Shown: positions 1-64,000 of the stretch, one piece after another
How the letters are laid out: each line of letters opens with the position of its first letter
Numbering within the stretch: position 1 is the stretch's first letter
DNA from: an uncultured Gammaproteobacteria bacterium
GTDB taxonomy: Bacteria; Patescibacteriota; Microgenomatia; UBA1406; GWC2-37-13
Length of the DNA stretch: 64,000 nt
Assembly: GCA_964396395.1 (NCBI GenBank)
Contig: CAYNFC010000007.1
Coordinates: 299 to 64,298, forward strand
Reading direction: 5' to 3'
Made by a program: the position numbers and the translations under genes
Notes under the pieces: generated by a model
Seen by the model: only the letters and a program-made list of their open reading frames with translations
The model's database searches: none
What the model was told of the DNA's origin: nothing

Positions 1-101
1 GTTTAAATTGTTGATAAAAATCAAGCTTACTTTTATAACTGAAGAGATTTCTTAATAGTGATGAGAAAAGAAATAAGAGTAAAAAGAGAAAAATTATATT
101 T

Positions 102-557
102 TTAATAAGTTTCATAGTCAGACAAAATCTTCATTATTCTCCCCGGGTCGGCTTTTAATTTAAGTTGTTTTATACAAATCCCAATAATAGCTTTTTGGTT
201 ATTATTAAAGACAGCTTGGTTTTCTTTAATGATTTTTTCTACTTCACCCTTAAGTTCTTCATCGCTGATTTCAGCCGGTAGGTAAAAGGAAATAATTTCC
301 AACTGTTTTTTACTGTCATCGGCCAAATCTTTTCTTTTACCTTTTTCAAAGGCCTCAATTGATTCTTTTAATTCTTTGGCAACTTTTTTTAAGACAACCA
401 AAGTTTCTTCATCTGTTAACTCTCCGCCAGCTGGCGGATTTTTATCAATCTCTTTATTTTTAATCTGTGCTAAAATGAAGCGAAGGATTTCCAATTTGGT
501 CTTATCTCCGCTTTTAAGAGCGGTCATCTGATCATCTTGAAGTTTTTGTCTTAACAT
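102..557 (-). CDS. GatB/YqeY domain-containing protein
   Basis: 151-aa ORF. N-terminal LRQKLQDD..TALKSGDK..LEILR and the helical Lys/Glu-rich composition match the YqeY/GatB C-terminal-domain family. Confidence 0.75.
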   Translation of the reverse strand: MLRQKLQDDQMTALKSGDKTKLEILRFILAQIKNKEIDKNPPAGGELTDEETLVVLKKVAKELKESIEAFEKGKRKDLADDSKKQLEIISFYLPAEISDEELKGEVEKIIKENQAVFNNNQKAIIGICIKQLKLKADPGRIMKILSDYETY

Positions 558-573
558 TTAATAATTATAGCTT

Positions 574-978
574 ATGAAAAGAAAAATAAATAAAGACATA
601 TTATCACTTTTTGGTAATATTCAGAAAATTATTTCCTCCAAACCAAAAATAAATCAAGCACTCGAGGAGATACAGATGATGAAATTTAAAATAAAACCAC
701 TTCAAGGCGACGTCTCGGCTTATAATTTAAAGAATGAAAGATTTATCGAAAGCCTTTGGAGCTTGGGAAAATTAGACGAATTTTTTCGTAAGGAGTTTCC
801 CCAATTATCAAAAAAAGAACAGGAAGTTTTTTTGAGATTTTTTGACAGTTTATATATTAAATATCAACAACAACTTAATCAAGTTAATCTTCAGCCGACC
901 AGAAGAATGACGGCAAAAACAGGATTGTTGGAACTGGAGATTTATAAAGAACGAAAGTTGAAAAAAAAAGTTAACTAG
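574..978 (+). CDS. hypothetical protein
   Basis: 134-aa ORF filling the gap between flanking genes. No recognisable motif. Confidence 0.45.
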   Translation: MKRKINKDILSLFGNIQKIISSKPKINQALEEIQMMKFKIKPLQGDVSAYNLKNERFIESLWSLGKLDEFFRKEFPQLSKKEQEVFLRFFDSLYIKYQQQLNQVNLQPTRRMTAKTGLLELEIYKERKLKKKVN

Positions 979-1003
979 TATTTATAGTGAACGAAGTCGA
1001 ACT

Positions 1004-1582
1004 ATGAAAAAATTTCCAGTTGTTATTGATTTAGAGACAAAGCATACATTCCGTGACTTTTCTGAACACGCAAAACTTGGCATTAGTGTTTTGGCATTAT
1101 TCAATTATGAAGATGGCTCCCAAAAAATTTTTATCGAAAAAGAACTAAATAATCTTTTTCCAATTTTGGAAAATAGCTCATATATAATCGGTTTTAACAT
1201 CAATAATTTTGACTTGCCGGTTCTTCAACCGTATTATCCGGGAGACATCAAACATTTCAAAACTTTTGACATTTTAGACGATATAAAAAAAATTTTAGGG
1301 AGAAGATTATCTTTGAATGATACGATCAGGGCGACTTTAGATAAGAAGAAGATTGGCCATGGACTGGAAGCGATTGAGTTTTATAAAGAAGGTAAATGGG
1401 ATGAGTTAAAAAAATATTGTATGGACGATGTAATGTTAACCAAAGAACTCTTTGAATATGGTGTTAACAACAAAAAAATTTCTTATTTGAATGAAAATGG
1501 AAAAGTTGATATTACGGTTGATTGGGTAAAATATTTAGAAGATGAAGGGGGGGAGGAGATGCCGTTGACATTACCATTTTAA
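1004..1582 (+). CDS. RNase H-fold 3'-5' exonuclease-like protein
   Basis: 192-aa ORF. VVIDLET (DxE, ExoI-like) near the N-terminus and YCMDD (Yx3D, ExoIII-like) near the C-terminus resemble DnaQ/PolB-type exonuclease domains. Confidence 0.55.
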   Translation: MKKFPVVIDLETKHTFRDFSEHAKLGISVLALFNYEDGSQKIFIEKELNNLFPILENSSYIIGFNINNFDLPVLQPYYPGDIKHFKTFDILDDIKKILGRRLSLNDTIRATLDKKKIGHGLEAIEFYKEGKWDELKKYCMDDVMLTKELFEYGVNNKKISYLNENGKVDITVDWVKYLEDEGGEEMPLTLPF

Positions 1583-1584
1583 AT

Positions 1585-2163
1585 ATGATAACACAAGAAG
1601 AAATAATCAAAATCAGAAAGCCAAAACCAGACTATCCAGTTATAAAAGAAATTGCTAATCGTTTTAGCCCGAGATATTTTTTAAATGAGAAAGTAAAAAA
1701 TAATGACATTAATTCAATATTTGAAGCAGCCCGTTTTGCACCTTCAGGATGGAATTTTCAGCCGTGGTATTTTTATTGGTCAAAAAATGGTGAACGGTCA
1801 TTTAATAAGATAGTTTCTTGTTTGGCGAAATACAATCGATATTCAGCATCAGCATCAGTTTTAGTCATTGGTTGTTTCATTAAGAAATTCAAGAGTAGGA
1901 AATCTTATTACCGTCACGATTTAGGAGCGGCGGTTTTGTCTTTAGTTTTACAAGCGCAATATTTAGGTTATTATTCTAGGCAAATGGGAAAATTTAATAA
2001 AAATAAATTAATAAAACTATTGAACATCGATAAAACCCATCATCCATTTGTTGTCATTGCTCTTGGCAAATTGGGAGATTACACAAATATAGATAGTGGA
2101 TTACTTAAGAGAGAATTAGATCCAAGGCCAAGAAAAAAAGATTTTGTCAAAAAGTTAAACTGA
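1585..2163 (+). CDS. nitroreductase family protein
   Basis: 192-aa ORF. RFSPRYF, ARFAPSGWNFQPW and the size are typical of the NADH oxidase/flavin nitroreductase family. Confidence 0.7.
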   Translation: MITQEEIIKIRKPKPDYPVIKEIANRFSPRYFLNEKVKNNDINSIFEAARFAPSGWNFQPWYFYWSKNGERSFNKIVSCLAKYNRYSASASVLVIGCFIKKFKSRKSYYRHDLGAAVLSLVLQAQYLGYYSRQMGKFNKNKLIKLLNIDKTHHPFVVIALGKLGDYTNIDSGLLKRELDPRPRKKDFVKKLN

Positions 2164-2212
2164 TTAAAAACTTCTTATAATAAACACTAAACCAATAATC
2201 GGACTGGCGCCG

Positions 2213-3139
2213 ATGGATGGAGTTACCGATGCTCCCTTTCGTTATATTACCGATGTTTATGGAAAACCTGACATTATTTATACGGAGTTTATTTCTGTTA
2301 AAGGCTTAATACTTGGCAAACCAGCCATCAATCGCATGCTCCTTAAACACAAAACCGATACGTTTACTGTAGCTCAATTTTTTGGGACGGAGCCGGAATA
2401 TTTTTATCAGGCGGCACTAGTCGCCCTGGAAAAAGGATTTGACGGAGTTGATATTAATATGGGTTGTCCGGATAGAAGCGTCTTTAATCGGGGAGGAGGA
2501 GCAGGATTAATTTTACAACCAAAACTTGCTAAAGAAATTATTTTATCGGTCAAAAAGGCCGTCAAAGAAGGAATAAAAAAATTTAAAATAAAAAAAGATA
2601 TTACAGTTTCGGTCAAAACCAGAACCGGTTATAGGGAACATAAGACAAAAGAATGGATAAACAATTTGTTGGAGGCAGAGCCGGACGTTATTTGTATTCA
2701 TGCCCGGACTTTTGCCCAGAAATATTCGGGCCTAGCTGATTGGAGCCAAATAGGAATTTCAGCTGAAATAGCCAAAAAAACCAAGACAAAAATATTTGGC
2801 AATGGAGATATAAAAAGTCGATCTGCAGCATTGGATAAAATTAAAGAATATGATCTGGCTGGAGTTTTGATTGGTCGAGCGGCATTAGGGAATCCTTGGA
2901 TATTCAAAGGAGTAATTCCATCAACTGTTGAGAGATTCAAAGTATTATTGGAGCACTGCAAAAAATTTACAGAATTTTTTCCGTCAGCTGACCTAAGCAT
3001 TATGAGAAAACATTTGGCCTGGTATGTAAAGGATTTTTATCATGCCGCTGAAGTTAGGAACGAACTGATGCAGGTAAATAGTGTTGATGACGTGAAAAAA
3101 ATATTATCGAAAATTATCTCCTCCACGGTCGTAGCATAG
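2213..3139 (+). CDS. tRNA-dihydrouridine synthase
   Basis: 308-aa ORF starting MDGVTDAPFR, with GVDINMGCP. These are classic Dus motifs. The upstream in-frame GLAP is also Dus-like, but no ATG/GTG/TTG start is available there, so the N-terminus is uncertain. Confidence 0.85.
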   Translation: MDGVTDAPFRYITDVYGKPDIIYTEFISVKGLILGKPAINRMLLKHKTDTFTVAQFFGTEPEYFYQAALVALEKGFDGVDINMGCPDRSVFNRGGGAGLILQPKLAKEIILSVKKAVKEGIKKFKIKKDITVSVKTRTGYREHKTKEWINNLLEAEPDVICIHARTFAQKYSGLADWSQIGISAEIAKKTKTKIFGNGDIKSRSAALDKIKEYDLAGVLIGRAALGNPWIFKGVIPSTVERFKVLLEHCKKFTEFFPSADLSIMRKHLAWYVKDFYHAAEVRNELMQVNSVDDVKKILSKIISSTVVA

Positions 3140-3142
3140 ATA
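3115..3142. repeat. 28-bp palindromic site, copy 1
   Basis: TATCTCCTCCA-CGGTCG-TAGCATAGATA. Overlaps the dus stop codon. Forms a doublet with copy 2, 58 bp start to start. Confidence 0.7.
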
Positions 3143-3172
3143 GAGTTTGAAGTTTTTTAACAATAAAAACTC

Positions 3173-3200
3173 TATTTTAAAAACGGCCGTCGCATAGATA
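3173..3200. repeat. 28-bp palindromic site, copy 2
   Basis: TATTTTAAAAA-CGGCCG-TCGCATAGATA. The left arm is degenerate. The right arm is shared with copy 1. Confidence 0.6.
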
Positions 3201-3384
3201 GATTATTTGAATCTTACAAAACCTTTGTTGAGATTAATTCAGTATTCCATTAAGAAGAACTAGATTTTTACTCAAGTTAGGAATATTTTTTACTTAAAAC
3301 CCAAAAAACTTATTAGAATTTTCTTAATTCTTTTCACAATTTTATTTTACACCAATGTTTAATCTAATAAGTAATTCAAGAGAT

Positions 3385-3954
3385 CTATTTTCTCTTAAGG
3401 TAATATAAAATGTGGAGAAAGGGGATAATTCCTAAATTTTTATCTTTAAATTGACGGCTTTCTTCAATTTTAAATCCATGTTTTTTAAATATTTCTCTCC
3501 ACTCTTTATCTATTTTGTATGAGTTCCAAAAAGCATCCAACCTTAAATTTCCGATCGCATCTGAAATTACAGTAAATATTTTATTTACAGGACTTGTATA
3601 TGAAGTCTCAATTATTACTAACTCATCTGCTACCCGAGCGGCTTCTTTAAATACTAACTCAGGACTTGTTGTATGGTGTAAAACCATTAGTAATAATGCC
3701 GTATCAAACGATTTATTTTTAAAAGGAAGAATCTTACCATCATAGATAGTTGTTTTAACCAGTCTTAGTCCATGAAAATTACCAACGTCAACAGGTGTAA
3801 TTTTTTTACCCTTTTTTTGTAATAAATAAGCTACGTCACCAGTACCAGAACCAATATCAATAATTTTTTTGGACCCTTTTAAATAAGAGAAAATTCTTTG
3901 AACTACTATTTCCGATCGGCCTCTCACCAATTTTTGAATTATTGAACTTAACAT
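3385..3954 (-). CDS. class I SAM-dependent methyltransferase
   Basis: 189-aa ORF with motif I IIDIGSGTGDV and the post-I acidic residue (PVD). The LLLMVLHH region is typical of Methyltransf_11/25-like proteins. Confidence 0.75.
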   Translation of the reverse strand: MLSSIIQKLVRGRSEIVVQRIFSYLKGSKKIIDIGSGTGDVAYLLQKKGKKITPVDVGNFHGLRLVKTTIYDGKILPFKNKSFDTALLLMVLHHTTSPELVFKEAARVADELVIIETSYTSPVNKIFTVISDAIGNLRLDAFWNSYKIDKEWREIFKKHGFKIEESRQFKDKNLGIIPFLHILYYLKRK

Positions 3955-4026
3955 AAAGTAATAACATTATATTAAGATATTTATACCCTAGAATACAGGA
4001 AAAAAGTGATAAAGATATGAATAAAA

Positions 4027-4098
4027 TTATTTTTCCCACTTCGAAATGGAAAGGTCAACGCGATGACAGGGGACTTGGGGAGTGTTAGGATTATTTTT
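4027..4098 (-). pseudogene. internally deleted MGMT gene relic (copy B)
   Basis: Minus-strand reading gives KNNPNTPQVPCHRV-DLSISKWEK*. This is the MGMT active-site segment fused directly to the C-terminal tail. The deletion junction is the same as in relic A. Confidence 0.75.
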
Positions 4099-4742
4099 TA
4101 TAAAATAAAACGGCATGGGATTTTAATTTTCAATCGACCAATTCTCAGAAAAACATTATTTACAATATTATTTAACTTTTCTCTATCAACTATTTTTTTA
4201 AGTTGCTGTAAGTCAGATCTTCTTTGCTCAATATTTTTTCTTACGAAAAATCCCCAAGTTTTTAACCCAAAGCTATAAATACAATATAGAGTTTCTGGAG
4301 AAACGGTTTTTAAACTTATGCCTTCAAACGACGAGTCAATAACCCCACCGGAGGGAAAAGAAAATTTAATACTAGGGTATAATTCAACCAGAATCTCCTT
4401 TTTTAAGCCACCAAAATTAGAAGTCATTATTTCCAAATTTTTTCCATTTTTTTCAAATCGAAAATATTTTGACAGAGCTATTTTTTTAAGACGATTGTAA
4501 AAAGGAAATTTTTCATCAATAAAGGTATATTGTTCATAACCAAGTTTTAATAAATTATTTCTTATAATATCAAAATTTTTAATATCACAAATAATATCAA
4601 TATCTTTAATTTTTCTTTGATAACTATTTTTTATAAACGATAATAAAGACACTGAACCAATACAAAAATATTGCCGATCAGACGGAATTGAATCGATAAA
4701 ATCTCTTAAAGTAGAGGCAACCCATTTATTATCTAAATTCAT
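4098..4742 (-). CDS. hypothetical protein, possible minimal nucleotidyltransferase fold
   Basis: 214-aa ORF. IGSVSLL...KIKDIDIICD loosely fits the hG[GS]-x(n)-DhD pol-beta NTase signature. The stop codon lies inside MGMT relic B. Confidence 0.4.
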   Translation of the reverse strand: MNLDNKWVASTLRDFIDSIPSDRQYFCIGSVSLLSFIKNSYQRKIKDIDIICDIKNFDIIRNNLLKLGYEQYTFIDEKFPFYNRLKKIALSKYFRFEKNGKNLEIMTSNFGGLKKEILVELYPSIKFSFPSGGVIDSSFEGISLKTVSPETLYCIYSFGLKTWGFFVRKNIEQRRSDLQQLKKIVDREKLNNIVNNVFLRIGRLKIKIPCRFIL

Positions 4743-4789
4743 AAATCAATTTTACACCAACAAACAACACCCGGTGTTCAAAGCTATAT

Positions 4790-4817
4790 TATCTTGTAGA
4801 CGGCCGTCTTTAAGATA
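4790..4817. repeat. 28-bp palindromic site, copy 3
   Basis: TATCTTGTAGA-CGGCCG-TCTTTAAGATA. Lies 48 bp upstream of the 4742 start codon (minus strand). Confidence 0.8.
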
Positions 4818-4834
4818 ATAATTTAACAATAAAA

Positions 4835-4912
4835 TTATTTTTCCCACTTTGAAATAAAAAGATCGACCCGGTGGCAGGGGACGATGGGAGCATCAGGATT
4901 ATTTTTCAAAAA
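4835..4912 (-). pseudogene. internally deleted MGMT gene relic (copy A)
   Basis: Minus-strand reading gives FLKNNPDAPIVPCHRV-DLFISKWEK*. Nucleotide identity to 6412-6717 and 8292-8525 is clear across ...ggcaggggacgat.ggagcatcaggattattttt. Confidence 0.8.
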
Positions 4913-6086
4913 GAAAATACAGAAGCTTATCTACTATGTTTCTGATTGCAGCTGCTCCTTTGACTTCAGGTGGAGGACCTAATGAAGAATTTTGTGGAGG
5001 TAGGCCTTGGTTTTGCTGTTCTGGTGGAGGTCCTTGATCTGGGGGCGGACCCTGACGTTCTTGAGAATTTTCCAGAAGACGGAATTCTTCATTCCTTCTT
5101 TCCTGAGGATTAGGTGGTTGTCCCTCACCTTGGCATTTATCAGGATTATCTCGGCAGAATGTGTCGCGGGACTTTGGTGAGTTTGTAAAATCTTGTGGTT
5201 GACCACCACTAAATTGTTCTTTACACTTCTCGGGATTTTCTTTGCATAGTTTTTCCATTTCTTCTCGCTTTATTCCTTCTGGTGGTTTGCCTCGTTCTTC
5301 TTCTTTCCCTTCTGGGCCCGGTCCGAATTTTTGACATTCTGACGGATTTTTTTCACAGTATTCTTTACATGATGATTCACTATTGCATCCACCTGGTCCT
5401 TTAAATCCTTCTTGTGGCGGCCCACCACGGCGTTCTTGGCCTTCAGGCGGTTTGAATTTAGAACATTCATTAAAATTATCAGGACTGGAACAAAATGCTT
5501 TACAGGATTCTTCGGAATTACAACCACCAGGACCTCTTTTTTCTTCGCCTCCTTTCAATCCAGTTTGTTTGGCAAACTCTGAGCATTTTTGCCGATTCCC
5601 TTCCTGTTCACAGATTGATTTGCAGGTTTGGGGTGAATCACACCCTAGAATTTCTTTTGCTTTCGTAAGAATCTCCTGATTCTTTGGGCTCAATATTTGC
5701 TCTTTCACCAACCCTGTTTTTTTTGCAAAGTTGGTACATTTCTCAAAATTTTCCTCTTTTTCGCATATGTTTTTACATTCGGTTTCCGAACTACAACCCA
5801 GCTCTGTTTTTGCATGTGTTAATATCTCATCGGTTTTTCGTTCCTCATAAAATCCTTTTTGTTTGGCATACTGAATACAGGCGTCGCGATGAGTTTCGCC
5901 TTCACAATAGTTATGGCAGCTTGTATAGTCGGTACAGTTTCCGAGGCTTGTAATCGGATAGGTGATGCCATACTTTTTAGCAGCATCTTCATTTGTTGCC
6001 TGACCTTTTACTAATGGAGGCGGATAGAAAAAGAAAGCGGTAAATAATAAAAAAAGAAATAATTGACGGATTAATATGTGTTTCAT
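4899..6086 (-). CDS. secreted Cys-rich repeat protein with Pro/Gly/Gln/Glu-rich tail
   Basis: 395-aa ORF with an N-terminal hydrophobic signal (LFLFLLFTAFFF). It has at least five copies of a GC-x3-(S/E)C-x3-C-x6-8-C-x2-(F/Y)AK-type module. The C-terminus is low-complexity, and the last codons run into MGMT relic A. Confidence 0.7.
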   Translation of the reverse strand: MKHILIRQLFLFLLFTAFFFYPPPLVKGQATNEDAAKKYGITYPITSLGNCTDYTSCHNYCEGETHRDACIQYAKQKGFYEERKTDEILTHAKTELGCSSETECKNICEKEENFEKCTNFAKKTGLVKEQILSPKNQEILTKAKEILGCDSPQTCKSICEQEGNRQKCSEFAKQTGLKGGEEKRGPGGCNSEESCKAFCSSPDNFNECSKFKPPEGQERRGGPPQEGFKGPGGCNSESSCKEYCEKNPSECQKFGPGPEGKEEERGKPPEGIKREEMEKLCKENPEKCKEQFSGGQPQDFTNSPKSRDTFCRDNPDKCQGEGQPPNPQERRNEEFRLLENSQERQGPPPDQGPPPEQQNQGLPPQNSSLGPPPEVKGAAAIRNIVDKLLYFLFEK

Positions 6087-6424
6087 TTTAGATTGTCAAA
6101 TGGATTGGTATTTTTGGAAAACGGGTTTTGATACTGGGTTTTTTCGCTAAACGGATTTTCATATTTTGTCTCCATCGGAACATTCATTTTGTTTTCAACC
6201 TGAGTGGTTGGTGTTGGAGAATTTGTAAAAATAAATAACCCAACTACAATAAAAATAAGAAGTACAAATACTTCAATAACAAAAACTAGTTTTAAACGAC
6301 TGGGTTTTATTGGCTGAGTGATTGGTTGGGCAACGTCATCCACCATAGTACCACTATTACATAAATAAACGAAGTTGTCAATTGTCAAAATTTGTTTTTC
6401 TTTATCTTTAATTATTTTTTCCAC
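6083..6424 (-). CDS. single-pass membrane protein
   Basis: 113-aa ORF with one TM segment (LKLVFVIEVFVLLIFIVVGLFIF). It overlaps the upstream MGMT gene by 13 nt and the downstream gene by 4 nt (ATGA), suggesting translational coupling. Confidence 0.55.
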   Translation of the reverse strand: MEKIIKDKEKQILTIDNFVYLCNSGTMVDDVAQPITQPIKPSRLKLVFVIEVFVLLIFIVVGLFIFTNSPTPTTQVENKMNVPMETKYENPFSEKTQYQNPFSKNTNPFDNLK

Positions 6425-6717
6425 CCAGAAATGAAAAGATTAACTTTGTTATTTTTAAAACACACACCTTCTTTTAAAAGCATTTTTTTCTTTTGAGTAA
6501 TTCCTCCAATTCCCGAGTATCCGGTTAGTTTTCCGTCACTAGCGACGACTCGATAGCAGGGGACAATCGGGGCATCAGGATTATTTTTCATGAATGTTCC
6601 GACGGCCCGGGATGCTTTTGGTTTCCCGGCCAGCCCTGCCAGTTGACCATATGTGGCGACTTTACCTTCTGGAATAGAACGGCAGATTTTATAAACTTTT
6701 TCTTTAAATAAAGACAT
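6412..6717 (-). CDS. MGMT-family (methylated-DNA--protein-cysteine methyltransferase DNA-binding domain) protein, PCYR variant
   Basis: 101-aa ORF. VYKICRSIPEGKVATYGQLA...SRAVGTFMKNNPDAPIVPCYRVV is the MGMT C-terminal domain. The canonical PCHR reads PCYR here. Confidence 0.85.
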   Translation of the reverse strand: MSLFKEKVYKICRSIPEGKVATYGQLAGLAGKPKASRAVGTFMKNNPDAPIVPCYRVVASDGKLTGYSGIGGITQKKKMLLKEGVCFKNNKVNLFISGWKK

Positions 6718-6720
6718 ACA

Positions 6721-7227
6721 TTAATTAACCCTGTTTGTAAGTTTTGAGCGAAGTTCTCTGAAATAAAAAATGGCCTGACATACTTCTTTTGCCATTTCGT
6801 TTTCAGGATCAGTTTTGAGAGCTTTATTTACAAATAATAACGCCTGATTTTCATTTCCTTCTTTATTTTCAAGAACAGCCAAATCACATAATATTTGAAT
6901 ATCTTCAGGAAAAAGATGGTGAGCTTTTTTCATTAATTCCCTTCCAATATTTGGACTACCATTCATAAAATGAGTCCAACCTAAAAGATATAAAATTCTT
7001 GGATTGTTGGGAAGAAGTTTATCAGCTTTTGATAAAAAACTAATTGATTCAATAAACCGTTCTTGTTTACATAAGGCTTCTCCTAGAAGATAATAAGCCT
7101 CAGGATTTTTTTGATTAAATTTTATTGCTTGACGAAGTATCTTTTCTGCCTCTTCCCATCTTGCCAGTTCAAGACATTTATCCGCTTGTTTTATTAACTT
7201 TTTTACATTAGTTTTATTGTTTTTCAT
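6721..7227 (-). CDS. tetratricopeptide repeat protein
   Basis: 168-aa ORF with repeated WEEAEKILRQAIKFNQKNPEAYYLLGEAL-type 34-residue TPR units. Confidence 0.8.
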   Translation of the reverse strand: MKNNKTNVKKLIKQADKCLELARWEEAEKILRQAIKFNQKNPEAYYLLGEALCKQERFIESISFLSKADKLLPNNPRILYLLGWTHFMNGSPNIGRELMKKAHHLFPEDIQILCDLAVLENKEGNENQALLFVNKALKTDPENEMAKEVCQAIFYFRELRSKLTNRVN

Positions 7228-7235
7228 GACAAAAC

Positions 7236-8270
7236 TTACTTTTTATTTAAAATATAATATGATCCTTTACTTTTTCCCTTCATCATAATTAAGTCATGTT
7301 TTATCAGTTTTTTAAAATCAAGATGTCTAGTTGCTCGTGCTCTTTTAACTAATTTTGAATACTGACGATCGGTAATAAATCCTTTTTGTTTTATAGATTC
7401 CAAAATCTTCAAATGGTATGGTTGTAGTTGGGTTTTGGGACTTATTGCTTGTTGAGGAAGCAACTTTTCAACTCGTAGCAATTCATCGATAATTCCATCA
7501 GTAAAATATTCAAGCCATAAAGTAAAATCGACTGTTGGATATATATCATAATAATTTCCCCTGACTCCAACCATTTCAAAATATTTAGTGACGTTTTTGT
7601 TATAGTAATTTTCAAAGCTAAACAGATTAAAAGTATCTAATCCCATTTCGGCCAGAAGTATTTTGGTTGCCAGTCGGGTTGTTCTTCCGTTTCCATCCAT
7701 AAAAGGATGAATGATAACCATTTGCTTATGAAAAATACCAGCCAATATTAATGGGTCAATAATATTTTTATTTGATTTTACAAAATTAACAAGATCTGTA
7801 ATGAGTTTTTGGACATCTTTATGATCAGGCGGCCAATAAATGGTTTTTTGCGATTGCGGATCATTGACAAAGACAGCGTCTTGACGAAATTGTCCGGACT
7901 GAAATGTTGGGAGAAGTTTATGGGTTACTTTTTCTTGAATTGTTAAGATAAAATCAAGATTAAAAATAATAATTTCTTTTTCAAGCTTTATATTAATTTC
8001 TTTTAATATTTCGTTGTAGTTTAATACTTCCTGCTCACTCTCACGGATATTTTGAGGCCTTGTTTTTAGTATCTCTTTAACATTAGTTAGCGGGAGCGGA
8101 TTGCCTTCAATGCTGGTTGAGGCATAAGTAGAGATTTCCTCTGCATTTCTTTGCAATTCTGCTAAAACCACATGGGGAAAACGGTGTAAATTAAGATCGT
8201 TGACAAGTTCGTTGATTCGCTTAATATTTGCAAGTAATTTATTCGTAATAGTGTATTTTGGTTTAAACAT
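7236..8270 (-). CDS. Fic family protein with C-terminal winged-helix region
   Basis: 344-aa ORF containing the Fic motif HPFMDGNGRTTR (HxFx[DE]GNGRxxR). Confidence 0.9.
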   Translation of the reverse strand: MFKPKYTITNKLLANIKRINELVNDLNLHRFPHVVLAELQRNAEEISTYASTSIEGNPLPLTNVKEILKTRPQNIRESEQEVLNYNEILKEINIKLEKEIIIFNLDFILTIQEKVTHKLLPTFQSGQFRQDAVFVNDPQSQKTIYWPPDHKDVQKLITDLVNFVKSNKNIIDPLILAGIFHKQMVIIHPFMDGNGRTTRLATKILLAEMGLDTFNLFSFENYYNKNVTKYFEMVGVRGNYYDIYPTVDFTLWLEYFTDGIIDELLRVEKLLPQQAISPKTQLQPYHLKILESIKQKGFITDRQYSKLVKRARATRHLDFKKLIKHDLIMMKGKSKGSYYILNKK

Positions 8271-8291
8271 TAGACATATTATAGACGAATA

Positions 8292-8525
8292 TTAGACAAA
8301 AGTAAAGACTGATTTTTTATTTCTTCTGAGTAATTCCACCATTCCGTTACTGGCAACGACTCGGTGGCAGGGGACGATCGGAGCATCAGGATTATTTTTC
8401 ATGAAAGAACCAACAGCCCGGGCAGCTTTTGGTTTCCCAGCCAATCTGGCAATCTGTCCATAAGTAACGACTTTTCCTTTCGGAATGGAACGGCAGATTT
8501 TATAAACTTTTTCTTTGAAATTCAT
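8292..8525 (-). pseudogene. truncated/frameshifted MGMT-family gene
   Basis: 77-aa ORF identical in pattern to 6412-6717 up to PCHRVVASNG. A short deletion relative to the full copy (loss of the KLTGYSGI-equivalent codons) then shifts the frame. GGITQKK is still visible out of frame. Confidence 0.7.
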
Positions 8526-8792
8526 AAGGAAATAAGAATTAGTCCGGCGAGGATGCCGGCAATGCCGAAGTATTGATTGGGTTTGATTTTTTCTTAGAAA
8601 ATAATATCAAACCTGATAAAAACACCAATAAGAAAAAACTAACCAATTACCTTAGCTGATGATGCCAATAAAAATATCGCCACTTCCCAAAGTGTCATCG
8701 TCGCCAACCCCATCACTATACCCATATTTATTTATATTATTATAACGCTATTTTTTTCCATTCATCAACAAGTTGAATATTAAAAGATAATT

Positions 8793-9743
8793 TTATGGAC
8801 CAGTTGCCAGTCCTTCTACTTTCCATTGATTATCTTCTTTAACTAAGCCAACAAAACGGACATTTTCTCCCCGTTCAAATCCGTAATAAGAAATGGGTTC
8901 GTCAGCCGAGCTTGGATCCATAACCACGTCGAGAGTGATCATATACTGATGCCAAATTTCAGTCCAGTCTCCTTTTGATGACTCCTCAATATTTTTTATT
9001 TTTACTGAATTCATTGCGCTAAATTGCACTCCAAATGCCTGTTTTGTACTGTCATCATTTGTGATCTTTGAGGTCATCATCATGACCGCGTCACTTGCTT
9101 TACCCTCATCAATTAGTTGAAAAAAATTATTAACAATATTTTTCTCTTGGGGTAAATGCACTATATTAGCTCCCGATTTTTTTGTTGGTTCGATAGTTGG
9201 AGCCGAAACTAATCCTTGATTTTCACCTTTTTGAATTCGATCTGCGACTGCAATAGCTAATTTCATATTTTCTTCATTGGTTATAACTGTGGTCGAACTA
9301 CGGCTGACAGCAACATATCTATCCGGAGTGAGTTTTAAATATACTCCATAGAGATCTTCTCCCTGCCAAGAGACAAAATGTTTCATTTTAATTAATGCGT
9401 CTTGTCTTGTTGGCCGGCCTAAATATTCCGAACCTTCTTTCTGTTTTTCAAAACTTAATTTTGCTACATTAATTGTCAAGGAGCTATTTTCAGTTAAATA
9501 ATAACTGCATCCATGAATGACATTTGAATCATATCTATCAATCCTTAGCACTTTTCTTCCGAGAATTTTTTCAACAAACTCAGCTGAAAACTCAGCACAG
9601 ACATCTTCACTAATAATAATTTCTTTCTTGAATAAATTAGTAATTGGATTACTGGCGGTTGAAGTATTATTTGTCCGCCCCCGAGATAGAAATACCAATA
9701 CTACAGCTACCCCGATTATCAAAAAAGGAATAAATTTTTTCAT
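8793..9743 (-). CDS. membrane-anchored or secreted hypothetical protein
   Basis: The ORF extends to 9761. The start at MKKFIPFLIIGVAVVLVFL (9743) gives a typical signal anchor. No catalytic motif recognised. Confidence 0.55.
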   Translation of the reverse strand: MKKFIPFLIIGVAVVLVFLSRGRTNNTSTASNPITNLFKKEIIISEDVCAEFSAEFVEKILGRKVLRIDRYDSNVIHGCSYYLTENSSLTINVAKLSFEKQKEGSEYLGRPTRQDALIKMKHFVSWQGEDLYGVYLKLTPDRYVAVSRSSTTVITNEENMKLAIAVADRIQKGENQGLVSAPTIEPTKKSGANIVHLPQEKNIVNNFFQLIDEGKASDAVMMMTSKITNDDSTKQAFGVQFSAMNSVKIKNIEESSKGDWTEIWHQYMITLDVVMDPSSADEPISYYGFERGENVRFVGLVKEDNQWKVEGLATGP

Positions 9744-9794
9744 ATGTGCTAATTGTGGCAAAAATATTTTCCAAAGTCAAATTTTTAATTTTTT

Positions 9795-11288
9795 TTAACT
9801 TTTAACAAAAATTAACCTTCCCTCAATTTCCCTTGTTGTATTTTGATTGTTTCGGAAAAACTCCTCCAAGACCTGTTGAATCGAAGTCGTGATAACTTTT
9901 GTTTTTCCCGAAGCAGTTAATTCTTCCGGACTGATATTAAGATAGTTCTGGCAATTACCGTAGTGAAAATTTTGGATACAAAATTTATAAAAAGTAGTTT
10001 CAGAAATAGGTTGATTATTAATTAACAAAGACACAAGAGTTTTTTCTTTATCAGAATAAATCACTTTTACTGCATGATTAACTTGATAACATTCACCCTC
10101 ACCATCCCTGTTTTCAATTCTCATAAAATGGGCAAAAATTTTTTTCAATTGGTATCCTGTAATTTCAAATTGAATTAGAGAATCGTCGTACGGGAAACAG
10201 GCGAGGAAATTTTTTAAGGTAATGGCCGGGCCAATTTTTTTTACCCGGATTGATCCGCTGCCAACCAGAACCACGTCAGATCCCGATCTTTCCGCCAACC
10301 CATCGGCAGTAAAATTTCCTAAAGTTGTTTCTATTTCTCGTTTCGGGTGAGTTAATTCTTTTGAAAGCTTACAAATCAGGGCACTGTATTTCCGATCAAC
10401 TTCATCTTTAAATGAATTAATATATTCTTCCAGTTTTTTATCCGGTCTGGCAATCTTTTCATTGATTGGAATCAACTGCCATTTGTAAGAAATAATACTA
10501 TTAGTATCATCGTCAACTTCAATATCAAACCTTCCGATCTGATCAGTCCCGACTCCGGCCTGAACAATCAAAATATTATTTACTTTGGCCGGTTTTTCAA
10601 GAATGCTGTGGGAGTGACCGCCAATTATCATATCAACACCCCATTCGGGTTTAAGAAGCTTTGCCAGTTCAATGTCCGACTCATAACCGATATGGGTTAA
10701 CAAAATTGTTAAATCAATATCACTGTTTTTATAGGCATTACAGATTTTTCCAACCTCGTTACTTGCCTCTGATAAATTTACAAAGCTACCTATAAGACTG
10801 TCCTGCTTAATCGAATCCATAATTTTCTCCGTTATAATTCCGGTAAATAAAATATCAAATCCGGCCTTTTTGATAATCAAATAGGGATTCATTAGTCTTT
10901 TATAATTTTTCTTTATATAAAGATTGGCGTTAACAATAGGAAAGTTGGCAATTTTTTCCAAGAAAAGTAAATGAGGAAGACCATAATCTATCTCATGATT
11001 ACCTAAAGTGACAACATCAGGAGCTAACCAGTTCATAATCTCAATTGTTGATAATCCCTTCCATTCGGAATCAATGAGCGATCCTTGAAGCATATCACCG
11101 GCAATAACATACAAAACATTTTCTTCTTCTTTTCTAACTTTGTTAATATACCCTGAAAGAAGAGAAATGCCGCCAATTAATTCCTTTTTCCCCTCTTTGA
11201 TTTCTGCCAAAAAATCACCATGCATATCATTAGAATGGAGGATAGTAAATTTCTTTGTTTTCATGGTTAAGATATTTTTTTTGGCCAA
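9795..11288 (-). CDS. bifunctional metallophosphatase/5'-nucleotidase
   Basis: 497-aa ORF with calcineurin-like motifs (HSNDMHGD, GDMLQG, GNHEIDYG, GGHSH) followed by a 5'-nucleotidase C-terminal-like domain. Confidence 0.85.
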   Translation of the reverse strand: MAKKNILTMKTKKFTILHSNDMHGDFLAEIKEGKKELIGGISLLSGYINKVRKEEENVLYVIAGDMLQGSLIDSEWKGLSTIEIMNWLAPDVVTLGNHEIDYGLPHLLFLEKIANFPIVNANLYIKKNYKRLMNPYLIIKKAGFDILFTGIITEKIMDSIKQDSLIGSFVNLSEASNEVGKICNAYKNSDIDLTILLTHIGYESDIELAKLLKPEWGVDMIIGGHSHSILEKPAKVNNILIVQAGVGTDQIGRFDIEVDDDTNSIISYKWQLIPINEKIARPDKKLEEYINSFKDEVDRKYSALICKLSKELTHPKREIETTLGNFTADGLAERSGSDVVLVGSGSIRVKKIGPAITLKNFLACFPYDDSLIQFEITGYQLKKIFAHFMRIENRDGEGECYQVNHAVKVIYSDKEKTLVSLLINNQPISETTFYKFCIQNFHYGNCQNYLNISPEELTASGKTKVITTSIQQVLEEFFRNNQNTTREIEGRLIFVKS

Positions 11289-11590
11289 AGAGAACCCTTA
11301 TCTTTCTTTAGTTTGTCCCCGATATTTACTTCAGTATAAAATTGTGCGGTTGCCGGGATGTTATGTTCCTCCCCATTTTCCAACCTGACCCGGAAAAAAT
11401 AAAAATGTTCCTTGCGATTACTGTCTTTTTTATCTTTTGTATTATGGCCTTTATCAATTACTTCACCGACCCAGGCGGCATCTTTGGCTTTTAATAATAA
11501 CTTACCAACGAATAACAAAAAGCCAATAATTAACAAACCAAAAATCCCGAAAAAAATTATAATCGGACCAAAAACAATATATTTTTCCAT
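11267..11590 (-). CDS. small membrane protein
   Basis: The ORF extends to 11623. The ATG at 11590 (MEKYIVFGPIIIFFGIFGLLIIGFLLF) gives an N-terminal TM helix. It overlaps the start of the nucleotidase gene. Confidence 0.5.
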   Translation of the reverse strand: MEKYIVFGPIIIFFGIFGLLIIGFLLFVGKLLLKAKDAAWVGEVIDKGHNTKDKKDSNRKEHFYFFRVRLENGEEHNIPATAQFYTEVNIGDKLKKDKGSLWPKKIS

Positions 11591-11786
11591 AAATATTTTA
11601 AAAAATTTATAACTAATCAACACATATCATTTGCGCTTTCCCACTTCTCATTATACCAAAACAACCCAGTTCCACTACCCAGATCGAACATTGATAAAAT
11701 AAGTTAGAGCTTTTACGGCTGAAAAAAAAATAATTTTTTGATATCATGTATCTTGCTCTTTAACAATTCTATTTGTTTATTATTTT

Positions 11787-11859
11787 TCCCCTGTAGCTCA
11801 ATTGGTAGAGCAGGTCCCTGTTAAGGACAAGGTTACTGGTTCGAGTCCAGTCGGGGGAG
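11787..11859 (+). tRNA. tRNA-Asn (GTT)
   Basis: 73-nt cloverleaf folded by hand. Acceptor TCCCCTG/CGGGGGA, D arm GCTC-AATTGGTA-GAGC, anticodon loop CTGTTAA, T arm ACTGG-TTCGAGT-CCAGT. No encoded CCA. Confidence 0.85.
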
Positions 11860-11860
11860 C

Positions 11861-11922
11861 CTGGAGAATGATATTATAGCCTCATAAATTACAGGACCGA
11901 ATGGTTCTAAGCCGATATTGAG
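11861..11922 (+). repeat. direct repeat, left copy, abutting the tRNA-Asn 3' end
   Basis: ctggagaatgatattatagcctcataaattacaggaccgaatggttctaagccgatattgag aligns with 14485-14548 at roughly 70 percent identity by eye. Confidence 0.65.
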
Positions 11923-11930
11923 TTTTTTTG

Positions 11931-12287
11931 CTACTTGTTGGTAATAGTAAATTTAACATAACCATGGCTTGAACCGGGTAATAATGATGGATTGAACGAC
12001 TTTTTTACCGAGCTGACATTAATCGTATAGCCATATATCACAACTTTATCGCCTGCAACAACTGATTTACTAACAGAATCAGTCAGACCTTCTTTATGAA
12101 TAACCAATAAGGCGGATTTATCATTAACACTACTAAGACCAATAAAAATCTCACCAAAATGCATTTGGGTTCCCTGACTAAGTGTTTGAGTATTTGCCGG
12201 TTCTGAAATAGAAGTATTTTTATACCAAACGATCCATCCAATAAAGATAATGATGGCCAGAAAAGTAACGATTATCATTTTCTTCAT
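11931..12287 (-). CDS. membrane-anchored hypothetical protein
   Basis: 118-aa ORF with an N-terminal TM helix (MKKMIIVTFLAIIIFIGWIVW). Confidence 0.5.
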   Translation of the reverse strand: MKKMIIVTFLAIIIFIGWIVWYKNTSISEPANTQTLSQGTQMHFGEIFIGLSSVNDKSALLVIHKEGLTDSVSKSVVAGDKVVIYGYTINVSSVKKSFNPSLLPGSSHGYVKFTITNK

Positions 12288-12340
12288 GCACTAATAATAC
12301 ATCGTTTGACAATAAAACCCATATCTGAAACAATATATTT

Positions 12341-13867
12341 GTGAAGAAGTCTTTCATAATTCTTACATTAGTAAAATTTTCAACACTTTTTTTATTCTCT
12401 TATTTCCTAGTCAAACTTCTGGTTCCGGGTAAAGTCCAGGCATATACCCAGCAAGATTGCGTTAACATAGCAATGAATTGCGCAACGAGATGTATAAATT
12501 CAGTAAACGTTAAAAACATAAACATTAATAACCTTAATGCAGTAAGTGATGCATGTGCACAAAATTGTATTAATGAAATAACGGCTTATTGTGGAAATAT
12601 CGGCAATACACAACCACAGGTACAACAACCACAAGAAGAGCAACCGCAAAAATCTCAAGAACAACTGCCTACAGCCATTCCGCAGGAATCTTTACTCAAA
12701 ACAGCAATAAAAGGACAATACTATGAGGAGCCTTTATCGGATGAGCTAGTTGCATTATTAGGACCCGATAGTTCCGGAGGTCCTTATACTTTTGACCTCG
12801 ATACGATGGGCGGATTTCCTCCCATGGGTCTTATTCTGGGACCCGATGGTGTGTTAAGGGGTACACCGACGGGGAAAGACAGTAAGTTCAGGGCGTGTGT
12901 CAAAGACGCGGGTGGAAATACTGCCTGTAAAGTAATCAATATTGATGTGAAAAAGGAAGGTGAGTCGGAGTTTGTTGTACCCGGAAATTTTCACCTCACG
13001 GAATTAGCATACAATAATTTAACCTACGGTAAACAGTTTCAATCGAGTCAATACGAGCGGGTTGTGATCAAGATGCCCGATGGTTCACTGATGCACATGG
13101 ATATGGGTTCCATGGTTACTCCGGTTTCGGATTATGAAGTGAAAAGTGACACTGGCAGATTCATGTATGATTATAAACCTGCCTCGGGGGGAGGTTGCGG
13201 CCCTATCGGACAGAGTCCGACGTGGGCTTGCCGTCAGGTTGATGCGCGCGACGCAACGTTGAGGGTAAAAGGTACGCAATTTGCGGTTGATACTGATAGA
13301 TACGGCACAAACATTATCGTTATGAAGGGAGTATTGAGCGTATCTGACCCAAACGGCAATAAGACCGTTGAAGTTGCCGGAGGCCAGTACACCTATATAG
13401 CAAAAGGGGGGCTCCCGACCGATCCGCAGTCGTTTGATACCTCTCAAGTTGATTTCTGGTGGAAAGAAAAAACCGCTGAACAGATCAAGAGCGAAAAAAT
13501 TATTAGTTATATGGCTATTTTTCTGGTAGGGTTGTTCTTTATACTTTTTATTAAGGGCAAGCAAATTTGGCTAAACAGGTCAAAAATAATAGAAATAATA
13601 ATCGCAAACTGCTACGAACTTCTTGCTGTTATGGCATTTCTTATCGGATGTGTTGCTGTGGCCGTCCCACTAAACTTGTATGGAGGATTTTTCCCTCTTC
13701 CGCTTCCAATACTTAATTTTGTAACTTCCACCGCCTTCTTTGCAGTAAAAATGGCTGGATTAATCTTTGGAATCATTGCATTCAAATCGTCAAAAAAGAG
13801 TTTTGCTATTTTTATAATTATAATAAATATAGTTGGAATTATTTTGGGACTATGGTTCGGTTTTTAG
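12341..13867 (+). CDS. FecR-domain-like protein with Cys-rich N-terminus and polytopic C-terminal membrane domain
   Basis: 508-aa ORF with a GTG start and a signal-like N-terminus. The central segment LRVKGTQFAVDTD...VMKGVLSV...VEVAGGQYTYI resembles FecR/sigma-regulator beta-rich domains. There are about 4 C-terminal TM helices. The central 12.7-13.45 kb is visibly more GC-rich than its surroundings. Confidence 0.55.
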   Translation: MKKSFIILTLVKFSTLFLFSYFLVKLLVPGKVQAYTQQDCVNIAMNCATRCINSVNVKNININNLNAVSDACAQNCINEITAYCGNIGNTQPQVQQPQEEQPQKSQEQLPTAIPQESLLKTAIKGQYYEEPLSDELVALLGPDSSGGPYTFDLDTMGGFPPMGLILGPDGVLRGTPTGKDSKFRACVKDAGGNTACKVINIDVKKEGESEFVVPGNFHLTELAYNNLTYGKQFQSSQYERVVIKMPDGSLMHMDMGSMVTPVSDYEVKSDTGRFMYDYKPASGGGCGPIGQSPTWACRQVDARDATLRVKGTQFAVDTDRYGTNIIVMKGVLSVSDPNGNKTVEVAGGQYTYIAKGGLPTDPQSFDTSQVDFWWKEKTAEQIKSEKIISYMAIFLVGLFFILFIKGKQIWLNRSKIIEIIIANCYELLAVMAFLIGCVAVAVPLNLYGGFFPLPLPILNFVTSTAFFAVKMAGLIFGIIAFKSSKKSFAIFIIIINIVGIILGLWFGF

Positions 13868-13882
13868 TACTACTGCGAAAAT

Positions 13883-14440
13883 CTATTTGGTGATACTTGA
13901 TTTCAACGAGGTAAAAATAATACCGATATTTTTTTTGACAACTGAATTAGGTTCATCAATAACTAATGGTCTTAAAATGTGCACAATATTATTTTGAACA
14001 TATACGTAATTGGTTTCCATTTTACCGCTGTCGGCAAGCTTAACCTGTACTTCAAGATAATGGCCTTTGTTGATCGGGTGTTCTTTTGCAGAAATAATTT
14101 TATCCTGATTTATATACTGCTGGTACCACTGTTGTAAAGACTCGCCGGAGTAATGGTTTTTTGGATTCCGCTCATCATTTCCTCTATAGACAGAATTAGT
14201 ATAATCCCACTTCTCATTTTTCCCGTAATTTAAATCCCATCCAGAGCCAGAAAAAACGAAATCGCAACCCGGTGGAAGAGAAATGGTTGTTTGTACGCCA
14301 AAATCAGAGTTTTTGCCGGTAAAACTTTTCCAATCATTGGCTCTCTGCTTAAATAAAGTTCCTCCGACGATTTCCAAAACAATCAAAACAACAAGCGCAA
14401 GCAAAAACACTTTTCCTCTTTTTCTCAGGAGTGGAACCAT
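13883..14440 (-). CDS. membrane-anchored hypothetical protein
   Basis: 185-aa ORF with an N-terminal TM helix (VFLLALVVLIVLEIVGG). Confidence 0.5.
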   Translation of the reverse strand: MVPLLRKRGKVFLLALVVLIVLEIVGGTLFKQRANDWKSFTGKNSDFGVQTTISLPPGCDFVFSGSGWDLNYGKNEKWDYTNSVYRGNDERNPKNHYSGESLQQWYQQYINQDKIISAKEHPINKGHYLEVQVKLADSGKMETNYVYVQNNIVHILRPLVIDEPNSVVKKNIGIIFTSLKSSITK

Positions 14441-14484
14441 GATATTAATTGTAACAAACCATTAATAATTCTTTACATCGTAGT

Positions 14485-14548
14485 CTGGAGAATATAACCA
14501 TAACCTCTTTAATTACAGGATCAAACGGGTCTAGACCGACACGCTGAG
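14485..14548 (+). repeat. direct repeat, right copy
   Basis: ctggagaatataaccataacctctttaattacaggatcaaacgggtctagaccgacacgctgag. Partner of 11861-11922. Confidence 0.65.
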
Positions 14549-14653
14549 CCAAATAGGACTTAATATAACCAATATCCACAAAATACTCCTTGACAAATCG
14601 TCTCAAAATGATACGATTTTATCATAAAAAACAGAACTCCTCATAAAAACACT

Positions 14654-14692
14654 TGCATAGATTTGCATAGATATGTTAAAATATACATAGAT
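14654..14692 (+). promoter_or_regulatory. tandem TGCATAGAT repeats overlapping a promoter-like TTGCAT-18-TAAAAT
   Basis: TGCATAGAT at 14654-14662 and 14664-14672, and ACATAGAT at 14685-14692. TTGCAT (14653) and TAAAAT (14677) are 18 nt apart. The whole region lies 15-55 nt upstream of the 14707 ATG. Confidence 0.45.
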
Positions 14693-14706
14693 TTAAATAT
14701 ACAACT

Positions 14707-15438
14707 ATGCATAAATTATTATCAATCGGACAAACCGCCGAACTATTAGGTGTATCTATTGATACTCTCAGACGATGGGATTCTGCCGGCCGTTTACGCT
14801 CCATCCGCAGTGGCCCAAGAGGTCATCGGTTTTATAATAGGTCAGACATTGATCAATATCTGCAAGAAATTGACACCATAGCTTTAAATTGGGCAAAATC
14901 TACCAATCCAACCGTGCCTAACACTGATGTTTACTGCCAAACTCGTGATGTATTTCAAGCCAGACTGGAAAAATTTCAATCAGAGTTAAGTAAAATCGTA
15001 TCAATTAAAATAGTTTCTTTAATTACGGCAGTTGCCGGCGAGATTGGAAATAATTCATTTGATCATAATTTGGGAAATTGGTCAGATATTCCCGGTATTT
15101 TTTTCTCATATGCTATCAGAAATAGGAAAGTAGTATTAGCAGATCGTGGTCAAGGCATATTGACAACATTGAAGAGAGTACGCACAGAACTGGTAAATTC
15201 TAGTGAAGCAATGAAAGTGGCATTTACTGAAAAAATATCCGGAAGATATCCAGAAATGAGAGGAAATGGGTTGAAGTTTGTAAGATCAATTATTGTGGAA
15301 AATCCATTTTCAATACATTTTCAAACAGGAAATGCTCAGCTATACTTAAAAAAGGATGACGTTGAACTAAATATTCAACAAACTAACACAATTATTCAAG
15401 GATGTTTTGCGCTTATAAGTTTTGAAGAGTTGATATGA
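14707..15438 (+). CDS. MerR/excisionase-type HTH fused to a GHKL (SpoIIAB/RsbW-like) ATPase domain
   Basis: 243-aa ORF. N-terminal LLSIGQTAELLGVSIDTLRRWDSAGRL is an HTH_17/MerR helix-turn-helix. The C-terminal part carries an N-box (GEIGNNSFDHN), G1 (ADRGQGI) and G2-like (RGNGLKF) motifs of histidine-kinase-like ATPases. Confidence 0.7.
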   Translation: MHKLLSIGQTAELLGVSIDTLRRWDSAGRLRSIRSGPRGHRFYNRSDIDQYLQEIDTIALNWAKSTNPTVPNTDVYCQTRDVFQARLEKFQSELSKIVSIKIVSLITAVAGEIGNNSFDHNLGNWSDIPGIFFSYAIRNRKVVLADRGQGILTTLKRVRTELVNSSEAMKVAFTEKISGRYPEMRGNGLKFVRSIIVENPFSIHFQTGNAQLYLKKDDVELNIQQTNTIIQGCFALISFEELI

Positions 15439-15701
15439 ATATTGAATTAAAAAAATTTGGAACAACTCTTGTCTCACGTCCAGCTGGGAAAGAAGCATGG
15501 TTAGCTTTTCAGCCTGTATTAAAAGGGATACCACCAGGTGAAAAAATTATTGTAAATTTTGATGGAGTAGTTGTCTTAACACCCTCTTGGGCAGATGAGT
15601 TTTTAACTCCTCTTAGAAATAATTTTAAAGATAAAGTTAATTTGATCAACACTAATAATCCATCTGTGGAAGCAACCTTGTCAATTTTAGATCGACCTTG
15701 A
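15435..15701 (+). CDS. STAS-like (DUF4325-type) small protein
   Basis: 88-aa ORF overlapping the upstream gene by ATGA. ...LVSRPAGKEAW...IIVNFDGVVVLTPSWADEFL matches the STAS-like anti-anti-sigma-type fold family that usually pairs with GHKL ATPases. Confidence 0.65.
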   Translation: MNIELKKFGTTLVSRPAGKEAWLAFQPVLKGIPPGEKIIVNFDGVVVLTPSWADEFLTPLRNNFKDKVNLINTNNPSVEATLSILDRP

Positions 15702-15806
15702 GGTTAATTTCAGACATCTAAAATTTGCAAATGATACGTATTTCAGGTAAAACCAGTTTTCACTTTCATCGCGATAGGGAGTAATTTTATTGATATAATT
15801 CTATCA

Positions 15807-17012
15807 ATGAAAAAAAATATTTTAATAGGAGTCACTAGTGGGATTGCTGCATATAAAATTCTTGATTTAATAAAATTATTAAAAAATGAAGGTCATGAAG
15901 TGTTTGTTATTATGACAAGGGGAGCGGTGGAAATGTTTTCTCTGACTGATTTTGAAAAAGCTTCAGGAAATAAAGTTTTTTCAAATTTATTTGAAAAGAA
16001 TTTTGATTATAAAGAAGTTTTAAAGAAAAGAAAAGTTGAGCATATTGATTTAGCAGATAAATGCGATGCAATGGTGATTGCACCGGCAACAGCCAATATT
16101 ATTGGAAAATTGGCCCAAGGTATTGCTGATGATTTTTTGACAACCACCGCCTTAACTGTTACTTCGCCAATAATTATCTGTCCTTCTATGAACGTTAATA
16201 TGTGGGGGAATCCAATTGTCCAGGAAAATCTTACTAAGTTAAAATCAATTGGTTATCAAGTTATTGAACCTGCAAAGGGAATGCTGGCTTGCGGATATGA
16301 GGGAATAGGAAGACTTGAAGATATAAAAATTATTAAAAACGAAGTTGTTAAGCAAATTAAAAAGGGTGATTCATTGAAAGGAAAAAAAGTTATTGTCACG
16401 GCAGGAGGAACAATAGAAAAGATTGATGAAGTTCGTAATATTTCCAACAGAAGTTCTGGGAAAATGGGAATTGCACTGGCTGAAGAATGTTATTTACGTG
16501 GAGTCGATGTTTTATTACTTCGGGCCAAAAATTCGGTTAAACCAAGATATCTAATCAGAGAAAAAATATTTGAGACAGCCGAAGATCTTTTGTTGCTGGT
16601 AAAAGAAAATATTAAAGATACCGATATTTTTTTCCAGGCGGCGGCGGTTTCTGATTATAAAGTGGACAAATCATTTAAAGGAAAGATATCAAGCGGAAAA
16701 TCTTTTAACTTAAAGTTGGTGCCGCAAATAAAAATTGTTGATCAGATTAAAAAGATTTCTCCAAAAACGGTTCTCGTCGCTTTTAAAGCAGTATATGGCT
16801 TGGGAGAGAAATTGCTGATTCAAGAAGGATTAAAAAAATTAAAAGAATCAAAGGCAGATGTCGTTATAACCAATGATATTAGCCGCGACGATCGCGGTTT
16901 TGAATCGGATGATAACGAAGTTTATATAATTTCAAAAGATAAATCGGTTAAAAAACTTCCATTGACTTCTAAACGAGAAATTGCGAAAGAAATTGTTGAA
17001 TTTGTTTTATAA
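15807..17012 (+). CDS. coaBC: bifunctional phosphopantothenoylcysteine decarboxylase/phosphopantothenate--cysteine ligase
   Basis: 401-aa ORF. N-terminal flavoprotein motif ILIGVTSGIAAYK, PAMN-like PSMNVNMW, and a C-terminal DFP domain (VTAGGTIEKID.VR.ISNRSSGKMG). Confidence 0.9.
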   Translation: MKKNILIGVTSGIAAYKILDLIKLLKNEGHEVFVIMTRGAVEMFSLTDFEKASGNKVFSNLFEKNFDYKEVLKKRKVEHIDLADKCDAMVIAPATANIIGKLAQGIADDFLTTTALTVTSPIIICPSMNVNMWGNPIVQENLTKLKSIGYQVIEPAKGMLACGYEGIGRLEDIKIIKNEVVKQIKKGDSLKGKKVIVTAGGTIEKIDEVRNISNRSSGKMGIALAEECYLRGVDVLLLRAKNSVKPRYLIREKIFETAEDLLLLVKENIKDTDIFFQAAAVSDYKVDKSFKGKISSGKSFNLKLVPQIKIVDQIKKISPKTVLVAFKAVYGLGEKLLIQEGLKKLKESKADVVITNDISRDDRGFESDDNEVYIISKDKSVKKLPLTSKREIAKEIVEFVL

Positions 17013-17472
17013 TGTTTTCCTCTCCGTTTTCATCATTAACAATTATCAAATGATTGATTATTGGTTTATCAAAATTTAATTCCATTTTTCTTGCATATTC
17101 CAAATCCAGAGGAAAATCACTCCTTTCCATTAAACGTTTTTCTCGAATAGATTTTTTTGTTTCAATTAAAACAAATTTTGCTTCAGGAATTTTATTAATA
17201 AAGTTAACTCTATATCTTTCTTTGATAAAAGTTTGAGAAACAACCAAATTTTGATATTTAGATTTTAGATTTTGGATTTTATTTATTAGTTTTTCGAAAA
17301 ACACATCTCTCATCTGATCAGTGAAAACTCTCTGTACCTTGATAGCCTCTTTCATTTCATCAGTTAAATCACGGTCTCCGTCATAAAAATAATAGTTAAA
17401 ATATTTTTCAAATATTTTTCCAACAAAAGTTTTACCGGTTCCCGGGAGACCAAATAAAATAATAAGTAACAT
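16969..17472 (-). CDS. P-loop kinase (gluconokinase/shikimate-kinase-like AAA family)
   Basis: 167-aa ORF with Walker A LFGLPGTGKTFVG at the N-terminus. Its 3' end overlaps the coaBC 3' end convergently by 44 nt. Confidence 0.6.
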   Translation of the reverse strand: MLLIILFGLPGTGKTFVGKIFEKYFNYYFYDGDRDLTDEMKEAIKVQRVFTDQMRDVFFEKLINKIQNLKSKYQNLVVSQTFIKERYRVNFINKIPEAKFVLIETKKSIREKRLMERSDFPLDLEYARKMELNFDKPIINHLIIVNDENGEENIIKQIQQFLSQFLV

Positions 17473-17510
17473 GAAGGAAATTATATATTAAAATAAATTG
17501 AGAGGAGGTA

Positions 17511-17708
17511 ATGAATATGACAGGATATATAATCAATATTGAGGAAAAAACTTTTAAAAATAATTATTTCCGTGAAGTGCTTTTTACCACTAACAAAAGT
17601 CAATTAGTTGTCATGGCCTTAAAACCGGGTGAGGAGATTGGGGCAGAAGTTCATCCAGAACACAAACCAGGAACGATTCACAAAACCAAGGAAGAGGCGA
17701 AAGAATAA
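17511..17708 (+). pseudogene. internally deleted cupin-domain gene
   Basis: 65-aa ORF. The N-terminal half of a small cupin (FREVLFTT.KSQLVVMALKPGEEIGAEVHPEH) is joined directly to the family C-terminal tail (KPGTIHKTKEEAKE). The beta-barrel core between them is missing. Confidence 0.5.
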
Positions 17709-17714
17709 ATAATT

Positions 17715-18590
17715 TTAATCCAATCGATGCTTTGAGGTACGAATAAAAATCATAAATATTAAACCACCATATCCAAGTTGCCATATTATTGGCCGAAACA
17801 GAAAATATAATGGAAAAAAAACTACATAATAAATGGCTTTAAAGAGCCTTCTCAATATCACATTCTCGATTAAGGTAAAGTTGCCATCAAGATTTTTTTT
17901 GAAGTCTACGGTATCCTCATAAGTCTTCATAAACTTGAGTTTGTAACCTGTTTTTTTCATCATATTACTCAATGAGTTGGGTGTAAAAAAGTATTTATGA
18001 TCTGTAATCACCCACCAAGACCAATTTTTGCAAATTTTTGCCATTAAGCTGTTGTAATTTGGAGTTTGGATTACAATTATTCCCTTTTTGTCGAGACTAT
18101 TTTTTAATCTGACAATCGAGTTTACCGGATTTTTTAGGTGTTCGATTATGTCTATAAGCAGTATCAAATCATATTTATTTTTGTTTTTTTGGAAAAATAT
18201 ATCAAACGTATTTCTATAGACTTTTTTTTTGAATTTTCTTAAATAATAAAGTTGGTTTACCGGTTCAATTGCAGTAATATTAAATCTCTTTTCTGCAAAA
18301 ATTGAAGCAAATAATCCGAATCCGGCTCCAACGTCTAATAATTTACCCTTATCTTTATACCTTAATATTATTTCTGAAAGTAAAATAAATCTTTTTTTCA
18401 ATTTTGATTCTTCTTGTCTGTATTCTCCTAATGAATATTGGGTGTCTTTTGATATTCTGCTTTGCTTTGCCAATCCTACCTTATCCAGAAATCCCAATTG
18501 GCACGAAGAACAGACATAAATTTGAATTCCATCAACTTTTTTTAAATAATGAATGTTATTTACTTTGGAGCATAAGAGACATTTTTTCAT
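17715..18590 (-). CDS. class I SAM-dependent methyltransferase with N-terminal Cys4 zinc ribbon
   Basis: The ORF extends to 18608. MKKCLLCSK...YVCSSCQ forms a zinc ribbon. Motif I is LLDVGAGFGLF. A C-terminal TM segment is present. Confidence 0.7.
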   Translation of the reverse strand: MKKCLLCSKVNNIHYLKKVDGIQIYVCSSCQLGFLDKVGLAKQSRISKDTQYSLGEYRQEESKLKKRFILLSEIILRYKDKGKLLDVGAGFGLFASIFAEKRFNITAIEPVNQLYYLRKFKKKVYRNTFDIFFQKNKNKYDLILLIDIIEHLKNPVNSIVRLKNSLDKKGIIVIQTPNYNSLMAKICKNWSWWVITDHKYFFTPNSLSNMMKKTGYKLKFMKTYEDTVDFKKNLDGNFTLIENVILRRLFKAIYYVVFFPLYFLFRPIIWQLGYGGLIFMIFIRTSKHRLD

Positions 18591-18706
18591 TATAATATTA
18601 TATCTCATCTCATAGATGAAAGAAAAATCTCCACATATTTGTATTACTTATATGGAAGGAGGAAAAAATATGAATATAGACAATATTGAATGTATAATGT
18701 TAATAT

Positions 18707-19084
18707 ATGAAAACTAAAGTTGAAACGACTAAAGCACCAAAAGCTGTTGGACCATATTCACAGGCAGTGATGGTTGATGATTTTATTTTTACTTCCGGTC
18801 AGATTCATTTGACTCCTGAAGGTAAGCTTCTTGAAGGAACAATTGAAGAACAGACTCATCAGGTAATGAAAAATTTAAAAGCTGTTCTTGAAGCCGCCGG
18901 TGTTGCTTTTGCTGATGTAGTTAAAACAACTATTTATGTAATTAATATAGGTGATTATGGAAAGATTAATGAAGTTTATAGCAGCTATATGATAGAACCA
19001 TTTCCGGCCAGGGAAACAGTTTGTGTTAACGCTCTTCCTCTTGACGCCAGAGTAGAGATTAGTATGGTGGCGATAAAAAATTAA
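18707..19084 (+). CDS. ridA: RidA/YjgF family reactive-intermediate deaminase
   Basis: 125-aa ORF. APKAVGPYSQAV, GQI and the C-terminal PARETVCVNALPLDARVEI are hallmark RidA motifs. Confidence 0.9.
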   Translation: MKTKVETTKAPKAVGPYSQAVMVDDFIFTSGQIHLTPEGKLLEGTIEEQTHQVMKNLKAVLEAAGVAFADVVKTTIYVINIGDYGKINEVYSSYMIEPFPARETVCVNALPLDARVEISMVAIKN

Positions 19085-19118
19085 TAAGAAGAAATAAAAT
19101 ATTTGCTATACTTTAACA

Positions 19119-19766
19119 ATGATTTTTCTTTCTTTAAAAACTTATAAAGAATCAACTGGAAGTGCGGCGGTTAAATTATTATCTTGCGTTAAAAGAGTCA
19201 GTAAAGAAACAGGTGTAGAAATAATTCCCGCTGTTCAACCGACCGATATCTATAGAGTAAAAAAAGAATTAGGAATTGAAGTCTGGGCTCAGCATATGGA
19301 TCCAATTGAACCAGGGAAGAATATGGGCTGGCTCTCTCCATATGCTTTAAAGGAAGCCGGAGCTTCCGGTCTTGTCATTAATCACAGTGAACATAAAATG
19401 GATGACGATCATGTGAAAAAAATTTTGGATAAAGCCAAGGAATATGGATTAAAAAATGTTATCTGTGGCTTTAATATGGAAATGGTGATGAAATTTGACT
19501 CATGGAATCCTGACTATGTTTCTTACGAAAGAGAAGACATGATTGGTACGGGCGTATCAATGATTACTAAAGAAGCAGAAAATATAAAAAAATTAGTCTT
19601 AGTTCTGAAAAGGCCGCTTATAATTGGTGCAGGAATTTCAACGGGAGAAGACATTAGGCAGGCGAAGAAATTAGGAGCGGCAGGAGCAATACTTGCATCA
19701 GGTTTTGTTTTAGCCAAAGATCCAAAAGCCAAGCTTCGTGAACTTGCAGAGGGATTTAAAGTATAA
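19119..19766 (+). CDS. tpiA: triosephosphate isomerase, short archaeal type
   Basis: 215-aa ORF. LKTYKES, GLVINHSEHK and GAGIS.GEDI are characteristic of the roughly 220-aa archaeal-type TIM. Confidence 0.8.
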   Translation: MIFLSLKTYKESTGSAAVKLLSCVKRVSKETGVEIIPAVQPTDIYRVKKELGIEVWAQHMDPIEPGKNMGWLSPYALKEAGASGLVINHSEHKMDDDHVKKILDKAKEYGLKNVICGFNMEMVMKFDSWNPDYVSYEREDMIGTGVSMITKEAENIKKLVLVLKRPLIIGAGISTGEDIRQAKKLGAAGAILASGFVLAKDPKAKLRELAEGFKV

Positions 19767-19767
19767 G

Positions 19768-20025
19768 TTATCCGTGCTTCCTTTTTAAAATCATAAGAAA
19801 AAAAGCTCCTACAAAAAGAATAGAATTTGTTACCCAAATAAAAGGATCGCCTTTTAATAATCCATAAATCACCCATGATATTCCGTTTAACATTCCAATA
19901 ATAATTCCCATCCAAGAAAGATCACGTGTTTTTTTAGTTTTGAAAGAAGCCCAGACCTGAGGAAAAAATATCAAAGCGGCAAAAATTGATCCCAAATATC
20001 CAAATAATAATTCTAAGTTTTTCAT
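19768..20025 (-). CDS. SemiSWEET/PQ-loop family transporter
   Basis: The ORF extends to 20064. From MKNLELLFGY there are three TM helices with the PQ motif (FFPQVWASFKTKKT), about 86 aa in all. This is typical of a bacterial SemiSWEET. Confidence 0.75.
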   Translation of the reverse strand: MKNLELLFGYLGSIFAALIFFPQVWASFKTKKTRDLSWMGIIIGMLNGISWVIYGLLKGDPFIWVTNSILFVGAFFLMILKRKHG

Positions 20026-20093
20026 TAATGTATATATTATATCTATAAAAATATTTTTTATCATTTCACAAACTTATCTAACTATAAATAACC

Positions 20094-20121
20094 TATCTTG
20101 TCGACGATCGTCTATAAGATA
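20094..20121. repeat. 28-bp palindromic site, copy 4
   Basis: TATCTTGTCGA-CGATCG-TCTATAAGATA. Confidence 0.8.
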
Positions 20122-20278
20122 TATCTATCGATAAAAATATACTACTACAACAATCTAAATCTTCACTTTTGTAGGTTATAAGCGGTGGACATACTTAGTA
20201 TATAAAGTTATAAAGTCTATAAGGTTCTTTAAATAATAAAAAAATACAAAAATATAGCAATTAATTATGATAAACATT

Positions 20279-20306
20279 TATCTTGTGGACGATCGTACAT
20301 AAGATA
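20279..20306. repeat. 28-bp palindromic site, copy 5
   Basis: TATCTTGTGGA-CGATCG-TACATAAGATA. It ends 18 nt before the 20325 ATG, and its right edge runs into an ATAATT -10-like box. Confidence 0.8.
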
Positions 20307-20324
20307 ATAATTCAAATAAGATAT

Positions 20325-20912
20325 ATGGAAGAAAAGGAAATTAAGTTAAAACGGGGACAGTTATATTGGCATATCTTGGAGATCATAGGTCTAACTTTGA
20401 TATCGGCTGGCAATCCGCTTCGCCCAGTTATTCCTTTAGCCATAAAAGAAATTATTAAAACTCTTAAAGAAGTCAAAAATCTAAACGTTGAAGAAGAAAA
20501 AATTAAAAGAAGTTTAAAAAGCTTAGAGAGAAAAGAAATTATTGATCTAGAAGAAAAAGGTAATGAAGTTTTTGTCAGATTAAAAGATAAGAATAATTTA
20601 ACAGTAATAAAATATTCAACGAAAGCACTTTTAGATTTCAAAAGGAAAGAAAAAAATTGGAACGGCAAATGGTTTTTAGTTTTCTTTGATGTTCCAGAAA
20701 TTCAAAGGAATAAAAGAAATTATTTAAGAAAATTTCTCGTAGATATAGGATTTCATCAATATCAAAAAAGTATTTACATCTTTCCCTATGAATGCGAAAA
20801 GGAAATAGCACTGATTAAGAAAATTGTCGAGGGGGCAAAATATATGAAATATATAATTGCAGAAAAAATAGAGGACGAAAAAACAGTAAAATCTTTCTTC
20901 AAATTAGGATAA
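20325..20912 (+). CDS. PaaX-family-like regulator with Cas2/VapD-fold-like C-terminal half
   Basis: The ORF track starts at 20283, but an ATG at 20325 (MEEKEIKLKRG) is preferred. The N-terminal half is winged-helix-like. The C-terminal KWFLVFFDVPE...R..LRKFL.DIGFHQYQKSIYIFP matches the PaaX_C/Cas2-like beta-alpha-beta-beta-alpha-beta signature. Confidence 0.55.
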   Translation: MEEKEIKLKRGQLYWHILEIIGLTLISAGNPLRPVIPLAIKEIIKTLKEVKNLNVEEEKIKRSLKSLERKEIIDLEEKGNEVFVRLKDKNNLTVIKYSTKALLDFKRKEKNWNGKWFLVFFDVPEIQRNKRNYLRKFLVDIGFHQYQKSIYIFPYECEKEIALIKKIVEGAKYMKYIIAEKIEDEKTVKSFFKLG

Positions 20913-20954
20913 TAATATTATCTTCAATTTTTTTTTATGTTATTAGTAATAATG

Positions 20955-20982
20955 TATCTTGTAGACGACCGTCTTGAAGATA
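20955..20982. repeat. 28-bp palindromic site, copy 6
   Basis: TATCTTGTAGA-CGACCG-TCTTGAAGATA. Lies 43 nt downstream of the 20912 stop. Confidence 0.8.
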
Positions 20983-21018
20983 AAGAATAAAAACTTGATT
21001 TTTTAAAAAAGTGATTTT

Positions 21019-21050
21019 AGTCTAGATTCCCGCCTTCGCGGGAATAACAC
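21019..21050. repeat. GC-rich REP-like hairpin element
   Basis: agtctagATTCCCGCcttcGCGGGAATaacac, between convergent genes. Same family as 31687, 37113, 49283 and 49336. Confidence 0.8.
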
Positions 21051-21078
21051 TTGTGATTCTAAGTAGCGATCCCTTTAT

Positions 21079-21702
21079 TTATAAAAAAATAAGGGCGAAG
21101 ATTCCTGAAGATAACCCGAGTAAGATTCCGCCTATAACGTCGGTTGGCCAATGTTCTCCGAGAGAAATCCGGGAAACGAGCATTAATCCGTTAACGATGA
21201 ATAGTAAAGAATTAAAGAAAATTTTATTTGAATTACTAATCTTCATTTTGTTGATAAGATAAGAAATTATTACTGAAACGAAAATTACTCTCAAGCTATG
21301 GCCGGATGGATAAGAAGATCCCGGTTGAACATATGATGAAGGAAAAAGAAAATCCAAATTATATCTAAAAAATAAGAATGGTGGTCCGGGATGGTTCATC
21401 AATGACTTACCGATTAATTCAATAATATGTGCCCCGACCAAAGGAATAAAGATCAAAAAAGATAGTATTTTTCTTCTGAAAAGAGCAATAAAAAATAAAA
21501 AACCAGCTAATATTTCAAAACTTCCAACGAGGCTAAAAAAAGACAAGAAAGAATCATATTTTATTGAAATATGATTTTGTAATCTAACCGTTGTATTAAA
21601 GTCAAAACTATTTAATAGTTCCTTTTTAACAACGAAAGTAAAAAAGGCAAAAACAAAAAAGAAAAATAAACTTATCAAAATCAAAATGATTTTTTTTCTC
21701 AT
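21079..21702 (-). CDS. PAP2-family phosphatase (membrane)
   Basis: 207-aa polytopic ORF with PAP2 motifs SYPSGHS and SRISLGEHWPTDVIGG. Confidence 0.85.
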   Translation of the reverse strand: MRKKIILILISLFFFFVFAFFTFVVKKELLNSFDFNTTVRLQNHISIKYDSFLSFFSLVGSFEILAGFLFFIALFRRKILSFLIFIPLVGAHIIELIGKSLMNHPGPPFLFFRYNLDFLFPSSYVQPGSSYPSGHSLRVIFVSVIISYLINKMKISNSNKIFFNSLLFIVNGLMLVSRISLGEHWPTDVIGGILLGLSSGIFALIFL

Positions 21703-21756
21703 TATTAAATCATTATATCAGCTTATTTTTTGATAGAATAGAGATAGGAAAATAAA

Positions 21757-21830
21757 CGGAGCGTAGCTCAGATGGCTAGAGCGCAGCGTTTGGGACGCTG
21801 AGGCCGCGAGTTCAAGTCCCGCCGCTCCGA
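21757..21830 (+). tRNA. tRNA-Pro (TGG)
   Basis: 74-nt cloverleaf. Acceptor CGGAGCG/CGCTCCG, D arm GCTC-AGATGGCTA-GAGC, anticodon loop TTTGGGA, T arm GCGAG-TTCAAGT-CCCGC with one A-C mismatch. Confidence 0.85.
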
Positions 21831-21836
21831 CACTTT

Positions 21837-22154
21837 ATGAAAAAAATTAAAACCCCATGGGGTTATGTTACTCCGTTCGGCGTCGCAGAAGGTTTTGAGG
21901 GATCTATTTTAGTTATTCTTCTGGGAAAGGAGATTAAACCTCATTTTCATCGAAAAACATTTGAATATGAAGTGATTCTTGCTGGAAGAGGATTAGCCAA
22001 TGGTAAGAAAGTGATTAAGGGTGATTTCAGATCATGGAGACTTAATCAAATTCACGGATATATAAATAATGGAAAAAAAGAACTTAAAATATTTTGCATT
22101 ACTCAACCTCCTTATAATCCTTCAGACGACATATTAGTAGAAAATAAAACTTAA
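21837..22154 (+). CDS. cupin domain protein
   Basis: 105-aa ORF. IKPHFHRKTFEYEVILAG and the later HGYINNG fit the two cupin motifs. Confidence 0.6.
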   Translation: MKKIKTPWGYVTPFGVAEGFEGSILVILLGKEIKPHFHRKTFEYEVILAGRGLANGKKVIKGDFRSWRLNQIHGYINNGKKELKIFCITQPPYNPSDDILVENKT

Positions 22155-22170
22155 ACTAATATAAAACATT

Positions 22171-22563
22171 ATGAAAAAAATTATTATTCCAATTTTATTA
22201 ATATTTTTGGTTTTTCTTATCTATTTTTTATCAAATAGAAATAATTCGTTAATAAATTACAAACTTAACAATAAAACCTATAAACTCCTAACTGCTAAAA
22301 ATAGCAGCGAATGGCAAAAAGGACTAATGTTTTACAAAAATAAATCAGAACTCAAAGGAGCCGACGGAATGATTTTTATTTTTCCTGATAAACAAATAAG
22401 AAGTTTTTGGAATAAAAATACCTATTTGGATTTAGATTTATATTGGATAAATGATGAAGAAGTGGTTGGGAAAAGTTTTTTACCAAGCATAAATAAGAGT
22501 AAGGAAACTACAACTGTTAGTTCTCCAAAAATCGTCAATAAAGTAGTAGAAATTGTTCAATAA
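22171..22563 (+). CDS. DUF192 family protein
   Basis: 130-aa ORF with an N-terminal TM helix. GLMFYKN...GMIFIF...FWNKNTYLDLDLYWI matches the DUF192 (COG1430) pattern. Confidence 0.7.
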   Translation: MKKIIIPILLIFLVFLIYFLSNRNNSLINYKLNNKTYKLLTAKNSSEWQKGLMFYKNKSELKGADGMIFIFPDKQIRSFWNKNTYLDLDLYWINDEEVVGKSFLPSINKSKETTTVSSPKIVNKVVEIVQ

Positions 22564-23745
22564 TTATCTTTTTAATGCCTCAATTCCCGGCAGGGTTCCT
22601 TTCTCAATAAACTCAAGCATCGCTCCTCCGCCGGTTGAGATGTGAGTAATTTTATCCAAGTATTCTTTTTTTGAAATGGCGGCCAGTGTGTCTCCGCCGC
22701 CAACAATCGAGATAGCTTGATCGTTATGAGTGATTGAATAATAAATAAAATCAGTTCCTCTTTTAAAAGTTGGATTTTCGAAATATCCTACAGGTCCATT
22801 CCAGATTATTGTTTTTGCTTTAGAAATAATAGCGCCAAATTTTGCTTTTGTTTCCGGACCAATGTCGAAGATAGATTTATTTGGAGGTATATTTTCAATT
22901 TTTACTACCTCACTCTCTCGATCTTCTTTTGTAGTTGCCACAACTGCATCAACCGGTAAAACAAGAAAAGCCCTGTTTTTTTTGGATAAAGAAAGCAGTC
23001 TTCTTGCTTGTTGAACTGCTTCATATTCACAAAAACTATTACCGATTTCATGTCCTTGAGCACTAATGAAAGTATTTGCTAGACCGCCACCAATAATTAG
23101 GTAATCAACAATTTTAATCAATTTATTAATCAACCCAACTTTAGTTGAAACTTTTACTCCTCCGATAATCGCAACAACTGGTTTTTTAGGTTTGTTAATA
23201 ACTTGAGATATTATTGCTAATTCTTTTTTAAGAAGAAGTCCTCCATATGAAGGAATAAACTTTGGCGGTCCAATGACTGAGGTATCAGATCGGTGACAAA
23301 CCGCGAAAGCATCATTCACATAAATATCCGCCAGAGAAGAAAGTTGTTTTGCAAATATTGTTGAATAATCTTTTTCTTTTGGATAAAAACGAATATTTTC
23401 CAAAACTAAAATTTCTTTACTGGTTTGTTTTGTAAATACTCTTTTATCCGTGGACAGAAAGTTATCAACCAAAGTAATTTTATAATCAGGCAGATATTCA
23501 CGAAGCCTTTTGATAACAGTCATTAATGATAGTTTTGGATCCCGGGTTTTTGGACGATCCAGTTTGGCCACACAAATAAGTCGATTATTATTTTTTAAAA
23601 GATACTTTATGGTGGGAAGATTTTTTTGAATCCGAACATCATCAGCAATGGTTTGATCAGGGTTTAAAGAAACATCAAAATCAACCCTAAGAAGAATAGT
23701 TTTATTTTTGATTTCGACTTCGTCGATGTAAGTTATTTTAGACAT
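22564..23745 (-). CDS. pgk: phosphoglycerate kinase
   Basis: 393-aa ORF. LLRVDFDV, the N-terminal domain R..KLDRP, and C-terminal GGGDT and STGGGA motifs. Confidence 0.95.
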   Translation of the reverse strand: MSKITYIDEVEIKNKTILLRVDFDVSLNPDQTIADDVRIQKNLPTIKYLLKNNNRLICVAKLDRPKTRDPKLSLMTVIKRLREYLPDYKITLVDNFLSTDKRVFTKQTSKEILVLENIRFYPKEKDYSTIFAKQLSSLADIYVNDAFAVCHRSDTSVIGPPKFIPSYGGLLLKKELAIISQVINKPKKPVVAIIGGVKVSTKVGLINKLIKIVDYLIIGGGLANTFISAQGHEIGNSFCEYEAVQQARRLLSLSKKNRAFLVLPVDAVVATTKEDRESEVVKIENIPPNKSIFDIGPETKAKFGAIISKAKTIIWNGPVGYFENPTFKRGTDFIYYSITHNDQAISIVGGGDTLAAISKKEYLDKITHISTGGGAMLEFIEKGTLPGIEALKR

Positions 23746-24745
23746 ATTGAGCTAATCGTTCAACGAGGTCAACGAGCCTTGTAGAATAACCCCATTCATT
23801 ATCATACCAGCCAAAGATTTTTACTAAATTTCCGTTGACAATTTTAGTGTAATTAGCGTCAAAAATACAAGAATAAGGAGACCCAATAAAATCAGAAGAA
23901 ACTAAGATTCTATCTTCATAACCTAATATTCCCTTCATTTTACTTTCTGATACTTCTTTAAATTTTTTATTTACTTCTTCAACAGTGGTTGGTTTTTCCA
24001 CAATGATTGAAATATCAGTGATAGATCCTGTTGCCACTGGAACACGAAGAGACATGCCGTCGACTTTCCCTTTTAACTCAGGGATGACTTTAGCAACAGC
24101 TTTAGCCGCTCCCGTTGTTGACGGAATAATATTTATAAAAGCGGCTCTTGACCCACCCGGGTTTTTCCCGGCATCATCAAGTAATTTTTGACTGATTGTC
24201 ATTGCGTGGATCGTGGTCAAAAAACCTGAGATAACTTTAAAATTATCATTAATTACTTTAAACATCGGGGCGGAACAGTTTGTTGTGCAGGAAGCATTTG
24301 ATATAACTGTTGCTTTTTTGAAATCAAATTTATCGTCATTAACACCAAGAACAATAAAAGGGGTTTCCTCATCCTTGGCGGGGGATGTTAAAATGACTTT
24401 TTTCACAGAACCTTTTAGATGCTTTTCCAAATCAACTTTTTTTGTAAAACTACCCGTAGCGTCAACGACTACGTTTACTCCATATTTATCCCAAGGAATA
24501 TTTTCGGGTCGGTCGTTGAGTAGAGTTAATATCTTTTTACCATTGACAGAAATTCCATCAGATTCTTCTTTAACTTCCATTCCAAATCTTCTATAAACAG
24601 AATCATAAGAAAGCAAATAAGCCATAATCGAAGTTGACGTTTTTCTGGTATTTATTGCCACAATTTCAAATTTATTCCGGGTCAAGGCAATTCTGGTAAA
24701 AGCCCGACCGATTCTGCCGAAACCATTTAAACCGACCTTAATCAT
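23738..24745 (-). CDS. gap: glyceraldehyde-3-phosphate dehydrogenase
   Basis: 335-aa ORF. GLNGFGRIGR and the active site SNASCTTNC. WYDNEWGYS near the C-terminus. Confidence 0.95.
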   Translation of the reverse strand: MIKVGLNGFGRIGRAFTRIALTRNKFEIVAINTRKTSTSIMAYLLSYDSVYRRFGMEVKEESDGISVNGKKILTLLNDRPENIPWDKYGVNVVVDATGSFTKKVDLEKHLKGSVKKVILTSPAKDEETPFIVLGVNDDKFDFKKATVISNASCTTNCSAPMFKVINDNFKVISGFLTTIHAMTISQKLLDDAGKNPGGSRAAFINIIPSTTGAAKAVAKVIPELKGKVDGMSLRVPVATGSITDISIIVEKPTTVEEVNKKFKEVSESKMKGILGYEDRILVSSDFIGSPYSCIFDANYTKIVNGNLVKIFGWYDNEWGYSTRLVDLVERLAQYV

Positions 24746-24757
24746 AGAAATTAGTTG

Positions 24758-25702
24758 TTATTTATAATAATGATGATGCGTAGTGACGTAGCGAACTGTA
24801 CCAGATATTCCTCGAATGACTATCGAATGTGTAATAGCTTTATTTTTTTCAAAGACAACTCCATTAAGAAGAGGGCCATCAATAACGCCGGTAGCCGTAA
24901 AAGTTAATTCTTTTCCATGAGCCAGATCCTCAGCAGTAAAAATTTTATCTATATTTTTAACACCGGCCGCTTTAATTTTTGGAATATCAGCTTCTTTTTT
25001 AGGTTTAAACTGACATAAAATTTCCCCACCTAATATTTTTACAGGTACGGCCGCCAAGACCGCCTCAGTTGATCCGCCAATTCCCATCAGCAAATCAATT
25101 CCTGATTCCGGAAAACAAGTAGCAATGGCAGCGGCAACGTCGCCGTCAGTAATAAGTCTAACGCGAGCACCAGCATCACGGACTTCTTTGATTAAATCAG
25201 CATGTCTTTCCCGGTCCAGAATAACAACCGTGATATCTTCAACTTTTTTACTCATCGCTTTAGCGGTTTTTTCGATATTTATTTTAACGGAGGCTTCCAA
25301 ATTAATTGCTTTTTTGCCAAGCGGGCCAACAGCAATTTTTTTCATGTAAGTATCGGGAGCGTGAAGAAGACTGCCTTTTGGGCCTGATGCAATCACGGTT
25401 GTGGCATTATATCTTCCATAAGCAACACTTTCCGTACATTCAAGAGGATCGATCGCCAAATCCATCGTCGGACCTTTTTTTGTCCCGACCTTTTCTCCGG
25501 TGTAAAGCATCGGCGCCTCGTCTTTTTCTCCCTCACCGATGACAACCGTTCCGGAAAAATTAATCAGATTAAAACGAGATCTCATCGCATTGACGGCGGC
25601 TCCATCGGCTTTATTTTTATCTCCCCGGCCAATCCAATGAGCGGCTTCAATAGCAGCCGCTTCCGTAACTCGAACGAATTCAAGAGCTAAGTTTCTATCC
25701 AT
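24758..25702 (-). CDS. glpX: class II fructose-1,6-bisphosphatase (GlpX type)
   Basis: 314-aa ORF. LALEFVRVTEAAAIEAA...GRGDKN.ADGAAV and IGEGEKDEAPML are GlpX hallmarks. Confidence 0.9.
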   Translation of the reverse strand: MDRNLALEFVRVTEAAAIEAAHWIGRGDKNKADGAAVNAMRSRFNLINFSGTVVIGEGEKDEAPMLYTGEKVGTKKGPTMDLAIDPLECTESVAYGRYNATTVIASGPKGSLLHAPDTYMKKIAVGPLGKKAINLEASVKINIEKTAKAMSKKVEDITVVILDRERHADLIKEVRDAGARVRLITDGDVAAAIATCFPESGIDLLMGIGGSTEAVLAAVPVKILGGEILCQFKPKKEADIPKIKAAGVKNIDKIFTAEDLAHGKELTFTATGVIDGPLLNGVVFEKNKAITHSIVIRGISGTVRYVTTHHHYYK

Positions 25703-25795
25703 GATTCAGTATTGATAATATACTAAATAAACTTGTGTTTGTCTATTTAATAATGATAAAATATTTTTTGATTGTTATTAGTTAATTTTATATAT

Positions 25796-26806
25796 ATGGT
25801 TACTAATCAAACAGACGGAAACGTTTTGTCTAAAGTTGCGCATGAATTGGTAGCCCCACGGAAAGGAATATTAGCGGCTGATGAAAGTACCGGGACAATG
25901 AAGAAGAGATTGGATGCAATTAGAGTTGAGGCTACCCCGGAAAATCGCTCAATGTGGCGAGAAATTATGGCCGAAGCTCAAGGAATTGAAGAAGCAATAA
26001 GTGGGGTAATACTATTTGATGAAACGCTACGTCAACCTTTACCAAACGGAAAAATAATTGCCGATTTACTTAAATCAAAAAATATTCATCCCGGAATCAA
26101 AGTTGATGCCGGTGTGGTCAAAATTAATGAACAAGGAGAAAGCTTTACCCAGGGTTTGGACAAGCTGGGAGAAAGGTTACTGGAGTATAAAAATATGGGA
26201 ACGGCTTTTACCAAATGGAGAGCAGTGTATAAAATTGGCGAAAAAATGCCTTCAACAGCGGCGATTGTGGCAAATTCTATTGGATTAGCTGAATATGCCC
26301 TTCTTTCCCAAAAGGCCGGATTGGTGCCGATCGTTGAACCGGAAATATTGGTTTTGGAAGGAAGCCATGATGTTAATAAGAGTAAAGATATAACTTTAAA
26401 AGTCCTTAAAGACGTATTTTATTGGTTAAAAGAGTTTGGAGTACTTTTTTCCGGAATGCTATTAAAACCAAACATGGTTCTTCCGGGGAAAGATTCGCAA
26501 AAAAAGTCAACCGCAGAAGAAATCGCCCGTTTGACTGTCGAGACATTAAAAGAAACCGTTCCGACCGAAGTCCCGGGAATTGTCTTTTTATCAGGTGGTT
26601 TGACTCCTGATCAATCAACTGAATATTTAAAAACAATGAATGCAATGTTTAAAGATCTACCTTGGCAGTTAAGTTATTCGTTTGGTCGGGCATTACAACA
26701 GGAAGCTTTACAGGCATGGATGGGAAAACCGGAAAATGTTAAAGCGACCCAAGATATTTTTATGGTTCGAACTAAAAAAGTATCAAGTGCGAGAGACGGG
26801 ATCTAA
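25796..26806 (+). CDS. fba: class I fructose-bisphosphate aldolase
   Basis: The ORF track starts at a TTG (25772), but the ATG at 25796 is preferred. [13 protein letters not shown] and LLKPNMV (Schiff-base Lys region) are typical of class I FBA. Confidence 0.85.
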
Positions 26807-27025
26807 ACCACCTTTGCTCCACGGGTGGCAGCGGACGATTCTTTTTATTCCAATAATTAATCCTTTAAAAGCTCCATATTTTTCAACTGCTTGATAAATA
26901 TATTCCGAACAGGTTGGAGTAAAACGACAAGCTTGGTCGGTTAAAAATAATTGCCGGGCAACGGCTCCATGAAAAAACCGGGTTTTTTGATAAAAACGGA
27001 TAAACTTAAGAATAACTGTTTTCAT
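26783..27025 (-). CDS. yidD: membrane protein insertion efficiency factor YidD
   Basis: 80-aa ORF. FIRFYQK...[10 protein letters not shown]...[13 protein letters not shown] is the YidD signature. Confidence 0.9.
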
Positions 27026-27042
27026 ATTGTTATAATTTTACT

Positions 27043-27816
27043 ATGAAAATCTCAATTATTACTTTGTTCCCAAAAATGATTTCAGGTTTTTTTGAGGAAA
27101 GCATTGTTAAGCGGGCAATTAAAAAAAAATTAGTTGAGATTGAAATAGTCAACTTACGTGATTTTGCCATTAATGATTACGGTACTGTTGACGACAGGCC
27201 TTATGGTGGAGGAGCGGGGATGGTGATTCGCGCAGACGTTATTTATAAGGCAATATCAAATATTAAAAATCAAAGATCAAAAACACATATTAAAAATCAA
27301 AAAGAAAAAATCATATTAACAAGTCCTAAAGGAAAAACTTTTAATCAGCAATTAGCGATTGACTATTCAAAATTAAACCATTTAGTTATTATTGCCGGAC
27401 ATTATGAGGGAGTGGATGAACGGGTTTTAGATTACGTTGACGAAGAAATATCTTTGGGAGATTTTGTTATGACAGGGGGAGAAATAACCGCGTCGGCCAT
27501 TGTTGATTCAGTCGTTCGTTTAATCCCCGGTGTATTGAAAAAAGATACGGCAACTAAAATAGAGAGCTACTTCGATGTATCGATACATCGAATGATTGAT
27601 ATGATTGGCAAAGATAAACGTTTAATAGAACTTAAGGACAAAGGAATAAAGACAATCAAACTTTTAGAATATCCTCAATATACTAGACCGGAAATATTTA
27701 ATAACAAAAAGGTTCCGGGGATTCTTTTATCTGGCGATCATAAAAAGATTAAGGATTGGCAAATAAAAAAAGCGATCGAAGAAACCCGCAAAAAAAGACT
27801 TGATCTATTAAAATAA
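27043..27816 (+). CDS. trmD: tRNA (guanine37-N1)-methyltransferase
   Basis: 257-aa ORF. ISIITLFPKM, DDRPYGGGAGMV, IAGHYEGVDERV and SLGDFVMTGGE are TrmD motifs. Confidence 0.9.
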   Translation: MKISIITLFPKMISGFFEESIVKRAIKKKLVEIEIVNLRDFAINDYGTVDDRPYGGGAGMVIRADVIYKAISNIKNQRSKTHIKNQKEKIILTSPKGKTFNQQLAIDYSKLNHLVIIAGHYEGVDERVLDYVDEEISLGDFVMTGGEITASAIVDSVVRLIPGVLKKDTATKIESYFDVSIHRMIDMIGKDKRLIELKDKGIKTIKLLEYPQYTRPEIFNNKKVPGILLSGDHKKIKDWQIKKAIEETRKKRLDLLK

Positions 27817-27820
27817 ACAT

Positions 27821-28012
27821 ATGAAATGTAAAAATTTTCCCAGATGTCCTTTAAGGAAATTTGAAGAAAAAGGTTTAATAACCTCTATTTGGAGAAAAAA
27901 TTACTGCGAAAAAGATTTTCTCAAATGTGTCAGATATCAAGAAGCTGAACAGGGAATTTCTCACCCGGATAATAAGCTTCCTGATGGATCGATAGATAAA
28001 AATCTTAAATGA
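27821..28012 (+). CDS. small Cys-rich protein
   Basis: 63-aa ORF with CKNFPRC...YC...C spacing, suggesting metal binding. Family not recognised. Confidence 0.45.
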   Translation: MKCKNFPRCPLRKFEEKGLITSIWRKNYCEKDFLKCVRYQEAEQGISHPDNKLPDGSIDKNLK

Positions 28013-28072
28013 GCTTGACAAATGCTGTGAATATGAATACGAAGCTTACTGAAAATACGGTATAATTTTACC

Positions 28073-29473
28073 ATGATAAGGACGAGAGCGGCAATATCGC
28101 CTACTGGTTATCCTCACATTGGGACTATTTATCAAGTTCTTTTTGATTATGCTTTTGCACATAGACATAAAGGTAAGTTTATTGTCAGAATCGAAGATAC
28201 TGATAAAGAAAGAACAGTTGCCGATGCCGAAGAAAAGGTCTTTATGGCTTTAGATTGGTTTGGGTTAATAGAGGATGAAAGTATCAGAAAAGAAGGTCCA
28301 TATAAACCATATCGTCAATCGGACAGACTGGATATTTATAAAAAATATGCCGAAGAATTAATTAACAATAACAAAGCTTATTATTGTTTTTGTTCAAAAG
28401 AAAGGTTGGATAAGCTAAGACAAGAACTTCAAAAAGAAGGAAAAGTGCCGATGTATGACAAACATTGTTTAAAATTAAATAAAGAAGAAATTAAACAAAA
28501 ATTAGCAAAGAATGAATCTTATGTAATCAGATTAAATATTCCGAATAATATTCAGATTAAGATAAAAGATGAATTAAGGGGAGAGATTACTTTTGAATCA
28601 AATTCAGTGGACGATCAGGTGCTTATGAAGTCAGACGGTTACCCCACTTATTTTTTGGCGGTCGTGGTTGACGATCATTTAATGAAAATTACCCATATGG
28701 TGCGAGGTGAAGAATGGTTGACTTCTTCGGCAAAGATCGTTCTTCTTTATGAATATTTTGGTTGGGAAAAACCAATTTTTATTCATACTCCAATTATCAG
28801 GAATCCAGACCGATCAAAATTTTCCAAAAGACAAGGTCATACGAGCGTTTCTTGGTATCAAGAACAAGGGTTTCTTCCAGAGGCGATTCTCAATTATTTG
28901 TCACTGATGGGTTGGAGTCACCCTGATGGTAAAGAAATTTTTCCGTTAGACGAATTTATTAGACGATTTGATTTTAAAGATATTAAACCGATTGGCCCGG
29001 TTTTCGATTTGATGAAACTGGAATGGATGAATGGGATGTATATCAGACAAAGTCAAAAGTCAAAAGTCAAAAGTGAAATATTAAAATTCTATAAAGAAAA
29101 AAATATTGAGTTAGACGAAGTTCTTGTTGAAAAAACAATTCCATTAATTCAGGACAGAATAAAAAAACTTTCCGACTATTTACCACTTTGCGAATTCTTT
29201 TTCAAGACACCTGAAAAATATGAGGTTGATTTAACAGGTAAAAAAGAATTTTTTGAAAAAGTTTACGCCGAACTGGAAAAAGTTAACGACTGGAAAGCGG
29301 ACTTGATCGGGGAAGTGTTGGTTAATTTAGCTAAAAAACTAGAGATAAAAAACCCCCAGTTTTTTATGGATATGAGATTGATTATTACCGGTAAAAAAAT
29401 TTCCCCACCGTTAAATGAATCAATGGAGATATTGGGAAAAGAGGAATGTCTTAAACGATTGACTTTGATCTAA
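28073..29473 (+). CDS. gltX: glutamate--tRNA ligase
   Basis: 466-aa ORF. The HIGH-type motif PTGYPHIGT, IVRIEDTD and the KMSKS-type KFSKRQG are present. Confidence 0.9.
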   Translation: MIRTRAAISPTGYPHIGTIYQVLFDYAFAHRHKGKFIVRIEDTDKERTVADAEEKVFMALDWFGLIEDESIRKEGPYKPYRQSDRLDIYKKYAEELINNNKAYYCFCSKERLDKLRQELQKEGKVPMYDKHCLKLNKEEIKQKLAKNESYVIRLNIPNNIQIKIKDELRGEITFESNSVDDQVLMKSDGYPTYFLAVVVDDHLMKITHMVRGEEWLTSSAKIVLLYEYFGWEKPIFIHTPIIRNPDRSKFSKRQGHTSVSWYQEQGFLPEAILNYLSLMGWSHPDGKEIFPLDEFIRRFDFKDIKPIGPVFDLMKLEWMNGMYIRQSQKSKVKSEILKFYKEKNIELDEVLVEKTIPLIQDRIKKLSDYLPLCEFFFKTPEKYEVDLTGKKEFFEKVYAELEKVNDWKADLIGEVLVNLAKKLEIKNPQFFMDMRLIITGKKISPPLNESMEILGKEECLKRLTLI

Positions 29474-29493
29474 TTTTTTAGTATTTTTAAGCT

Positions 29494-30246
29494 ATGAAAT
29501 TAAAAAAAGCATTAATTTTAATATTATCTTCGGGTTTGTTATTTTTTGGACCTTCATTAGTAAAATCAGAATCACAAATAAAACAGAATGTTAAGGAAAA
29601 TATATTGAAACAAAAAGAAAACAGAAATGTTGTCAAAGAAACGTTGCAGGCTGAAAGAAAAGCAAAAAAAACAGAAATTGAAGAAAAAAGAGAAACTTTT
29701 AGAGAAACTCTACAAGCTGAGAGAGAAGAAAGAAAAACGAAAATTGAAGAAATGAAGGAAGCTTTTAAGGCAAAAAGAGATGATTTCAAAGAAAAAATTG
29801 AAACAATTAAAGATGAAAGAAAGAAAAAATTGACAGAGAAAATTGATAATCGTATGTCAATTGTCAATAAAAATCAAACAGCTAGAATGATAAAGGCCTT
29901 GGAAAAGCTAACAGAACATGTTAATAAAATTGAAGAAAGAATAACTAAGGCAAAAGAAAAAGGAATAGATCTTTCGTCAGTAAAAGCTTTAATAACTTCA
30001 GCAAAAACGACTATCAGTGCAGCTCTAGTAATTGTTGAAGAACAAGCGGCAAAAGATTATGCTTTTACAATAAGCGACGAGACAAATCTTGGTCAATCAG
30101 TCAAATCATCTTATGATGGACTTAGTCAGGATTTAAAAAAAGCTCAGGAATCATTAGTTAAAGCAAAAGAAGCAGTCATAGTTCTTTATAAAGCAGCGGG
30201 AGTGTTAGAAAAAGTTATACCGACGCCAACGGTAGTCACACCATAA
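29494..30246 (+). CDS. secreted coiled-coil repeat protein
   Basis: 250-aa ORF with a signal peptide. Tandem ETLQAER-x-KKTEIEEKRETF / ETLQAEREERKTKIEEMKEAF heptad-rich repeats. Confidence 0.6.
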   Translation: MKLKKALILILSSGLLFFGPSLVKSESQIKQNVKENILKQKENRNVVKETLQAERKAKKTEIEEKRETFRETLQAEREERKTKIEEMKEAFKAKRDDFKEKIETIKDERKKKLTEKIDNRMSIVNKNQTARMIKALEKLTEHVNKIEERITKAKEKGIDLSSVKALITSAKTTISAALVIVEEQAAKDYAFTISDETNLGQSVKSSYDGLSQDLKKAQESLVKAKEAVIVLYKAAGVLEKVIPTPTVVTP

Positions 30247-30249
30247 ATT

Positions 30250-30540
30250 ATGGATCCAATTAAACCAGATTTAATACAATCGGAACCTCAAAAATCTTCA
30301 TCAAATAAAATATTAACAATTTCTTTAGTGATTCTAATCGTCATTACTGTTGGACTTGGAGGATTTTTATTATTACAGGTAAATAATAAAAAAACATCAT
30401 CTAATGATGCAGCAGCTACTTCCATAATTTCACCAACAACAACGCCAACAGTTGAGGCTGACAATCCAGCCAATGTTGACGTTGGAAATGTTGAAACAGA
30501 TTTAAAAGATATTGGAGTTGATGTAAAAAGTCTGCAATAA
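30250..30540 (+). CDS. single-pass membrane protein
   Basis: 96-aa ORF with one TM helix (ILTISLVILIVITVGLGGFLLL). Confidence 0.5.
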   Translation: MDPIKPDLIQSEPQKSSSNKILTISLVILIVITVGLGGFLLLQVNNKKTSSNDAAATSIISPTTTPTVEADNPANVDVGNVETDLKDIGVDVKSLQ

Positions 30541-30548
30541 AAAATTAG

Positions 30549-31658
30549 ATGAACACTACAAATAAATTAACCTACAAAGACTCAGGAGTTAATTACGAAA
30601 CAATTGACTACATAAAAAGAATTGCTCAACAGGCCGGGGAAAAAACTGTTGATAATTTGCCCAAAAATTATCAAGAAGTTTTTGCAAGTCGCGGTGAGTC
30701 AGCCCATGTAGTTGACGCCGGTGACTATTATTTTGCATCTGTTATTGAAGGACTGGGAACAAAAAGCTTGGTTGCTAATAAAATGTATCGCTTGACTGGA
30801 AAAACTTATTATGATTCTTTGGCTTACGATACGGTGGCGATGATCATCAACGATTTAATAACGGTTGGAGCAAAGCCATTGACTTTGATGGCTTACTGGG
30901 CAGCCGGTTCTTCAGACTGGTTTAAAGATAAAAAAAGAACCGATGATTTAGTCGCAGGGTGGACAAAGGCAAGTAATGATAGTGGTGCTGTTTGGGGCGG
31001 GGGAGAAACTCCGGTCTTGTCAGGCGTTATTGAAAAAAATTCAATAGATTTAGCAGGTAGCTGTTTTGGAATTGTTAATCCGAAAAAGAATTTATGTTTA
31101 GGAGAAAAACTTCAAACGGGTGACAGGATAATTTTATTTGAAAGTAACGGTATTCATGCAAATGGTTTAACCTTGGCTCGAAAAATTGCTGAAAATTTAC
31201 CAGATGGTTATTTAACTAAAATCAATGGAGAAAAAACTTATGGAGAATCCTTATTAACTCCAACAATTATTTATGCAAAGTTAATGGAAGACTTATTAAA
31301 AAATACTATAAACATACATTACATGGTTAATATCACCGGCCATGGTTGGAGAAAGTTAATGAGACATAAAAAAAATTTAACTTATCGAATTACAGAACTA
31401 CCTCCGGTTCCAGAAGTTTTACAATTTATAATTAAACAAGGAAAATTAGATGATAAAGAGGCTTATGGAAATTTAAATATGGGAGCTGGCTTTGCCATTT
31501 TTGTCCCAGAAAAAGATGTATCTCAAGTATTAAAACTTTCAGAAACTCACAATATTAAGGCTTATAACTATGGAATAGTTAAAGATGGAGACAAAAAAGT
31601 CATCATTGAACCAAAAAACATCACCTTCGAAAAAGAAACTCTACAAGTACGCGTATAA
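30549..31658 (+). CDS. purM: AIR synthase-related protein (phosphoribosylformylglycinamidine cyclo-ligase-like)
   Basis: 369-aa ORF. YKDSGVN, EGLGTKSLVA, DTVAMIINDL and HANGLTLAR follow the PurM/AIRS N- and C-domain pattern. The sequence is divergent. Confidence 0.7.
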   Translation: MNTTNKLTYKDSGVNYETIDYIKRIAQQAGEKTVDNLPKNYQEVFASRGESAHVVDAGDYYFASVIEGLGTKSLVANKMYRLTGKTYYDSLAYDTVAMIINDLITVGAKPLTLMAYWAAGSSDWFKDKKRTDDLVAGWTKASNDSGAVWGGGETPVLSGVIEKNSIDLAGSCFGIVNPKKNLCLGEKLQTGDRIILFESNGIHANGLTLARKIAENLPDGYLTKINGEKTYGESLLTPTIIYAKLMEDLLKNTINIHYMVNITGHGWRKLMRHKKNLTYRITELPPVPEVLQFIIKQGKLDDKEAYGNLNMGAGFAIFVPEKDVSQVLKLSETHNIKAYNYGIVKDGDKKVIIEPKNITFEKETLQVRV

Positions 31659-31686
31659 TTCTTCACGATCGGTCACATCGTAGTTT

Positions 31687-31717
31687 GTCATCCCCGTGAA
31701 GACGGGGATCAAGTCTA
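31687..31717. repeat. GC-rich REP-like hairpin element
   Basis: GTCATCCCCGTgaagACGGGGATCaagtcta, 29 nt downstream of the purM stop. Confidence 0.8.
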
Positions 31718-31760
31718 AAATTACATTTTTAAATAATTATTTTAACAATAAATAAATATT

Positions 31761-31788
31761 TATCTTATGGACGGCCGTCTTGAAGATA
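31761..31788. repeat. 28-bp palindromic site, copy 7
   Basis: TATCTTATGGA-CGGCCG-TCTTGAAGATA, 17 nt upstream of a TTGCAT box. Confidence 0.8.
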
Positions 31789-31795
31789 ATAAATT

Positions 31796-31834
31796 CCTTT
31801 TCCTCTTGCATTTTCCCGCCCCAAGAGCCTAATT
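31796..31834 (+). repeat. 39-bp direct repeat R1 (promoter-like TTGCAT-18-TAATTT)
   Basis: ccttttcctcTTGCATtttcccgccccaagagccTAATT. The first 25 nt are identical to R2 at 32991. Confidence 0.7.
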
Positions 31835-31874
31835 TTTTGCTTTTGTCATTTAAGACTGTTATAATAAGCCAAAT

Positions 31875-32990
31875 ATGAGTTCATTTGGTGTTGGATTAAA
31901 GCGTAGAGGAGTTAGGCTACGTGATTTTACTCCAAGGGATGTTGCCATGATGAATATGGATGTAAAGTTTCAAAGAAAAGTAGCCGAACAAGAAACTCAA
32001 ATATTTTATGAACATTTAGTTGAGACAAAAGACTTCTTACATAATAGAATAAAAGAAAAAACAGGTAGAGAAAAGCTTGATGGGTGGATTGTCTGTGGTT
32101 CAGGAATAGCATCACTTCCTCAATATAAATCTCAGGATATAAAAATATTAGATATAATTTCTACTTCCGAAATTCCTAATTGGCCAGAGCCACAAGCTGA
32201 AGGTCATGGAAAAGAATTATATGTTGCGGATATTGGTGGACAAATTGTCTGTATTCAAACTGGAAGAGAGCACATGTATGATACTGACAATACACCAAAA
32301 AGATTAAAGATGATGACGTCTCCTCTAATTGTTGCAAAAGGATTAGGGATTGATTGGTTAGTGACAACTAATGCTGCAGGAGTTTTGGAAAATGGAAAAA
32401 TCCAACAAGGAGATGTTGTTGTTGATGTTGACTATGTTAATAAACATGGAGTAAATCCGCTGATTGGCCCAAATGATAAACGATTGGGTGCGAGATTTCC
32501 TAGTAAAAAAACGATAGCTGATCCATATATATTTGGAAAATTTGAACAATTTATCCCAGAAGACCATGTCTATTTAGGAGTGTATTCTCTTTCAACTCAA
32601 TCACCGATGTATGAAAGTGGTGCAGATGTTTTAGATGGAAAATATGATGCACTTTTAGAACAAAATCCAGAATTAATTCAGGCTTATGGAATGTCCTTTG
32701 CGATGGAAGCAATGATTATGCAACATTTTAATAATCCGCCAGTTGATGAAAACGGGTTTGATAGGCCAGTTAGATTTATTGGTTTAACCGCAGCAACTAA
32801 TATTATCAGTAAACCAGTAGCCGCAACTAAGGAAGCGTTAAGAAAGGCAATAGTCAAGGAAGCAAATTTAACTACACATAAAGAAGTTCTTGAAGGTGCA
32901 AAAGAGGCGGAAATATATCTTATACCAGCCGTGATAAAACTTTGTAAATCAATAACAGAAAATCCGTTGCCTCCAATTCCAGAAGAATAA
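31875..32990 (+). CDS. purine nucleoside phosphorylase family (PNP_UDP_1) protein, long form
   Basis: 371-aa ORF. GSGIASL, IQTGREHMYD (compare the GRxHxYEG motif of PunA-type PNPs), TNAAGVL and the MSFAMEA region. It is longer than typical PNPs at both ends. Confidence 0.65.
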   Translation: MSSFGVGLKRRGVRLRDFTPRDVAMMNMDVKFQRKVAEQETQIFYEHLVETKDFLHNRIKEKTGREKLDGWIVCGSGIASLPQYKSQDIKILDIISTSEIPNWPEPQAEGHGKELYVADIGGQIVCIQTGREHMYDTDNTPKRLKMMTSPLIVAKGLGIDWLVTTNAAGVLENGKIQQGDVVVDVDYVNKHGVNPLIGPNDKRLGARFPSKKTIADPYIFGKFEQFIPEDHVYLGVYSLSTQSPMYESGADVLDGKYDALLEQNPELIQAYGMSFAMEAMIMQHFNNPPVDENGFDRPVRFIGLTAATNIISKPVAATKEALRKAIVKEANLTTHKEVLEGAKEAEIYLIPAVIKLCKSITENPLPPIPEE

Positions 32991-33029
32991 CCTTTTCCTC
33001 TTGCATTTTCCCGCCTCAAGGACTAAATT
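32991..33029 (+). repeat. 39-bp direct repeat R2 (promoter-like TTGCAT-17-TAAATT)
   Basis: ccttttcctcTTGCATtttcccgcctcaaggacTAAATT. It begins immediately after the PNP stop, 36 nt before the 33065 ATG. Confidence 0.7.
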
Positions 33030-33064
33030 AGTAGCAAATTATATATATCGATTTTTAATATAAA

Positions 33065-34444
33065 ATGAAATCTAAAATTCTTTTAATAAATTTTGAAAAA
33101 AGTGATGCTGAATATTTAGAGAGGCGCGGAATTGAGTGTCATTTAGGGTATTTAAGCGATAGTTATGAATTAATAGGAATAGATAAAAAAGAAGAGGTAT
33201 TTGATTATTATTTTCCTTTAGCGATATACGAATATAAAACGGTTTTTTTGAAACTAACCAAAAACCCTCCATTAACAAAAAGTCAAGAAGCAAAACAGGC
33301 AAAAACAATTACACAAAATGAAACATCAAATTTTTTAAAATTTTGGAGGAAAAAAGGAGTTTTAGTAATTTTTCTTGAAGATAATAACTTTCGTTCTTTT
33401 TCAAGTTTATTAGGGTTTGGAGAAAATATTAATTTGATAGAAAGTAGTGGAAAAGATTTAACCGTCAAATTTGCGATGAATGATGAAAATCGACCGTTCA
33501 GGCACATATTCAAAGAAATTAAACCATTGATTAATATACCCCCAACAAAATATATTGAAGTTGGGAACAGAGAAGGATCATCTGGGAATTGGCAAATAAT
33601 TAATATTTATGAGAACTTAAATGATCAAGCTTTAGGTGTTTATTTTAATGATAGTTATTCATATACAAATAAGGATATTCCATCTTTTGTAATCCTTCCA
33701 GGATTTAAAGATTATAAAGAAATTATTTTTAAATTATTAAAATCTTTTGCAAATATTTATACCAAGCTTATACCAGAAATAGATAGTGGTAATTGGGTTG
33801 ACAGTGATCAATTTTATCCAAAAGAAGTTGCTTTTTTTGATGAGCAAATCATCAAAATAAAGGAAGAAACAAAATCAAAAATAGAAAATTTAACCAATCT
33901 TAAGTTTAAAGTTAGAGAAAAATATTCTTTTTTAAGGAAAATTCTTTCAGAAACAGGAGATGAATTAAAAGATGCAGTTATAAAAGTTTTTATTGATATT
34001 TGGAAATTAAATATAAAAGATATGGATAGTGCGCGTAAGTCTGATTTTCGTGAAGATCTTCTGATAGAGGGTGATCAAGAAGTTCTAGGGGAGGTAAAAG
34101 GAACTCAAAATTCAAATCCTTCTTTTACTTATGTAACTCAATTATTAACACATTTATTAAAAAGTAAAAATAAAGAAGCTATTGGTGCGTTAATTTTAAA
34201 TCATGATCTTAAAAAAAACCCTGAAGAAAGATCTGAGGCATATACTAATCTAGATGAAGAAGAGGAGCTTAAAAACATAATTTTTATTGATACTAGAGTT
34301 CTTTTCCAACTTTCTATTGCAATTATGGATTATGGGTTAGATATAAAAAAGGCAAAAGACTATTTACTTAAAAAAGGTAGAGTGACATTTGATATAAATG
34401 ATTATTTAAAAGATAAATTAGAAAATAATAAGAACAAAAAATAA
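33065..34444 (+). CDS. hypothetical protein with central coiled coil and C-terminal PD-(D/E)xK-like nuclease motif
   Basis: 459-aa ORF. Residues about 265-300 are heptad-rich. DFREDLLIEGDQEVLGEVKG gives a D...(D/E)-x-K arrangement typical of restriction-endonuclease-fold proteins. The N-terminal 250 aa are unrecognised. Confidence 0.45.
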   Translation: MKSKILLINFEKSDAEYLERRGIECHLGYLSDSYELIGIDKKEEVFDYYFPLAIYEYKTVFLKLTKNPPLTKSQEAKQAKTITQNETSNFLKFWRKKGVLVIFLEDNNFRSFSSLLGFGENINLIESSGKDLTVKFAMNDENRPFRHIFKEIKPLINIPPTKYIEVGNREGSSGNWQIINIYENLNDQALGVYFNDSYSYTNKDIPSFVILPGFKDYKEIIFKLLKSFANIYTKLIPEIDSGNWVDSDQFYPKEVAFFDEQIIKIKEETKSKIENLTNLKFKVREKYSFLRKILSETGDELKDAVIKVFIDIWKLNIKDMDSARKSDFREDLLIEGDQEVLGEVKGTQNSNPSFTYVTQLLTHLLKSKNKEAIGALILNHDLKKNPEERSEAYTNLDEEEELKNIIFIDTRVLFQLSIAIMDYGLDIKKAKDYLLKKGRVTFDINDYLKDKLENNKNKK

Positions 34445-34452
34445 TTTATTTA

Positions 34453-34548
34453 TTAAAAATACTTCTCCAAATTTTTTTTATCCTTTCCTCAATCGGATAC
34501 TCAAAGGCTTTGAATTTGCGGCCGGTGGGTTTTTCGTAGATACTTATA
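34453..34548 (-). pseudogene. relic of the purC 3' end
   Basis: Minus-strand reading gives IYEKPTGRKFKAFEYPIEERIKK..., which aligns with the true purC C-terminus VYEKLTGKKFKAFEYPIESRIKK (35600-35695). The nucleotide alignment is obvious by eye. Confidence 0.75.
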
Positions 34549-34554
34549 TCTTGC

Positions 34555-34704
34555 TCATTTTAATTGTTTTTCTATTTTCTTGATTTTTGACTCAACCCCT
34601 TTCATCAAAAAAGTCAAATAACCTTTGACTTTGAAGTCGAGGTTAGGAATTTTTTTCTTCAATTTATCATAGAGTTCTTTTCCTGCAGCCAACTCTTCTT
34701 TCAT
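34555..34704 (-). CDS. small hypothetical protein (49 aa)
   Basis: Not in the supplied track because it is shorter than 60 aa. ATG at 34704 is preceded by GGGGGTGG. It reads MKEELAAGKELYDKLKKKIPNLDFKVKGYLTFLMKGVESKIKKIEKQLK* and lies directly downstream of the 270-aa gene. Confidence 0.35.
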   Translation of the reverse strand: MKEELAAGKELYDKLKKKIPNLDFKVKGYLTFLMKGVESKIKKIEKQLK

Positions 34705-34715
34705 CCACCCCCTTA

Positions 34716-35528
34716 TTACCTCATACCATCTAATAAGTTTGGATTATTCATCAATTCTTCGCCGTCAATCTGGGCTTCTTCCAGAATTTCTTTTGGAATT
34801 TTACAAGTAAAAAGAGCCAACTCCGACTTCAGATCAGCAAGGGCAAATATTTTACCTTGAAGTTGAGCGATTTCTTCTATATCTTTAAACCTGGTTTTTG
34901 AACGAAGAGCAATAAGCATTATATTGTGGGCATAACTAAAAGAGTTATCATCAATAGTTTTTAATTCGGCTTTTGTTAGTATTTTATGATTGACTCTTCT
35001 ATCATATTCAACTAACATCGCATCAAGAAACATGTCCCAATCCTGCCTGACGTCATCGCCCGGTTTTTGATCTCTTTCAAGATTTTCAAGCGTATATTTG
35101 AGTAAAAAATCCAGAGTAAAATCTCTTTTTACTTCAGCGTTCCTGTTTCTTATTTGGCCTTTGGCTGCTTTTACATACTCAGGAAAGTTTTCGTATCCAA
35201 AAACTTTCGGATCCAAATCTCCATCAGCCATATCGTCTGTTGCCCGGCCAAGCATATATGCCGGCGCGGCTGACCGATAAAAAGATAATTCTGCCGGCGC
35301 CGATACCGGCAAACCCAAAAGTCTGGTAGGCAGCGTTTGAAGAAATGAAAAACCGCTTAAAAGACTGACACTTTCACCTATTAGTAAATATTTTTTTAAT
35401 GATCTTGCATAAAACCCGAGTTTGATATCAGTAACTATTTTTAGTGCAAAGAATTCGTCAGAATATCTCTGTAGATTTTTTTCATACATGAATGTAAGTC
35501 TTTCTTGTAAAGCCATTGTCATTGTCAC
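34716..35528 (-). CDS. hypothetical protein, weak isoprenoid-synthase-fold (squalene/phytoene synthase-like) signature
   Basis: 270-aa all-helical ORF with GRATDDMADGD (an Rx2DDxxD-like Asp-rich motif). Locally GC-richer than its neighbours. Confidence 0.4.
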   Translation of the reverse strand: MTMTMALQERLTFMYEKNLQRYSDEFFALKIVTDIKLGFYARSLKKYLLIGESVSLLSGFSFLQTLPTRLLGLPVSAPAELSFYRSAAPAYMLGRATDDMADGDLDPKVFGYENFPEYVKAAKGQIRNRNAEVKRDFTLDFLLKYTLENLERDQKPGDDVRQDWDMFLDAMLVEYDRRVNHKILTKAELKTIDDNSFSYAHNIMLIALRSKTRFKDIEEIAQLQGKIFALADLKSELALFTCKIPKEILEEAQIDGEELMNNPNLLDGMR

Positions 35529-35595
35529 CAGATTATCAAATCAACTCGATAAAATCAAAATAAGTAGTGATTTTTAAAATCTAAGAATAACTCAT

Positions 35596-36561
35596 TTATA
35601 AGTAAGCACTTAAATTCTTTTTGATGCGAGATTCGATGGGATATTCAAAGGCTTTGAACTTTTTACCGGTGAGTTTTTCGTAAACTGCGATGTAACGTTG
35701 AGCAACGGCGACGATAAGTTCATTAGCCATTTTTGGTGGGGGGCCGTCACCACGGTAACCACGCTTAACATACCATAACCGCAAAAATTCTTTATCAAAG
35801 TTTTCGGGTTCAAGTCCTTTTTTAAATCGTGATTGATAAGTTTTTGCAATCCAGAAGCGGGAAGAATCAGGAGTATGAATTTCATCGATCAAAGTCAGTT
35901 TACCGTTATAAATTCCAAATTCATACTTAGTATCCACAAGAATCAATCCTTTAGAAAGGCAAAGTTTTGTTCCAAATTTAAATAAAGCCAAAGCCGTTTT
36001 TTCCATTTGTTTATAAAGTTTTTCACTAACAATTTTTTTACCAATTATTTGTTCTCTGGTTAATCTTTCATCATGACCTTTAGCACCAGCTAATGGGTGA
36101 GTAGTTGGAGTGATAACCGGTTCCTTAAGTTTTTGATTCTTCTTTAGTCCATCTGGAAATTTTAATCCATAAATTACCCTTTCACCTTTTTCGTATGATC
36201 CCCAAATAGAAGTATTTGTGACACCAGATATATATCCTCGAACAATCATTTCCACTTGAATCGGCTCACAGTTTTTAGTTACAGAAACGTTTGGATCAGG
36301 AACTTCAATTAGATGATTATCAATAATATGTTTAGTTTTTTTAAACCAAAAAGAGGCTAATTGGTTTAAAACAGCCCCTTTAAAAGGGATATTTCCTAAA
36401 ATAACATCAAAAGCCGATTGACGATCGGTGATAATTAAAATTCTTTTTTTATCCTTAAAATAAATATCTCGGACTTTACCTTGAAGTTTTTTCCCCAAGG
36501 GTAGATTAATAGTTTTTAAAACTTTTGGAAGAGATTCCAGAATCACTTTTTCAGATACCAT
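35596..36561 (-). CDS. purC: phosphoribosylaminoimidazole-succinocarboxamide synthase
   Basis: 321-aa ORF. GKVRDIY, TDRQSAFD, LILVDTKYEFG and DEIHTPDSSRFW are SAICAR synthetase (long form) motifs. Confidence 0.9.
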   Translation of the reverse strand: MVSEKVILESLPKVLKTINLPLGKKLQGKVRDIYFKDKKRILIITDRQSAFDVILGNIPFKGAVLNQLASFWFKKTKHIIDNHLIEVPDPNVSVTKNCEPIQVEMIVRGYISGVTNTSIWGSYEKGERVIYGLKFPDGLKKNQKLKEPVITPTTHPLAGAKGHDERLTREQIIGKKIVSEKLYKQMEKTALALFKFGTKLCLSKGLILVDTKYEFGIYNGKLTLIDEIHTPDSSRFWIAKTYQSRFKKGLEPENFDKEFLRLWYVKRGYRGDGPPPKMANELIVAVAQRYIAVYEKLTGKKFKAFEYPIESRIKKNLSAYL

Positions 36562-36562
36562 A

Positions 36563-37087
36563 TTATTTTTTAATAACTTCTAAATATTTTTTATAACCTA
36601 AAGTTTTTAGTTTTTCTGTTTTGTCTAAAACAGAATTTTTAAGCTTATTACGGTATTCTCTAAGTTTAGTTGCCAATTCTTTGTTAGAAGTTGCCAATAT
36701 TTGAATTGCCAAAAGTGCCGCATTTTTAGCACCATTAATTCCAACGGTCGCCACAGGAATTCCCGGTGGCATTTGGACAATCGAAAGAAGTGAATCCAAA
36801 CCATCTAATGACTTTGATTTTATAGGGACACCGATGACAGGTAGTGGAAACATAGCGGCAATCACACCAGGGAGATGAGCAGCTCCGCCGGCTCCGGCAA
36901 TAATAATTTTTATGCCTTTTCCAACCGCTGACGTGGCATATTCGCGAGTGGCTTCAAATGTCCGGTGAGCTGATAAAACTAAAACTTCGTTTTTAACACC
37001 AAAATCATTCAAAACATCAAGAGCCTCTTTCATGATCGGTAAATCGGAATCACTTCCCATAATGACGGAAACAATTATCTTATTCAT
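36563..37087 (-). CDS. purE: 5-(carboxyamino)imidazole ribonucleotide mutase
   Basis: The start is taken at [17 protein letters not shown] (37087). The 19 extra codons in the ORF track ([11 protein letters not shown]...) are a read-through of the REP-like hairpin. [15 protein letters not shown] and [14 protein letters not shown] are PurE motifs. Confidence 0.9.
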
Positions 37088-37112
37088 ACATAAATTTATA
37101 AATAGTAATTTT

Positions 37113-37144
37113 AATCTGGATTCCCGCCTACGCGGGAATGACAC
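37113..37144. repeat. GC-rich REP-like hairpin element inside the pur operon
   Basis: aatctggATTCCCGCctacGCGGGAATgacac. On the minus strand it supplies the last purB codons (V-I-P-A) and the stop. Confidence 0.8.
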
Positions 37145-38528
37145 GAATAATTTTAACTAATTTTTTTGCCCTTTCTGGTGCGTCACCAATATGGGTTTCA
37201 ACTTCCATTAATTTTTCTAACTGATTTTTATTCAAATATTTACTAACTAATTTGTCTTCCAATAATAGTTTCATCATGGGATTTTCTTTGCCTTTTTGAA
37301 TATCAGCCCAAGCAATCATTGAATTAATCCTTAATACTTCATGCATTTCCTGGCGGTTAGCCCCGTTTTTAACTGCTTCCAAAATTATAGACTCGGAGGC
37401 GGCAAATGATGCATATTGTTTTAAATTAAAACTAATTCTTTCTTTGTTTATAATTAAACTACTAATAATTTTTTCCGCGGTTATTAAAATTTGATCGGTT
37501 GTTAAAAACGCTTCAGCAACAATAATTCTTTTATTGGCTGAATCGTCAAGAGTTCTTTCTAGATAAGAAAGAGAAGCATTTTCACCAGCAACTTGCGGAA
37601 GAGTGGCAACGAAGCGGGCGAGAGAACAGATATTCTCACTGCTGATCGGATTTTTTTTGAAAGGCATTGCCGAACTGCCCACTTGTTTTTTTCCAAAAGA
37701 CTCAGACCATTCGCCATAAAGAGGAGATTGTAGAATCCGCAAATCTCCGGCAAATTTAGAAAGAGCAGATGTAACCATTACTAAACTATTTAAAACAATA
37801 AAATCATATAAACGGGGATAGACTTGACCACTGATTAGAGAAGCATCAATTCCTAAACTTTTCATCACTTTAGTTTCCAGTTGATCAACAGATACTGACT
37901 TATCTTTTAATAATTCTTTATAACTTGCCGCAGTTCCAACCGCTCCTTTCATTCCCTTTCCCTTAATAGTTTTTTTAACGAACTGAATAAATTCGTAGGC
38001 GGTCAATAAATCCTGAGCATAAAAAGCTAAACGATAGCCGACGGTTGTTGGTTCGGCCGGTTGCAAATGAGTGTAGCCTAAGCAAGGAAAATCTGAGTAC
38101 TCATCAATTTTATCAGCCAGTAAATTTAGAATAACAACAACTTTTTTTTCAATAATTTCCAGCGCTTCCTGAACCCTGACCATATCGGCATTATCAACGA
38201 TGTCCATACTAGTTGCTCCCAGATGAATTTTTCCGCCACCGACCTTTGCTTTTTCGGCAAATTCTTTGATTGCCGCCACGACATCATGTTTGGTATCCTT
38301 TTCCAATTCAAAAATTTTTTCAATATCGATATCTTTTTCATTTTTTTTCAAATCTTCTAATTCTTCTTTGCTAACCAAACCAGCTTGATACTGAGCTTCA
38401 GCTATTGCAACCCAAATTTTTCGCCAAAGTTCGTATTTATGTTTTTCGCTGAAAATTTTTCTCATTTCGGGAGAGCCGTAGCGCCAGGTAAGAGGAGATA
38501 GATAGGTGGAGAAATCAAAGTTTTTCAT
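37128..38528 (-). CDS. purB: adenylosuccinate lyase
   Basis: 466-aa [13 protein letters not shown], the [10 protein letters not shown]-type motif [11 protein letters not shown], and the signature [11 protein letters not shown]. Confidence 0.9.
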
Positions 38529-38533
38529 AAAGC

Positions 38534-39655
38534 TTACGTTAATATTTTATCAAAATTTTTTAATTTTATCGCCTCTTTTATTTCCATCGCTACCCTTTGA
38601 CCAACTGACATATGTTGTCCGTAAAGATAATTTCCGTATGGAGTTGAAGAAATTCCAGGTGATCCGGGCATGCGGGGAGAAATATCAATAACAACAATAT
38701 CTTTTTTCGGCGGGCCGGCAGTAATAATACTTTGTAAAGCGAACGGTCCGATGATTCCCGGAGAAAATAATTCCCGACTGGTTTTAACAAATCTTTCTCC
38801 CAGATCATATGCTTTTTCCAACATAGATTCAAGGACGGTGACGGCAATGTGACCGGCCTCTTCATATTTAATATTAATTTTTTTGGAAACCTCAATTTGA
38901 TAAGAAGCAGGAATTCTCAGCAAACCCTCGATATTAGTTTGTCTGCGCATATCGGTCCCAAGTAGTTCTAGACGATTGGAAATTGGAGAGTAAAAAAAGT
39001 TAAAATTAACCTGAACCCCGATGACAAATTCTTCGATAACAGCTTGTTTGATCTGTTCTTCAGTAAAAACTCCTTGTTTTAGTTTTTCTTCAACCTGTTT
39101 TTTATAATCATGATAATTTTCGGCTAAAAAGAAGGCTCTTTCAAAGACACGTTTTTTTTCCTGAACTTTGATCAAACATAAACGGTCGATTTCTTTTGGA
39201 TTCTTAAACTGTTTAGGATATTTTATCCCCGATTTTTCCAAAAGATAATATTGATTTTCAGCCCGGCCTCTTTCTTCAATCTTCAGAAGCTTCCTATTAC
39301 CAAACATAGGAATATTAAAATCATTTTCTATTGCTTCATAATCAAAATTTAAATAAGCTTCAAAAGAACGATTGGGAACAAAAACTGAATTTTTATCCAA
39401 CAATTTCTTTTGAACTTCCGGTTTCAATAAATCAGAAAATTTATTAAGAGTCAAGGTTTCATCAACACAACCTAAATTGCCTTGAGTTTTATAATATTTT
39501 TCGTAAGTTTTTTCCCGGCCTTTTTCGGTCACAACCAAAGTTTTAAAACCAAGATTTTTAGCACCGCGGCAAACATCAAGAGCGCTATGAGAGCCGAGAG
39601 TAGCAATCATTAATTTTTTTAAGTTATATTGTTTTAGTGTTGATGAAATATTCAT
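38534..39655 (-). CDS. purP: archaeal-type formate-dependent FAICAR synthetase (PurP family), paralog 1
   Basis: 373-aa ORF. IATLGSHSALDVCRGAKNLGFKT and the ATP-grasp C-terminal half match the PurP (DUF1246/DUF1297) pattern. Confidence 0.75.
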   Translation of the reverse strand: MNISSTLKQYNLKKLMIATLGSHSALDVCRGAKNLGFKTLVVTEKGREKTYEKYYKTQGNLGCVDETLTLNKFSDLLKPEVQKKLLDKNSVFVPNRSFEAYLNFDYEAIENDFNIPMFGNRKLLKIEERGRAENQYYLLEKSGIKYPKQFKNPKEIDRLCLIKVQEKKRVFERAFFLAENYHDYKKQVEEKLKQGVFTEEQIKQAVIEEFVIGVQVNFNFFYSPISNRLELLGTDMRRQTNIEGLLRIPASYQIEVSKKINIKYEEAGHIAVTVLESMLEKAYDLGERFVKTSRELFSPGIIGPFALQSIITAGPPKKDIVVIDISPRMPGSPGISSTPYGNYLYGQHMSVGQRVAMEIKEAIKLKNFDKILT

Positions 39656-39824
39656 AAGTTTTAAGCTCGGTATCGAAAATTTTTTGACGGAAGAAATTAA
39701 ACCGCAAAAAATTTGATACTTTCGCTTAACACAATTTACTAAAAGCGCAGATACCTATTTTTGAGACAATCGCTTGGGGCCCCTTTGGGGTGAAGCGGTC
39801 GAAAAAATACAGTATCAAGCTTTT
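39656..39824 (-). other. structured intergenic spacer with terminal inverted repeats and GC-rich hairpin
   Basis: The ends are imperfectly complementary (aagctcggtatcgaaaattttttgac / gtcgaaaaaatacagtatcaagctt). The internal hairpin cgcttGGGGcccctttGGGGtgaagcg stands out in AT-rich DNA. Confidence 0.4.
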
Positions 39825-40823
39825 TTAATCCAATATTTGTTCTAACCTATTTTCTTTAATTGCATTTTTAATTTCTCTGGCGATTCTTCGGCCTGTGCTC
39901 ATTGGTTCATTATAAAGTAAATCCGTGTATGGTGAACCTTCAATGAATAAGTTTGTTCCGGCAACGATTCGGGTTGAGATTTCAATCACATAAAATTTTT
40001 GATCGGGGGTAATTATTGTTTCCAGACAAAATGGACCAAATAATCCTTGAGGGCTTATTAATTCTTGAGATTTTTTGATGACTTTTTCTCCCATTTCATA
40101 AGCTTCCGGCAACATTGATTCTCTAAGTACTAAAGGACTATTTCCAACAACCACATAACTTGGATCAACATTAAATGGAATTCTTCCGAGGGAATCAACA
40201 TTAGTTTCATATCTTCGATCCATACTTAGAATTTCCAAAGTTTTTGTCAGCGGTGAATAAAAGTAATGAATATAAAGAGGAACACCAATAATGTATTGTT
40301 GAATAATAAATTGTTGCTTGTTAAAAAGTTTTATTTTCTCAGTCAAATCTTGTTTGTTATTAACGAGAAAATAACCTTTTCCTCCAGCAGCTCCGAATGA
40401 TTTTATAATTACTGGAAATTCAATATTTCCAATATTTTTAAATTTTTTAGGTGTATTTATTCCGGATTTTTTTAGCCAGTCTCCTTGTTTAATTCGATCA
40501 AACTCGAAGTCAAAAACTTTTTTATTGCCAAAATAAGGAAGAGTCATTTTTTTATTTCCTTCCATTCCGAGATAGGCAACAAAAGATCCATGAGGAATGA
40601 CGATAATTTTTTTATCTTTTAACTTTTTTTCAATTTCCGGAAATTCTGAAAACGTGTTAACGCAAATAATTTCATCAATAAAAGAAAACCTTTGGTAAAA
40701 AGAAACATGTTTTTTTAAAGCAATTACTAAAGTTTTAAATCCTTCATCGCGAGCTCCTTTTAAAATCTGAAGGGCCGAATGGCTGCCAAGAGTAGTGATG
40801 GTATATTGGTTATTATTTATCAT
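39825..40823 (-). CDS. purP: PurP family protein, paralog 2
   Basis: 332-aa ORF. ITTLGSHSALQILKGARDEGFKT, with the same architecture as 38534-39655. Confidence 0.75.
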   Translation of the reverse strand: MINNNQYTITTLGSHSALQILKGARDEGFKTLVIALKKHVSFYQRFSFIDEIICVNTFSEFPEIEKKLKDKKIIVIPHGSFVAYLGMEGNKKMTLPYFGNKKVFDFEFDRIKQGDWLKKSGINTPKKFKNIGNIEFPVIIKSFGAAGGKGYFLVNNKQDLTEKIKLFNKQQFIIQQYIIGVPLYIHYFYSPLTKTLEILSMDRRYETNVDSLGRIPFNVDPSYVVVGNSPLVLRESMLPEAYEMGEKVIKKSQELISPQGLFGPFCLETIITPDQKFYVIEISTRIVAGTNLFIEGSPYTDLLYNEPMSTGRRIAREIKNAIKENRLEQILD

Positions 40824-41623
40824 AACTTAAAATAGTTTACCCCATTTTTGAAAATTTGTAATCCTGGTCCGAATTTCGGAAGTTTTTCTTTGCCCGCCGA
40901 AGCTTTAGCGGAGGCGGGTCCTTCCCGTAAATATTTTTCTTTAAGATAAGGCCAATCGGGCAGTTGTGTAAAAAACATCGCCCGTTCCGGATGGGGCATT
41001 AGGCCAAAAATCCTTTTACTTTCATCAGTAATACCGGCGATATTTTCCAAAGTTCCGGTTGGGTTAATATTTAAATATTTTAAAGCAACTAAATTTTTTT
41101 TATTTATCTCTTTTAACACTTCTTTGTTAGCAAAAAACTTACCTTCACCATGGGCGATTGGCAGAGAAATTTTTTTGATTCCATTTAACCAAGGAGTATC
41201 GCTAATGACTTTTAGATCAAACCAGCCGGTTGTGTATTTTGCAGAATCGTTTGATAAAAGGGCTGTCTGACGTTCACCGTATTTCTTATTTAGGGCAGGC
41301 ACTAATCCCAAATTAACCAGAACTTGAAAGCCGTTACAGATCCCAACAACAAGCTTATCTTTGATCACAAACCTTAAAATATTTTCCCAAAGATGATTTT
41401 TTAATTTTAAACCATAAGCGTTTCCGGCGCCAGTATCGTCACCATAAGCAAACCCGCCAGGAATGGCCATTATTTGAAAATCGTTAAGTAAGTTTTTATT
41501 TTTTATTAGATCGTTAATATGAACAATCTGACCTTGGCCTCCGGCCAGTTCAAAGGCGTATTTTGTTTCGTCTTCACAGTTCAAGCCGTATCCGGATAAG
41601 ATTAAGATCTTAGGTTTAATCAT
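40820..41623 (-). CDS. purQ: phosphoribosylformylglycinamidine synthase, glutaminase subunit
   Basis: 267-aa ORF. ILILSGYGLNCEDE, GGFAYGD, GICNGFQ (nucleophile Cys) and MPHPER. Confidence 0.9.
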   Translation of the reverse strand: MIKPKILILSGYGLNCEDETKYAFELAGGQGQIVHINDLIKNKNLLNDFQIMAIPGGFAYGDDTGAGNAYGLKLKNHLWENILRFVIKDKLVVGICNGFQVLVNLGLVPALNKKYGERQTALLSNDSAKYTTGWFDLKVISDTPWLNGIKKISLPIAHGEGKFFANKEVLKEINKKNLVALKYLNINPTGTLENIAGITDESKRIFGLMPHPERAMFFTQLPDWPYLKEKYLREGPASAKASAGKEKLPKFGPGLQIFKNGVNYFKL

Positions 41624-41740
41624 AGTTAATAATTTAGAATGTCAAAGCTCGCCACTGAATTTTATTTCTCCGTGGGAACCCTCCCCAAGGGAGCTCCCAA
41701 GTCGAAAAAAATTAAGCGTCTCGCTTTTGCTATCTTTAAT
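41624..41740 (-). other. structured intergenic spacer (purL-purQ) related to 39656-39824
   Basis: It shares the gtcgaaaaaa(a)t..a.g..tc..gctttt end and has a GC-rich hairpin (gggaaccCTCCCcaaGGGAGctccc). The ends aaagctcgccactgaatttta / taatttttttcgac..gcgagacgctt are imperfectly inverted. Confidence 0.35.
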
Positions 41741-44623
41741 TTAATAATTTTTAAACACTGACTTATAAGCTTTTTCAATTTTTTTTAAACTTAAATTGAT
41801 AATAATCTCATTCTCTAATCCATTAATTATTAACTGTTGATTATTTATTATCTGGCCGATTTGCTTGATCGGATTTCCCTTCATAATTTTTCCAAACTCT
41901 CTTTTATTTTGAGGATTAATGGTTGCTAATATTCTTCCTTGGCTTTCAGAAAATAAAGCAAAGTCATTTCGTGAAACTTGACCCGGTAATTTATCAAGTG
42001 AAACTTCAACTCCTAATTTTCCAGCTAAAGCTGTTTTTGTTAAAGCGACCCCTAACCCTCCTCGAGTAATACTAATTGCTGAAGAAATTAATTGTTTTTG
42101 GCTGGCTTTATAAAAATTTTGGTAAAGTTTTTTGTTTCTTTGAGCTTCAACTTTGGGGATATTATTTCCGATAGATTCATTCATGGCAAAATATTCTGAT
42201 CCACCCAGCTCATCTTTTGTTTCACCAAGAATATAAACTAAATCCCCGGGAAACTTAATATCTATTGAAATCGTTTTAAAAACATCCTCAATTAATCCAA
42301 TAGAAGAAATTAAAAGCGTTGGTGGAACTGATATTTTTATTGGGTTACCTTTTTCATCATAACCTTTAAAATCATTAAACATACTGTCTTTTCCGGAGAT
42401 GTAGGGAGTTTCATAAATTTTAGCAAAATCATAACAGGCCTCCGCCGCTTTTTTTAACTGATAAAGTCTTTGCGGATCATTAGAACTGCACCAACAGAAA
42501 TTATCAAGTAGGGCAATTTTATCAATATCAACTCCTGAGGCAACTAAGTTTCTAATGGCTGTATCAATACTGGCACCCGCCATTTGGTAACAATCAATTT
42601 CACTGTAAGAAGGATAAAGTCCTTGTGATATGGCAACAGCGTGGAGAGAATTAAAAATTGGTTTTACAACTGAGATTTCACCATTAACTTTCCCTTTTCC
42701 TTGTAATGGTTTAATCACGGAATTAGCTTGTACCTCATGATCGTATTGTTTGGAAATAAATTCAAAACCGGTAATATTTAATCTTTGCATCATCAACAGT
42801 AAAACATCGTTAAGATTTTTTTGTTGAGGAATAACCGGTTCTTTGAACATTGATTTTATTGGAGTTGTCTTCATCGGACGGACCGGCAAACCATTATGGA
42901 GAAATTCCATATCTATATTCATAATTGTTTTTTTATGATAATTAACAATACAGCGGCCGCTATCATTAAACTCGCCGATGATAGTTGCCTCAACGTCGCG
43001 GCTATTCATTAACTTTGAAAATTTTAACCATTTATTTTTTGGCACCGCCAAAGTCATTCTTTCCTGCGATTCAGATACCCAAATTTTCCAGGGTTCAAGT
43101 CCGGGATATTTTAAAGGTACTTTTTCCAGATTAACCAAACAACCTTTGGATTCTTTAGCCATTTCGGCGACCGAACAGGAAATACCTCCGGCCCCGTTAT
43201 CAGTAATACTATTATAAAGTTTTTGGTCTCGGGCTTCCTTGACGATCGCATCGCTTAATTTTTTTTGGGTAATCGGATCACCAATCTGAACAGCCCCGGC
43301 CGGACTACCGAAAGACAGAGCTTCCGAAGAAAAAGTAGCTCCATGAATTCCATCCTGGCCAACCCGGCCACCGATGATAACAATATAATCACCGGGTTTG
43401 GCTTTTTTTACAACGGAAGATTTTATCGGCAAGAGTCCTATTGTCCCTACAAAAACTAAAGGTTTACCTTGATATTTATTGTCAAAATATAAAAATCCCT
43501 GAGGGGTTGGGATACCCGAACAGTTACCGCCGGAATTTACACCGGTCACCACCCCATCTAAAATCCGGCGGGGGGAGAGAAGCGGTTGTTTTTTTTCTTG
43601 ATCGCGAAAAAGGGGAGAATTTAAATTTGGATTGGCAAAACAAAATCCATAAAAATTAACTATCGGTTTGGCACCCATATCAAATCCAATCGCGTCTCGG
43701 TTAACACCAACAATTCCGGTGATAGCACCGCCAAACGGATCAAGAGCTGACGGGCTATTATGAGTCTCAACTTTATGTGAAATTATATAATCTTTATCAA
43801 ATTTAATAGCTCCTGAATTGTCTGTAAAGACAGAAGTACAAAAATCCTGATTGCCCTTTTTCTTTCTAATTTCTTCGGTAGCCTTTTTAATATATGTTTT
43901 AAATAATCCATCTTTAATTTCATCAATCGGGTCGGCAAAAATTGCATGATGGCAATGTTCAGACCAAGTTTGAGCAATTGCCTCAAGTTCAATATCGGTT
44001 GAATTTCTTCCTAATTTTTTGAAGTAATTTTTTATCGTTTTCATATAAATTAAATCAAGCGCTAAAGGTCCACGACTCGAACCGTCTTGATTTTTTATTC
44101 CTGATTTACCGATAGCGGTTAGTTCTTCATCAGAAATATTTAGATCAACCGTATCAACTTGGTTGGCAGACAATAACTTTACTTGAGGAGCAATTTTATC
44201 CATTCCGTTATCTTTTATATATTGTTGTTTGTTTTTAAAATGAACCCGCTGGATAAGAGGATTAATTAATTCCTGACTAATTTTTATAACATCTTTTTCG
44301 TTTATTTTTCCATTAATCAAAAGTAACCGAGAAGTGAAAACTCCTTCGTCACCAATGAATTTTATTTTTAACTGGTCCTTGATAATTTCCTTGACGGTAT
44401 TAGCAACATTATCAGTGACTCCCGGTAAAAAACCGGTTTCAACTCCCCAGGAAAATTTATTAACCAAAGTTGGTTGGTTAATGGTAAAGTTTTGATAAAC
44501 AGGATTTGTTAAAGATAAAGCTATTTGTTTCAACTGATTTTTATTGAGATTTTTTACAATTGTATAAACATTGATGGCCTGGGTATTAGAAATTTTTGAG
44601 GAAACCTCAATTCGGTTAATCAT
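41741..44623 (-). CDS. purL: phosphoribosylformylglycinamidine synthase subunit PurL with about 210-aa N-terminal extension
   Basis: The start is taken at ATG 44623 (MINRIEV), forming an ATGATTAA overlap with the purD stop. The ORF track extends to 44704. AQTWSEHCHH, DNGAGG and paired AIRS domains are present. No separate purS was seen, so the extension may be PurS-like. Confidence 0.85.
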   Translation of the reverse strand: MINRIEVSSKISNTQAINVYTIVKNLNKNQLKQIALSLTNPVYQNFTINQPTLVNKFSWGVETGFLPGVTDNVANTVKEIIKDQLKIKFIGDEGVFTSRLLLINGKINEKDVIKISQELINPLIQRVHFKNKQQYIKDNGMDKIAPQVKLLSANQVDTVDLNISDEELTAIGKSGIKNQDGSSRGPLALDLIYMKTIKNYFKKLGRNSTDIELEAIAQTWSEHCHHAIFADPIDEIKDGLFKTYIKKATEEIRKKKGNQDFCTSVFTDNSGAIKFDKDYIISHKVETHNSPSALDPFGGAITGIVGVNRDAIGFDMGAKPIVNFYGFCFANPNLNSPLFRDQEKKQPLLSPRRILDGVVTGVNSGGNCSGIPTPQGFLYFDNKYQGKPLVFVGTIGLLPIKSSVVKKAKPGDYIVIIGGRVGQDGIHGATFSSEALSFGSPAGAVQIGDPITQKKLSDAIVKEARDQKLYNSITDNGAGGISCSVAEMAKESKGCLVNLEKVPLKYPGLEPWKIWVSESQERMTLAVPKNKWLKFSKLMNSRDVEATIIGEFNDSGRCIVNYHKKTIMNIDMEFLHNGLPVRPMKTTPIKSMFKEPVIPQQKNLNDVLLLMMQRLNITGFEFISKQYDHEVQANSVIKPLQGKGKVNGEISVVKPIFNSLHAVAISQGLYPSYSEIDCYQMAGASIDTAIRNLVASGVDIDKIALLDNFCWCSSNDPQRLYQLKKAAEACYDFAKIYETPYISGKDSMFNDFKGYDEKGNPIKISVPPTLLISSIGLIEDVFKTISIDIKFPGDLVYILGETKDELGGSEYFAMNESIGNNIPKVEAQRNKKLYQNFYKASQKQLISSAISITRGGLGVALTKTALAGKLGVEVSLDKLPGQVSRNDFALFSESQGRILATINPQNKREFGKIMKGNPIKQIGQIINNQQLIINGLENEIIINLSLKKIEKAYKSVFKNY

Positions 44624-45905
44624 ATTTATCGCCAAATAATAATCCTTTTCTCCCAATATCACGTCGGTATTGCATACCTTTAAAATGAACAGCTTTTTTT
44701 CCAATATATTGGTAAGCTTTTTTGATAGTTTCTTCTAGGGCTGATCCTGTTGCGGTAACGGACAAAACCCGACCACTATTGGTAACAATTTTTTTATCTA
44801 CTTCTTTGGTACCGGCGTGAAAAACTTGAATATCTTTATCATTAACTTTATCTAATCCGATTATCTGATCTCCTTTTTTATATTCTCCTGGGTAACCCGC
44901 GGATGTGAGAACCACGCCAACAGAAAAACCTTTTTTGAAAACTAACCCCTTCTTTTTTAACTGTTTTTTTTGTTGGGCGAGAAAAATTTCGACTAAATCG
45001 GATTCAAGGCTCATCATCAAGGGTTGGGTTTCCGGATCCCCAAAACGACAGTTATATTCCAGAACCTTTGGTCCTTCGCGAGTCAAGATTAAACCTGGGT
45101 AAAGAATCCCTTGATAAAGACAACCTTCTTTTGCCATTCCTTTAATTGTTGGAGCAACAATTTCCTTTTCAATCTGCTTAATAAGTTTTCCATCAACAAA
45201 AGGAACCGGTGTATAAGCCCCCATACCTCCGGTATTGGGACCCCGGTCACTGTCAAGAAGTCTTTTATGATCCTGAGAGGTTGAAAAAGATTGAAAATCT
45301 TTTCCATCAGTAATAACCATAAAAGAAATTTCCTGACCATAAAGACACTCTTCAATAATTATTTTTTCCCCGGACTTTCCAAAAATTTTATCAATGATTA
45401 ATTGTTTTAAAAATATCTCAGCTTCCTTTTTACTTTTACAAACAGCCACTCCTTTTCCTAGACAAAGACCATCGGCTTTAATAACGACGGGATATTTAGT
45501 ATGTTCCAAATGTTTTTTAGCTTGATCAAAATTATCAAAAGAATAATACTGAGCGGTTGGAATTTTATATTTTTTCATTAATTGTTTGGCAAAAATTTTA
45601 GAACTTTCGATTTGGCTGGCACATTTTGAAGGGCCGATAATTTTGAGACTTTCTTTTCTAAAAACATCAGCAATTCCTAAAGTTAAAGGAATTTCCGGGC
45701 CAACGACCGTTAGATCAATTTTATTTTCCTTAGTGAATTTTAATAATTTATTAATATCAGTTATCTCAATTGAAACGTTTTCTCCAATTTTTTTTGTACC
45801 GGGATTGCCGGGGGCAAAATAAATTTTGGTTACAAGAGGAGACTGTTTAATTTTCCAACCCAACGCATGTTCTCGTCCTCCGGAACCAATAATTAAGATT
45901 TTCAT
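44616..45905 (-). CDS. purD: phosphoribosylamine--glycine ligase
   Basis: 429-aa ORF. KILIIGSGGREHAL, ATP-grasp motifs and GGMGAYTP. Confidence 0.95.
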   Translation of the reverse strand: MKILIIGSGGREHALGWKIKQSPLVTKIYFAPGNPGTKKIGENVSIEITDINKLLKFTKENKIDLTVVGPEIPLTLGIADVFRKESLKIIGPSKCASQIESSKIFAKQLMKKYKIPTAQYYSFDNFDQAKKHLEHTKYPVVIKADGLCLGKGVAVCKSKKEAEIFLKQLIIDKIFGKSGEKIIIEECLYGQEISFMVITDGKDFQSFSTSQDHKRLLDSDRGPNTGGMGAYTPVPFVDGKLIKQIEKEIVAPTIKGMAKEGCLYQGILYPGLILTREGPKVLEYNCRFGDPETQPLMMSLESDLVEIFLAQQKKQLKKKGLVFKKGFSVGVVLTSAGYPGEYKKGDQIIGLDKVNDKDIQVFHAGTKEVDKKIVTNSGRVLSVTATGSALEETIKKAYQYIGKKAVHFKGMQYRRDIGRKGLLFGDKYD

Positions 45906-45906
45906 A

Positions 45907-46506
45907 TTAATTACACAACTTCATTAATGACTCAACGTAAATTTGATTTTCTTTTTTCTTTAATCTTTCATAAAGACTTTTTACCGTATCATTGGGTAAA
46001 ATTTTTTCAAAGCAACGGGCAAGAACCGGTCCGAAATCAAATTCTTGACTTAAAAAATGGACAGTTGAACCGGCATAAGTAGCATGATAGTTTAAAAAAT
46101 TTTGGATAGCAAAGTCAGTCAATTTTCTCCGGTTCCAAAGTCCCGAAGAGCCATCCGGATTATGAACGGCTCCGTCCATTGTATCGGGAATAAGTCCAGG
46201 ATGAAGATTAAGAATTTTATTTTTAAATGTATTTATTAAAGACTGAGGAATAATTAATTTCCATCCGGCCAAAACAATTAAATCAACTTGATGGTCCTTA
46301 AATATTTTTTCTAAATCGTTTTTTTTGTTTACAACCATTGTAGTAATATTATTTTTTTTTGCCCTTTGTAAACCATATGCATTCTCAGAACTACTGACAA
46401 CTAAAACAATTTTCGCCCCTAATTTTTTATTTTCAATCGCGTCAATAATAGCCTGGAGATTAGTACCTGTTCCGGCATCGGAAATTAAAATTACTAGTTT
46501 TTTCAT
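45907..46506 (-). CDS. purN: phosphoribosylglycinamide formyltransferase
   Basis: The start is taken at MKKLVILISDAGTGTNLQAIIDA (46506). LAGW and NLHPGLIP are present (the NxHPSLLP equivalent). Confidence 0.85.
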   Translation of the reverse strand: MKKLVILISDAGTGTNLQAIIDAIENKKLGAKIVLVVSSSENAYGLQRAKKNNITTMVVNKKNDLEKIFKDHQVDLIVLAGWKLIIPQSLINTFKNKILNLHPGLIPDTMDGAVHNPDGSSGLWNRRKLTDFAIQNFLNYHATYAGSTVHFLSQEFDFGPVLARCFEKILPNDTVKSLYERLKKKENQIYVESLMKLCN

Positions 46507-46525
46507 ATTTCGACTCCGCTCACTA

Positions 46526-47950
46526 TTAACTAATTGTTTCAAAAACATCTTTTCTAAAACCACCTTCAACCTGCATTGGATATCTACCTGTAAAACAAGA
46601 ATCACAAAGTTTGTTTGATTTGATTCTTGAAGCTTTTCTTAATCCATCCAAACTTAAGTAGGCCAAAGAGTCGGCCCCGATGAATTTTTCAATTTCGTTC
46701 ATCTTCATCCGGGAAGCGATCAATAGTTTTTTATCGGGAGTATCAATACCAAAATAACAAGGATCAGTGACCGGGGGAGAACAAACACGGACATGAACTT
46801 TTTTAACTCCGCAGTTTTTCAACATCTTAATTATTTTTTTAATTGTCGTTCCCCGGACAATTGAGTCATCAACAATAATAATTCTTTTTCCTTTGACAAT
46901 TTCTTTTAAGGGATTAAATTTTATTCTCACACCCATCTCTCGGATATGTTGTTCCGGTTGGATAAAAGTCCGACCGATGTATCTGTTTTTGATAAGAACC
47001 TCACCGTAAGGAATTCCGGAGGCTTTCGAATAACCGATGGCGGCTGATGTCCCCGAGTCGGGAACAGCAACCACTAAATCAGCACAAACAGGAGACTCGT
47101 AAGCCAGCATTTCTCCTGATCTTTGTCTAACCTGATGAACTAACTGTTTACCAAATATACTATCAGGACGAGCTAAGTATACATATTCGAAAAGACAGAA
47201 GCTTTTCTTTACCGATTTTATTTTTCCGGCAATATGTACCCCTGCTTCATTAATAACAAGTACTTCGCCGGGTGCAATCTCTCTGATAAATTTCGCTCCG
47301 ACTGTATCCAAAGCACAGGTTTCGGAACAGACAATATATGAAGAATCATTTAATCGGCCCAAAACCAAAGGCCGGAAACCATATGTATCCCTGAAAGCAA
47401 TTAATTTGTCTTTAGTCAATGCAATCATGCTGAAAGCACCCTGAAATTTTTTAAAAGAAGAAAGGATTTTTTCTTCCCAATTTTGACCTGTTGAATTTTT
47501 TATTATCCAACCCATAATTTCCGTATCACTGGTTGAAGCGAGTTTAATGTTTGAGGGGAGTTGATGGACTAATTTCATTGCATTAATAATATTACCATTA
47601 TGTGCCAAAGCGAAATCTTCGTTTTTAGAATTTATAACCACAGGTTGAACATTGCACAATTTATTGCCTCCGGTTGTTGAATAGCGTGTGTGAGCAATAG
47701 CAGCAAAACCTTTAAGAGAATTTATTTTTTTTTCATCAAAAACAGAAGAAACCAAACCTAATCCTTTAACGCTTTTTAATTTTTTTCCATCGGCAACTGT
47801 AATGCCGGCCCCTTCCTGCCCACGGTGCTGGAGACTGTATAAACCAAAAAAACTAATTCGGGCCACGTCGATTTCTTTGCCATAAATTCCAAAAATTCCG
47901 CATTTGTCTTTGAGAGATTCTTGTTGTTTGAGCTTGTTTATATTAATCAT
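46526..47950 (-). CDS. purF: amidophosphoribosyltransferase
   Basis: The start is taken at ATG 47950 (MININKL...), preceded by AGGTGG 13 nt upstream. The ORF track begins at a TTG (47977). CGIFGIYG (Ntn Cys), HRGQEGAGI and the PRPP loop IIVDDSIVRGTT are present. Confidence 0.9.
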   Translation of the reverse strand: MININKLKQQESLKDKCGIFGIYGKEIDVARISFFGLYSLQHRGQEGAGITVADGKKLKSVKGLGLVSSVFDEKKINSLKGFAAIAHTRYSTTGGNKLCNVQPVVINSKNEDFALAHNGNIINAMKLVHQLPSNIKLASTSDTEIMGWIIKNSTGQNWEEKILSSFKKFQGAFSMIALTKDKLIAFRDTYGFRPLVLGRLNDSSYIVCSETCALDTVGAKFIREIAPGEVLVINEAGVHIAGKIKSVKKSFCLFEYVYLARPDSIFGKQLVHQVRQRSGEMLAYESPVCADLVVAVPDSGTSAAIGYSKASGIPYGEVLIKNRYIGRTFIQPEQHIREMGVRIKFNPLKEIVKGKRIIIVDDSIVRGTTIKKIIKMLKNCGVKKVHVRVCSPPVTDPCYFGIDTPDKKLLIASRMKMNEIEKFIGADSLAYLSLDGLRKASRIKSNKLCDSCFTGRYPMQVEGGFRKDVFETIS

Positions 47951-48058
47951 GTGTGTATTCAATCCACCTTCGTTCAAGTTCGGACATCCACCATGTCTTA
48001 CTTCGAGCCTTTTCAGAACTATTCGTTCACGGCTCGAAAAGCGTCATTTAGTGGATTT

Positions 48059-48105
48059 ACTCTCACTAATCTTTTCCGCCAGCTGGCGGATTAGAAAGTG
48101 AGAGT
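48059..48105 (-). other. long perfect hairpin in the pur leader
   Basis: ACTCTCACTaatcttttCCGCCAGCTGGCGGattagaaAGTGAGAGT, about 47 nt, immediately downstream (minus sense) of the leader terminator. Confidence 0.55.
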
Positions 48106-48130
48106 ACAAAAAAACCCGCTCTGGGCGGGT
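48106..48130 (-). terminator. intrinsic terminator in the pur operon leader
   Basis: Minus-strand ACCCGCCcagaGCGGGT followed by TTTTTTTG. It lies about 35-60 nt downstream of the predicted transcription start. Confidence 0.6.
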
Positions 48131-48172
48131 AGAATTTTTAACTGAGAAAAAAGCATTTCTCATTAGAGAAAA

Positions 48173-48201
48173 ATTATACAAAATCAAAAACTCTTTTGCA
48201 A
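48173..48201 (-). promoter_or_regulatory. sigma-70-type promoter of the pur operon
   Basis: On the minus strand, TTGCAA (48201-48196), a 17-nt spacer, then TATAAT (48178-48173). Confidence 0.65.
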
Positions 48202-48219
48202 GGTGAATTTTAAATAATT

Positions 48220-48247
48220 TATCTATACGACGGTCGTCTCTAAGATA
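48220..48247. repeat. 28-bp palindromic site, copy 8
   Basis: TATCTATACGA-CGGTCG-TCTCTAAGATA, 18 nt upstream of the pur promoter -35. Confidence 0.8.
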
Positions 48248-48277
48248 GATTTTAGATTATTTAAAATTATCAAATTA

Positions 48278-48305
48278 TATCTATACTACGGCCGTGAGAA
48301 AGATA
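48278..48305. repeat. 28-bp palindromic site, copy 9
   Basis: TATCTATACTA-CGGCCG-TGAGAAAGATA, 58 bp start to start from copy 8. Confidence 0.7.
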
Positions 48306-48400
48306 ATATTGATATAAATATTGTAATGGAGTAATTTATATATGTTTTAATCTATTGATAGATTGAAACAAAGATTTTTATTTTTTAATCAATTAATTTT

Positions 48401-49240
48401 ATGAAAAAACAAATTACCACATCCGGGCAATTTATTAAATTACCTGATGGGATAGTGCATTATCAATTATCCGGCCCTAAAAATAAGAGAACTGTTGTAT
48501 TAATTCATGGTTTTTCGGTACCGTATTATAATTGGGACCATACATTTGATTTTTTAGTTGAGTCGGGACTTCGAGTACTAAGATATGATGTTTATGGACG
48601 AGGTTTTTCTGACAAGCCAATAGTTCAGTACACTAAGGATTTTTATTACAATCAACTCTCGAATTTATTATCAGCCTTGAAGATTAATTCTCAAATCGAT
48701 TTAATCGGTTTTTCCATGGGAGGGATCGTCTCTGCGATTTTTGCTAACCGACAACCAAAAATAATAAGACGCATTTGTCTTATTAGCCCGGCCGGCATGC
48801 CAATGGCAGTGCCGATTGCGTTAAATATAATAAAACTACCAAGAGTTGGAGAGATCATAATGAAATTGTTTGGAAATCAGATATTAATTTCAGGAGTGAG
48901 AATGGATCTATCTGAACCAGAAAAATATCCAGAATATTTTGATAATTATTCTTCCCAACTACAATATCCAGGTTTTAAACATTCTTTATTATCAACTTTA
49001 AGAAGTGGAATGTTATTTGATTCAGAGAATGAATATGCAAAACTTGGAAAGAAAAATATAAAAACAATATTAATATGGGGTAAGAAGGATAAGGTAGTTC
49101 CTTATTCACTACATAGTAAATTTATTTTGAATGTTCCAAAAATAAAATTTTATCCAATTAACAAAGCCGGGCATGCATCTCATTATGAATGTCCCAAGAT
49201 AGTAAATCCAATATTATTAAATTTTTTAACATCATATTAA
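48401..49240 (+). CDS. alpha/beta hydrolase
   Basis: 279-aa ORF. HGFS oxyanion region, nucleophile elbow GFSMGG, and C-terminal AGHASH. Confidence 0.85.
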   Translation: MKKQITTSGQFIKLPDGIVHYQLSGPKNKRTVVLIHGFSVPYYNWDHTFDFLVESGLRVLRYDVYGRGFSDKPIVQYTKDFYYNQLSNLLSALKINSQIDLIGFSMGGIVSAIFANRQPKIIRRICLISPAGMPMAVPIALNIIKLPRVGEIIMKLFGNQILISGVRMDLSEPEKYPEYFDNYSSQLQYPGFKHSLLSTLRSGMLFDSENEYAKLGKKNIKTILIWGKKDKVVPYSLHSKFILNVPKIKFYPINKAGHASHYECPKIVNPILLNFLTSY

Positions 49241-49282
49241 TCAAAAGAATTAATCGTAGTTTTACTTCTGGACAATATTCTT

Positions 49283-49313
49283 GTCATCCCCGTGAAGACG
49301 GGGATCCAGTCTA
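49283..49313. repeat. GC-rich REP-like hairpin element
   Basis: GTCATCCCCGTgaagACGGGGATCcagtcta. Inverted relative to the neighbouring copy at 49336. Confidence 0.8.
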
Positions 49314-49335
49314 TCAATTCAATTATGGTAATTTT

Positions 49336-49365
49336 AGTCTGGATTCCCGCCTACGCGGGAATGAC
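49336..49365. repeat. GC-rich REP-like hairpin element
   Basis: agtctggATTCCCGCctacGCGGGAATgac. Together with 49283 it forms a composite inverted repeat between convergent genes. Confidence 0.8.
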
Positions 49366-49416
49366 GGCTTTCGATATCTATTAACTCTTCTTGCAGGATA
49401 GTTTGTTTAATCAATG

Positions 49417-50289
49417 TCAATAATACATCTCCTGCCAGTGTGGGTCGGTTTCGATGGTTAAATCAAGAAATACTTTTTTATTAATTGCTAAAGCAATTTC
49501 TTTGCGGGCAAAACTGCCAATTTCTTTAATTTTTCTTCCCTCCTTACCAATCAACATTCCTTTATAACGGTCGTTAGTGGTTAATATTCTGGCTTTGATA
49601 TAGGTAGTTCCATTTTTTCTCTCCCTTACTTGATCAACGATAACAGTTGTTGTGTATGGAATTTCTTCACCCGTCATTAAAAATATTTTTTCCCGAATTA
49701 ATTCGCTCAAGAATATCTTACTATCAAGATTAATAATAGGGTAAGCTAAATCAGGAGGAATTTTTTCAGAATCAATGTTTTCTTCAGGAAGATATTCGAA
49801 GATTTTATCAAGAAGAGGTTTAATATGCATATTATTAATGGCCGAGATTTGGAAAACATCCTTAAATTCTTCCTCTAAAAATTTATATTGTGGTAAAAAT
49901 GATTTTCCCGGATCATCAATTTTATTAATAACCAATATTTTTGGTTTATTAATTTTTCTAACCAGTCCCAAAACTTTGCTTTCTTCAAAATCCCTTTTTC
50001 TCGTTTGATCAACCATATAAATAACTACATCAACCTGTTCATTTAAAATTTGTAAAGTTTTCTCATTAATTCGCTTCGAAAGAAAATCTTTTGCTTTTCC
50101 AACAATTCCCGGAGTATCGACAAAAATAATTTTTCCCCGTTTTTCCTCGTAAAGAGCCCGGATAGAAAATCTGGTTGTCTGTGGTTTTGGAGAAGTGATG
50201 GCTACTTTTTGCCCAATTACATTATTGACAAAAGTCGATTTACCAACATTGGCTCTTCCGACCAATAAAACCTTGCCAATTTTTATCAT
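49417..50289 (-). CDS. era: GTPase Era
   Basis: 290-aa ORF. G1 GRANVGKST, G3 DTPG, G4 NKID, and a C-terminal KH domain (GKEGRKIKEIG). Confidence 0.9.
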   Translation of the reverse strand: MIKIGKVLLVGRANVGKSTFVNNVIGQKVAITSPKPQTTRFSIRALYEEKRGKIIFVDTPGIVGKAKDFLSKRINEKTLQILNEQVDVVIYMVDQTRKRDFEESKVLGLVRKINKPKILVINKIDDPGKSFLPQYKFLEEEFKDVFQISAINNMHIKPLLDKIFEYLPEENIDSEKIPPDLAYPIINLDSKIFLSELIREKIFLMTGEEIPYTTTVIVDQVRERKNGTTYIKARILTTNDRYKGMLIGKEGRKIKEIGSFARKEIALAINKKVFLDLTIETDPHWQEMYY

Positions 50290-50293
50290 GTTG

Positions 50294-51106
50294 TTATTTT
50301 ACCTCATTATCCCAACTCAAACCACCGAGGATTGAGTTATTTAACTGAGACCATTTGAAAAGAGAAAAACTTGAATGACCTTGGATTTTTAGGAATTTAA
50401 CTTTTGGAAGATTTGGAATTCCGGCTTTTTCCCAAATTTGTGCTACTAAACTGCCACAGTAAATACCTTTGACGGTTCTTTTAAGCTTTTTTGTTAAAAG
50501 AGCCAATTTTATTTTTGATTTTAGCGGATCAAAATTTACTGCATAAAATTTTTTGATTAGCGGAACCATAAAAAAAGAATAGACGACCGATTGGTTATCA
50601 ATCGTCCCGGAATCGCTAATTTCTTTAGCAATCTGACCGGCTTTTTTAATCATTTCTTTATCTGTAACCGGCGGCGGGCCAAAAAAAATTTTTTTATAAT
50701 CACCTTTTTTATAAAGCTCAACGTATTCTATCGCCGTGATAATTCTTAACCCTGATTTATCAAACTTGTCACCAGTCAATGGTCCAATACCCAGTCCCAT
50801 TGGAGGTGGAGAAGCATTAAGTAAAAAAGCATCAAATAAATTTAATGAAGCCTCATCCTGATGCGGGACAATCGCAATATGATCAACATAATCTTTTTCT
50901 CTGACAAAATATATTGCCCAACCGGGTTCAACCTTTATTTTTTTAGCTTTTTCTTTCAATTCGTTCCATGTAGGAAAATGAATTATAGGAAGGTTACTGA
51001 AAGAAACTTTTTGGAGTTTATTTAAAAATGCTTCGATTTTACCGTGTATTGAAGCGATACTCATAACTAATAATAATACAGTAAACATACTAAATTTGTG
51101 GTACAA
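50294..51106 (-). CDS. secreted hypothetical protein, possible permuted papain-fold (YiiX-like) hydrolase
   Basis: 270-aa ORF with a signal peptide. DHIAIV and IYCGSLVAQIWEKAGI weakly recall the His and Cys segments of permuted NlpC/P60-like amidases. Confidence 0.35.
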   Translation of the reverse strand: MYHKFSMFTVLLLVMSIASIHGKIEAFLNKLQKVSFSNLPIIHFPTWNELKEKAKKIKVEPGWAIYFVREKDYVDHIAIVPHQDEASLNLFDAFLLNASPPPMGLGIGPLTGDKFDKSGLRIITAIEYVELYKKGDYKKIFFGPPPVTDKEMIKKAGQIAKEISDSGTIDNQSVVYSFFMVPLIKKFYAVNFDPLKSKIKLALLTKKLKRTVKGIYCGSLVAQIWEKAGIPNLPKVKFLKIQGHSSFSLFKWSQLNNSILGGLSWDNEVK

Positions 51107-51152
51107 TATAGTTCATTAATCCACCGATTTTTGATGGTGGTTTTTTTATACT

Positions 51153-52991
51153 ATGGAAATTCGAAACGTTGTTATTATTGCCCATGTTGATCATGGTAAA
51201 ACCACTTTAGTGGATGCCATCCTTAAACAAACCCATACTTTCCGTGATAATCAAAAAGAAATGAGCGAAACCTTGATTATGGATTCAAACGATTTGGAAC
51301 GGGAAAAAGGGATCACGATTTTAGCAAAAAATACAGCTGTTTTTTATAAAGATACAAAAATAAATATTATTGATACTCCGGGTCATGCTGATTTTGGCGG
51401 TGAAGTGGAACGGGTCATTAATATGGCCTCAGGAGCCATTTTATTAGTTGATGCCGCTGAAGGCCCTCTTCCTCAAACAAAATTTGTTTTAAAGAAAGCC
51501 ATCCAAGCCAAGTTAAAAATAATTTTAATTATTAATAAAATTGATAAAAAAGACGCCCGACCGAAAGAAATTTTGAACCAAGTAGAAGATCTTTTTTTAG
51601 AATTGATTCCCGACGAATCTTTTCTTCATTTTACAACTCTTTATGCAGTTGGCCGGGACGGTAAAGCTTTTTACGAACTGCCGGAAAAATATTCCTTGGA
51701 TCTTAAAGGCAATTTAATTCCTTTATTTGAAACGGTGGTTAAAGAAATAAAAAATAGCGCTGTAAAAGAAGATAAGCCTTTTCAGATGTTAATCTCGACT
51801 TTAGACTATGATAACTACGTTGGCAGACTTTGTATTGGAGAAGTTTCCCAGGGAGTATTAAAAAAAGATCAACCGATTATCCTGGTTCAGGATAATAAAA
51901 TAATCGGTCAATACCGGGCCCAGAAACTTTATACTTTTGAAGGTCTGCAGAAAAAAGAAGTTGGTTTGGTAACAAGCGGCGATATTATTGCCATTGCCGG
52001 AATTCCTCAATTGAATATTGGTCAGACAATCTGTGATCCATTAAATCCGGTTAGTCTTCCGTCAATTAAAGTGGAAGATCCAACCATTAAAATTACCATC
52101 GGTCCAAATACCAGTCCATTTTCCGGAAGAGAGGGGAAATATTGCACGTCCCGTCAAATCAAAGAAAGATTGGAAAAAGAAAAACAAACAAATTTAGGGT
52201 TAAAAATTAAACCGGACTCCGAAGGTGTTAATTATTTAGTTTATGGACGGGGAGAATTACATTTGGCCATTTTAATTGAAACAATGCGCCGGGAAGGATT
52301 TGAACTTCAAGTTTCCAAACCGCAGGTAATTTACAAAAAAATTGATGGAAAAATTCACGAACCATTTGAAGAGGTAACCATTGATGTGGATAAAGACTAT
52401 ATGGGTTTGGTAACGGAGGAGTTTGGGAAACGGAAAGGAGAAATGGTTAATGTGATTACGACCGGAAATACAACCAGACTGATTTATAAAATTTCCGATC
52501 AAAATTTACTTGGAGCAAGAAGCTCTTTGATGACAAAGACCAGAGGGACCGCAATTTTGAGTTCTTATTTTTTAGGTTATTTATCAAGGGGAATTAAAAT
52601 GGAGTCAACAAGAAATGGTGCTTTAATAGCTGTTAAACCAGGAGAGGCAGTCACCTATGGATTGGTTAAAAGTCAAAATAGGGGAATACTTTTTATTGGG
52701 ACAGGGACCCAGGTTTATGAAGGAATGGTGGTTGGTATTTCCAGCCGGGAAATGGATATTGAGGTTAATGTCTGTAAAGAAAAACAACTGACAAACAACC
52801 GGTCGGCCGGTGAAGGTGTTTCCGTTCCTTTAATACCGGCCGTTCCTTTATCTTTAGAACAGGCTTTGGATTTTATTAACGATGATGAAATGCTGGAAAT
52901 AACTCCATTAAACATCAGAATTAGAAAAACGCATCTTTCTTTAACTAAAAGAAGAGTAGAGGGGCGTCGAAAAGAAAGTTTACCCTGTTAA
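51153..52991 (+). CDS. typA: translational GTPase TypA/BipA
   Basis: 612-aa ORF. IRNVVIIAHVDHGKTTLVD, DTPGHADFGGEVER and NKIDK, with domain order as in BipA. Confidence 0.95.
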   Translation: MEIRNVVIIAHVDHGKTTLVDAILKQTHTFRDNQKEMSETLIMDSNDLEREKGITILAKNTAVFYKDTKINIIDTPGHADFGGEVERVINMASGAILLVDAAEGPLPQTKFVLKKAIQAKLKIILIINKIDKKDARPKEILNQVEDLFLELIPDESFLHFTTLYAVGRDGKAFYELPEKYSLDLKGNLIPLFETVVKEIKNSAVKEDKPFQMLISTLDYDNYVGRLCIGEVSQGVLKKDQPIILVQDNKIIGQYRAQKLYTFEGLQKKEVGLVTSGDIIAIAGIPQLNIGQTICDPLNPVSLPSIKVEDPTIKITIGPNTSPFSGREGKYCTSRQIKERLEKEKQTNLGLKIKPDSEGVNYLVYGRGELHLAILIETMRREGFELQVSKPQVIYKKIDGKIHEPFEEVTIDVDKDYMGLVTEEFGKRKGEMVNVITTGNTTRLIYKISDQNLLGARSSLMTKTRGTAILSSYFLGYLSRGIKMESTRNGALIAVKPGEAVTYGLVKSQNRGILFIGTGTQVYEGMVVGISSREMDIEVNVCKEKQLTNNRSAGEGVSVPLIPAVPLSLEQALDFINDDEMLEITPLNIRIRKTHLSLTKRRVEGRRKESLPC

Positions 52992-53089
52992 ATAGTCGCG
53001 GAGCGAATTTAACAGGGTGAATAAAAAAACACTACCTGCATTATCAAGTTTTTCAACTTTCAAAAAATCAGATAGTGTTTTATATGCTA

Positions 53090-53410
53090 TTAATAGCTTC
53101 TTCTATCGTTTCTGTATCCACCAGTTCTAAAACCACCGGGTCCGCCTGGTCGCCTTTCTTCTCTGGGGCGCGCGACGTTAACGACGATTTTTCTTCCTTC
53201 GATTTCTTTTTCATTCATCTGTTGAGTAGCCGCTGCGGCTGACTCTTCAGTTGCAAAAGTGACGAAACCAAAACCTTTTGATCGTCCAGACATTCGGTCT
53301 GTGATGATGACGGCTTCAGTGACTTCGCCAAACTGTGCAAATAATTCTTTTAAAGAATCATTAGTCAATGTCCAAGGTAAATTACCTACGTACAATTTTT
53401 TGTTATCCAT
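53090..53410 (-). CDS. RRM-type RNA-binding protein
   Basis: 106-aa ORF. RNP-2 LYVGNL and RNP-1 KGFGFVTF, with an Arg/Gly-rich tail. A strong AGGAGGTG SD lies upstream. Confidence 0.9.
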   Translation of the reverse strand: MDNKKLYVGNLPWTLTNDSLKELFAQFGEVTEAVIITDRMSGRSKGFGFVTFATEESAAAATQQMNEKEIEGRKIVVNVARPREERRPGGPGGFRTGGYRNDRRSY

Positions 53411-53557
53411 TTATGTTTTCACCTCCTTTTGATTATATTTGAATGTTATCCAGAAGTTTACAAACTGAATTGTTTTCCAACAGCAGTTTTTCTACCATAC
53501 TGAATTAACTTTAATAATTATATCATAAGAAATGTTTTTTGCCATGTCAAATGGATT

Positions 53558-53824
53558 TTAGCGACGAATATATTTTTCCCAGACCTTTTTGAAATAAGGC
53601 AGAGTGAGGGTTGATAAAAGAAATCCAACAGAAGGAACAATTGCGTTTAGCCAAGGTTTATCAATATTAATTGCTCGTAAATAAAAACTAATAGCTAGGT
53701 ATGTAAATATCATCAACAGAAACTTTCTAGTCCAACTAGTTTCCCAAGCTTTATCAATTTCAACTTTTTTATTACGAATTTTTATCGCCAAAATTTCTTT
53801 TTCTAACTCTACGATTGAGGTCAT
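53558..53824 (-). CDS. small two-TM membrane protein
   Basis: 88-aa ORF with two hydrophobic helices. Confidence 0.45.
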   Translation of the reverse strand: MTSIVELEKEILAIKIRNKKVEIDKAWETSWTRKFLLMIFTYLAISFYLRAINIDKPWLNAIVPSVGFLLSTLTLPYFKKVWEKYIRR

Positions 53825-53836
53825 ATTTTTAAATAA

Positions 53837-54694
53837 TTAAACTTTAAAAATAAACTTTCCATCTTTTGTTGCCACGTATCCTCCCACAGGATTTGAAAAA
53901 TGCGATCCAAGTAAAAGCAAATTTGTATTTGCTAAAAATTGAAGCATTTTTTTTCTCGTTTTAAAGGCTTGGTTAGGATAAATATCAACTGTATTTCCCC
54001 ATTCTGGTTTTTCTACTTGGCAAGGGTGATAAATAAAATCACCTGAGATAAGTGCTTTTTCTCCTTCTGATTCTATAAGAACGCTTACATGCGACGGTGT
54101 ATGGCCTGGGGTTGGTATCAAGCTGATATTTTCATCAAATACAAAAGTATCATCAACTAGTTCTGCTAAACCCGCATTAATAATAGGCTGCACAGAATCT
54201 TCTATTCCAAGTAAATCATCAATCATTTCTTTTTTAGGTTTACTGCTCCAATACTCAAATTCTTTTTTTGAAAATATATACTTTGCATTGGGAAATGTTG
54301 GTATCCATTTCCCATTAACTAAAATAGTATTCCACCCAACATGGTCAAAATGTAGATGAGTGCATACAACATAGTTAATATCTGACAGAGTTATTCCGAT
54401 TTGATTAAGCTTTTCAATAAATTTTATTTTTAAATTTGCCCATTCAGGTAGACTTGGTCGATTTTTATCATTCCCGTTACAAGTATCAACTAAAATATAT
54501 TTACCATTAAACTTAATTAAAAAGCTTTGAACTAATGCTTTTAATATCCCATTTTCATCTGCATAATTTGGAATTAACCATTTCATTTTTTTTACATTCT
54601 CAAGAGTTGCATCGGGCATAATATTTTGGATAATTTTTCCCGCTTCAAGTTCAATGATTTGAAAAATCTCAACATTCCCAACTGACCATTTCAT
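53837..54694 (-). CDS. MBL-fold metallo-hydrolase
   Basis: The start is taken at MKWSVGNVE (54694). The ORF track extension to 54832 runs through palindrome copy 10. THLHFDHVGW (HxHxDH) and a downstream GHTPSH are present. Confidence 0.8.
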   Translation of the reverse strand: MKWSVGNVEIFQIIELEAGKIIQNIMPDATLENVKKMKWLIPNYADENGILKALVQSFLIKFNGKYILVDTCNGNDKNRPSLPEWANLKIKFIEKLNQIGITLSDINYVVCTHLHFDHVGWNTILVNGKWIPTFPNAKYIFSKKEFEYWSSKPKKEMIDDLLGIEDSVQPIINAGLAELVDDTFVFDENISLIPTPGHTPSHVSVLIESEGEKALISGDFIYHPCQVEKPEWGNTVDIYPNQAFKTRKKMLQFLANTNLLLLGSHFSNPVGGYVATKDGKFIFKV

Positions 54695-54727
54695 ATAAAT
54701 ATTATACAAAATAATATTTAAATTTTT

Positions 54728-54755
54728 TATCTTATCGACGGCCGTCCACAAGATA
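54728..54755. repeat. 28-bp palindromic site, copy 10
   Basis: TATCTTATCGA-CGGCCG-TCCACAAGATA. It differs from copy 11 at only 2 of 28 positions. Confidence 0.85.
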
Positions 54756-54809
54756 ACTATTGCCAAAGAAATACTTCCATTTTTACCATGATTATTGATA
54801 AAATATAGT

Positions 54810-55064
54810 ATGACAGTTAATAGTATTATCAAGAATAAGCCTTATTTGGCGTGGTATGTAAAAGATCCGGAAAATCTTTCGGAGGAGTCTGTTTTGGAAC
54901 ATGTATTAAACTACGGAAATTGGGATGATGTCCAACAATTCATTAGAATTAAAGGTAAGGATAAAACCGCCATATTATTTAAGAAAACCCTGACAAACAA
55001 AAGAACGAATTATCAACCGGCAGTTCAGTCTTATTTTTTCCGTTATTTTAATCATCGCGCATGA
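54810..55064 (+). CDS. small protein paired with an AbiEii-like nucleotidyltransferase (putative antitoxin partner)
   Basis: The ATG at 54810 is preferred over the TTG at 54795. ...WYVKDPENLSEESVLEHVLNYGNWDDVQQFI resembles the small partner proteins found upstream of AbiEii-type NTases. Its stop overlaps the next start (ATGA). Confidence 0.5.
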   Translation: MTVNSIIKNKPYLAWYVKDPENLSEESVLEHVLNYGNWDDVQQFIRIKGKDKTAILFKKTLTNKRTNYQPAVQSYFFRYFNHRA

Positions 55065-55669
55065 ATAAACAAATATTTAATAACGATCAGGAACAACTAC
55101 TTCCTTTTATAAAATTATTTTTATCGAATTTTTATCTTGTAGGAGGTACGGCAATAGCCCTTCATTTAGGACATAGAAGATCTATTGATTTTGATTTATT
55201 TACAGATAATATATTTGATCCTATGAAGATACGTAATAAAATAATGCAAGATAAAACTATCAATCATACTTTTTCTCAGGGAACTGGTGAATTAACAGTC
55301 CTTATTGATAAAGTTAAAATAACTTTTTTCCATTATCCATTTATTATCCAAAGAAATATTATGTTTGAACAAACATTAAAACTTCCTGACTTAATTACAC
55401 TTGGCGCCATGAAAGCATTTGCCCTTGGAAGACGGGCTAAATGGAAAGATTATATTGATTTATATTTTATTTTTCAAAAGCATTCATTTCAAGAATTAAT
55501 TGTTAAAACAAATAGTATCTTTAAAGCCGAATTTAATGAAAAATTATTTCGTACCCAGCTTAGTTATTTTGATGATATTGATTACTCCGAGCAAATTGAA
55601 TACATGGATGGGTTTGAAAAAAACGATGAAAATATAAAGCAATTTCTTGAAAAAATAAGTCTTTCCTAA
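55061..55669 (+). CDS. nucleotidyltransferase AbiEii/AbiGii toxin family protein
   Basis: 202-aa ORF. FYLVGGTAIALHLGHRRSIDFDLFT is the family hallmark (GGTAL..HR.S.DlDfF). Confidence 0.75.
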   Translation: MNKQIFNNDQEQLLPFIKLFLSNFYLVGGTAIALHLGHRRSIDFDLFTDNIFDPMKIRNKIMQDKTINHTFSQGTGELTVLIDKVKITFFHYPFIIQRNIMFEQTLKLPDLITLGAMKAFALGRRAKWKDYIDLYFIFQKHSFQELIVKTNSIFKAEFNEKLFRTQLSYFDDIDYSEQIEYMDGFEKNDENIKQFLEKISLS

Positions 55670-55681
55670 TTAATTGTTGTT

Positions 55682-55709
55682 TATCTTATCGACGACCGTC
55701 TACAAGATA
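55682..55709. repeat. 28-bp palindromic site, copy 11
   Basis: TATCTTATCGA-CGACCG-TCTACAAGATA, 13 nt after the 55669 stop. Confidence 0.85.
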
Positions 55710-55818
55710 ATTTTTATGGAAAAAATTATATCAAAATATTAATACAATGAAGTATTTGAAGTTAAAAGATATTTTTTGTAGGAATCATTCCTTTGGAGGA
55801 TGAGATCCAGATAAATTT

Positions 55819-56853
55819 TTAATATTTCACCGTATCAAATTCTTGTTTTTCCTGGTGAAAACATAAAGATCCCTTACCAACCTTAGCAAGTTCAAATATT
55901 GAACAAGTTGGAAACTCACCCGTTTTTTGTAAGAGAGTTAAAACGCCATTTTTACGATAATAAAATTGGTGTTCTATGTAATCTGTACTTGCCCCAGGGT
56001 AAATAAGAGTGAATCTTAATAATTGATTATCTAAATCTTCTAACTTTACAGATACCTCATTTGTGTATTTATGGGAAAGACTAAAAAAATTCTCATATTG
56101 ATTTACCAGTTTTTTATCGATTTTTGCACAAGAAATTCGGACTACTATTGGATGCGAAACTTTTTTTAAATCATAATATGGAACACTATTTATATCATTA
56201 TTCATTTGAAATTGATTAATAAAATCTTCTTTAGTCATCTCAATTGCCGTAATTAAATAGGCCTCATCACCTTTAATAAAACCTATTTTTCGAGCTCCTA
56301 ATCCTTGAGGATATCGGTAAAAAGAAATATTCATAGGTTCATGTATCTTAAACCCTTCATTTATTAGATCAGATACGACCCCTTTTTTAATATCAATATC
56401 TTTTGAAAGATCTAATATATTCGAATTCGCTATATAATGTGAAAATTCACCTTCGGCATACAAGCCGGCATAAGGTTGATCGTCAGCTAAACGCCATTTT
56501 ACGATTCCTTCAACATAATCTTCGCTATTCACATAAGGTGAAAATGTCACATCATCGGAACTTTGAGAACCTTTTTTAGAGATCCAACTCTCAACAGACT
56601 CGGTAATTGTTTTATAATCAGGGCACTTATCAAGCGGTAATTGGTTAATAACATCGTCAATCACCAAAAAAGGTGGAGGATAATCTAAAGGATTTTTAAT
56701 ATGTAGGACTTTATAGGCTGATGAAGTTAAACCTGTAATCCGATTATTAATTGATTCAGGAAAGTAAAAAGGAGCAAAATTCCAAAAAATTATTCCTATG
56801 AGAAAAAACAGTATACAAAAAAGATCTTTTTCATTTATAAAATAGTATATCAA
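55819..56853 (-). CDS. membrane-anchored hypothetical protein
   Basis: 344-aa ORF with an N-terminal TM helix (LFCILFFLIGIIFWNFAPF). Confidence 0.5.
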   Translation of the reverse strand: MIYYFINEKDLFCILFFLIGIIFWNFAPFYFPESINNRITGLTSSAYKVLHIKNPLDYPPPFLVIDDVINQLPLDKCPDYKTITESVESWISKKGSQSSDDVTFSPYVNSEDYVEGIVKWRLADDQPYAGLYAEGEFSHYIANSNILDLSKDIDIKKGVVSDLINEGFKIHEPMNISFYRYPQGLGARKIGFIKGDEAYLITAIEMTKEDFINQFQMNNDINSVPYYDLKKVSHPIVVRISCAKIDKKLVNQYENFFSLSHKYTNEVSVKLEDLDNQLLRFTLIYPGASTDYIEHQFYYRKNGVLTLLQKTGEFPTCSIFELAKVGKGSLCFHQEKQEFDTVKY

Positions 56854-56977
56854 ATGTGTTGATTAATTTTTTTGCCGTACAACCTCGTAGGTTAAATGAG
56901 GCTAAACTTGAATTTTGAAGAAGAAATAAATGTCGATAGTTAAAATTATTAATGAGAGTATGTTTAGGACAAAAAAG

Positions 56978-57229
56978 TCAGCCGCAAACATTGAAAATTA
57001 ATAACTCTTTTTTAGCTTTAGTCATTTGCTTAATTTCAAATTCTCTTTTTAGTGCTTTATTGATGGTTTTATATTTTTCAAAATAAACCAACTTTGCCGG
57101 TCTCCGAACACGAGTGTATTTTGATTTTGAGTTATCACTATTATGTTCTTCGACTCGTCTTTTGAGATCATTTGTTTGTCCACAGTAAAGGGAGTTATCA
57201 GAACAGCGAAGGATGTAGAGATAATACAT
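56978..57229 (-). CDS. GIY-YIG nuclease family protein (UPF0213-like)
   Basis: 83-aa ORF. YYLYILRCSDNSLYCGQTNDLKRRVEEHN is the GIY-(x10)-YIG core. It starts 14 nt downstream of tRNA-Gln on the same strand. Confidence 0.8.
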   Translation of the reverse strand: MYYLYILRCSDNSLYCGQTNDLKRRVEEHNSDNSKSKYTRVRRPAKLVYFEKYKTINKALKREFEIKQMTKAKKELLIFNVCG

Positions 57230-57242
57230 AATTTTTTATTTG

Positions 57243-57313
57243 TTGGGAGACTAGGAGTCGGACCTAGATAAACAGATCCAAAGTCTGTTGTCCTACCATT
57301 GGACGATCTCCCA
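57243..57313 (-). tRNA. tRNA-Gln (TTG) with atypical T-loop
   Basis: 71-nt cloverleaf. Acceptor TGGGAGA/TCTCCCA, D arm GTCC-AATGGTA-GGAC, anticodon loop CTTTGGA, T arm CTAGG-TCCGACT-CCTAG. Position 55 is C instead of the near-universal U. Confidence 0.7.
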
Positions 57314-57373
57314 AAATATCAGCTATATTTTACCAAATAAACCGAGCTTTAGGTTTGCTATAATCATAGCTAT

Positions 57374-58510
57374 ATGAACGACATGATTATCTGTCCCAAT
57401 TGTAAAAAATCCATACCGTTGACGGAGGCATTGTCTCATCAAATTCAGGATAAATATGCCAAATTTTATAAAATCCGTCTTGAGGAAGAAAAAAATAAAT
57501 TTGCCAAAACTTTACAGCCGGAACTGGAAAAACAACTGAAAGAAAAGATGGAATTTGAAATGAAGAATAAAAACAATGAATTGGAAGAACTGAGAAAACA
57601 AAATAGAAATATGCAGGAGCAGATGCTGGAACTGAATAAATTAATACGTCAAATAAAACAGGAAAATGATAATCAAAAAATTGAAATGGAAAAAAAATTA
57701 ACAACTTCTCAAGAAAAGATCCGAGAAGAGGAAAAAAGAAAATCTGACGAAGAATATAAACTAAAAATTTTAGAAAAGGATAAAAAACTATCAGACGCAA
57801 TGAAAATGGTGGAAGAATATAAGAGAAAAATGGAGCAAGGCTCCCAACAATCACAGGGTGAGGTAATGGAAGATGAATTAAAAAAAATATTGATAGTGGA
57901 ATTTCCTTATGATGAAATTTCCGATGTGCCAAAAGGAATTAGAGGGGCGGATTTAGTTCAGACGGTAAAAAATAATTTTGGAAAAGAATGCGGAACAATT
58001 TTATGGGAGTCAAAACGGACCAAAGTCTGGACTGAAGGGTGGATTTTCAAATTAAAACAAGATCAAAGGGAGATTAAGGCGGAAGTGGCGATTATCGTTA
58101 CTCAAGTTTTACCGCAAGGAGTAAAGAATTTTGGCATAAAAGAAGGAATTTGGGTGGTTGATTATGCGACTGTTGTTGGCGCCGCCATTTCCCTGAGAAA
58201 TAGTTTGGTGGAACTTTCAGGAGTGCGTTTGGCTAACAAAGGCAAGGAAGAAAAAAAAGAAATTCTCTGGAATTATCTGACAAGTATTGAATTCAAACAA
58301 AGGGTTGAAGCGATCTATGAATCGTATACTAATCTTCGCGATGAATTACAAAAAGAAAAAGACTGGTTCACCAAAAAATGGGCCCGTGAAGAAAAGAGCA
58401 TTTCATTAGTTAAGGATAATTTACTGGGAATGCATGGGGATTTGGAAGGAATCGTCGGTAAAACACTACCGGAATTGGAACAATTAAAAAAATTAGAATC
58501 GGGTGAATAA
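57374..58510 (+). CDS. DUF2130-like protein (Zn-ribbon, long coiled coil, PD-(D/E)xK-like C-terminal domain)
   Basis: 378-aa ORF. N-terminal ICPNCKK, about 130 aa of Lys/Glu heptads, then GADLVQTV...GTILWESKRTK, as in the DUF2130/COG4487 family. Confidence 0.6.
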   Translation: MNDMIICPNCKKSIPLTEALSHQIQDKYAKFYKIRLEEEKNKFAKTLQPELEKQLKEKMEFEMKNKNNELEELRKQNRNMQEQMLELNKLIRQIKQENDNQKIEMEKKLTTSQEKIREEEKRKSDEEYKLKILEKDKKLSDAMKMVEEYKRKMEQGSQQSQGEVMEDELKKILIVEFPYDEISDVPKGIRGADLVQTVKNNFGKECGTILWESKRTKVWTEGWIFKLKQDQREIKAEVAIIVTQVLPQGVKNFGIKEGIWVVDYATVVGAAISLRNSLVELSGVRLANKGKEEKKEILWNYLTSIEFKQRVEAIYESYTNLRDELQKEKDWFTKKWAREEKSISLVKDNLLGMHGDLEGIVGKTLPELEQLKKLESGE

Positions 58511-58512
58511 CT

Positions 58513-59043
58513 ATGGATGATTTTTTTTCTTTTGTCTCAAAGGCAGTTATTATTATCCCGATAGTTATTGTTATTTTATCTTTAATGTTTAAATTCGGTC
58601 AATCAAAAACGGGTTTGGTAAATCCGAAAATGGGCTTGATAAATCAAGCCCCTACGGAGATTCCAATTGCACAAAATAATTTTATTAATTTTGATTTTAA
58701 AGGGCCGATTGTTTGTGATGCTCTTTTTATCCAAGACAAAAAGATTTTATTCAAAAACAAAACAACTAATTATTTATTAAATGGAGACTGTCTTTATACT
58801 TGGGAGATCGGAAAATTAAATGGAGAAAAAAAATGCGGATTATCAAACTATGTTAGTATGGCTGAAAATTATTTAGGATTTTTGGATGTTGAAGATTTGG
58901 CCAGCAATAATTTAGTTAAAGAATTTATAAAAGATAAAAATATTGATTTAACGAGCGTTGTAAAAAGTTGTGAAAGAGAAGAGATCAAGGACTTTTCGAT
59001 TTTTGAAGTGCCGGAGAAAGTATTATTTGGAAATAAAAAGTAA
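58513..59043 (+). CDS. membrane-anchored hypothetical protein
   Basis: 176-aa ORF with an N-terminal TM helix and four Cys in the ectodomain. Confidence 0.45.
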   Translation: MDDFFSFVSKAVIIIPIVIVILSLMFKFGQSKTGLVNPKMGLINQAPTEIPIAQNNFINFDFKGPIVCDALFIQDKKILFKNKTTNYLLNGDCLYTWEIGKLNGEKKCGLSNYVSMAENYLGFLDVEDLASNNLVKEFIKDKNIDLTSVVKSCEREEIKDFSIFEVPEKVLFGNKK

Positions 59044-59298
59044 AGAATCTCTTAACATTAATCGTAAAGTTTTCTTTCCAGAAGTAGTTTTAAAATACTT
59101 TTCTCTTCGAGTGGCATCGTGTATTGATAAGAAATATTCACAAAGTAATAAAGTAAATGGCCTTCTTGGTTCAGTTGCCTTCGAATGACCTTGAATATGA
59201 GAAGTCAATCTATCATGAAGGTTGGTAGTATAACCGATATAAAATTGATTGTCTTTTAGAGAAAGAAGAACGTAGACGCAATAAAGTAGCTTTTTCAT
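59023..59298 (-). CDS. GIY-YIG nuclease family protein
   Basis: The start is taken at MKKLLYCVYVL (59298). YVLLSLKDNQFYIGYTTNLHDRLTSH is the GIY-YIG core. It lies directly downstream of the 5S rRNA and its hairpins on the same strand. Confidence 0.75.
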   Translation of the reverse strand: MKKLLYCVYVLLSLKDNQFYIGYTTNLHDRLTSHIQGHSKATEPRRPFTLLLCEYFLSIHDATRREKYFKTTSGKKTLRLMLRDSLLFISK

Positions 59299-59325
59299 TT
59301 TTTGACTCTTTAGAGACAATAAGGG

Positions 59326-59395
59326 CGGTGAAGTAGAGCGAAGCTCACTTCACCGTACTGAAGTGAGCTCGACCTATGTCGAGCCTACTTCAGTA
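59326..59395 (-). other. two tandem strong hairpins trailing the 5S rRNA
   Basis: Minus sense: TACTGAAGTagGCTCGACataGGTCGAGCtcACTTCAGTA, then CGGTGAAGTgAGCttcGCTctACTTCACCG. Both share GAAGTGAGC. Confidence 0.6.
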
Positions 59396-59513
59396 CCCCG
59401 GCTACGACCTACTTTCCCTTCATCTTTCGAAGTTAGTATCATCGGCGCTGACTCGTTTCACTTCCTTGTTCGGGATGGAAAAGGGTGGTACCAAGTCGCT
59501 CAAGTAACCAGGG
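59396..59513 (-). rRNA. rrf: 5S ribosomal RNA (not linked to 16S/23S in this window)
   Basis: The minus strand reads CCCTGGTTAC...CCATCCCGAACAAGGAAGTGAAACGAGTCAGCGCCGATGATACT...GGGAAAGTAGGTCGTAGCCGGGG. This matches the universal 5S loop C/helix III and loop E regions, with helix I pairing. Confidence 0.9.
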
Positions 59514-59539
59514 CGAGTAATAGTATATAATATAGAGAG

Positions 59540-60091
59540 ATGGAAAACAATAATAAAAAAAACTCGGTTTTCTATTCTTTTAACCTTGATCCGAAGATAA
59601 AATTTGAGGCGCACGAAGAAGGGGAGAAAATAATTTTATTACTGCGAAGTCATCCTTTTACCCAAATCAATTGGATTTTAAATTCAATTTTTTTATTTAT
59701 TATTGTTATTATTTTAAATTTTTTCATCGGAAACTTTTTTGATATTGGAGAAATATTTATTATTAACTGCTTTGCAATCGTTTTTATTCTGAGTTACGTC
59801 TGGTTTAACATTTTAAATTGGTATTTTAATGTTGGAATTGTAACAAATAAGAAAGTTATTGACATTGATTTTTACGCGGTTTTATATAAAGAGGTAACCG
59901 TGGCTCAGTTAGGCAGGATTGAGGATATCACAGTCAAAAGCGGCGGATATTTTAAGTCACTTTTTGATTATGGATCAATTTTTGTCCAAACCGCCGGGAC
60001 GGAAGCTAATGTAGAATTTGAAGATGTTCCTCATCCAGCCGATGCGGTTCAAATAATTAATAAATTCATAAGTAAAAAACATGGATTTTAA
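59540..60091 (+). CDS. membrane protein with C-terminal bacterial PH-like domain
   Basis: 183-aa ORF. Two TM helices are followed by ...DIDFYAVLYKEVTVAQLGRIEDITVKSGGYFKSLFDYGSIFVQTAG, reminiscent of bPH/YdbS-like domains. Confidence 0.45.
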   Translation: MENNNKKNSVFYSFNLDPKIKFEAHEEGEKIILLLRSHPFTQINWILNSIFLFIIVIILNFFIGNFFDIGEIFIINCFAIVFILSYVWFNILNWYFNVGIVTNKKVIDIDFYAVLYKEVTVAQLGRIEDITVKSGGYFKSLFDYGSIFVQTAGTEANVEFEDVPHPADAVQIINKFISKKHGF

Positions 60092-60284
60092 AAGTATTTT
60101 TTTCAAGATTATAATGATATTGTTTGCTGTTTTATATTTTTTTTATGCTGTGGTAATTTCCAAGCAAGTTCAAATCATGAACAAGACTCTTCAAGATAAA
60201 TATAATTGGCTGATTTTTTTGATTACTTCAATACAGGTAACGGCATCGTTGATATTATTAATATTAGCTATATTTCTGATTTAG
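60081..60284 (+). CDS. small two-TM membrane protein
   Basis: 67-aa ORF overlapping the upstream gene by 11 nt. Confidence 0.4.
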   Translation: MDFKSIFFKIIMILFAVLYFFYAVVISKQVQIMNKTLQDKYNWLIFLITSIQVTASLILLILAIFLI

Positions 60285-60288
60285 AAAT

Positions 60289-61992
60289 ATGTTTAAACAA
60301 GACATTGGCTTCTATTTAGGTCATGAAAAAACGGACGGTTTTTCCGGTTTTGTCAGTGAAAATAATTTATTTTTGGCGGTTGAGATTGAGGAAGGAATGA
60401 CCCCTGATAAAGGCAGGGAGCTAACGGCCTTCATAAAAGAAAAAATCAGTTCGATTATGATTGAGAATCTACAACAATTTGATTCCTTTATCTCCGGCTT
60501 AATCAAAGAAAAAAATTTACCGTCCGGTTTTTCTCTATCAGGCGGTTATTTAAAAGAAAATATATTTTATTTGAAAACAGTCAATCATGGTCAAGTATAT
60601 ATCCGACGGAAAGATAAACTAGCTCTCCTTATCAAAGGTAACGAATCTGCTTCAGGATATATTGAAGAAAGCGATATTTTTATTTTTACTTTCAATAGAT
60701 TTATGATTTTACTCGGAGAGGAAGAAGGACTAAATAAAAAATTTGATCACCGGCCGGTCTCGGAAATCATTGATGAAATTACTCCGGAACTGCTTACAAA
60801 AGACGATCAAGGAACGGCGGCTTTGTTTTTACAATTAAAAAAAATCGGAGAAATCGAAAAACCGGTTAGCGATTTTTTTGAACAACCGGAAAAAAAATCC
60901 CGAAAAATCCTGACATTTATAACGGTTTTTGTTCTTGGAATAATTCTTTTTTGGAGTGTTGGTCTGGGTTATAAAAGACGGACTCAGGAGATCGGCCGTG
61001 AGAAAATTAAATTGGCTAAAGAATTAATTGGCCAGAAATTGGATAAAGCCGAAGAAGTAGCTTTTTTAAATATGTCGAGCGCTTTGAGTTTAATTGCGGA
61101 TAGCAAAACGGAAGCAAATAAATTTAAACAAGAGCTCCGCCTTCGTCCTAACTCAGTCGGGACTATGGCGAGACAAGTAGAAGAATTAGAAAAATTGATT
61201 TCCGATACTGAGAATAAAATTCTCAAAAAAGAGGAAAAAAAATACAGCGAGTTTTTTGATTTAACGGTTGATGACAAAGATGCCAAAGGTGATAAACTCT
61301 ATCTTAACGACGGCCGTCTCTTAGTTAGTGATAAAAGTAGAGGAGTATTATATGAACTTTCACTGGAAAAAAAGTCTTTAGATAAAGATCAGTTCAGTGC
61401 TGTAAAAAGATCAAGCTTGATTACTTCATATGATGATAAAAAATATTTTTATGTTTCGGGAGAGGGTATCTACCGGGTGGCGGATGGAAAAGCGGATAAA
61501 GTAATTAAAAATAATAAAGACTGGGGAGAAATTATTGATATGGTGGTTTTTAACGGTAATATTTATCTATTAGATCGGGGTAAAGATGAGATTTGGAAGT
61601 ATGTGAGTACGGAAGATGGGTTTGGAAGCGGGATTTCCTACTTTCAATCCGGGCAATCAATCGACCTGTCCGCCATTAATTCCTTAACGATTGACGGTTC
61701 GGTTTATCTGGCCGGCGATTCGGTCATGGTTAAATATACTTCAGGCCTCCGCGACGGATTTAAGGTTAATTTACCGGACGATAATGTCAATATGACAAAA
61801 GTTTTTACCGGCAAAGATCTGGAAAAAGTCTATCTTTGGGATAAGGGTGAAGGGGCAGTTTATGTTTTGGGAAAAAATGGAAATTATCAGGAACAGGTAA
61901 ATTCAAAAATTTTATCAACAGGAACAGATTTAGTTGTCTATAAAGATTCTATTTACGTGTTGGGAGGAAGTAAGATATTTAAGATCGATTAA
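60289..61992 (+). CDS. hypothetical protein with central TM helix and C-terminal beta-propeller-like repeats
   Basis: 567-aa ORF with a TM helix at ILTFITVFVLGIILFWSV. The C-terminal half has repeated GxxY(V/L)xD..xxxI(W/Y)K-like strands. Confidence 0.45.
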   Translation: MFKQDIGFYLGHEKTDGFSGFVSENNLFLAVEIEEGMTPDKGRELTAFIKEKISSIMIENLQQFDSFISGLIKEKNLPSGFSLSGGYLKENIFYLKTVNHGQVYIRRKDKLALLIKGNESASGYIEESDIFIFTFNRFMILLGEEEGLNKKFDHRPVSEIIDEITPELLTKDDQGTAALFLQLKKIGEIEKPVSDFFEQPEKKSRKILTFITVFVLGIILFWSVGLGYKRRTQEIGREKIKLAKELIGQKLDKAEEVAFLNMSSALSLIADSKTEANKFKQELRLRPNSVGTMARQVEELEKLISDTENKILKKEEKKYSEFFDLTVDDKDAKGDKLYLNDGRLLVSDKSRGVLYELSLEKKSLDKDQFSAVKRSSLITSYDDKKYFYVSGEGIYRVADGKADKVIKNNKDWGEIIDMVVFNGNIYLLDRGKDEIWKYVSTEDGFGSGISYFQSGQSIDLSAINSLTIDGSVYLAGDSVMVKYTSGLRDGFKVNLPDDNVNMTKVFTGKDLEKVYLWDKGEGAVYVLGKNGNYQEQVNSKILSTGTDLVVYKDSIYVLGGSKIFKID

Positions 61993-61996
61993 ACAT

Positions 61997-62076
61997 AGAA
62001 ATTAGTTGTTAGAAATTAGAAAGTTGTAATAGAGAATCGAAATTAGAAACTAGTATTAGAAATTGGAAATTAGAAA
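61997..62076 (+). repeat. left arm of IVS-like element (degenerate GAAATTAGAAA repeats)
   Basis: agaaattagttgttagaaattagaaagttgtaatagagaatcgaaattagaaactagtattagaaattggaaattag. Imperfectly complementary to 62327-62392. Confidence 0.65.
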
Positions 62077-62328
62077 ATGGAAAATAACAAAAAAATCATC
62101 AAAAGCTTTACTAATTTAAGAGCATATCAAAATCTTTATCAGGCGATGAAGATTGTTTTAACAAAAATTATACCTACACTTCCTAAAGAAGAGAAATATG
62201 ACCTAGTTGATTAAATGAGAACTTATGTTGATGTTGAATTATATAAAGAAGTAATTGATTTATATGATTTTAGTTGTAAACAATTAACTAATCTTAAAAA
62301 AGCCTGGACGAACTATCATGAAAGATAA
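62077..62328 (+). pseudogene. decayed four-helix-bundle (23S rRNA intervening-sequence-type) protein gene
   Basis: MENNKKIIKSFTNLRAYQNLYQAMKIVLTKIIPTLPKEEKYDLVD, then an in-frame TAA where the family has Q, then MR and a direct jump to the C-terminal helix (YKEVIDLYDFSCKQLTNLKKAW). The central NIAEG-containing helices are missing. Confidence 0.6.
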
Positions 62329-62392
62329 CTAATTTCAAATTTCTATTTTCAATTACTAATTTCGAATCACTAACAACAATTTTCAATTTTCC
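62327..62392 (+). repeat. right arm of IVS-like element
   Basis: aactaatttcaaatttctattttcaattactaatttcgaatcactaacaacaattttcaatttt. Inverted copy of the left arm. Confidence 0.65.
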
Positions 62393-62624
62393 TAACCCGT
62401 TTCCATACCTACTCCCATCTTCCCCTTGACTTTAGCATGCTCCTTTCTTTATCATTAAAATCAATGAGGAAAATTCCTAAGGGCTCGTTCGTTAATAATT
62501 TACGATGTTATTAACGATTACGGCCCTTTGTGCAGCATCATCACTTGAAATAGGTATATATTATTAACGGATGCGGCCTCAAATTAGAAATTAATTAAAA
62601 GTCAAATGCAAAGGGGGTGAAAAT

Positions 62625-63632
62625 ATGAAAGACAACAAAATTTGTGTAAGTAAAACAGTCGCTTACCTAGTTGCGTTAGTCGCAGTGATCGTTGGTGCTT
62701 TTTATATAATGAAAGTTACGAACACGCAAAAACTAGGAACAACTCCTCGAGCAACAGGAATATCTTGTAACTATTATCACTCAGATTTTAGTAGCGAATT
62801 TTCAAAATCGAGTATTTATCGATATGTAGCAAGAGTAGAGGGAAACACGTGTTATGGTTATAAAGGCTATAAAAATGCAGCCGGTAATTGTGTCGAGGAA
62901 AAAATTCCTTGTAGAATAGATAAAACAGGAACTACTGTCAAAGATGTTGCTTTTTGTAATAAATCTTATATCCGGGTCCCAAATGATTCTCCAACAGGAG
63001 GAAATCTTTGTGGAAGAACAACAGGATATAAACAAGAATATTATGAAGCAAACGTAATACATAATAAATATATAAAGGTAAATACTCCTAGGTGTAAAAC
63101 AAGCGAGATTGTTGATGACGCTTATTGTTGGGTATATCCAACTGAAGTAACTGAAGCCACTTCTCCTCAAAGGATTGTCAGGACAGCTCAATGCCCAGTC
63201 GGTTCAGCTTGGCTGAGTGTGGTAGAAGATAACACGGTAAAAACTACTGACTACTTAACAACACCAAGTAGAAAAGATTATTTAAAAAATGAGTATTGTG
63301 TAGGCTTAGATGGTTATGCGATGATAACAAAAAATATAGATGGAAGTACTAAATATCGGTGTATGAGAACGAAATTAATTAGTAAAGGTAGCACAGGAAA
63401 AAGAACAAATTGTTATAAAACACAAAAAAGTGAAAAATTTACTTTTTTTGGACTTGATGGAATTAAAACTACTTGTACTTCTGTAATATATACAGGTGTT
63501 GGTGAGTATAAGAGTGCAGCTAAAAAAAATGCGCTGAAACAATGTATGGATGAAGGATATAGTAATTGTTTTGATACAAAAGAAGAATGTCGTGCTTTAA
63601 TTGTTGTAAATAATAGACAGAATCCTGAATAA
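62625..63632 (+). CDS. membrane-anchored or secreted Cys-rich protein
   Basis: 335-aa ORF with a strong SD (AAGGGGGTG), an N-terminal TM helix and more than 20 Cys spread through the ectodomain. Confidence 0.65.
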   Translation: MKDNKICVSKTVAYLVALVAVIVGAFYIMKVTNTQKLGTTPRATGISCNYYHSDFSSEFSKSSIYRYVARVEGNTCYGYKGYKNAAGNCVEEKIPCRIDKTGTTVKDVAFCNKSYIRVPNDSPTGGNLCGRTTGYKQEYYEANVIHNKYIKVNTPRCKTSEIVDDAYCWVYPTEVTEATSPQRIVRTAQCPVGSAWLSVVEDNTVKTTDYLTTPSRKDYLKNEYCVGLDGYAMITKNIDGSTKYRCMRTKLISKGSTGKRTNCYKTQKSEKFTFFGLDGIKTTCTSVIYTGVGEYKSAAKKNALKQCMDEGYSNCFDTKEECRALIVVNNRQNPE

Positions 63633-63659
63633 CTAAAAGTAAATAAGAAAAAGAATAAT

Positions 63660-63688
63660 ACCCCGGTCGCTCCGGGGTGTTTTTTTTA
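63660..63688 (+). terminator. intrinsic terminator
   Basis: ACCCCGGtcgctCCGGGGT followed by a G and a T-run, 28 nt after the 63632 stop. Confidence 0.85.
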
Positions 63689-63726
63689 AGAAGACGTTGC
63701 TAAATTGTAAATTTAGCTTACGAATT

Positions 63727-63804
63727 CTTAACCCTCCTGTATTCGCTCTTCGAGCCGCAGTAGAAGTCTACTAAGGCGAGAAGTAAGAATAGGAGGGTGT
63801 TAAG
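63727..63804. other. long imperfect hairpin of unknown function
   Basis: CTTAACCCTCCTGTATTCGCTCTTCG pairs with CGAGAAGtaaGAATAGGAGGGTGTTAAG. The apical hairpin is GTAGAagTCTAC. Confidence 0.4.
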
Positions 63805-63914
63805 TCTTGAGATAAGATTTGGAGGATGGAAAATCCTTTTATAGTTTACAGTTGACAGTAAACTGTAAACTAACTATTGACTTTTGCTTACTTATGCTGC
63901 ATAATGGATAACAT

Positions 63915-64000
63915 ATGAGTAATGGAACTGCTTCGAATTTACAGTTTAAGTTATCCTTGGATCAAGGTTTAACTAATGTTTGGGGATATTTAAAAAAAGA
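63915..64000 (+). CDS. 5' end of an ORF running off the window
   Basis: ATG at 63915 (MSNGTASNLQFKLSLDQGLTNVWGYLKK...), preceded by TTGACT-17-CATAAT. Incomplete, so the function is unknown. Confidence 0.3.
   Translation, partial: MSNGTASNLQFKLSLDQGLTNVWGYLKK

Follow-up and report, generated by a model that had tools for sequence, protein, structure and literature searches.

Our results revealed that a 28-bp palindromic site, which recurs throughout a 64-kb stretch of DNA (the window) from a Candidatus Roizmanbacteria genome, is physically linked to one gene family, mini-PaaX, in the window and across the Candidate Phyla Radiation (CPR). On balance we favour, as rather probable, that these palindromes are the cognate operators of an autoregulated mini-PaaX turned genome-wide binding factor, where the binder, the autorepression and the roles of the dispersed copies are what we infer.

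Definition and conservation of the site

The motif TATCT-N5-ACGRYCGT-N5-AGATA occurs in 12 copies per 64 kb, roughly 1 per 5 kb, against 0.02 expected as the mean from 100 dinucleotide-preserving shuffles of the window, and its existence and non-randomness are thereby confirmed. All 11 coordinates listed in the first-pass annotation fit TATCT-N6-CGRYCG-N6-AGATA with 0-1 mismatch each, and we added a twelfth copy at 61300-61327 (Table 1). The invariant blocks are TATCT (positions 1-5), A-C-G (11-13), R-Y, C-G-T (16-18) and AGATA (24-28), in agreement with the conservation of the outer TATCT/AGATA and of the CG-rich core proposed before; the inner GA/TC, also described as conserved, is so in its A/T part but not in the G/C at position 10/19, which comes in two flavours, GACG..CGTC and CACG..CGTG. 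No support was found for the suggestion that core asymmetry encodes polarity. The close pairs 3115/3173 and 48220/48278 are each exactly 58 bp apart, but the pair spacing is not fixed, since pairs in relatives range over 37-73 bp. The information content of the site far exceeds the need of a regulator in a ~1 Mb genome.

Table 1. Coordinates of site copies and of mini-PaaX locus features in the window
Feature	Position	Strand	Remarks
Site copy TATCTCCTCCACGGTCGTAGCATAGATA	3115..3142	.	Degenerate arms; overlaps DusB last codons and stop
Site copy TATTTTAAAAACGGCCGTCGCATAGATA	3173..3200	.	1 mismatch; 58 bp past copy 3115; between convergent DusB and methyltransferase genes
Site copy	4790..4817	.	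47 bp upstream of ATG of gene 4098-4742 (-)
Distal site	20094..20121	.	About -127..-100 from predicted transcription start; 29 bp upstream of divergent SemiSWEET ATG
Conserved 75-nt element, ending in predicted mini-PaaX promoter	20122..20214	+	11-region alignment, consensus scan
Proximal site	20279..20306	.	Leader, downstream of predicted promoter; 18 nt before mini-PaaX ATG
mini-PaaX gene	20325..20912	+	195 aa; N-terminal winged helix-turn-helix, C-terminal Cas2-like (PaaX_M); proposed site binder
Probable decayed copy TATCTTCAATTTTTTTTTATGTTATTAG	20919..20946	.	6 nt past mini-PaaX stop
Downstream site	20955..20982	.	42 nt past mini-PaaX stop; precedes GC-rich hairpin ending convergent PAP2 gene
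Site copy	31761..31788	.	Follows purM and a GC-rich hairpin; ORF 31875-32990 (purine nucleoside phosphorylase-like) starts 86 bp further on
Site copy	48220..48247	.	Divergent region, purF (-) / alpha/beta hydrolase (+)
Site copy	48278..48305	.	58 bp past copy 48220; 95 bp upstream of hydrolase ATG
Site copy	54728..54755	.	Divergent region; left flank of AbiEii-type two-gene module; 33 bp upstream of metallo-beta-lactamase-fold gene ATG, 54 bp upstream of ORF 54810
Site copy	55682..55709	.	12 nt past AbiEii-like stop; right flank of the module
Intragenic site copy	61300..61327	.	1 mismatch; in frame (Y-L-N-D-G-R-L-L-V) in ORF 60289-61992; degenerate copy at same codon position in L002 orthologue

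That the copies work as RNA hairpins, either intrinsic terminators or processing sites, is a candidate which we rejected as highly improbable. In fact some copies fold well (-9.3 kcal/mol, z = -4.2), several lie just past stop codons, and covariation is present at positions 10/19 (z = 9.3) and 9/20 (z = 3.2). However, 36% of the copies are non-complementary at 10/19, and positions 6-8 versus 21-23 lack complementary covariation (z = 0.45, -1.5, -0.25), as had been noticed by eye. Moreover the folding energy is not conserved, with window copies ranging from -9.3 to -1.2 kcal/mol and 4 of the 8 tested no better than shuffles, while a T-run after the copies is absent and no Rfam match to them was found. 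Separate GC-rich hairpins beside copies act as terminators (31685-31728, 21024-21047), and the distal copy precedes the promoter. The earlier argument for protein-bound DNA over an RNA hairpin thus holds in both the covariation and the folding tests.

Placement of the copies

The motif is selectively maintained at the DNA level. At least 10 of the 12 copies fall in the non-coding 12% of the window (P = 4e-8), which bears out the intergenic bias reported at first reading but not the statement that all are intergenic, as copy 3115-3142 has 25 nt in common with the 3' end of the DusB ORF (2213-3139) and copy 61300 is inside an ORF. Likewise the absence of copies from coding sequences is valid for this window only: among the copies sampled in other Roizmanbacteria, about half are deep inside ORFs, where they use all three reading frames, and housekeeping ORFs such as TatD carry conserved internal copies. 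Between orthologous proteins with 55-80% identity, these intragenic copies keep their place. Their DNA blocks are retained even though the peptides they encode differ radically, as with THDRGQ, VDGRLQ and MDDRRI, which are found at a single orthologous position. Of the 30 intergenic copies outside the mini-PaaX locus, 25 are in regions holding a gene start and 5 are between convergent genes, and the site-to-start distance is <=100 bp in 21/36. Compared with positions drawn at random from the genes that hold them, intragenic copies are no nearer to the following gene start; since about half of the copies are of this kind, a promoter-operator regulon covers at most half of all copies.

Such a distribution resembles that of USS/DUS or cyanobacterial HIP1, being clade-specific and enriched intergenically yet with many ORF copies in all frames and at orthologous positions, where variable peptides are tolerated. 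A genome-wide molecular drive without per-site function could produce it, for instance if DNA uptake were biased towards CGRYCG or if short-patch repair linked to methylation acted on it, and the bare hexamer is indeed in excess (54 in the window versus 14 expected, compared with 4 versus 8 for CGYRCG). CGATCG, which is among the core variants, is the centre of HIP1. However, the excess shrinks to a modest 1.1-1.5 fold under an order-4 Markov expectation, no arm trace was found around the CGRYCG hexamers outside the 12 window copies, and the density is far below that of USS/DUS, also in L002, L003 and L005, where 1 copy is found in ~58 kb outside the mini-PaaX locus. Moreover the drive leaves unexplained why all members of one protein family, in every CPR lineage, are bracketed by the motif with lineage-specific arms, and we regard it as very unlikely.

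Linkage to the mini-PaaX gene across the CPR

At the window locus and at all 14 others from Roizmanbacteria, a copy is located 10-20 nt upstream of the mini-PaaX ATG and 1-2 copies 3-70 nt past its stop, and this bracketing holds even with different neighbouring genes. In a distant set of 80 loci (CPR homologues with 31-47% identity to a Saccharibacteria member), a CGRYCG-centred 28-mer flanks the gene on both sides in about 58, while several of the remaining loci have matched palindromes with other cores. Here the CGRYCG core is common and the arms are lineage-specific, matched between both sides, and the density of symmetric CGRYCG 28-mers is 69-fold higher in the gene flanks (3.5 per kb) than elsewhere in these loci (0.05 per kb). 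Arm similarity correlates weakly with similarity of the winged helix-turn-helix (wHTH), and no better than with that of the Cas2-like domain. The neighbours of mini-PaaX are conserved in ~6% of comparisons versus 52% for other genes. An equally good account of the linkage would be that the copies help, in cis, to move the gene.

At the window locus the promoter has one copy on either side, with another just past the stop codon. Directly after the distal site lies an extra half-site TATCTATCGATA (20122-20133), and the predicted promoter consists of a -35 TGGACA (20186-20191), a 17-nt spacer and a -10 TATAAA (20209-20214). A single layout is common to the 11 upstream regions that we aligned from Roizmanbacteria: distal site, 75-nt element, TTGACA, 17 nt, TATAAC/TATAAA, ~40 nt, proximal site, 18 nt and ATG. 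The position of the proximal site is kept in all Roizmanbacteria loci as well as in Saccharibacteria L034/L116. The copy at 20919-20946 is probably a decayed one, as judged from its position, matching the intact L002:10593 and L005:10599 (TATCTTGAATGCGG...), and from the left arm it shares with them.

The mini-PaaX protein matches Pfam PF20803 (PaaX_M, E = 3.5e-19), and its AF2 model (pLDDT 84.7) has a beta-alpha-beta-beta-alpha-beta domain after the wHTH. The best Foldseek match is the E. coli repressor PaaX (8a39), with Rv0674 and a Jannaschia PaaX-like regulator also at the top, then Cas2 dimers and wHTH repressors; sequence comparison also gives Cas2 matches. These matches mark it as a DNA-binding protein whose symmetry suits the palindrome. 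Unlike PaaX, mini-PaaX has no ligand-binding C-terminal domain. Apart from mini-PaaX, one DNA-binding regulator was seen in the window, a MerR-type gene (14707-15438), and it has no copy nearby. Because a wHTH plus Cas2-like gene bracketed by copies lies in the window, the dimeric transcription factor reading, offered in the first-pass annotation as one of two, is favoured; it is strongly supported by the bracketing here and across the CPR, though the likely binder itself had been overlooked.

The same architecture is that of a REPtron, in which a single-copy gene is bracketed by cognate palindromes, the repeats are lineage-specific and dispersed copies are enriched intergenically. The copies would then be REP/RAYT-like selfish or domesticated repeats, dispersed or maintained by a wHTH plus Cas2-fold nuclease, and be its progeny rather than regulatory sites. 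In line with this, the beta1 'VFFDvP' aspartate, aligned with the Cas2 catalytic Asp, is retained; perfect 28-bp palindromes (14/14), more than a dimer needs, are found in many distant lineages, the information content likewise being beyond a regulator's need; and in several distant lineages (L193, L154, L150 and L123) the copies on the two sides of the gene are identical also where the palindrome is asymmetric, which hints at homogenisation or recent duplication, since independent operators are not expected to remain so. On the other hand, the variable positions are not spread evenly but cluster at 6-10 / 19-23, suggesting selection on contact positions in each copy rather than copy-paste decay. 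The intragenic copies are not insertions, because the region of the copy is equally long in L009, an orthologue without the motif, and TatD has no 28-30-nt insert, and they persist at orthologous positions as described above. Dispersed copies are rare outside Roizmanbacteria (7 in 203 kb), and the closest structural relative, PaaX, is a plain repressor. We hold such an origin to be unlikely, with little weight attached to it.

Copies at module edges as possible recombination sites

Somewhat less doubtful, yet still unlikely, is that site-specific recombination takes place at the copies, as dif/pdif-like or integron attC-like sites or as a new type served by the Cas2-like protein, and that they bound exchangeable modules, the mini-PaaX gene included. 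Besides the 11-6-11 geometry, three comparisons place indel homology breakpoints exactly on a copy. For example in L085, DusB is followed by one copy and the orthologue of gene 4899, while the window has an extra 1.65-kb methyltransferase and nucleotidyltransferase segment between copies 3115 (+3173) and 4790, the latter being its right end, and the two blastn alignments join inside the copy; the copy at the DusB 3' end is also found in L018. To the left of copy 4790, L112 matches the window, but its right flank is a different one, and L041 is without the entire segment of copies 48220 and 48278 plus the hydrolase gene. The purM-hairpin-copy anchor at 31761 is common to the window, L063 and L066, but the genes that follow it differ; the AbiEii module lies between two directly oriented copies identical at 26/28 positions (54728 and 55682), and a SoFic defence gene is in a variable island. 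Copies are present at 11/71 non-collinear versus 8/171 collinear junctions (~3-fold enrichment), and 16 of 19 site-bearing junctions are never conserved, versus 263/510 of the others (p = 0.005). The identical asymmetric flanks of mini-PaaX in some lineages would also fit.

However, 85% of non-collinear junctions have no copy, and controlling for gap length leaves a marginal enrichment (p = 0.048). Tyrosine recombinases require matching centres for strand exchange, but the central dinucleotides of module-flanking copies are unequal (20279 AT versus 20955 AC; 54728 GC versus 55682 AC), and so are those of the orthologous copies 31761 (GC) and L063:3774 (AT), whose arms are identical. Moreover, comparison across lineages shows a constant centre with changing arms, the reverse of Xer/dif sites. 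Near-identity is also seen between non-adjacent copies (4790 and 20955, 2/28 differences), and recombination at the copies conserved within TatD and other housekeeping ORFs would be hazardous. Neither a recombinase, as already stated before, nor a transposase was found among the about 60 window ORFs scanned. Of the dif-type interpretation proposed earlier, the breakpoints on copies thus remain as weak support, while its sites do not agree with the variable centres and with arms varying around a fixed core.

A proposed model for mini-PaaX and its probable sites

In the reading that we favour, the 28-bp double-stranded sites would be bound by mini-PaaX as a dimer or a higher oligomer, with the Cas2-like domain serving for dimerisation, and would be the operators through which it controls itself. 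The two winged helices may contact the outer arms, namely TATCT / AGATA and the lineage-specific bases, and the central ACG-RY-CGT would lie on the dyad beneath the Cas2-like dimer. Since copies lie upstream of the promoter, in the leader and, 1-2 of them, past the stop, we propose that mini-PaaX would shut off its own transcription by roadblock and/or looping, and would also insulate its gene from the neighbours. In Roizmanbacteria, the site would have multiplied through the genome, ORFs included, and dispersed copies are found 20-100 bp upstream of some starts, where genes end, in ORF interiors and along the borders of accessory and defence modules. From these dispersed sites we propose mini-PaaX as a genome-wide DNA-binding factor, which may act as a global repressor or roadblock, or as a nucleoid-organising protein.

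Palindromic sites in the window

In a pattern search for TATCT-N6-CGRYCG-N6-AGATA with up to two mismatches allowed, the window yields 12 copies of the 28-bp palindrome (each named here by its start coordinate), against the 0.02 expected from dinucleotide-preserving shuffles. All 11 copies listed in the first-pass annotation were recovered, together with the 11-6-11 geometry described there, and one more was added at the far end of the window. The annotation had also placed every copy between genes, and this holds for most of them: 10 of the 12 lie wholly in the non-coding 12% of the window (P = 4e-8), but copy 3115 runs into the final codons of DusB and copy 61300 falls within a long ORF.

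The window has a G+C content of 30-39%, and its RNA genes are three tRNAs and one lone 5S rRNA. Among its bacterial housekeeping genes are TypA, DusB and a cluster for purine biosynthesis. Proteins closely homologous to those of the window carry the name Candidatus Roizmanbacteria or Patescibacteria, which assigns the window to a CPR bacterium; many relatives are found in the Hainich H41/H43 metagenome series. The 5S rRNA gene (Rfam 80 bits) is solitary, with neither a 16S nor a 23S rRNA gene inside the window. Many motif-rich MAGs (L008, L011, L012, L016, L022 and others, all TPA assemblies) are titled 'uncultured Gammaproteobacteria bacterium'; with about 33% G+C and close Roizmanbacteria orthologues, including the protein that we call mini-PaaX, these titles look wrong. 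The purine set is near-complete for de novo synthesis, a noteworthy feature, since nucleotide synthesis is commonly said to be lacking in CPR bacteria. Besides, a stand-alone GIY-YIG nuclease-domain protein of 83 aa is encoded directly beside tRNA-Gln, and an ORF with no Pfam match carries two tandem 66-nt repeats (73% identical) that encode a lysine/glutamate-rich repeat.

Coordinates of the features discussed (positions in the window)
Feature	Position	Strand	Remark
Palindrome copy added by the search	61300-61327		within 567-codon ORF
mini-PaaX gene	20325-20912	+	195 aa
Predicted mini-PaaX -35	20186-20191	+	consensus scan and alignment
Predicted mini-PaaX -10	20209-20214	+	consensus scan and alignment
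75-nt element	20122-20191		upstream of mini-PaaX
Purine set	34716-47950, 30549-31658		purF, FGAM synthase PurL + GATase_5 subunit, SAICAR synthetase, AIR carboxylase, adenylosuccinate lyase, two DUF1297/ATP-grasp PurP-like genes, purM
Hypervariable island	3140-8525		3' of DusB
Direct repeats D2	6531-6708, 8342-8519		duplicated MGMT-domain gene fragments
Direct repeats D4	4020-4109, 4828-4917
Direct repeats D5	31796-31834, 32991-33029
Repeat family D3	20996-21048, 37090-37142, 49313-49365
Repeat family D8	31685-31728, 49281-49324
ORF with tandem repeats	29494-30246		repeats at 29615-29746
GIY-YIG protein gene	56978-57229	-
tRNA-Gln	57242-57313	-
5S rRNA	59396-59512	-

The bare hexamer CGRYCG occurs 54 times in the whole window where dinucleotide shuffles give 14, while CGYRCG occurs 4 times where 8 are expected; 42 of the CGRYCG hexamers lie outside the palindromes and have no arm sequence. 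This excess may come from codon context or from a methylation- or repair-linked bias. A restriction-avoidance or VSP-like drive on CGRYCG was tried and set aside: the excess, real by dinucleotide shuffles, is modest by an order-4 Markov model, in a data set that was itself selected for the motif.

Conservation as duplex DNA

To describe the anatomy of the site, 146 distinct copies from the window and related genomes were pooled; since the relatives' copies were chosen by a pattern that fixes positions 1-5, 11-13, 16-18 and 24-28, only the remaining positions are informative. Among these, position 6 is T in most copies and positions 7-9 are almost unconstrained, while position 10/19 has two flavours, GACG..CGTC and CACG..CGTG. 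Complementary covariation is absent from the arm pairs 6/23, 7/22 and 8/21 (z = 0.45, -1.5 and -0.25) but present in 10/19 and 9/20 (z = 9.3 and 3.2), although 10/19 is non-complementary in 36% of the copies. RNA folding of the window copies gives energies between -9.3 and -1.2 kcal/mol, with 4 of 8 no better than shuffles; no T-run was found after the copies, and several of them are adjoined by distinct GC-rich hairpins. The lack of arm covariation, the variable folding, the missing T-run and the separate hairpins together show that the site is conserved as duplex DNA with a protein-contact pattern rather than as a hairpin, just as the first-pass annotation had proposed. An RNA family or an intrinsic terminator was likewise rejected, as the Rfam search gave no match, the folding energy is unconserved, the arms do not covary and a T-run is absent. 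Altogether, the palindrome is real and under selection as DNA.

The elements of two other repeat families, D3 and D8, measure about 45-53 nt and have a GC-rich hairpin as their core (ATTCCCGCCTACGCGGGAAT; CATCCCCGTGAAGACGGGGATC). Often they adjoin a 28-bp copy at the end of a gene, and they are probably terminators or another mobile repeat.

A PaaX-like protein bracketed by the palindrome

Three copies, 20094 (distal), 20279 (proximal) and 20955 (downstream), are grouped around the gene of mini-PaaX, and 20919 is a probable decayed fourth copy at the same locus. The protein matches Pfam PF20803 PaaX_M, the 'PaaX central Cas2-like domain', with E = 3.5e-19 and 69 bits over a cutoff of 24, and weak Cas2 matches are found as well. 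Its AlphaFold2 model (pLDDT 84.7) runs from an N-terminal helix through a winged helix-turn-helix (wHTH) and a long linker helix to a beta-alpha-beta-beta-alpha-beta domain. With the whole chain, the best Foldseek match in the PDB is E. coli PaaX (8a39, E = 5e-5), with M. tuberculosis Rv0674 (3kfw) and a Jannaschia PaaX-like regulator also at the top, followed by Cas2 dimers and wHTH repressors. In sequence, the second domain can be aligned with genuine Cas2 over beta1 'VFFDvP' and 'QKSvY', scores better against genuine Cas2 than against PaaX (phmmer E = 0.008 vs 0.49) and retains the Cas2-catalytic aspartate, D122 in the FFDVP motif. No match to the PaaX_C effector (aryl-CoA) domain was obtained, the chain ends after the Cas2-like domain, and no phenylacetate (paa) genes are present within the window. 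We named it mini-PaaX since the parts of PaaX for DNA binding and dimerisation are present and the effector domain is missing. At 50% identity, 1,013 clusters of relatives are obtained (E <= 1e-10), and the family is misannotated as 'Cas2'.

Contigs encoding homologues 75-86% identical to mini-PaaX, fetched without reference to the motif, each have a copy 18-20 nt 5' of the ATG and one or two copies just past the stop, and this bracketing persists where the neighbour genes are unrelated to those of the window. A scan with a stricter pattern, taking one genome per species, gave at least 109 loci; among the matches listed, nearly all come from Roizmanbacteria-like MAGs, with about 11 singletons from unrelated taxa at chance level. 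The mini-PaaX gene is included in 11 of these loci, and all 11 have it bracketed in this way.

In an alignment of eleven upstream regions, the distal copy is followed by a 75-nt conserved element ending in TTGACA, then after 17 nt by TATAAC or TATAAA, after about 40 nt by the proximal copy, and after a further 18 nt by the ATG. The positions of the predicted -35 and -10 thus place the promoter between the two copies and the proximal copy in the leader; counted from the predicted start near 20221, the two copies occupy -127..-100 and +58..+85. The layout is conserved in 11 genomes. Copies around the promoter, in the leader and past the stop would suit autorepression by roadblock and/or looping. 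The 75-nt element (…ACTTTTGTAGGTTATAAGCGGTGGACA) is itself nearly invariant in Roizmanbacteria and starts with an extra half-site, TATCTATCGATA; a similar element accompanies a copy that precedes an unrelated small gene in another genome (L066:4454-4561). Candidate roles of the 75-nt element are those of an UP element, a second operator or a small RNA.

The same arrangement extends far beyond this group. In a Saccharibacteria locus (L034), whose homologue is only 27% identical, TATCTTTTTCACGATCGTGAAAAAGATA is found 17 nt 5' of the ATG and again 24 nt past the stop. Among 80 metagenomic loci of distant homologues, fetched with an alignment led by the L034 protein, about 58 have a CGRYCG-centred 28-mer within 170 bp on either side of the gene, with arms that are lineage-specific (for example ACACTTTAGTACGATCGTACTAAAGTGT, AGCATATCGTCCGATCGGACGATATGCT, ACAAACTCGCGCGGCCGCGCTAGTTTGT and TATAAAAACCGCGGCCGCGGTTTTTATA) yet alike on both sides of one gene; several others have paired palindromes with the centres CTATAG or CGTACG. 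Symmetric CGRYCG 28-mers reach 3.5 per kb in the gene flanks vs 0.05 per kb elsewhere in these loci. As it is common to distant CPR homologues, bracketing by a cognate palindrome is therefore a family-wide trait. Extra lineage-matched copies are rare in the distant loci (7 in 203 kb), while the window has 9 copies in the 63 kb outside the mini-PaaX locus and L002, L003 and L005, from other Roizmanbacteria genomes, have 1 copy in about 58 kb outside theirs; dense dispersal is an elaboration of Roizmanbacteria, variable even inside the group. In some distant lineages (L193, L154, L150 and L123) the two flanking copies are identical even at asymmetric arm positions, and perfect 28-bp palindromes exist in many lineages. 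Direct orientation of the flanking copies was the better fit in 17 loci and inverted orientation in 11, no significant difference.

We consider, with moderate confidence, that the copies are most probably the cognate binding sites of mini-PaaX, and putative autoregulation is the best-supported function. Covariation between the wHTH and the arms was tried as a proof of direct read-out and dropped, since the signal is weak (partial r = 0.10, p = 0.008) and the Cas2-like domain gives one at least as strong.

Dispersed copies between and inside genes

Off the mini-PaaX locus, 30 intergenic copies were counted, 14 in tandem, 11 in divergent and 5 in convergent regions, for which the background numbers 395, 124 and 92 regions, respectively, and the distance from site to gene start is at most 100 bp in 21 of 36 cases. 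Many of the intergenic copies, though not all, fit promoter-proximal binding. A purine regulon with a PurR-like box, suggested by the copies near purF and purM, was discarded: other copies adjoin unrelated genes, and the purF-adjacent ones belong to a segment that is missing in a related genome (L041).

Among the matches listed for Roizmanbacteria loci, 137 copies could be classified, and 67 of these are located far inside long ORFs; the other half is found in the intergenic DNA, about 10% of the sequence, so the density there is about eight-fold higher. The intragenic copies take all three phases, with phase 0 dominant and encoding Y-L-x-x-[DG]-R-x-x-D. In independently retrieved orthologues from different species the copy stands at the same codon position with the flanking protein conserved, while the residues at the free positions differ radically (YLTHDRGQD, YLVDGRLQD, YLMDDRRID), and one orthologue has no motif and an unchanged length. 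It follows that the intragenic copies are not insertions and are kept by a DNA-level constraint or drive. In Roizmanbacteria the site has spread to ORFs, in which its DNA blocks are retained at the cost of the encoded residues; such a DNA signal, which overrides protein sequence, is unusual for a transcription-factor site. Compared with random positions in the same genes, the intragenic copies are no closer to the next outward-pointing gene start, and the idea that they are operators of embedded promoters was therefore rejected. The dispersed and intragenic copies may serve in global repression or as roadblocks, in nucleoid organisation or as module boundaries, or may be spread by selfish drive.

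Possible recombination and variable islands

A different reading, that the copies are Xer/dif-type recombination sites, was raised by the first-pass annotation beside a site for a dimeric transcription factor, and it has gained some support from genome comparison. In the window, DusB is followed by copies 3115 and 3173, a 1.65-kb methyltransferase and nucleotidyltransferase segment, copy 4790 and the gene 4899-6086; in L085, only a single copy stands between DusB and the orthologue of that gene, and the two blastn alignments meet inside the copy. Another genome (L112) has the left flank of copy 4790 in common with the window and a different right side, an anchor of purM, hairpin and copy is retained in three genomes with differing cargo beyond, and the segment with copies 48220 and 48278 and a hydrolase gene is missing from L041. 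Copies 54728 and 55682 enclose an AbiEii-type module, and the variable island contains a SoFic defence gene. Most insertions and deletions, however, have no copy. Copies are present at 11 of 71 non-collinear junctions vs 8 of 171 collinear ones, and 'never conserved' junctions make up 16 of 19 site-bearing vs 263 of 510 others (p = 0.005), but with only gaps of at least 60 bp the comparison becomes 129 of 214 with p = 0.048, so the association is modest. Against a Xer-type mechanism, the central dinucleotides of flanking partners differ (20279 AT vs 20955 AC; 54728 GC vs 55682 AC), as do those of orthologous copies (31761 GC vs L063 AT), and across CPR lineages it is the centre CGRYCG that is constant and the arms that vary. 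No recombinase was found among the approximately 60 window ORFs scanned, in agreement with the first-pass annotation. Stalling or breakage at a tightly bound protein could make the copies rearrangement-prone.

Gene neighbourhoods are far less stable around mini-PaaX: its neighbours are conserved in only about 6% of pairwise comparisons vs 52% for other genes. The island 3' of DusB is different in every related genome compared, and in the window contains a methyltransferase, a nucleotidyltransferase-like gene, a TPR protein, MGMT DNA-binding-domain fragments and a Fic/SoFic defence protein. Direct repeats lie at the 3' ends of successive genes in this island and on both sides of a purine nucleoside phosphorylase-like gene, and D2, D4 and D5 together suggest a cassette-like mosaic structure.

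Relation to known systems

PaaX repressors (8a39; Rv0674, 3kfw) likewise have an N-terminal winged helix followed by a Cas2-like domain, and their operators, placed in the promoter region of the regulator itself, show dyad symmetry with outer blocks that stand wide apart, as do those of the 28-bp site at 23 bp. However, mini-PaaX at 195 aa has no C-terminal effector domain and no phenylacetate genes nearby, and its sites flank the gene on both sides, number tens per genome and are in part intragenic. Among proteins with tens of palindromic sites, often intragenic and conserved, ParB/parS, Noc/NBS and WhiA are comparable: parS can lie in parB itself, and WhiA pairs a nuclease-derived fold with an HTH, but mini-PaaX has no ParB, CTPase or LAGLIDADG domain. 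The uptake sequences USS (Haemophilus) and DUS (Neisseria) and the cyanobacterial HIP1 are also clade-specific over-represented motifs found in all ORF reading frames and at orthologous positions, and HIP1 shares the CGATCG centre; the 28-bp copy is much longer, dyad-symmetric, far sparser and tied to one DNA-binding protein gene. As for Xer/dif and pdif, the 28-bp 11-6-11 site, the breakpoints inside some copies and the flanked modules (the AbiEii pair, the methyltransferase and nucleotidyltransferase segment and the mini-PaaX gene) resemble them, while the many copies per genome, the fixed centre with lineage-variable arms and the unequal partner centres do not.

In REP/RAYT units (REPtrons), too, a single-copy gene stands between palindromic repeats of its own, whose sequence follows the gene lineage, with dispersed copies enriched between genes and at rearrangement junctions. 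The gene flanked here, however, encodes a wHTH and Cas2-like protein and not an IS200/IS605-like Y1 (HUH) transposase; REP repeats are extragenic, while the 28-bp copies also occur in ORFs at conserved positions without insertions, and their variable positions are those expected from a protein-contact pattern. With CRISPR the system shares a Cas2-fold protein, a 28-bp partly palindromic repeat and two copy pairs with 30-bp spacers (58-bp period), but there is no Cas1 in the window and no array, and the copies differ in sequence. A fixed 58-bp period, or mini-CRISPR, was ruled out by spacings of 37-73 bp in relatives.

There is a small chance that something categorically different from repressor and operator is at work. 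One such reading, which we hold to be improbable, is that the wHTH-Cas2 protein is the active part of a CPR-wide repeat system, its Cas2-fold dimer nicking the CGRYCG centre or assisting integration. If so, the 28-bp copies would be attachment or duplication sites bracketing the gene and the defence or accessory modules, propagated and homogenised genome-wide, and the whole would be a REPtron-like or proto-CRISPR-like unit on Cas2 without Cas1, with copies flanking a segment as repeats flank a spacer. The identical flanking copies, perfect palindromes, unstable neighbours and kept aspartate recall REP/RAYT units and repeat duplication by integrases, by analogy, and none of them is proof.

Implications for CPR biology

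The reading as a repressor and its operators, with unusual properties, is the one we prefer. No description of the motif-protein pair, or of wHTH-Cas2 proteins in CPR, was found in the searchable literature (full text), to which the pair is apparently new. CPR bacteria have tiny genomes with few recognisable regulators, and to our knowledge they have no genetics. Mini-PaaX, with its approximately 1,000 protein clusters at 50% identity, is a candidate master DNA-binding factor for the CPR, and a 28-bp oligonucleotide with a 195-aa protein offers a concrete protein-DNA pair for the whole radiation. The motif is also usable as a marker for binning and annotating Roizmanbacteria contigs. Moreover, the association of a Cas2-fold domain with 28-bp repeats and defence-module edges is relevant to the origin of Cas2 and of repeat recognition, as well as to how accessory genes come to be placed in streamlined genomes.

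Follow-up and report, generated by a model that had tools for sequence, protein, structure and literature searches.

The window, a stretch of 64,000 nucleotides from an uncultured Roizmanbacteria-type bacterium, carries four segments derived from MGMT, a small DNA-repair gene, on the minus strand with unrelated genes between all of them (Table 1). Matches to PF01035 and an MGMT nucleotide HMM place all four where the original prediction had located same-strand copies or relics interleaved with unrelated genes. Copy 2 is single-domain, with PCYRV in place of PCHRV. Copy 1 shares 83% identity with copy 2 over 178 nt and, as predicted, is frameshifted, owing to an internal 22-nt deletion; a second one starts at the KKK codons and has removed most of the 3' third up to the stop region, which is kept. 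The 5' part of copy 1 together with 85 nt upstream is 87.6% identical to a related locus, L093. Relics A and B, 72 nt each and 80% identical to each other over 90 nt, were also correctly assigned to MGMT (nhmmer, relic A, 4912-4864, E=2.5e-10 and 4868-4836, E=0.039; relic B, 4106-4056, E=8.5e-07 and 4062-4027, E=0.004), and there are 2 mismatches in 44 positions between segment I of relic A and copy 1. Their translations, KNNPDAPIVPCHRVDLFISKWEK and KNNPNTPQVPCHRVDLSISKWEK, each run to a stop through the identical HRV-DL deletion junction that had been read from the sequence, and a 23-mer from the relic tails has two occurrences in the window where 0.02 would be expected. The preceding ORFs do terminate within the first bases of the relics, the Cys-rich ORF in relic A (stop 4899-4901, its last codons, EK and the stop, being MGMT-derived sequence) and the NTase-like ORF in relic B (stop 4098-4100).

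Table 1. Genes, MGMT segments and other features of the locus, in minus-strand order.
Feature	Coordinates	Strand	Evidence and remarks
Backbone gene, 322 aa, weak DUF4878	8793..9761	-	upstream side of hotspot; conserved
MGMT copy 1, degraded	8316..8525 (ORF 8525-8292)	-	PF01035 E=1.7e-27; MGMT nucleotide HMM positions 3-235
Native MGMT 3' flank, doubling as promoter-like Fic-module leader	8271..8324	-	TTTACT-17-TATAAT; promoter scan match 8306-8278
Fic-domain protein module	7236..8270	-	PF02661 E=2e-16; PADLOC SoFic E=1.9e-37; 88.9% nt to L092
TPR protein module	6721..7227	-	TPR families; 87.6% nt to L007, 91% to L083 vs ~80% backbone
MGMT copy 2, sole intact copy	6412..6717	-	PF01035 E=4.6e-31; TIGR00589 ogt E=1e-23; PDB 4wxd E=1.8e-16
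Membrane protein and Cys-rich secreted protein module	4899..6394	-	own promoter-like site 6381-6353
Relic A	4828..4917	-	MGMT nt ~124-172 joined to ~273-305, and stop codon
34-nt palindrome	4790..4823	-	ancestral place, downstream of MGMT copy; 94% to L007 418-451 and L105 1798-1831
NTase-like module	4098..4789	-	~50-nt leader and complete 214-aa ORF; 93.6% nt to L083
Relic B	4020..4109	-	MGMT nt ~122-172 joined to ~271-306
SAM-dependent methyltransferase module	3385..3954	-	PF13489 E=1.4e-11
Relic of leader and 5' end, staphylococcal-nuclease-like module	3297..3355	-	83-89% to L007 480-534, L083 10926-10984, L092 3774-3837
Dus, convergent conserved backbone gene	2213..3139	+	PF01207 E=5.5e-58; downstream side of hotspot

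The flank behind copy 1 has homologues at L007 366-420 and ahead of Fic in L092 and L006, and the membrane/Cys-rich module also lies downstream of MGMT in L181, L186 and L004. The NTase ORF retains a native C-terminus common to homologues that do not adjoin MGMT, and in relatives NTase is an ordinary neighbour gene found at several positions; its leader has 12 nt, TTGGTGTAAAAT, in common with the SNase-like relic. For the methyltransferase module, the module table lists no match at nucleotide level among the related loci. The palindrome folds stably (z=-4.6) and belongs to a family of at least 8 copies in the window against 0.5 expected. On the upstream side, the 322-aa backbone gene has 55% amino acid identity to its L002/L084 homologues, which adjoin a 5'-nucleotidase gene as it does in the window.

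Comparison with about 45 related Roizmanbacteria loci, covering 8-10 kb per array and the 64 kb of the window genome, identifies the region from 3.3 to 8.6 kb as one local version of an accessory-gene hotspot that is hypervariable across Roizmanbacteria (Microgenomates, CPR) and situated between (PanC-)MGMT and the convergent Dus gene. These relatives differ strongly in how many cassettes they carry and in which ones, in line with the original prediction. Empty sites with the bare order PanC-MGMT-Dus, in which Dus adjoins MGMT directly, occur in L089 and L091, while occupied genomes hold 1 to ~7 self-contained modules in differing order, from a single module (L002/L084, L006) to many (L083, L007, L092, L181 and the window). 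The repertoire comprises WD40-x-membrane-Cys-rich, NTase, Fic, TPR, HAD, SNase, LUD, toxin-antitoxin pairs and methyltransferases. The upstream side of MGMT also receives insertions, in the PanC/MGMT interval of L106 and L162. In L186 the last remnant of a downstream MGMT copy adjoins Dus as the intact gene does in empty-site L089, and is in this sense attR-like.

Two of the modules, membrane/Cys-rich and NTase, share one fusion point with MGMT: the 3' end of each is joined at nt ~123 to the final 60% of the gene. The fusion point is an A-rich decamer, GAAAAATAAT, which recurs at the MGMT stop codon and is present seven times in the window (2.35 expected), five of them within MGMT pieces; no significant homology was found upstream of it. 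Native ends of both module families resemble the decamer, since unfused NTase genes end in ...TTTTATTTTGTGA or ...TTATGAAAAT and the Cys-rich family in ...LF(K/E)(K/E) and a stop. The NTase-MGMT' junction is present in the window, L083 and L175-177. The Cys-rich-MGMT' junction is present in the window, L093, L105, L175-177, L181-185 and L186, with the MGMT piece in every decay state: undeleted in L105, carrying the identical deletion in three lineages (the window, L176/177 and L181-185), and a mere stub in L093, L175 and L186. The module-MGMT fusions are thus old and inherited across lineages. That the relic itself was propagated, as originally proposed, holds to the extent that the Cys-rich-linked relic recurs with the same deletion in L176/177 and L181-185. 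It does not hold for the NTase-linked piece, which is undeleted in L083 and L175-177 and deleted in the window only, so the relic B deletion is a later event, arising by a second slip, by conversion or by a swap at the A-rich decamer. Four versions of the 72-nt relic, 76-81% identical, each retain exactly both decamer-bearing ends, which could reflect constraint rather than chance decay. The duplicated extents vary in the nucleotide HMM matches, comprising the full gene with 11 nt upstream or stretches that run to the gene's end from nt 122-124, 141, 256 or 262, and one 5' MGMT relic covers nt 7-42. MGMT copies inside one genome convert each other; the partial copy of L083 matches the full copy of that genome at 98% in its 3' half and at less than 79% in its 5' half. 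Partial copies form no clade of their own.

Several modules are closer between genomes than the surrounding backbone, which indicates that they have been exchanged horizontally. Nucleotide identity to the window is 84.6% for the membrane/Cys-rich module of L093 against 64.7% for its backbone, 93.6% (NTase) and 91.0% (TPR) against 79.3% in L083, and 85.8% against 74.1% in L162. The NTase that is a resident neighbour in L169 lies below its backbone (69.9% against 76.6%). ComM-like and type IV pilin genes are found in the nearby backbone of relatives. Such genes are consistent with DNA uptake.

The absence of an integrase, part of the original prediction, was borne out in the array region and among the 10 otherwise unexplained window ORFs scanned, and no recombinase gene recurs beside the arrays within 8-10 kb around each examined related locus, the isolated exceptions being an IS200-like gene in L093 and a putative transposase-like ORF in L005. 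Neither a constant att core, with cassette left ends having none in common, nor an attC-like fold was found, and the relics have no stable fold (z about -0.8). Searches of viral, phage and plasmid collections gave no matches.

These results bear directly on the mechanism first proposed, serial integration at MGMT, here taken as site-specific insertion of integrase-less cassettes into the gene's 3' part, with that segment as attachment site and a recombinase encoded elsewhere, in the manner of tRNA-gene islands or of SCC elements at rlmH. The MGMT 3' part does travel with certain cassettes, the modules are mobile by horizontal transfer and the L186 end is attR-like, so this much of the predicted footprint stands. 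Direct repeats, empty sites, partial copies that are 3' parts starting within 2 nt in two module families, and the excess of decamers concentrated in MGMT pieces would all suit such a process, and a recombinase acting in trans could lie beyond the regions inspected. Against it, duplicated extents range from the full gene to 45 nt, with one 5' relic besides, most modules have no MGMT piece between them (L083, L007), and the partial copies form no element-type lineage. With variable extents, no left-end or common core, insertions in the PanC/MGMT interval and no recurrent recombinase, an integrase-driven mechanism of the tRNA-island type is not the best fit, and the position of NTase as an ordinary neighbour gene also speaks against it. 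We therefore regard site-specific serial integration as unlikely.

A purely local history, in which MGMT and its neighbours underwent tandem segmental duplication followed by differential gene loss with zero horizontal input, appears still more doubtful. NTase is resident upstream of MGMT in L172, L169 and L178, the NTase-MGMT' fusion could result if ~170 nt were deleted from an L178-like NTase-48 nt-MGMT arrangement, and decay by deletion is evident. However, the identities of modules and backbone disagree in either direction, MGMT is the only gene common to all four units of the window and the same modules appear in different order across genomes. It is very improbable that the 72-nt relic is conserved as a functional element, such as a 3' UTR, regulatory RNA or short peptide ORF, rather than as a scar. 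Its length, frame and stop codon are kept in four versions and relics A and B differ preferentially at third codon positions (9/14, P=0.017), but this bias is weak in other comparisons and is also explained by conversion from coding copies. A stable fold is absent, neither junction retains the start codon M43 and longer, shorter or absent versions lie behind the same genes in other lineages. The least credible alternative is an assembly artefact joining strain variants via MGMT repeats. The source is a metagenome-assembled genome, and assembly can go wrong at repeats of 90-300 nt, but two independently assembled contigs of the same strain match at 100%, L001 over 7015-6371 (TPR, copy 2 and membrane-gene junctions) and L082 across the Cys-rich 3' end, relic A, NTase, relic B, the methyltransferase and Dus. 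Homologous junctions also occur in other samples, in L092 (tail relic-Fic) and L175-177 (Cys-rich-relic-NTase-MGMT').

Our results lean modestly towards recombinase-independent turnover, by homologous and microhomology-mediated recombination, over site-specific serial integration. The fusions would have arisen by microhomology-mediated illegitimate joining of A/T-rich gene ends with the decamer. A unit of full MGMT, module and partial MGMT would then be flanked by direct repeats of a gene present in every relative, and direct repeats of a universally carried gene would allow homologous recombination to insert or loop out the unit without an integrase (insertion-duplication). On arrival as incoming DNA, the unit may thus have been inserted into another genome, or looped out, by ordinary homologous recombination. 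Fic-TPR may have entered between copy 1 and copy 2 by the same route with a full-length repeat, and redundant MGMT pieces would decay via short-repeat deletions, yielding the 72-nt HRV-DL relic and both deletions of copy 1. Turnover would probably depend on transformation and RecA. Recombinase-independent turnover is supported by the varied duplication extents, insertions upstream of MGMT, conserved junctions and lack of a recurrent recombinase. Against it, the break falls at the decamer, within 2 nt, in both of the unrelated modules and apparently also in a third switch, from the NTase junction to the relic B body, which a recombinase core site would also explain. The mosaic expected for copy 2, with a 3' part like L093, is not clearly visible in the alignment either.

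The locus invites comparison with several known systems. Islands and prophages at tRNA/tmRNA 3' ends likewise have an intact gene at one end and partial 3' copies after each inserted block in one orientation, but they encode a tyrosine integrase beside attL and their repeat extent is defined per integrase family. Integron arrays and integrase-less attC clusters also hold small promoter-poor or single-gene cassettes in one orientation, with ORFs often terminating inside the following recombination site. attC sites are imperfect palindromes recognised in folded form, whereas the relics here are gene fragments bounded by direct repeats and lacking a fold, and IntI and attI are absent. In Neisseria minimal mobile elements, cassettes are swapped between strains by homologous recombination in conserved flanks with no element-encoded machinery, and in insertion-duplication (Campbell-type) integration of transformable bacteria, single-gene homology gives direct repeats around the insert. 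The exchange of accessory cassettes via conserved flanking genes and the direct repeats of one gene are shared with these, although the known cases leave no series of decaying fragments of the flanking genes, and competence of Roizmanbacteria is putative.

SCCmec is located at the 3' end of rlmH. The Enterococcus cassette chromosome (ECC) occupies the same position (PMC6222049). The MGMT locus shares with SCCmec and ECC a target at the 3' end of a small housekeeping gene, tandem composites whose units are bounded by target-end repeats, some units without a recombinase of their own and highly variable cargo. SCC and ECC depend on Ccr large serine recombinases and carry, at both ends of every unit, att repeats that are short and constant; neither was found here, and the MGMT repeats vary in length between 25 nt and over 300 nt. 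Oliveira, Touchon, Cury and Rocha (2017) described HGT hotspots between core genes, many of them devoid of recognisable mobile elements and with homologous recombination at the flanking core genes (PMC5635113). The MGMT locus resembles these in its fixed interval between conserved genes, rapid gene turnover among relatives, lack of a detected integrase or transposase and signs of homologous recombination in the flanking core gene. It differs in that copies of this core gene, whole or partial, have arisen repeatedly within the hotspot, that a piece of MGMT is a fixed 3' appendage of two modules and that the host is a CPR bacterium. The MGMT-anchored locus of Roizmanbacteria is not a mobile element of a new class; it is a clear case of an already known kind of gene-exchange hotspot.

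A real footprint of serial acquisition is present in the window beside a gene with a duplicated 3' part, as the original prediction held. Its four MGMT-derived segments, with the layout then described, are confirmed by HMM matches and by independent contigs. Independent assembly of the same strain gave two contigs with exactly the array junctions of the window; the array is no assembly artefact. Against PF01035 (cutoff 27) copy 2 reaches 106.9 bits and copy 1 95.5 bits, and against TIGR00589 (cutoff 46.4) copy 2 reaches 83.2 bits. PDB Ogt/AGT chains match copy 2 with E=1.8e-16 in an alignment confined to their C-terminal domain. MGMT proteins here and in all relatives are single-domain proteins of 100-102 aa, and alignment to solved structures shows that the N-terminal domain of two-domain Ogt/Ada/AGT proteins is absent. 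The active-site motif is PCHRV in copy 1 and both relics. Copy 2, the sole intact copy, carries PCYRV at codon 55, with the Cys kept and the His replaced. This is confirmed in the independent assembly (L001), and a relic linked to a Cys-rich gene in the related locus L176 is likewise of PCY type. Copy 2 may be impaired or may be a DNA-binding-only protein.

Coordinates of the array and of associated features in the window and at related MGMT-bearing loci (L numbers)
Feature	Locus	Position	Strand
MGMT copy 1, degraded (ORF)	window	8525-8292	minus
3' flank of copy 1	window	8324-8271	
Fic gene	window	8270-7236	minus
TPR gene	window	7227-6721	minus
MGMT copy 2, intact, 101 aa	window	6717-6412	minus
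Small membrane protein and 395-aa Cys-rich secreted protein	window	ending 4899 (Cys-rich 4899-6086)	minus
Relic A	window	~4917-4828	minus
34-nt palindrome	window	4823-4790	
12-nt TTGGTGTAAAAT in NTase leader	window	4749-4760	
Nucleotidyltransferase-like (NTase) gene, 214 aa	window	4742-4098	minus
Relic B	window	~4109-4020	minus
SAM-dependent methyltransferase	window	3954-3385	minus
Short relic of staphylococcal-nuclease-like gene (leader and first codons)	window	3355-3297	
Dus, convergent	window	2213-3139	plus
Palindrome family copies	window	3173-3200, 4790-4817, ~20955-20982, 31761-31788, 48220-48247, 54728-54755, 55682-55709, 61300-61327	
Palindrome family copy	L007	421-451	
Palindrome family copy	L105	1798-1831	
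Palindrome family copy	L176		
Decamer copy GAAAAATAAT	window	11779-11788	
tRNA-Asn(GTT)	window	11787-11861	
tRNA-Asn(GTT)	L093	11829-11901	
tRNA-Asn(GTT)	L005	2717-2792	
tRNA-Asn(GTT)	L083	7425-7498	
Stand-alone small GIY-YIG nuclease ORFs	window	56999-57229, 59050-59286	
Stand-alone small GIY-YIG nuclease ORF	L093	11892-12131	
Stand-alone small GIY-YIG nuclease ORF	L092	1566-1805	
IS200/RAYT-like Y1 transposase, upstream of MGMT	L093	8892-9578	
243-aa MerR/HTH_17 (excisionase-type HTH) protein	window	14707-15438	
PaaX/Cas2-like domain protein	window	20283-20912	
Short AbiEii-like fragment	window	55061-55669	
ComM-like Mg-chelatase/AAA helicase and type IV pilin genes	L162	17913-19433	
ComM-like Mg-chelatase/AAA helicase and type IV pilin genes	L172	19379-20645	
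ComM-like Mg-chelatase/AAA helicase and type IV pilin genes	L186	16409-17161	

The other three segments are decayed. Copy 1 is frameshifted by the loss of 22 nt in the GKLTGYSG region; the stretch from its KKK codons to the stop region is missing as well, and its native 3' flank is kept. That flank is homologous to the sequence following the MGMT stop in L007 and to the sequence upstream of Fic in L092 and L006; in L092 just the last 16 MGMT codons remain before Fic. The flank contains a promoter-like TTTACT-17-TATAAT, and promoter-like sites are not enriched across the region as a whole. A nucleotide HMM of the clade's MGMT genes matches each relic as two pieces (HMM positions ~122-172 and 271-306), so that in each the FMKNNP...PCHRV stretch is followed directly by the last 12 codons. 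Relics A and B are 80.6% identical over 72 coding-frame bases and have the same internal deletion joint, the HRV-DL junction. Both upstream ORFs terminate within the first bases of the relic.

Several other features of the array were observed. Repeated CxxxC-type modules and a Pro/Gln-rich tail characterise the Cys-rich protein, which belongs to a large family lacking a Pfam match and widespread in Microgenomates (216 proteins, E<=1e-30). Exact-protein look-ups of the Fic and Cys-rich proteins returned no record; the latter is nevertheless present in the protein collection (P0020, from a 67.5-kb NCBI contig). In PADLOC the Fic protein hits SoFic, a candidate anti-phage family (E=1.9e-37). The nuclease-like gene, a relic in the window, is intact in L007, L083, L085 and L092, and both its relic and the NTase leader contain the 12-nt TTGGTGTAAAAT; a promoter-like leader is thus shared by different modules. 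The palindrome family (TATCTTnnnGACGGCCGTCnnnAAGATA, ~30 nt) has eight copies in the 64 kb where 0.5 are expected, and one is kept at the orthologous site 3' of MGMT in other genomes. The copy next to relic A folds with z=-4.6. Since they lack a T-tract the palindromes are no classical terminators, and they may be REP-like. tRNA-Asn(GTT) recurs near the hotspot; in the window its 5' end is touched by a copy of the decamer, the A-rich 10-mer that stands at MGMT nt ~123 and again at the stop codon; this contact may be coincidence. One GIY-YIG ORF of the window adjoins tRNA-Gln, the homologue in L093 adjoins tRNA-Asn and an MGMT stub, and that in L092 lies just upstream of an MGMT tail relic. Double-strand breaks in these hotspots could come from such nucleases.

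The locus is a hotspot in related genomes. Scans with copy 2 gave ~25 Roizmanbacteria/Microgenomates loci, and look-ups of the NTase and Cys-rich neighbours ~20 more. One side is formed by a tightly coupled PanC-MGMT pair (in most loci) and by a 5'-nucleotidase and an orf8793 homologue (in some); the other, in most related loci examined, by convergent Dus followed by nitroreductase, exonuclease and YqeY. The interval between these conserved genes is constant and its gene content variable. In L089 and L091 the site is empty and PanC-MGMT directly abuts Dus, and in L002/L084 and L006 a single gene (alcohol-dehydrogenase-like or LUD-domain) separates MGMT from Dus. Larger arrays read HAD-SNase-TPR'-NTase-MGMT'-HxlR-LUD in L083 (MGMT' being a partial MGMT), SNase-Fic-TPR-toxin/antitoxin-membrane gene in L007, WD40-x-memb-CysRich-relic-Fic-tail relic-HAD-LUD in L181 and WD40-x-memb-CysRich-mini relic in L186. 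Insertions also occur upstream of MGMT, as a Doc/AbrB pair in L106 and as NTase with ParE/antitoxin in L162-167. Most relatives have PanC, Band7, an OMP-decarboxylase-like gene and DUF167 ahead of MGMT; none of the four occurs at this locus (8526-8792) or anywhere else in the 64-kb window, and L093 has the same PanC-less sequence upstream of MGMT. Many modules resemble defence or toxin-antitoxin genes (SoFic-like Fic, AbiEii, ParE, RelE/Phd, Doc/AbrB, SLFN/AlbA_2, NYN). The cassette polymorphism expected between relatives is thus genuine: content between MGMT and Dus varies widely, and no single fixed arrangement was seen. The species-representative loci L002-L014, each searched, contain no relics of their own MGMT, and relics turned up solely in metagenome and Logan/ENA contigs.

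Modules and backbone disagree in their nucleotide identity to the window. It is 84.6% for the membrane-Cys-rich module of L093 (backbone 64.7%), 93.6% and 91.0% for the NTase and TPR genes of L083 (backbone 79.3%), and 85.8% for the NTase of L162 (backbone 74.1%). In L169 and L172, where the NTase is an ordinary upstream neighbour, module identity is 69.9% and 71.8% (backbone 76.6% and 77.4%). The MGMT of L093 with 85 nt upstream is 87.6% identical to copy 1. This likeness, combined with the discordance, indicates that modules have moved between lineages, sometimes with an MGMT copy. No MGMT or NTase was found on viral contigs, and the whole region had no match among plasmids and phages. The relic deletion junction, searched as a degenerate DNA pattern, gave no matches in IMG/VR or JGI metagenome contigs; the pattern was too narrow to catch the diverged relics (L176, L181) to which protein neighbours led afterwards.

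Two unrelated modules are fused to MGMT at almost the same position. The NTase ORF is complete, with a C-terminus (...KIP.RFIL*) identical in homologues far from MGMT, and in the window, L083 and L175-177 its stop is followed 0-2 bases later by MGMT from nt ~122-123. The attached piece runs undeleted to the stop codon in L083 and L175-177, and the 72-nt form occurs in the window only. The Cys-rich gene is fused to MGMT at nt ~124 in every close member examined, with its piece at every stage of reduction. It is complete in L105, has the 72-nt HRV-xL form in the window, L176/177 and L181-185 (mutual identity 76-81%), and is cut to the decamer and an RVDL... tail in L175, to the decamer and ~15 nt in L186, and to the decamer and 12 nt in L093, where a tRNA-Asn gene is directly fused. 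In L186 the remnant's tail meets Dus, and the sequence at this joint is that of the intact gene and Dus in the empty-site locus L089. Upstream of the decamer neither fusion junction has significant homology to MGMT, so that the two modules share one breakpoint to within ~2 nt. The decamer region TTTTTATGAAAAATAA resembles A/T-rich gene ends in this genome. Unfused NTase genes end in ...TTTTATTTTGTGA or overlap the next start as ...TTATGAAAAT, and the Cys-rich family ends in ...LF(K/E)(K/E)*, that is ...TTT(G/A)AAAAATAA. These similarities make 6-10 nt of microhomology available for an illegitimate join, which is a possible and simpler cause of the shared breakpoint. The NTase fusion could have arisen by a ~170-nt deletion in an NTase-48 nt-MGMT arrangement like that of L178.

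The claim that the relic itself was propagated stands for relic A only, and for relic B it does not hold in this simple form. The HRV-DL junction was first read as two independent slips at GTCG/CCGCGTCG; the same junction was later met in L176/177 and L181-185. As it lies behind the same gene in three lineages, the Cys-rich-linked relic was probably propagated by inheritance, the simplest explanation, and a single origin is at least as likely as independent slips. The NTase-linked counterparts of relic B are undeleted. Its body differs from them by ~30%, and in its tail and the 7 nt beyond the stop it is similar to relic A, L105 and L005-type alleles. Relic B may reflect a further slip at the direct repeat GTCG/CCGCGTCG, which full-length genes contain, or conversion from relic A, 0.8 kb away, or a decamer crossover that imported a diverged Cys-rich-type relic together with the methyltransferase. 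Differences between relics A and B fall at third codon positions in 9 of 14 cases (P=0.017), a bias that conversion from coding copies would explain and that is weak in other pairs. MGMT, the flanking core gene, carries a recombination signal in its mosaic or converted copies. Conversion is seen directly twice: in L083 the partial and the resident full copy agree at 98% over the 3' half and not over the 5' half, and relic A's segment I has just 2 differences from copy 1 in 44 positions.

The integrase-type mechanism originally proposed, in which a site-specific enzyme drives serial integration into the 3' part of MGMT as at tRNA-gene islands, is not supported. In favour of such an enzyme, all repeats point the same way, the partial copies derive from the 3' part of MGMT, one breakpoint is common to two modules, the end of L186 is attR-like, and unoccupied sites exist in L089 and L091, as for tRNA-type and SCC-type islands. 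Against this, no recombinase and no shared att core was found. Recombinase genes, IntI and tyrosine recombinases included, are absent from the region, from ten unexplained ORFs of the 64-kb window and from the annotated 8-10 kb flanks of related arrays, with isolated exceptions in the Y1 transposase of L093 and a transposase-like ORF in L005. The duplicated extent varies: right ends join MGMT at nt -11, 122-124, 141, 256 or 262, the copy 2 duplication comprises the full gene and 11 nt upstream, L114 has nt 141-305 fused to PanC, and L092 carries nt 256-305, nt 262-305 and a 5' relic of nt 7-42. Left ends are module-specific leaders with neither the decamer nor a common core, and the units do not each have a matching att core or repeat at their two ends. 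Only two decamer copies in the window lie outside MGMT pieces, and no other module boundary has one, which rejects the decamer as a general boundary of cassettes. In L083 and L007 most modules are not separated by an MGMT piece. The partial copies form no lineage of their own, so a separate element-type lineage is likewise rejected, and viral, phage and plasmid records contain nothing related. Among integrase-dependent systems, the SCC/ECC elements at rlmH (PMC6222049) and tRNA-gene islands come closest. Integron cassettes differ in that the relics here have no attC-like or terminator-like fold (z -0.6 to -1.3 on both strands against shuffled sequence) and no IntI with attI and Pc lies by the array.

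On balance we lean, with modest confidence, towards a recombinase-independent mechanism. Rare illegitimate events would create module-MGMT' fusions and full-length duplications. A module would then lie between direct repeats of a gene carried by all relatives, and an imported unit could be inserted by single or double crossovers in MGMT, regenerating one intact and one partial gene. Recombination between the repeats would lose the unit again, and redundant MGMT pieces would decay by short-repeat deletions and be partly homogenised by conversion. Hotspots of horizontal transfer without mobile-element genes include a class in which flanking core genes show homologous recombination (PMC5635113), which the present locus resembles in its constant interval, variable content, recombination signal in a core gene and horizontally acquired modules. 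In three relatives ComM-like and type IV pilin genes lie in the backbone 5-8 kb beyond YqeY, a position that corresponds to just outside the left edge of the window. A ComM-like helicase and type IV pilin genes nearby would fit DNA uptake. A more speculative and rather doubtful extension is that the MGMT 3' segment serves as a portable homology arm: a module fused to it, with a full MGMT copy on the other side, could undergo RecA/ComM-type insertion from imported DNA into the MGMT of any related cell, or loop-out, leaving the gene undisrupted, with the decamer as preferred crossover point. Alternatively, the decamer may be a true recombination core.

Annotators should take short MGMT fragments that are in frame, and the terminal codons of neighbouring ORFs, for recombination scars. 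To our knowledge little is known of accessory-gene gain and loss in the small genomes of CPR/Patescibacteria. This locus is a well-sampled natural series of empty site, single modules, composite arrays and every decay stage of the anchor gene, and it lets sequence data alone test homologous recombination of imported DNA against dedicated integrases as a route of gene flow. If the mechanism is ordinary, the locus is a good textbook case with no new principle. If the homology arm is real, it would be a recombinase-free counterpart of integron/SCC cassette capture in CPR bacteria.

Follow-up and report, generated by a model that had tools for sequence, protein, structure and literature searches.

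A Conserved HTH–GHKL/STAS Gene Pair of Patescibacteria as a Candidate Autoregulated, DNA-Tethered Kinase Switch

The hallmark of the SpoIIAB/SpoIIAA and RsbW/RsbV modules is the pairing of a small GHKL protein of a single domain with a STAS protein that carries a conserved serine. The locus described here raises the question of what such a pair controls when the kinase-like protein itself bears a DNA-binding domain and no sigma factor is encoded nearby. The pair was found in a 64-kb stretch of DNA (the window), assigned to the Patescibacteria (CPR). These ultra-small organisms account for a large part of bacterial diversity and are almost entirely uncultured, with tiny genomes and few recognizable regulators; to our knowledge, almost nothing is known about their transcription control. 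The reading that we favor, with moderate confidence, is that the locus is a self-contained, autoregulated, DNA-tethered Ser-kinase/STAS switch specific to Patescibacteria.

The two open reading frames lie where an earlier note, made from the sequence of the window, had placed them, and their stop and start codons overlap as ATGA, as that note had also described (Table 1). Through this overlap, translation of gene 2 is coupled to that of gene 1. The domain architecture proposed at the outset, an HTH joined to a small GHKL domain and accompanied by a STAS-like protein, was upheld by the HTH and DUF4325 matches in Pfam and by the GHKL model and motifs; of the profiles named in the note, HTH_17 was found on gene 1 and DUF4325 on gene 2, while HATPase_c missed the window protein. 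The pair is present once in the window, among housekeeping genes such as CoaBC and RidA. CoaBC is the next gene 3' of the pair and has a promoter-like site of its own. No sigma-70-type gene was found across the 64-kb window. A tRNA-Asn gene is located 2.8 kb upstream of the pair, and the pair had been assigned to the edge of a tRNA-Asn islet. This idea was rejected, because between the tRNA and the pair the GC content is flat, with no shift, and no integrase or mobile-element genes are present; the neighbors are housekeeping genes.

Table 1. Features of the two-gene locus in window coordinates (aa, amino acid residues of the respective protein).
Feature	Position	Strand	Basis
-35-like hexamer TTGCAT, inside operator repeat 1	14653..14658	+	sequence; cTTGCATAGAT layout kept in Microgenomates loci
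Operator repeat 1, TGCATAGAT	14654..14662	+	position -53 from ATG, as in most Microgenomates loci
Operator repeat 2, TGCATAGAT, 10 bp after repeat 1, within promoter spacer	14664..14672	+	position -43
Extended -10, TGTTAAAAT (TGnTAnAAT); TG 14674-14675, TAAAAT 14677-14682	14674..14682	+	sequence
Operator repeat 3, TACATAGAT, 20 bp after repeat 2, over expected transcription start	14684..14692	+	position -23
Gene 1, HTH-GHKL protein, 243 aa	14707..15438	+	ORF, Pfam, model
Fourth copy, TGCATAAAT, overlapping start codon, off-phase (24 bp)	14708..14716	+	sequence
Gene 1 MerR/excisionase-type winged HTH, BldC-like, without coiled coil, aa 4-54	14716..14868	+	Pfam, TIGR01764, Foldseek
Gene 1 helical linker and N-terminal helix of ATPase domain, aa 55-99	14869..15003	+	model secondary structure
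Gene 1 small single-domain GHKL (Bergerat-fold) ATPase/kinase-like domain, aa 100-243	15004..15435	+	Foldseek, HATPase matches in relatives, BLASTP to CapK
N-box GEIGNNSFDHN, aa 111-121 (E112, N116, D119, H120)	15037..15069	+	motif, family alignment
G1 box DRGQGI, aa 146-151 (D146, G148, G150)	15142..15159	+	invariant in 89 diverse members
G2 box RGNGLKF, aa 185-191 (R185-L189)	15259..15279	+	invariant in 89 diverse members
Gene 2, STAS-like DUF4325 protein, 88 aa	15435..15701	+	ORF, Pfam, model
Ser51 codon of gene 2, putative phospho-acceptor, motif P-S-W-x-D-E-F	15585..15587	+	invariance, CapS alignment

Based on the gene neighborhoods of 84 related loci, the pairing is constant: in every one of them, gene 2 lies directly 3' of gene 1 on the same strand, and no third conserved neighbor is found beside the pair. 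No sigma gene accompanies the pair in these loci either, in line with the original observation that none is encoded nearby. The pair was found in 590 or more species-level genomes, and among the matches listed, all those with informative names are Patescibacteria. Several genome records (binchicken TPA assemblies) bear the titles “uncultured Gammaproteobacteria” or “Pseudomonadales”; these names were provisionally treated as unreliable, since the sequences group with Microgenomates homologues. Identity falls with taxonomic distance and amounts to 67–87% among the closest 120 relatives. The pair occupies variable genomic contexts, and some of its neighbors are of the toxin–antitoxin (TA) or defense type (HigB/HigA, HEPN/NTase, a PIN-like gene). 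The DNA-binding domains fused to the ATPase domain are of unrelated types (MerR-type, HTH_24/MarR, and HTH_3), and half of the family carries no DNA-binding domain at all, with the GHKL and DUF4325 pair retained. Database annotation of the pair is limited to “hypothetical”, “MerR-family”, or “STAS-like”, and a literature search on DUF4325 (PF14213), on STAS-like proteins with GHKL, and on Patescibacteria anti-sigma factor antagonists returned nothing relevant. The pair is a real, uncharacterized two-gene regulatory module conserved across Patescibacteria. The earlier note had considered that it might prove to be a widespread, already characterized regulator; widespread it is, characterized it is not.

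The N-terminal domain of gene 1 matched the MerR, HTH_17, and MerR_1 families of Pfam (E about 1e-10, with PF00376 and PF13411 above threshold) and scored 34.1 bits against TIGR01764 (cut-off 28.8); the NCBIfam HTH_BldC cut-off of 77 bits was not reached (32.1 bits). In Foldseek comparisons, this part of the AlphaFold2 model superposed on BldC (6ama) with a TM-score of 0.81 and 35% identity. In the model, no long helix follows the HTH wing, and both a long antiparallel coiled coil and a C-terminal effector pocket are absent. The recognition helix reads S17-I-D19-T-L-R-R23-W. A PDB sequence search with gene 1 alone and with two family profiles returned MerR-type HTHs only, leaving the ATPase domain unmatched, and the matches obtained for the pair in PADLOC and NCBIfam searches were likewise confined to the HTH.

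The remainder of gene 1 (aa 60–243) gave no match in Pfam, the window protein falling short of the HATPase thresholds, while weak matches were obtained for other family members: HATPase_c in 10 of 89 (best E 4e-5) and HATPase_c_2 in 8 of 89 (best E 6e-4). The motifs from which the domain had originally been recognized, GEIGNNSFDHN, DRGQGI, and GNGLKF (the latter within RGNGLKF), are all present. Among 89 diverse relatives of gene 1, residues D146, G148, G150, G186, and G188 are invariant, and E112 and N116 are conserved in at least 90%. The AlphaFold2 model has a pLDDT of 85, with low values in the ATP-lid region just before the G2 box, and its top Foldseek matches are the ATPase domains of Hsp90/TRAP1, ASFV topoisomerase II, and GyrB (probability 0.9–1.0, E 5e-4 to 4e-3). 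TM-scores against the GHKL targets are low (about 0.3) because both the query and the targets are multi-domain proteins. A GHKL fold of the C-terminal domain, which the note's reading presupposed, is supported by the model, by the weak HATPase matches of the family, and by the invariant motifs; the family is a divergent GHKL branch outside current profile coverage. Only about 45 helical residues separate the HTH from the GHKL domain, and gene 1 therefore has no internal STAS domain. This segment (aa 55–99) contains a family-wide motif, YCxTRDxFxARL, which stand-alone family members carry too.

Gene 2 scored 32.3 bits against DUF4325 (PF14213, STAS clan; cut-off 23), a domain carried by nearly all gene 2 homologues. 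Its model (pLDDT 89.6) was best matched by STAS domains, including those of MlaB, prestin, SULTR, and anti-sigma antagonists, with TM-scores of 0.5–0.66 and weak E-values; nothing was matched in a PDB sequence search with gene 2. The protein consists of the STAS core alone, without any extension. All 115 unique homologues compared carry Ser51, which is located at the N-terminus of helix α2 (residues 50–67 of the model), the place where SpoIIAA, RsbV, CapS, and VapS are phosphorylated. It aligns with Ser54 of CapS, an experimentally shown phosphosite (Chambers et al., EMBO J 2026, PMC13373217). We regard Ser51 as a putative phospho-acceptor.

The TTGCAT–TAAAAT promoter with its 18-nt spacer and the three direct repeats, both described in the earlier note, are present upstream of gene 1. 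The -35-like hexamer was missed by a consensus promoter scan because only three of its six positions match TTGACA. Between repeats 2 and 3, aTGgTAtAAT is conserved in related loci; the extended -10, which is phased with the repeats, may itself constitute a degenerate fourth site (5/9 matches). The off-phase copy TGCATAAAT probably arises by chance from the coding sequence ATG-CAT-AAA; a repeat match at +1 was found in only 2 of 80 loci. Within 120 nt upstream of gene 1, two or more forward TGCATAGAT-like sites were found in 65 of 80 loci, compared to 1.3% of 4000 control windows, and three or more in 43 of 80, compared to 0.8%. Matches upstream were strongly oriented (191 forward versus 21 reverse), and the dominant spacings were 10, 20, and 21 bp. 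In related loci, the repeats keep their placement over the -35, extended -10, and +1.

Over the whole window, the operator 9-mer shows no enrichment (11 matches versus 13.5 expected); the phased cluster is unique within the 64 kb. The window and the flanks of the 84 loci (898 kb) contained no further operator cluster, and all 153 phased site pairs in this DNA are located upstream of gene 1. When metagenome contigs were scanned for exact matches to TGCATAGATNTGCATAGAT, 120 loci came up, and gene 1 follows in 32 of the 108 that could be evaluated. The other loci were of mixed GC content (0.32–0.72) or lay in tandem-repeat or eukaryote-like DNA, and the scan thus defines no regulon. Judged by comparative sequence analysis, the TGCATAGAT repeats are a conserved operator.

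The repeats accompany the MerR-type HTH: family members that lack it, six stand-alone and one fused to a wHTH, have none (0/6 and 0/1, respectively). The recognition helix and the operator also co-vary. For residue 19, which is matched to operator bases 3–4, loci with D carry CA (51 of 54), those with Q carry TA (9 of 13), those with N carry GG (2 of 3), and those with S/T carry AG (2 of 2); for residue 23, matched to base 2, loci with R carry G (62 of 68) and those with E/K/Q carry A (4 of 4). These counts are partly inflated by shared ancestry, as the Q-type loci come mostly from one clade and the E/K/Q23 loci from a single one. The N and S/T switches at residue 19 each have at least two independent origins. 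Predicted binding of the gene 1 HTH to the TGCATAGAT repeats is therefore well supported. Thus, cross-genome conservation, co-occurrence with the HTH type, and amino acid/base covariation bear out the earlier interpretation of the repeats as an operator and, since the co-varying HTH is that of gene 1, the idea that the kinase-like protein itself is wired to DNA.

In the mechanism that we propose, gene 1 would bind its own promoter via the BldC-like winged HTH, head-to-tail, on three (possibly four) repeats phased at 10/20 bp. Because the repeats cover the -35, the spacer with the extended -10, and the transcription start, gene 1 is predicted to repress the two-gene operon; binding and autorepression at its own promoter are well supported by the comparative evidence. 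The C-terminal domain would be a small GHKL domain that binds ATP, similar in type to the anti-sigma and CapK kinases. By analogy with the experimentally studied pairs, we infer that gene 1 binds gene 2 and phosphorylates Ser51 with ATP. The last step is the least certain: the state of the gene 1/gene 2 complex would set oligomerization of the HTH-kinase or its DNA occupancy, and a signal would lead to de-repression.

A bolder form of this proposal, which we put forward only tentatively, is that of a Patescibacteria-wide master switch, in which a Ser-kinase is permanently tethered to promoter DNA as a BldC-like filament whose assembly is toggled by its STAS substrate and ATP. Since Patescibacteria have very few transcription factors, such a switch could be among their main regulators of responses to the environment or of host association, with more targets elsewhere in the genome. 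If true, the filament switch would be of a kind not described so far, with “partner switching on DNA” that needs no sigma factor, and the recognition code of residues 19 and 23 would make its regulons open to prediction and re-engineering.

A rather unlikely alternative, but the first to be weighed, is that the actual output lies in the STAS protein. In its unphosphorylated form, gene 2 would then bind and control an unlinked target, and the HTH of the kinase would provide only operon-dosage feedback that is not modulated by the partner. Targets of this kind could be an enzyme, a toxin, or an anti-sigma factor (compare VapS–VapC and SpoIIAA–SpoIIAB). In the relatives that have been studied by experiment, it is the STAS protein that faces the effector (PMC13373217), and the conserved core function cannot require DNA binding, because half of the family does without a DNA-binding domain. 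The confinement of operator clusters in 898 kb to the module's own promoter points in the same direction. However, no third gene is conserved beside the pair, and gene 2 lacks an extension, whereas VapS has a C-terminal inhibitory helix and CapS a wHTH. Moreover, the fusion of several unrelated DNA-binding domains to the ATPase domain suggests that DNA is functionally central.

There is a small chance that the GHKL domain is not a kinase but an ATP-driven dimerization clamp of the kind found in GyrB, MutL, Hsp90, and MORC. ATP binding would bring DNA-bound gene 1 protomers together, and the STAS protein would play an allosteric role only. The best Foldseek matches are indeed GHL-type ATPases (TRAP1/Hsp90, topoisomerase II, and GyrB) rather than kinases, and the ExxxNxxD pattern of the N-box is that of GHL ATPases; yet the N-box fits the SpoIIAB pattern ExxxNxxxH as well. 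The transducer (second) domain is absent, the 145-aa domain being the size of SpoIIAB, and the obligatory STAS partner has an invariant Ser at the canonical phosphosite. CapK, the closest characterized relative in sequence, is a proven Ser kinase (PMC13373217).

We give little credence to classical partner switching with a sigma factor encoded elsewhere, in which gene 1 would be the anti-sigma factor (possibly acting on DNA) and gene 2 the anti-anti-sigma factor. The combination of GHKL and conserved-Ser STAS proteins is what defines the SpoIIAB/RsbW modules, and the weak HATPase_c_2 matches in eight family members agree with such an assignment. The earlier label “SpoIIAB/RsbW-like” finds only loose support: the N-box and G1 box of gene 1 are in register with those of B. 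subtilis SpoIIAB (E46/N50/H54; query sequence validated against PDB 1TIL), but the similarity of the family profile to SpoIIAB is not significant (hhalign E=0.099, probability 0.6%) and ranks below that to CapK (E 3.9e-4), which needs no sigma factor. No sigma gene was found beside the pair in the 84 loci or in the window, and the HTH with its co-varying operator provides a direct, sigma-free route to transcription.

Least probable of all is a mobile TA or anti-phage module with the kinase as toxin or sensor and the STAS protein as antitoxin, autoregulated like HipBA or VapKSC: this conflict-system alternative, raised in the earlier note, would suit an overlapping, autoregulated two-gene cassette in variable contexts, some with TA or defense-type neighbors, whose relatives CapK/CapS and VapKSC act in phage defense (PMC13373217), but it was rejected on distribution, as no copies were found in 50,697 phage and 72,556 plasmid records and only one in 2.9 million viral contigs, PADLOC (PADLOC-DB v2) was uninformative, matching only the HTH (to mad1) and neither the GHKL domain nor gene 2, no effector gene is conserved beside the pair, identity tracks taxonomy as expected for vertical inheritance, and the single window copy has housekeeping neighbors.

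The favored DNA-tethered kinase/STAS switch can be set against several known systems. With a defined operator, promoter architecture, and recognition code, it belongs to a small group of CPR regulators open to direct in vitro testing without cultivation of the organism. Like MerR, CueR, and BmrR, gene 1 has an N-terminal MerR-type HTH and a promoter with a long (18-nt) spacer; unlike these proteins, it has neither a coiled coil nor an effector pocket, and its operator consists of direct repeats, not of a palindrome in the spacer. Its HTH shares the fold of BldC and Xis, which also have no coiled-coil dimerization helix. BldC of Streptomyces, a 68-aa stand-alone protein with a large regulon, binds direct repeats (AATT-N4-C) as head-to-tail multimers (Schumacher et al. 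2018, PMC5859096), and the direct repeats of the gene 1 operator, spaced at about one helical turn, together with their covariation with the recognition helix, would fit similar multimers of gene 1. In contrast to BldC, the gene 1 HTH is fused to an ATPase, and within the DNA examined the TGCATAGAT repeats are confined to its own promoter.

With SpoIIAB/SpoIIAA and RsbW/RsbV, the pair shares a single-domain GHKL protein and a STAS partner with Ser at the start of helix α2. It differs from these modules in the N-terminal DNA-binding domain of gene 1 and in the absence of a linked sigma factor or PP2C phosphatase, and gene 2 belongs to the DUF4325 branch, outside the STAS and STAS_2 branches.

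By sequence, the closest characterized system is CapK/CapS, with a similarity that is weak and in register. Gene 1 matched the CapK kinase domain with a BLASTP E of 1e-4 and 26% identity (hhalign E 3.9e-4, probability 35%), and the aligned CapK/gene 1 motifs are SELIGNVRDHS/GEIGNNSFDHN, SDSGLGIATTLKR/ADRGQGILTTLKR, and ARGLGLK/MRGNGLK; CapS is not scored as DUF4325 by Pfam. CapK is a 368-aa HTH-STAS-GHKL protein that senses ssDNA in the STAS/GHKL groove and controls transcription by phosphorylating a conserved Ser of CapS, a wHTH-bearing repressor that binds palindromes (PMC13373217). Both systems have an HTH-bearing GHKL protein (in CapK, a Ser-kinase) encoded directly upstream of a STAS partner with a conserved Ser, and sigma-free transcription control with an autoregulated promoter, a property of CapK/CapS, is predicted here. 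The differences are as follows. Gene 1, at 243 aa, lacks the internal STAS domain of CapK. Gene 2 is a bare 88-aa STAS protein, unlike CapS, so that the sole HTH of the pair is on the kinase-like protein, where it is matched to direct repeats. CapKS pairs are located upstream of immune operons in Proteobacteria, whereas the present pair is confined to Patescibacteria and has no conserved neighbor, and hence no conserved immune or stress operon downstream. Deletion of the CapK HTH had no phenotype (PMC13373217). Since the DNA-binding repressor of that system is CapS, and the HTH of CapK can be deleted without consequence, the analogy is silent on the kinase-borne HTH of gene 1. The module would extend the CapK/CapS principle of a sigma-free GHKL kinase with a STAS substrate to a pair in which the DNA-binding domain resides on the kinase-like protein, and this wiring may offer a clue to the unexplained CapK HTH.

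The main new result is that the phased direct repeats upstream of gene 1 (the gene for the HTH–GHKL protein) appear to be a conserved operator that the HTH of that gene recognizes. A −35-like TTGCAT sits inside repeat 1, repeats 2 and 3 flank an extended −10 element, TGTTAAAAT, and the expected transcription start is covered by repeat 3. For 80 non-redundant upstream regions, we counted sites with up to one mismatch in the 120 nt preceding the start. At least two forward-strand sites were present in 65 of these regions and at least three in 43, compared with 1.3% and 0.8%, respectively, of 4000 control windows drawn from these loci. Matches were mostly in the forward orientation (191 vs. 21 in reverse), and spacings of 10, 20, and 21 bp made up 99 of the 117 intervals between sites. 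The Microgenomates consensus, cTTGCATAGATtTgCATAGATaTGgTAtAATaTGCATAGATT, lies ca. 20 nt upstream of the ATG. The 153 phased site pairs found in 898 kb (the loci plus the window) were all at this position upstream of gene 1, and no other phased pair was present in the window even with two mismatches allowed per site.

Features of the window in the region of the gene pair and its operator
Feature	Position	Strand	Description
tRNA-Asn	11787-11861		
Predicted membrane protein	12341-13867		508 aa; FecR domain (E=8e-6); between tRNA-Asn and the pair
Small ORF	14445-14606	-	53 aa; candidate coding only
Operator repeat 1	14654		TGCATAGAT
Operator repeat 2	14664		TGCATAGAT
Operator repeat 3	14684		TACATAGAT
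Gene 1	14707-15438	+	243 aa ORF
Gene 2	15435-15701	+	88 aa ORF

The recognition helix of gene 1 (S-I-D19-T-L-R-R23-W) co-varies with the operator bases; in the structural model, residues 19 and 23 both fall within helix 18–26, the second helix of the HTH. When residue 19 is D, operator bases 3–4 are CA in 51/54 loci. Q at this position goes with TA in 9/13 loci (T at base 3 in 11/13), N with GG in 2/3, and S or T with AG in 2/2. Likewise, R at residue 23 is accompanied by G at base 2 in 62 of 68 loci, and E, K, or Q by A in all four. The independence of these events was judged by clustering the ATPase domains: Q19-type loci belong mostly to one clade and the E/K/Q23 loci to one clade; L029 and L063 (N type) arose independently of each other with a shared operator change, as did L044 and L080 (S/T type) with theirs. 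The operator motif was absent upstream of members lacking a DNA-binding domain (0/6 loci) and of the sole winged-helix (wHTH)-fused locus, where a palindrome is found instead. The closest structural match of the gene 1 HTH (Foldseek; TM 0.81 to target, 35% identity) is BldC, whose head-to-tail multimers bind direct repeats that vary in number (PMC5859096). The proposal of the earlier note that the repeats form an operator is supported by conservation across genomes and by covariation with the HTH. As far as sequence comparison can show, the phased direct repeats over the core promoter are an operator matched to the HTH, and we consider it highly likely that gene 1 protein binds the repeats.

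Several additional observations concern the operator. Many database homologues of gene 1 (P0004, P0005, P0008, and others) are 251–252 aa long and start with MHRF, which is operator repeat 3 (ATG CAT AGA TTT) read in frame; they are probably start-codon mis-calls taking in the operator (compare the upstream regions of loci L011, L012, and L014 with window positions 14684-14706). Repeat 3 of the window is TACATAGAT and so lacks an ATG of this type. In some non-Microgenomates loci (L045, L046), a TATAAT box 6–7 nt before the ATG suggests a leaderless operon mRNA, with repeats upstream of the −10 element and not around it. On some metagenome contigs, the repeats are followed directly by just the 3' end of gene 1 (~12 codons) and an intact gene 2 (L110, 488-840; L196, 3117-3446) or run directly into the interior of gene 2 (L192, 5888-6070); these contigs carry either natural deletions of gene 1 or assembly chimeras. 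Operator type differs with the DNA-binding head, since HTH_24 winged-helix fusions (L209, 2880-3000; also L210) have a palindrome, ATAGTTTATA...TATAAACTAT, over a TTGACA/TATAAT promoter, and MerR-type fusions have direct repeats. At L153 (2822-4284) and likewise L097, gene 1 is absent and a TGCATAGAT pair lies between a gene 2-like ORF and a divergent gene for a 350-aa protein, which in L153 has an N-terminal winged-helix-like region. At L172 (1-1670), a TGCATAGATTTGCATAGAT pair adjoins a gene for a 508-aa protein with a homologous N-terminal MerR/excisionase HTH (SIDTVRRW), and the motif may serve a wider subfamily of such HTHs.

The two ORFs and their domain assignment, as read in the earlier note, were confirmed by Pfam, structural models, and Foldseek. 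The gene 2 start codon overlaps the gene 1 stop (ATGA). Above-threshold matches were to MerR, HTH_17, and MerR_1 (Pfam, aa 4–54) and TIGR01764 (NCBIfam excisionase-type HTH, N-terminus) in gene 1, and to DUF4325, a STAS-like family, in gene 2 (Pfam); the gene 1 HTH also matched the NCBIfam BldC profile below threshold. Residues 60–243 of gene 1 had no match in Pfam, NCBIfam, PADLOC, or PDB sequence searches, and matched only 310 clusters among 1.84 billion representative proteins. An AlphaFold2 model of gene 1 built from 30 homologues (pLDDT 85, pTM 0.74) has a C-terminal domain consisting of a helix, two strands, helices, and two long strands. Its confidence is low only near aa 121–130 and in the segment preceding the G2 box, as would be expected of an ATP lid. 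Nearly all PDB matches found by Foldseek were GHKL nucleotide-binding domains (TRAP1/Hsp90, ASFV topoisomerase II, GyrB; probability 0.9–1.0, E 5e-4 to 4e-3). Among 89 diverse aligned members, G1 box residues D146, G148, and G150 and the G2 box R185-G-N-G-L189 are invariant, N-box residues G111, E112, N116, D119, H120, and N121 are at least 90% conserved, and weak Pfam matches to HATPase_c (10 members) and HATPase_c_2 (8) occur. Therefore, the GHKL motifs and fold had been read correctly, and the family forms a divergent branch of the GHKL superfamily outside the coverage of current profiles.

The gene 2 model (pLDDT 89.6) has the STAS element order, β-β-α1-β-α2-β-α3, and its top Foldseek matches are STAS domains (MlaB, prestin, SULTR, stressosome proteins, anti-sigma antagonists; TM 0.5–0.66), with the weak E-values usual for so small a domain. 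The segment V-L-T-P-S51-W-A-D-E-F is strongly conserved, with Pro50, Ser51, and Asp54 invariant in 115/115 unique homologues. In the model Ser51 is at the N-terminus of helix α2, where the phospho-serine of SpoIIAA-type proteins is located.

For each protein, the 120 nearest homologues share 67–90% identity with it, have adjacent locus tags, and, where named, belong to Roizmanbacteria, Levybacteria, or other Patescibacteria. When one genome per GTDB species was scanned, at least 590 confirmed relatives were found. The best 80 of these are from Microgenomates, Parcubacteria, Peregrinibacteria, Gracilibacteria, and Saccharibacteria-labelled bins, and their identity drops with taxonomic distance (Roizmanbacteria ~80%, other Microgenomates 57–73%, elsewhere 51–56%). 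Many TPA "binchicken" assemblies titled "uncultured Gammaproteobacteria" or "Pseudomonadales" (L010, L011, L015, L018, and others) carry near-identical copies of the Microgenomates-type pair and are probably mislabelled Patescibacteria bins. The two genes are in the order gene 1–gene 2 and on one strand in 84/84 loci, with gaps of −37 to +25 nt save for one start-call outlier. Clustering of all flanking ORFs revealed no third conserved gene at these loci; the next commonest cluster (9 loci) consists of antisense ORFs within gene 2. Gene order thus shows what appears to be an obligatory two-gene unit.

The ATPase domain occurs with a MerR-type HTH (~245 aa), with a winged-helix HTH_24, MarR, or HTH_11 domain (~250–259 aa), with HTH_3, or alone (~190–200 aa). 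Stand-alone and wHTH-fused members, named "hypothetical" in databases, are also found in Patescibacteria, and a DUF4325 gene lies directly 3' of them in every case examined, which indicates that the invariant core is GHKL plus DUF4325, the DNA-binding head having been gained several times. A 320-aa ORF 2.3 kb upstream of the pair on a Roizmanbacteria contig (L009, 3397-4359) weakly matches the family profile (E=2.4e-11) and may be a fused paralogue; one 320-aa family representative bears a cytidylyltransferase-like domain.

By tblastn, neither the 50,697 phage records nor the 72,556 plasmid records contained a match to the ATPase domain, and 2.9 million viral contigs yielded one; the suggestion of a conflict system is not supported. 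Nor is that of a tRNA-Asn islet, as the GC content of the window is unremarkable and nothing between the tRNA and the pair suggests an integrated element. GC is locally raised over the FecR-domain protein gene (0.45 vs. ~0.33 around it), and the 53-aa ORF, which has no family match, fills most of the gap between an upstream 185-aa gene and the operator. Other neighbors are CoaBC, a shikimate-kinase-like protein, a methyltransferase, and RidA. As had been noted, no sigma factor is encoded nearby: the 64 kb include neither a σ70-type nor a SpoIIAB-like gene, and each gene of the pair occurs there once.

The placement of the phased repeats over the core promoter implies autorepression, and we conclude that gene 1 protein, with its HTH on the repeats, probably represses its own operon. 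From homology, it would bind ATP and phosphorylate gene 2 protein at Ser51, and the state of the complex or of its phosphorylation might modulate DNA occupancy. This last step is uncertain, the alternative being that gene 2 protein acts on an unlinked target and that the complex does not modulate DNA occupancy. That GHKL–DUF4325 pairs also occur without a DNA-binding head argues against a need for DNA in the core activity, and the repeated fusion of unrelated DNA-binding domains argues that DNA is likely a frequent output or platform of the core. The earlier interpretation was largely right with respect to domains, operator, and DNA wiring, leaving aside the conflict-system and tRNA-islet ideas, and the module now has an operator and a recognition code open to direct testing.

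The closest characterized system is CapK/CapS (Chambers et al., EMBO J 2026, PMC13373217). CapK, an ssDNA-activated HTH-STAS-GHKL Ser kinase, phosphorylates Ser54 of CapS, a STAS-wHTH repressor, a modification that takes the CapS dimer apart and relieves repression of the adjacent immune operons; VapK/VapS/VapC is a related toxin–antitoxin version, and no effect of deleting the CapK HTH was detected (PMC13373217). Using sequences from the source data of that paper, we found that gene 1 matched the CapK kinase domain by BLASTP (E=1e-4, 26% identity over 146 aa), in register at the N-box, G1-TTLKR, and G2 motifs. The family profile matched CapK with an hhalign E of 3.9e-4, compared with 0.099 for SpoIIAB (sequence validated against PDB 1TIL). 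The gene 2 profile matched the CapS STAS domain (E=0.012), with Ser51 aligned to Ser54; Pfam did not score CapS as DUF4325. Unlike CapK, gene 1 protein has no internal STAS domain, and unlike CapS, gene 2 protein has no wHTH. The pair has a direct-repeat operator matched to a kinase-borne HTH, and controls no adjacent operon, whereas CapK/CapS de-represses its neighbors. The two systems are distant relatives that share a principle and differ in wiring, and the module is best classed as an uncharacterized, lineage-wide type of GHKL-kinase/STAS signaling with new wiring.
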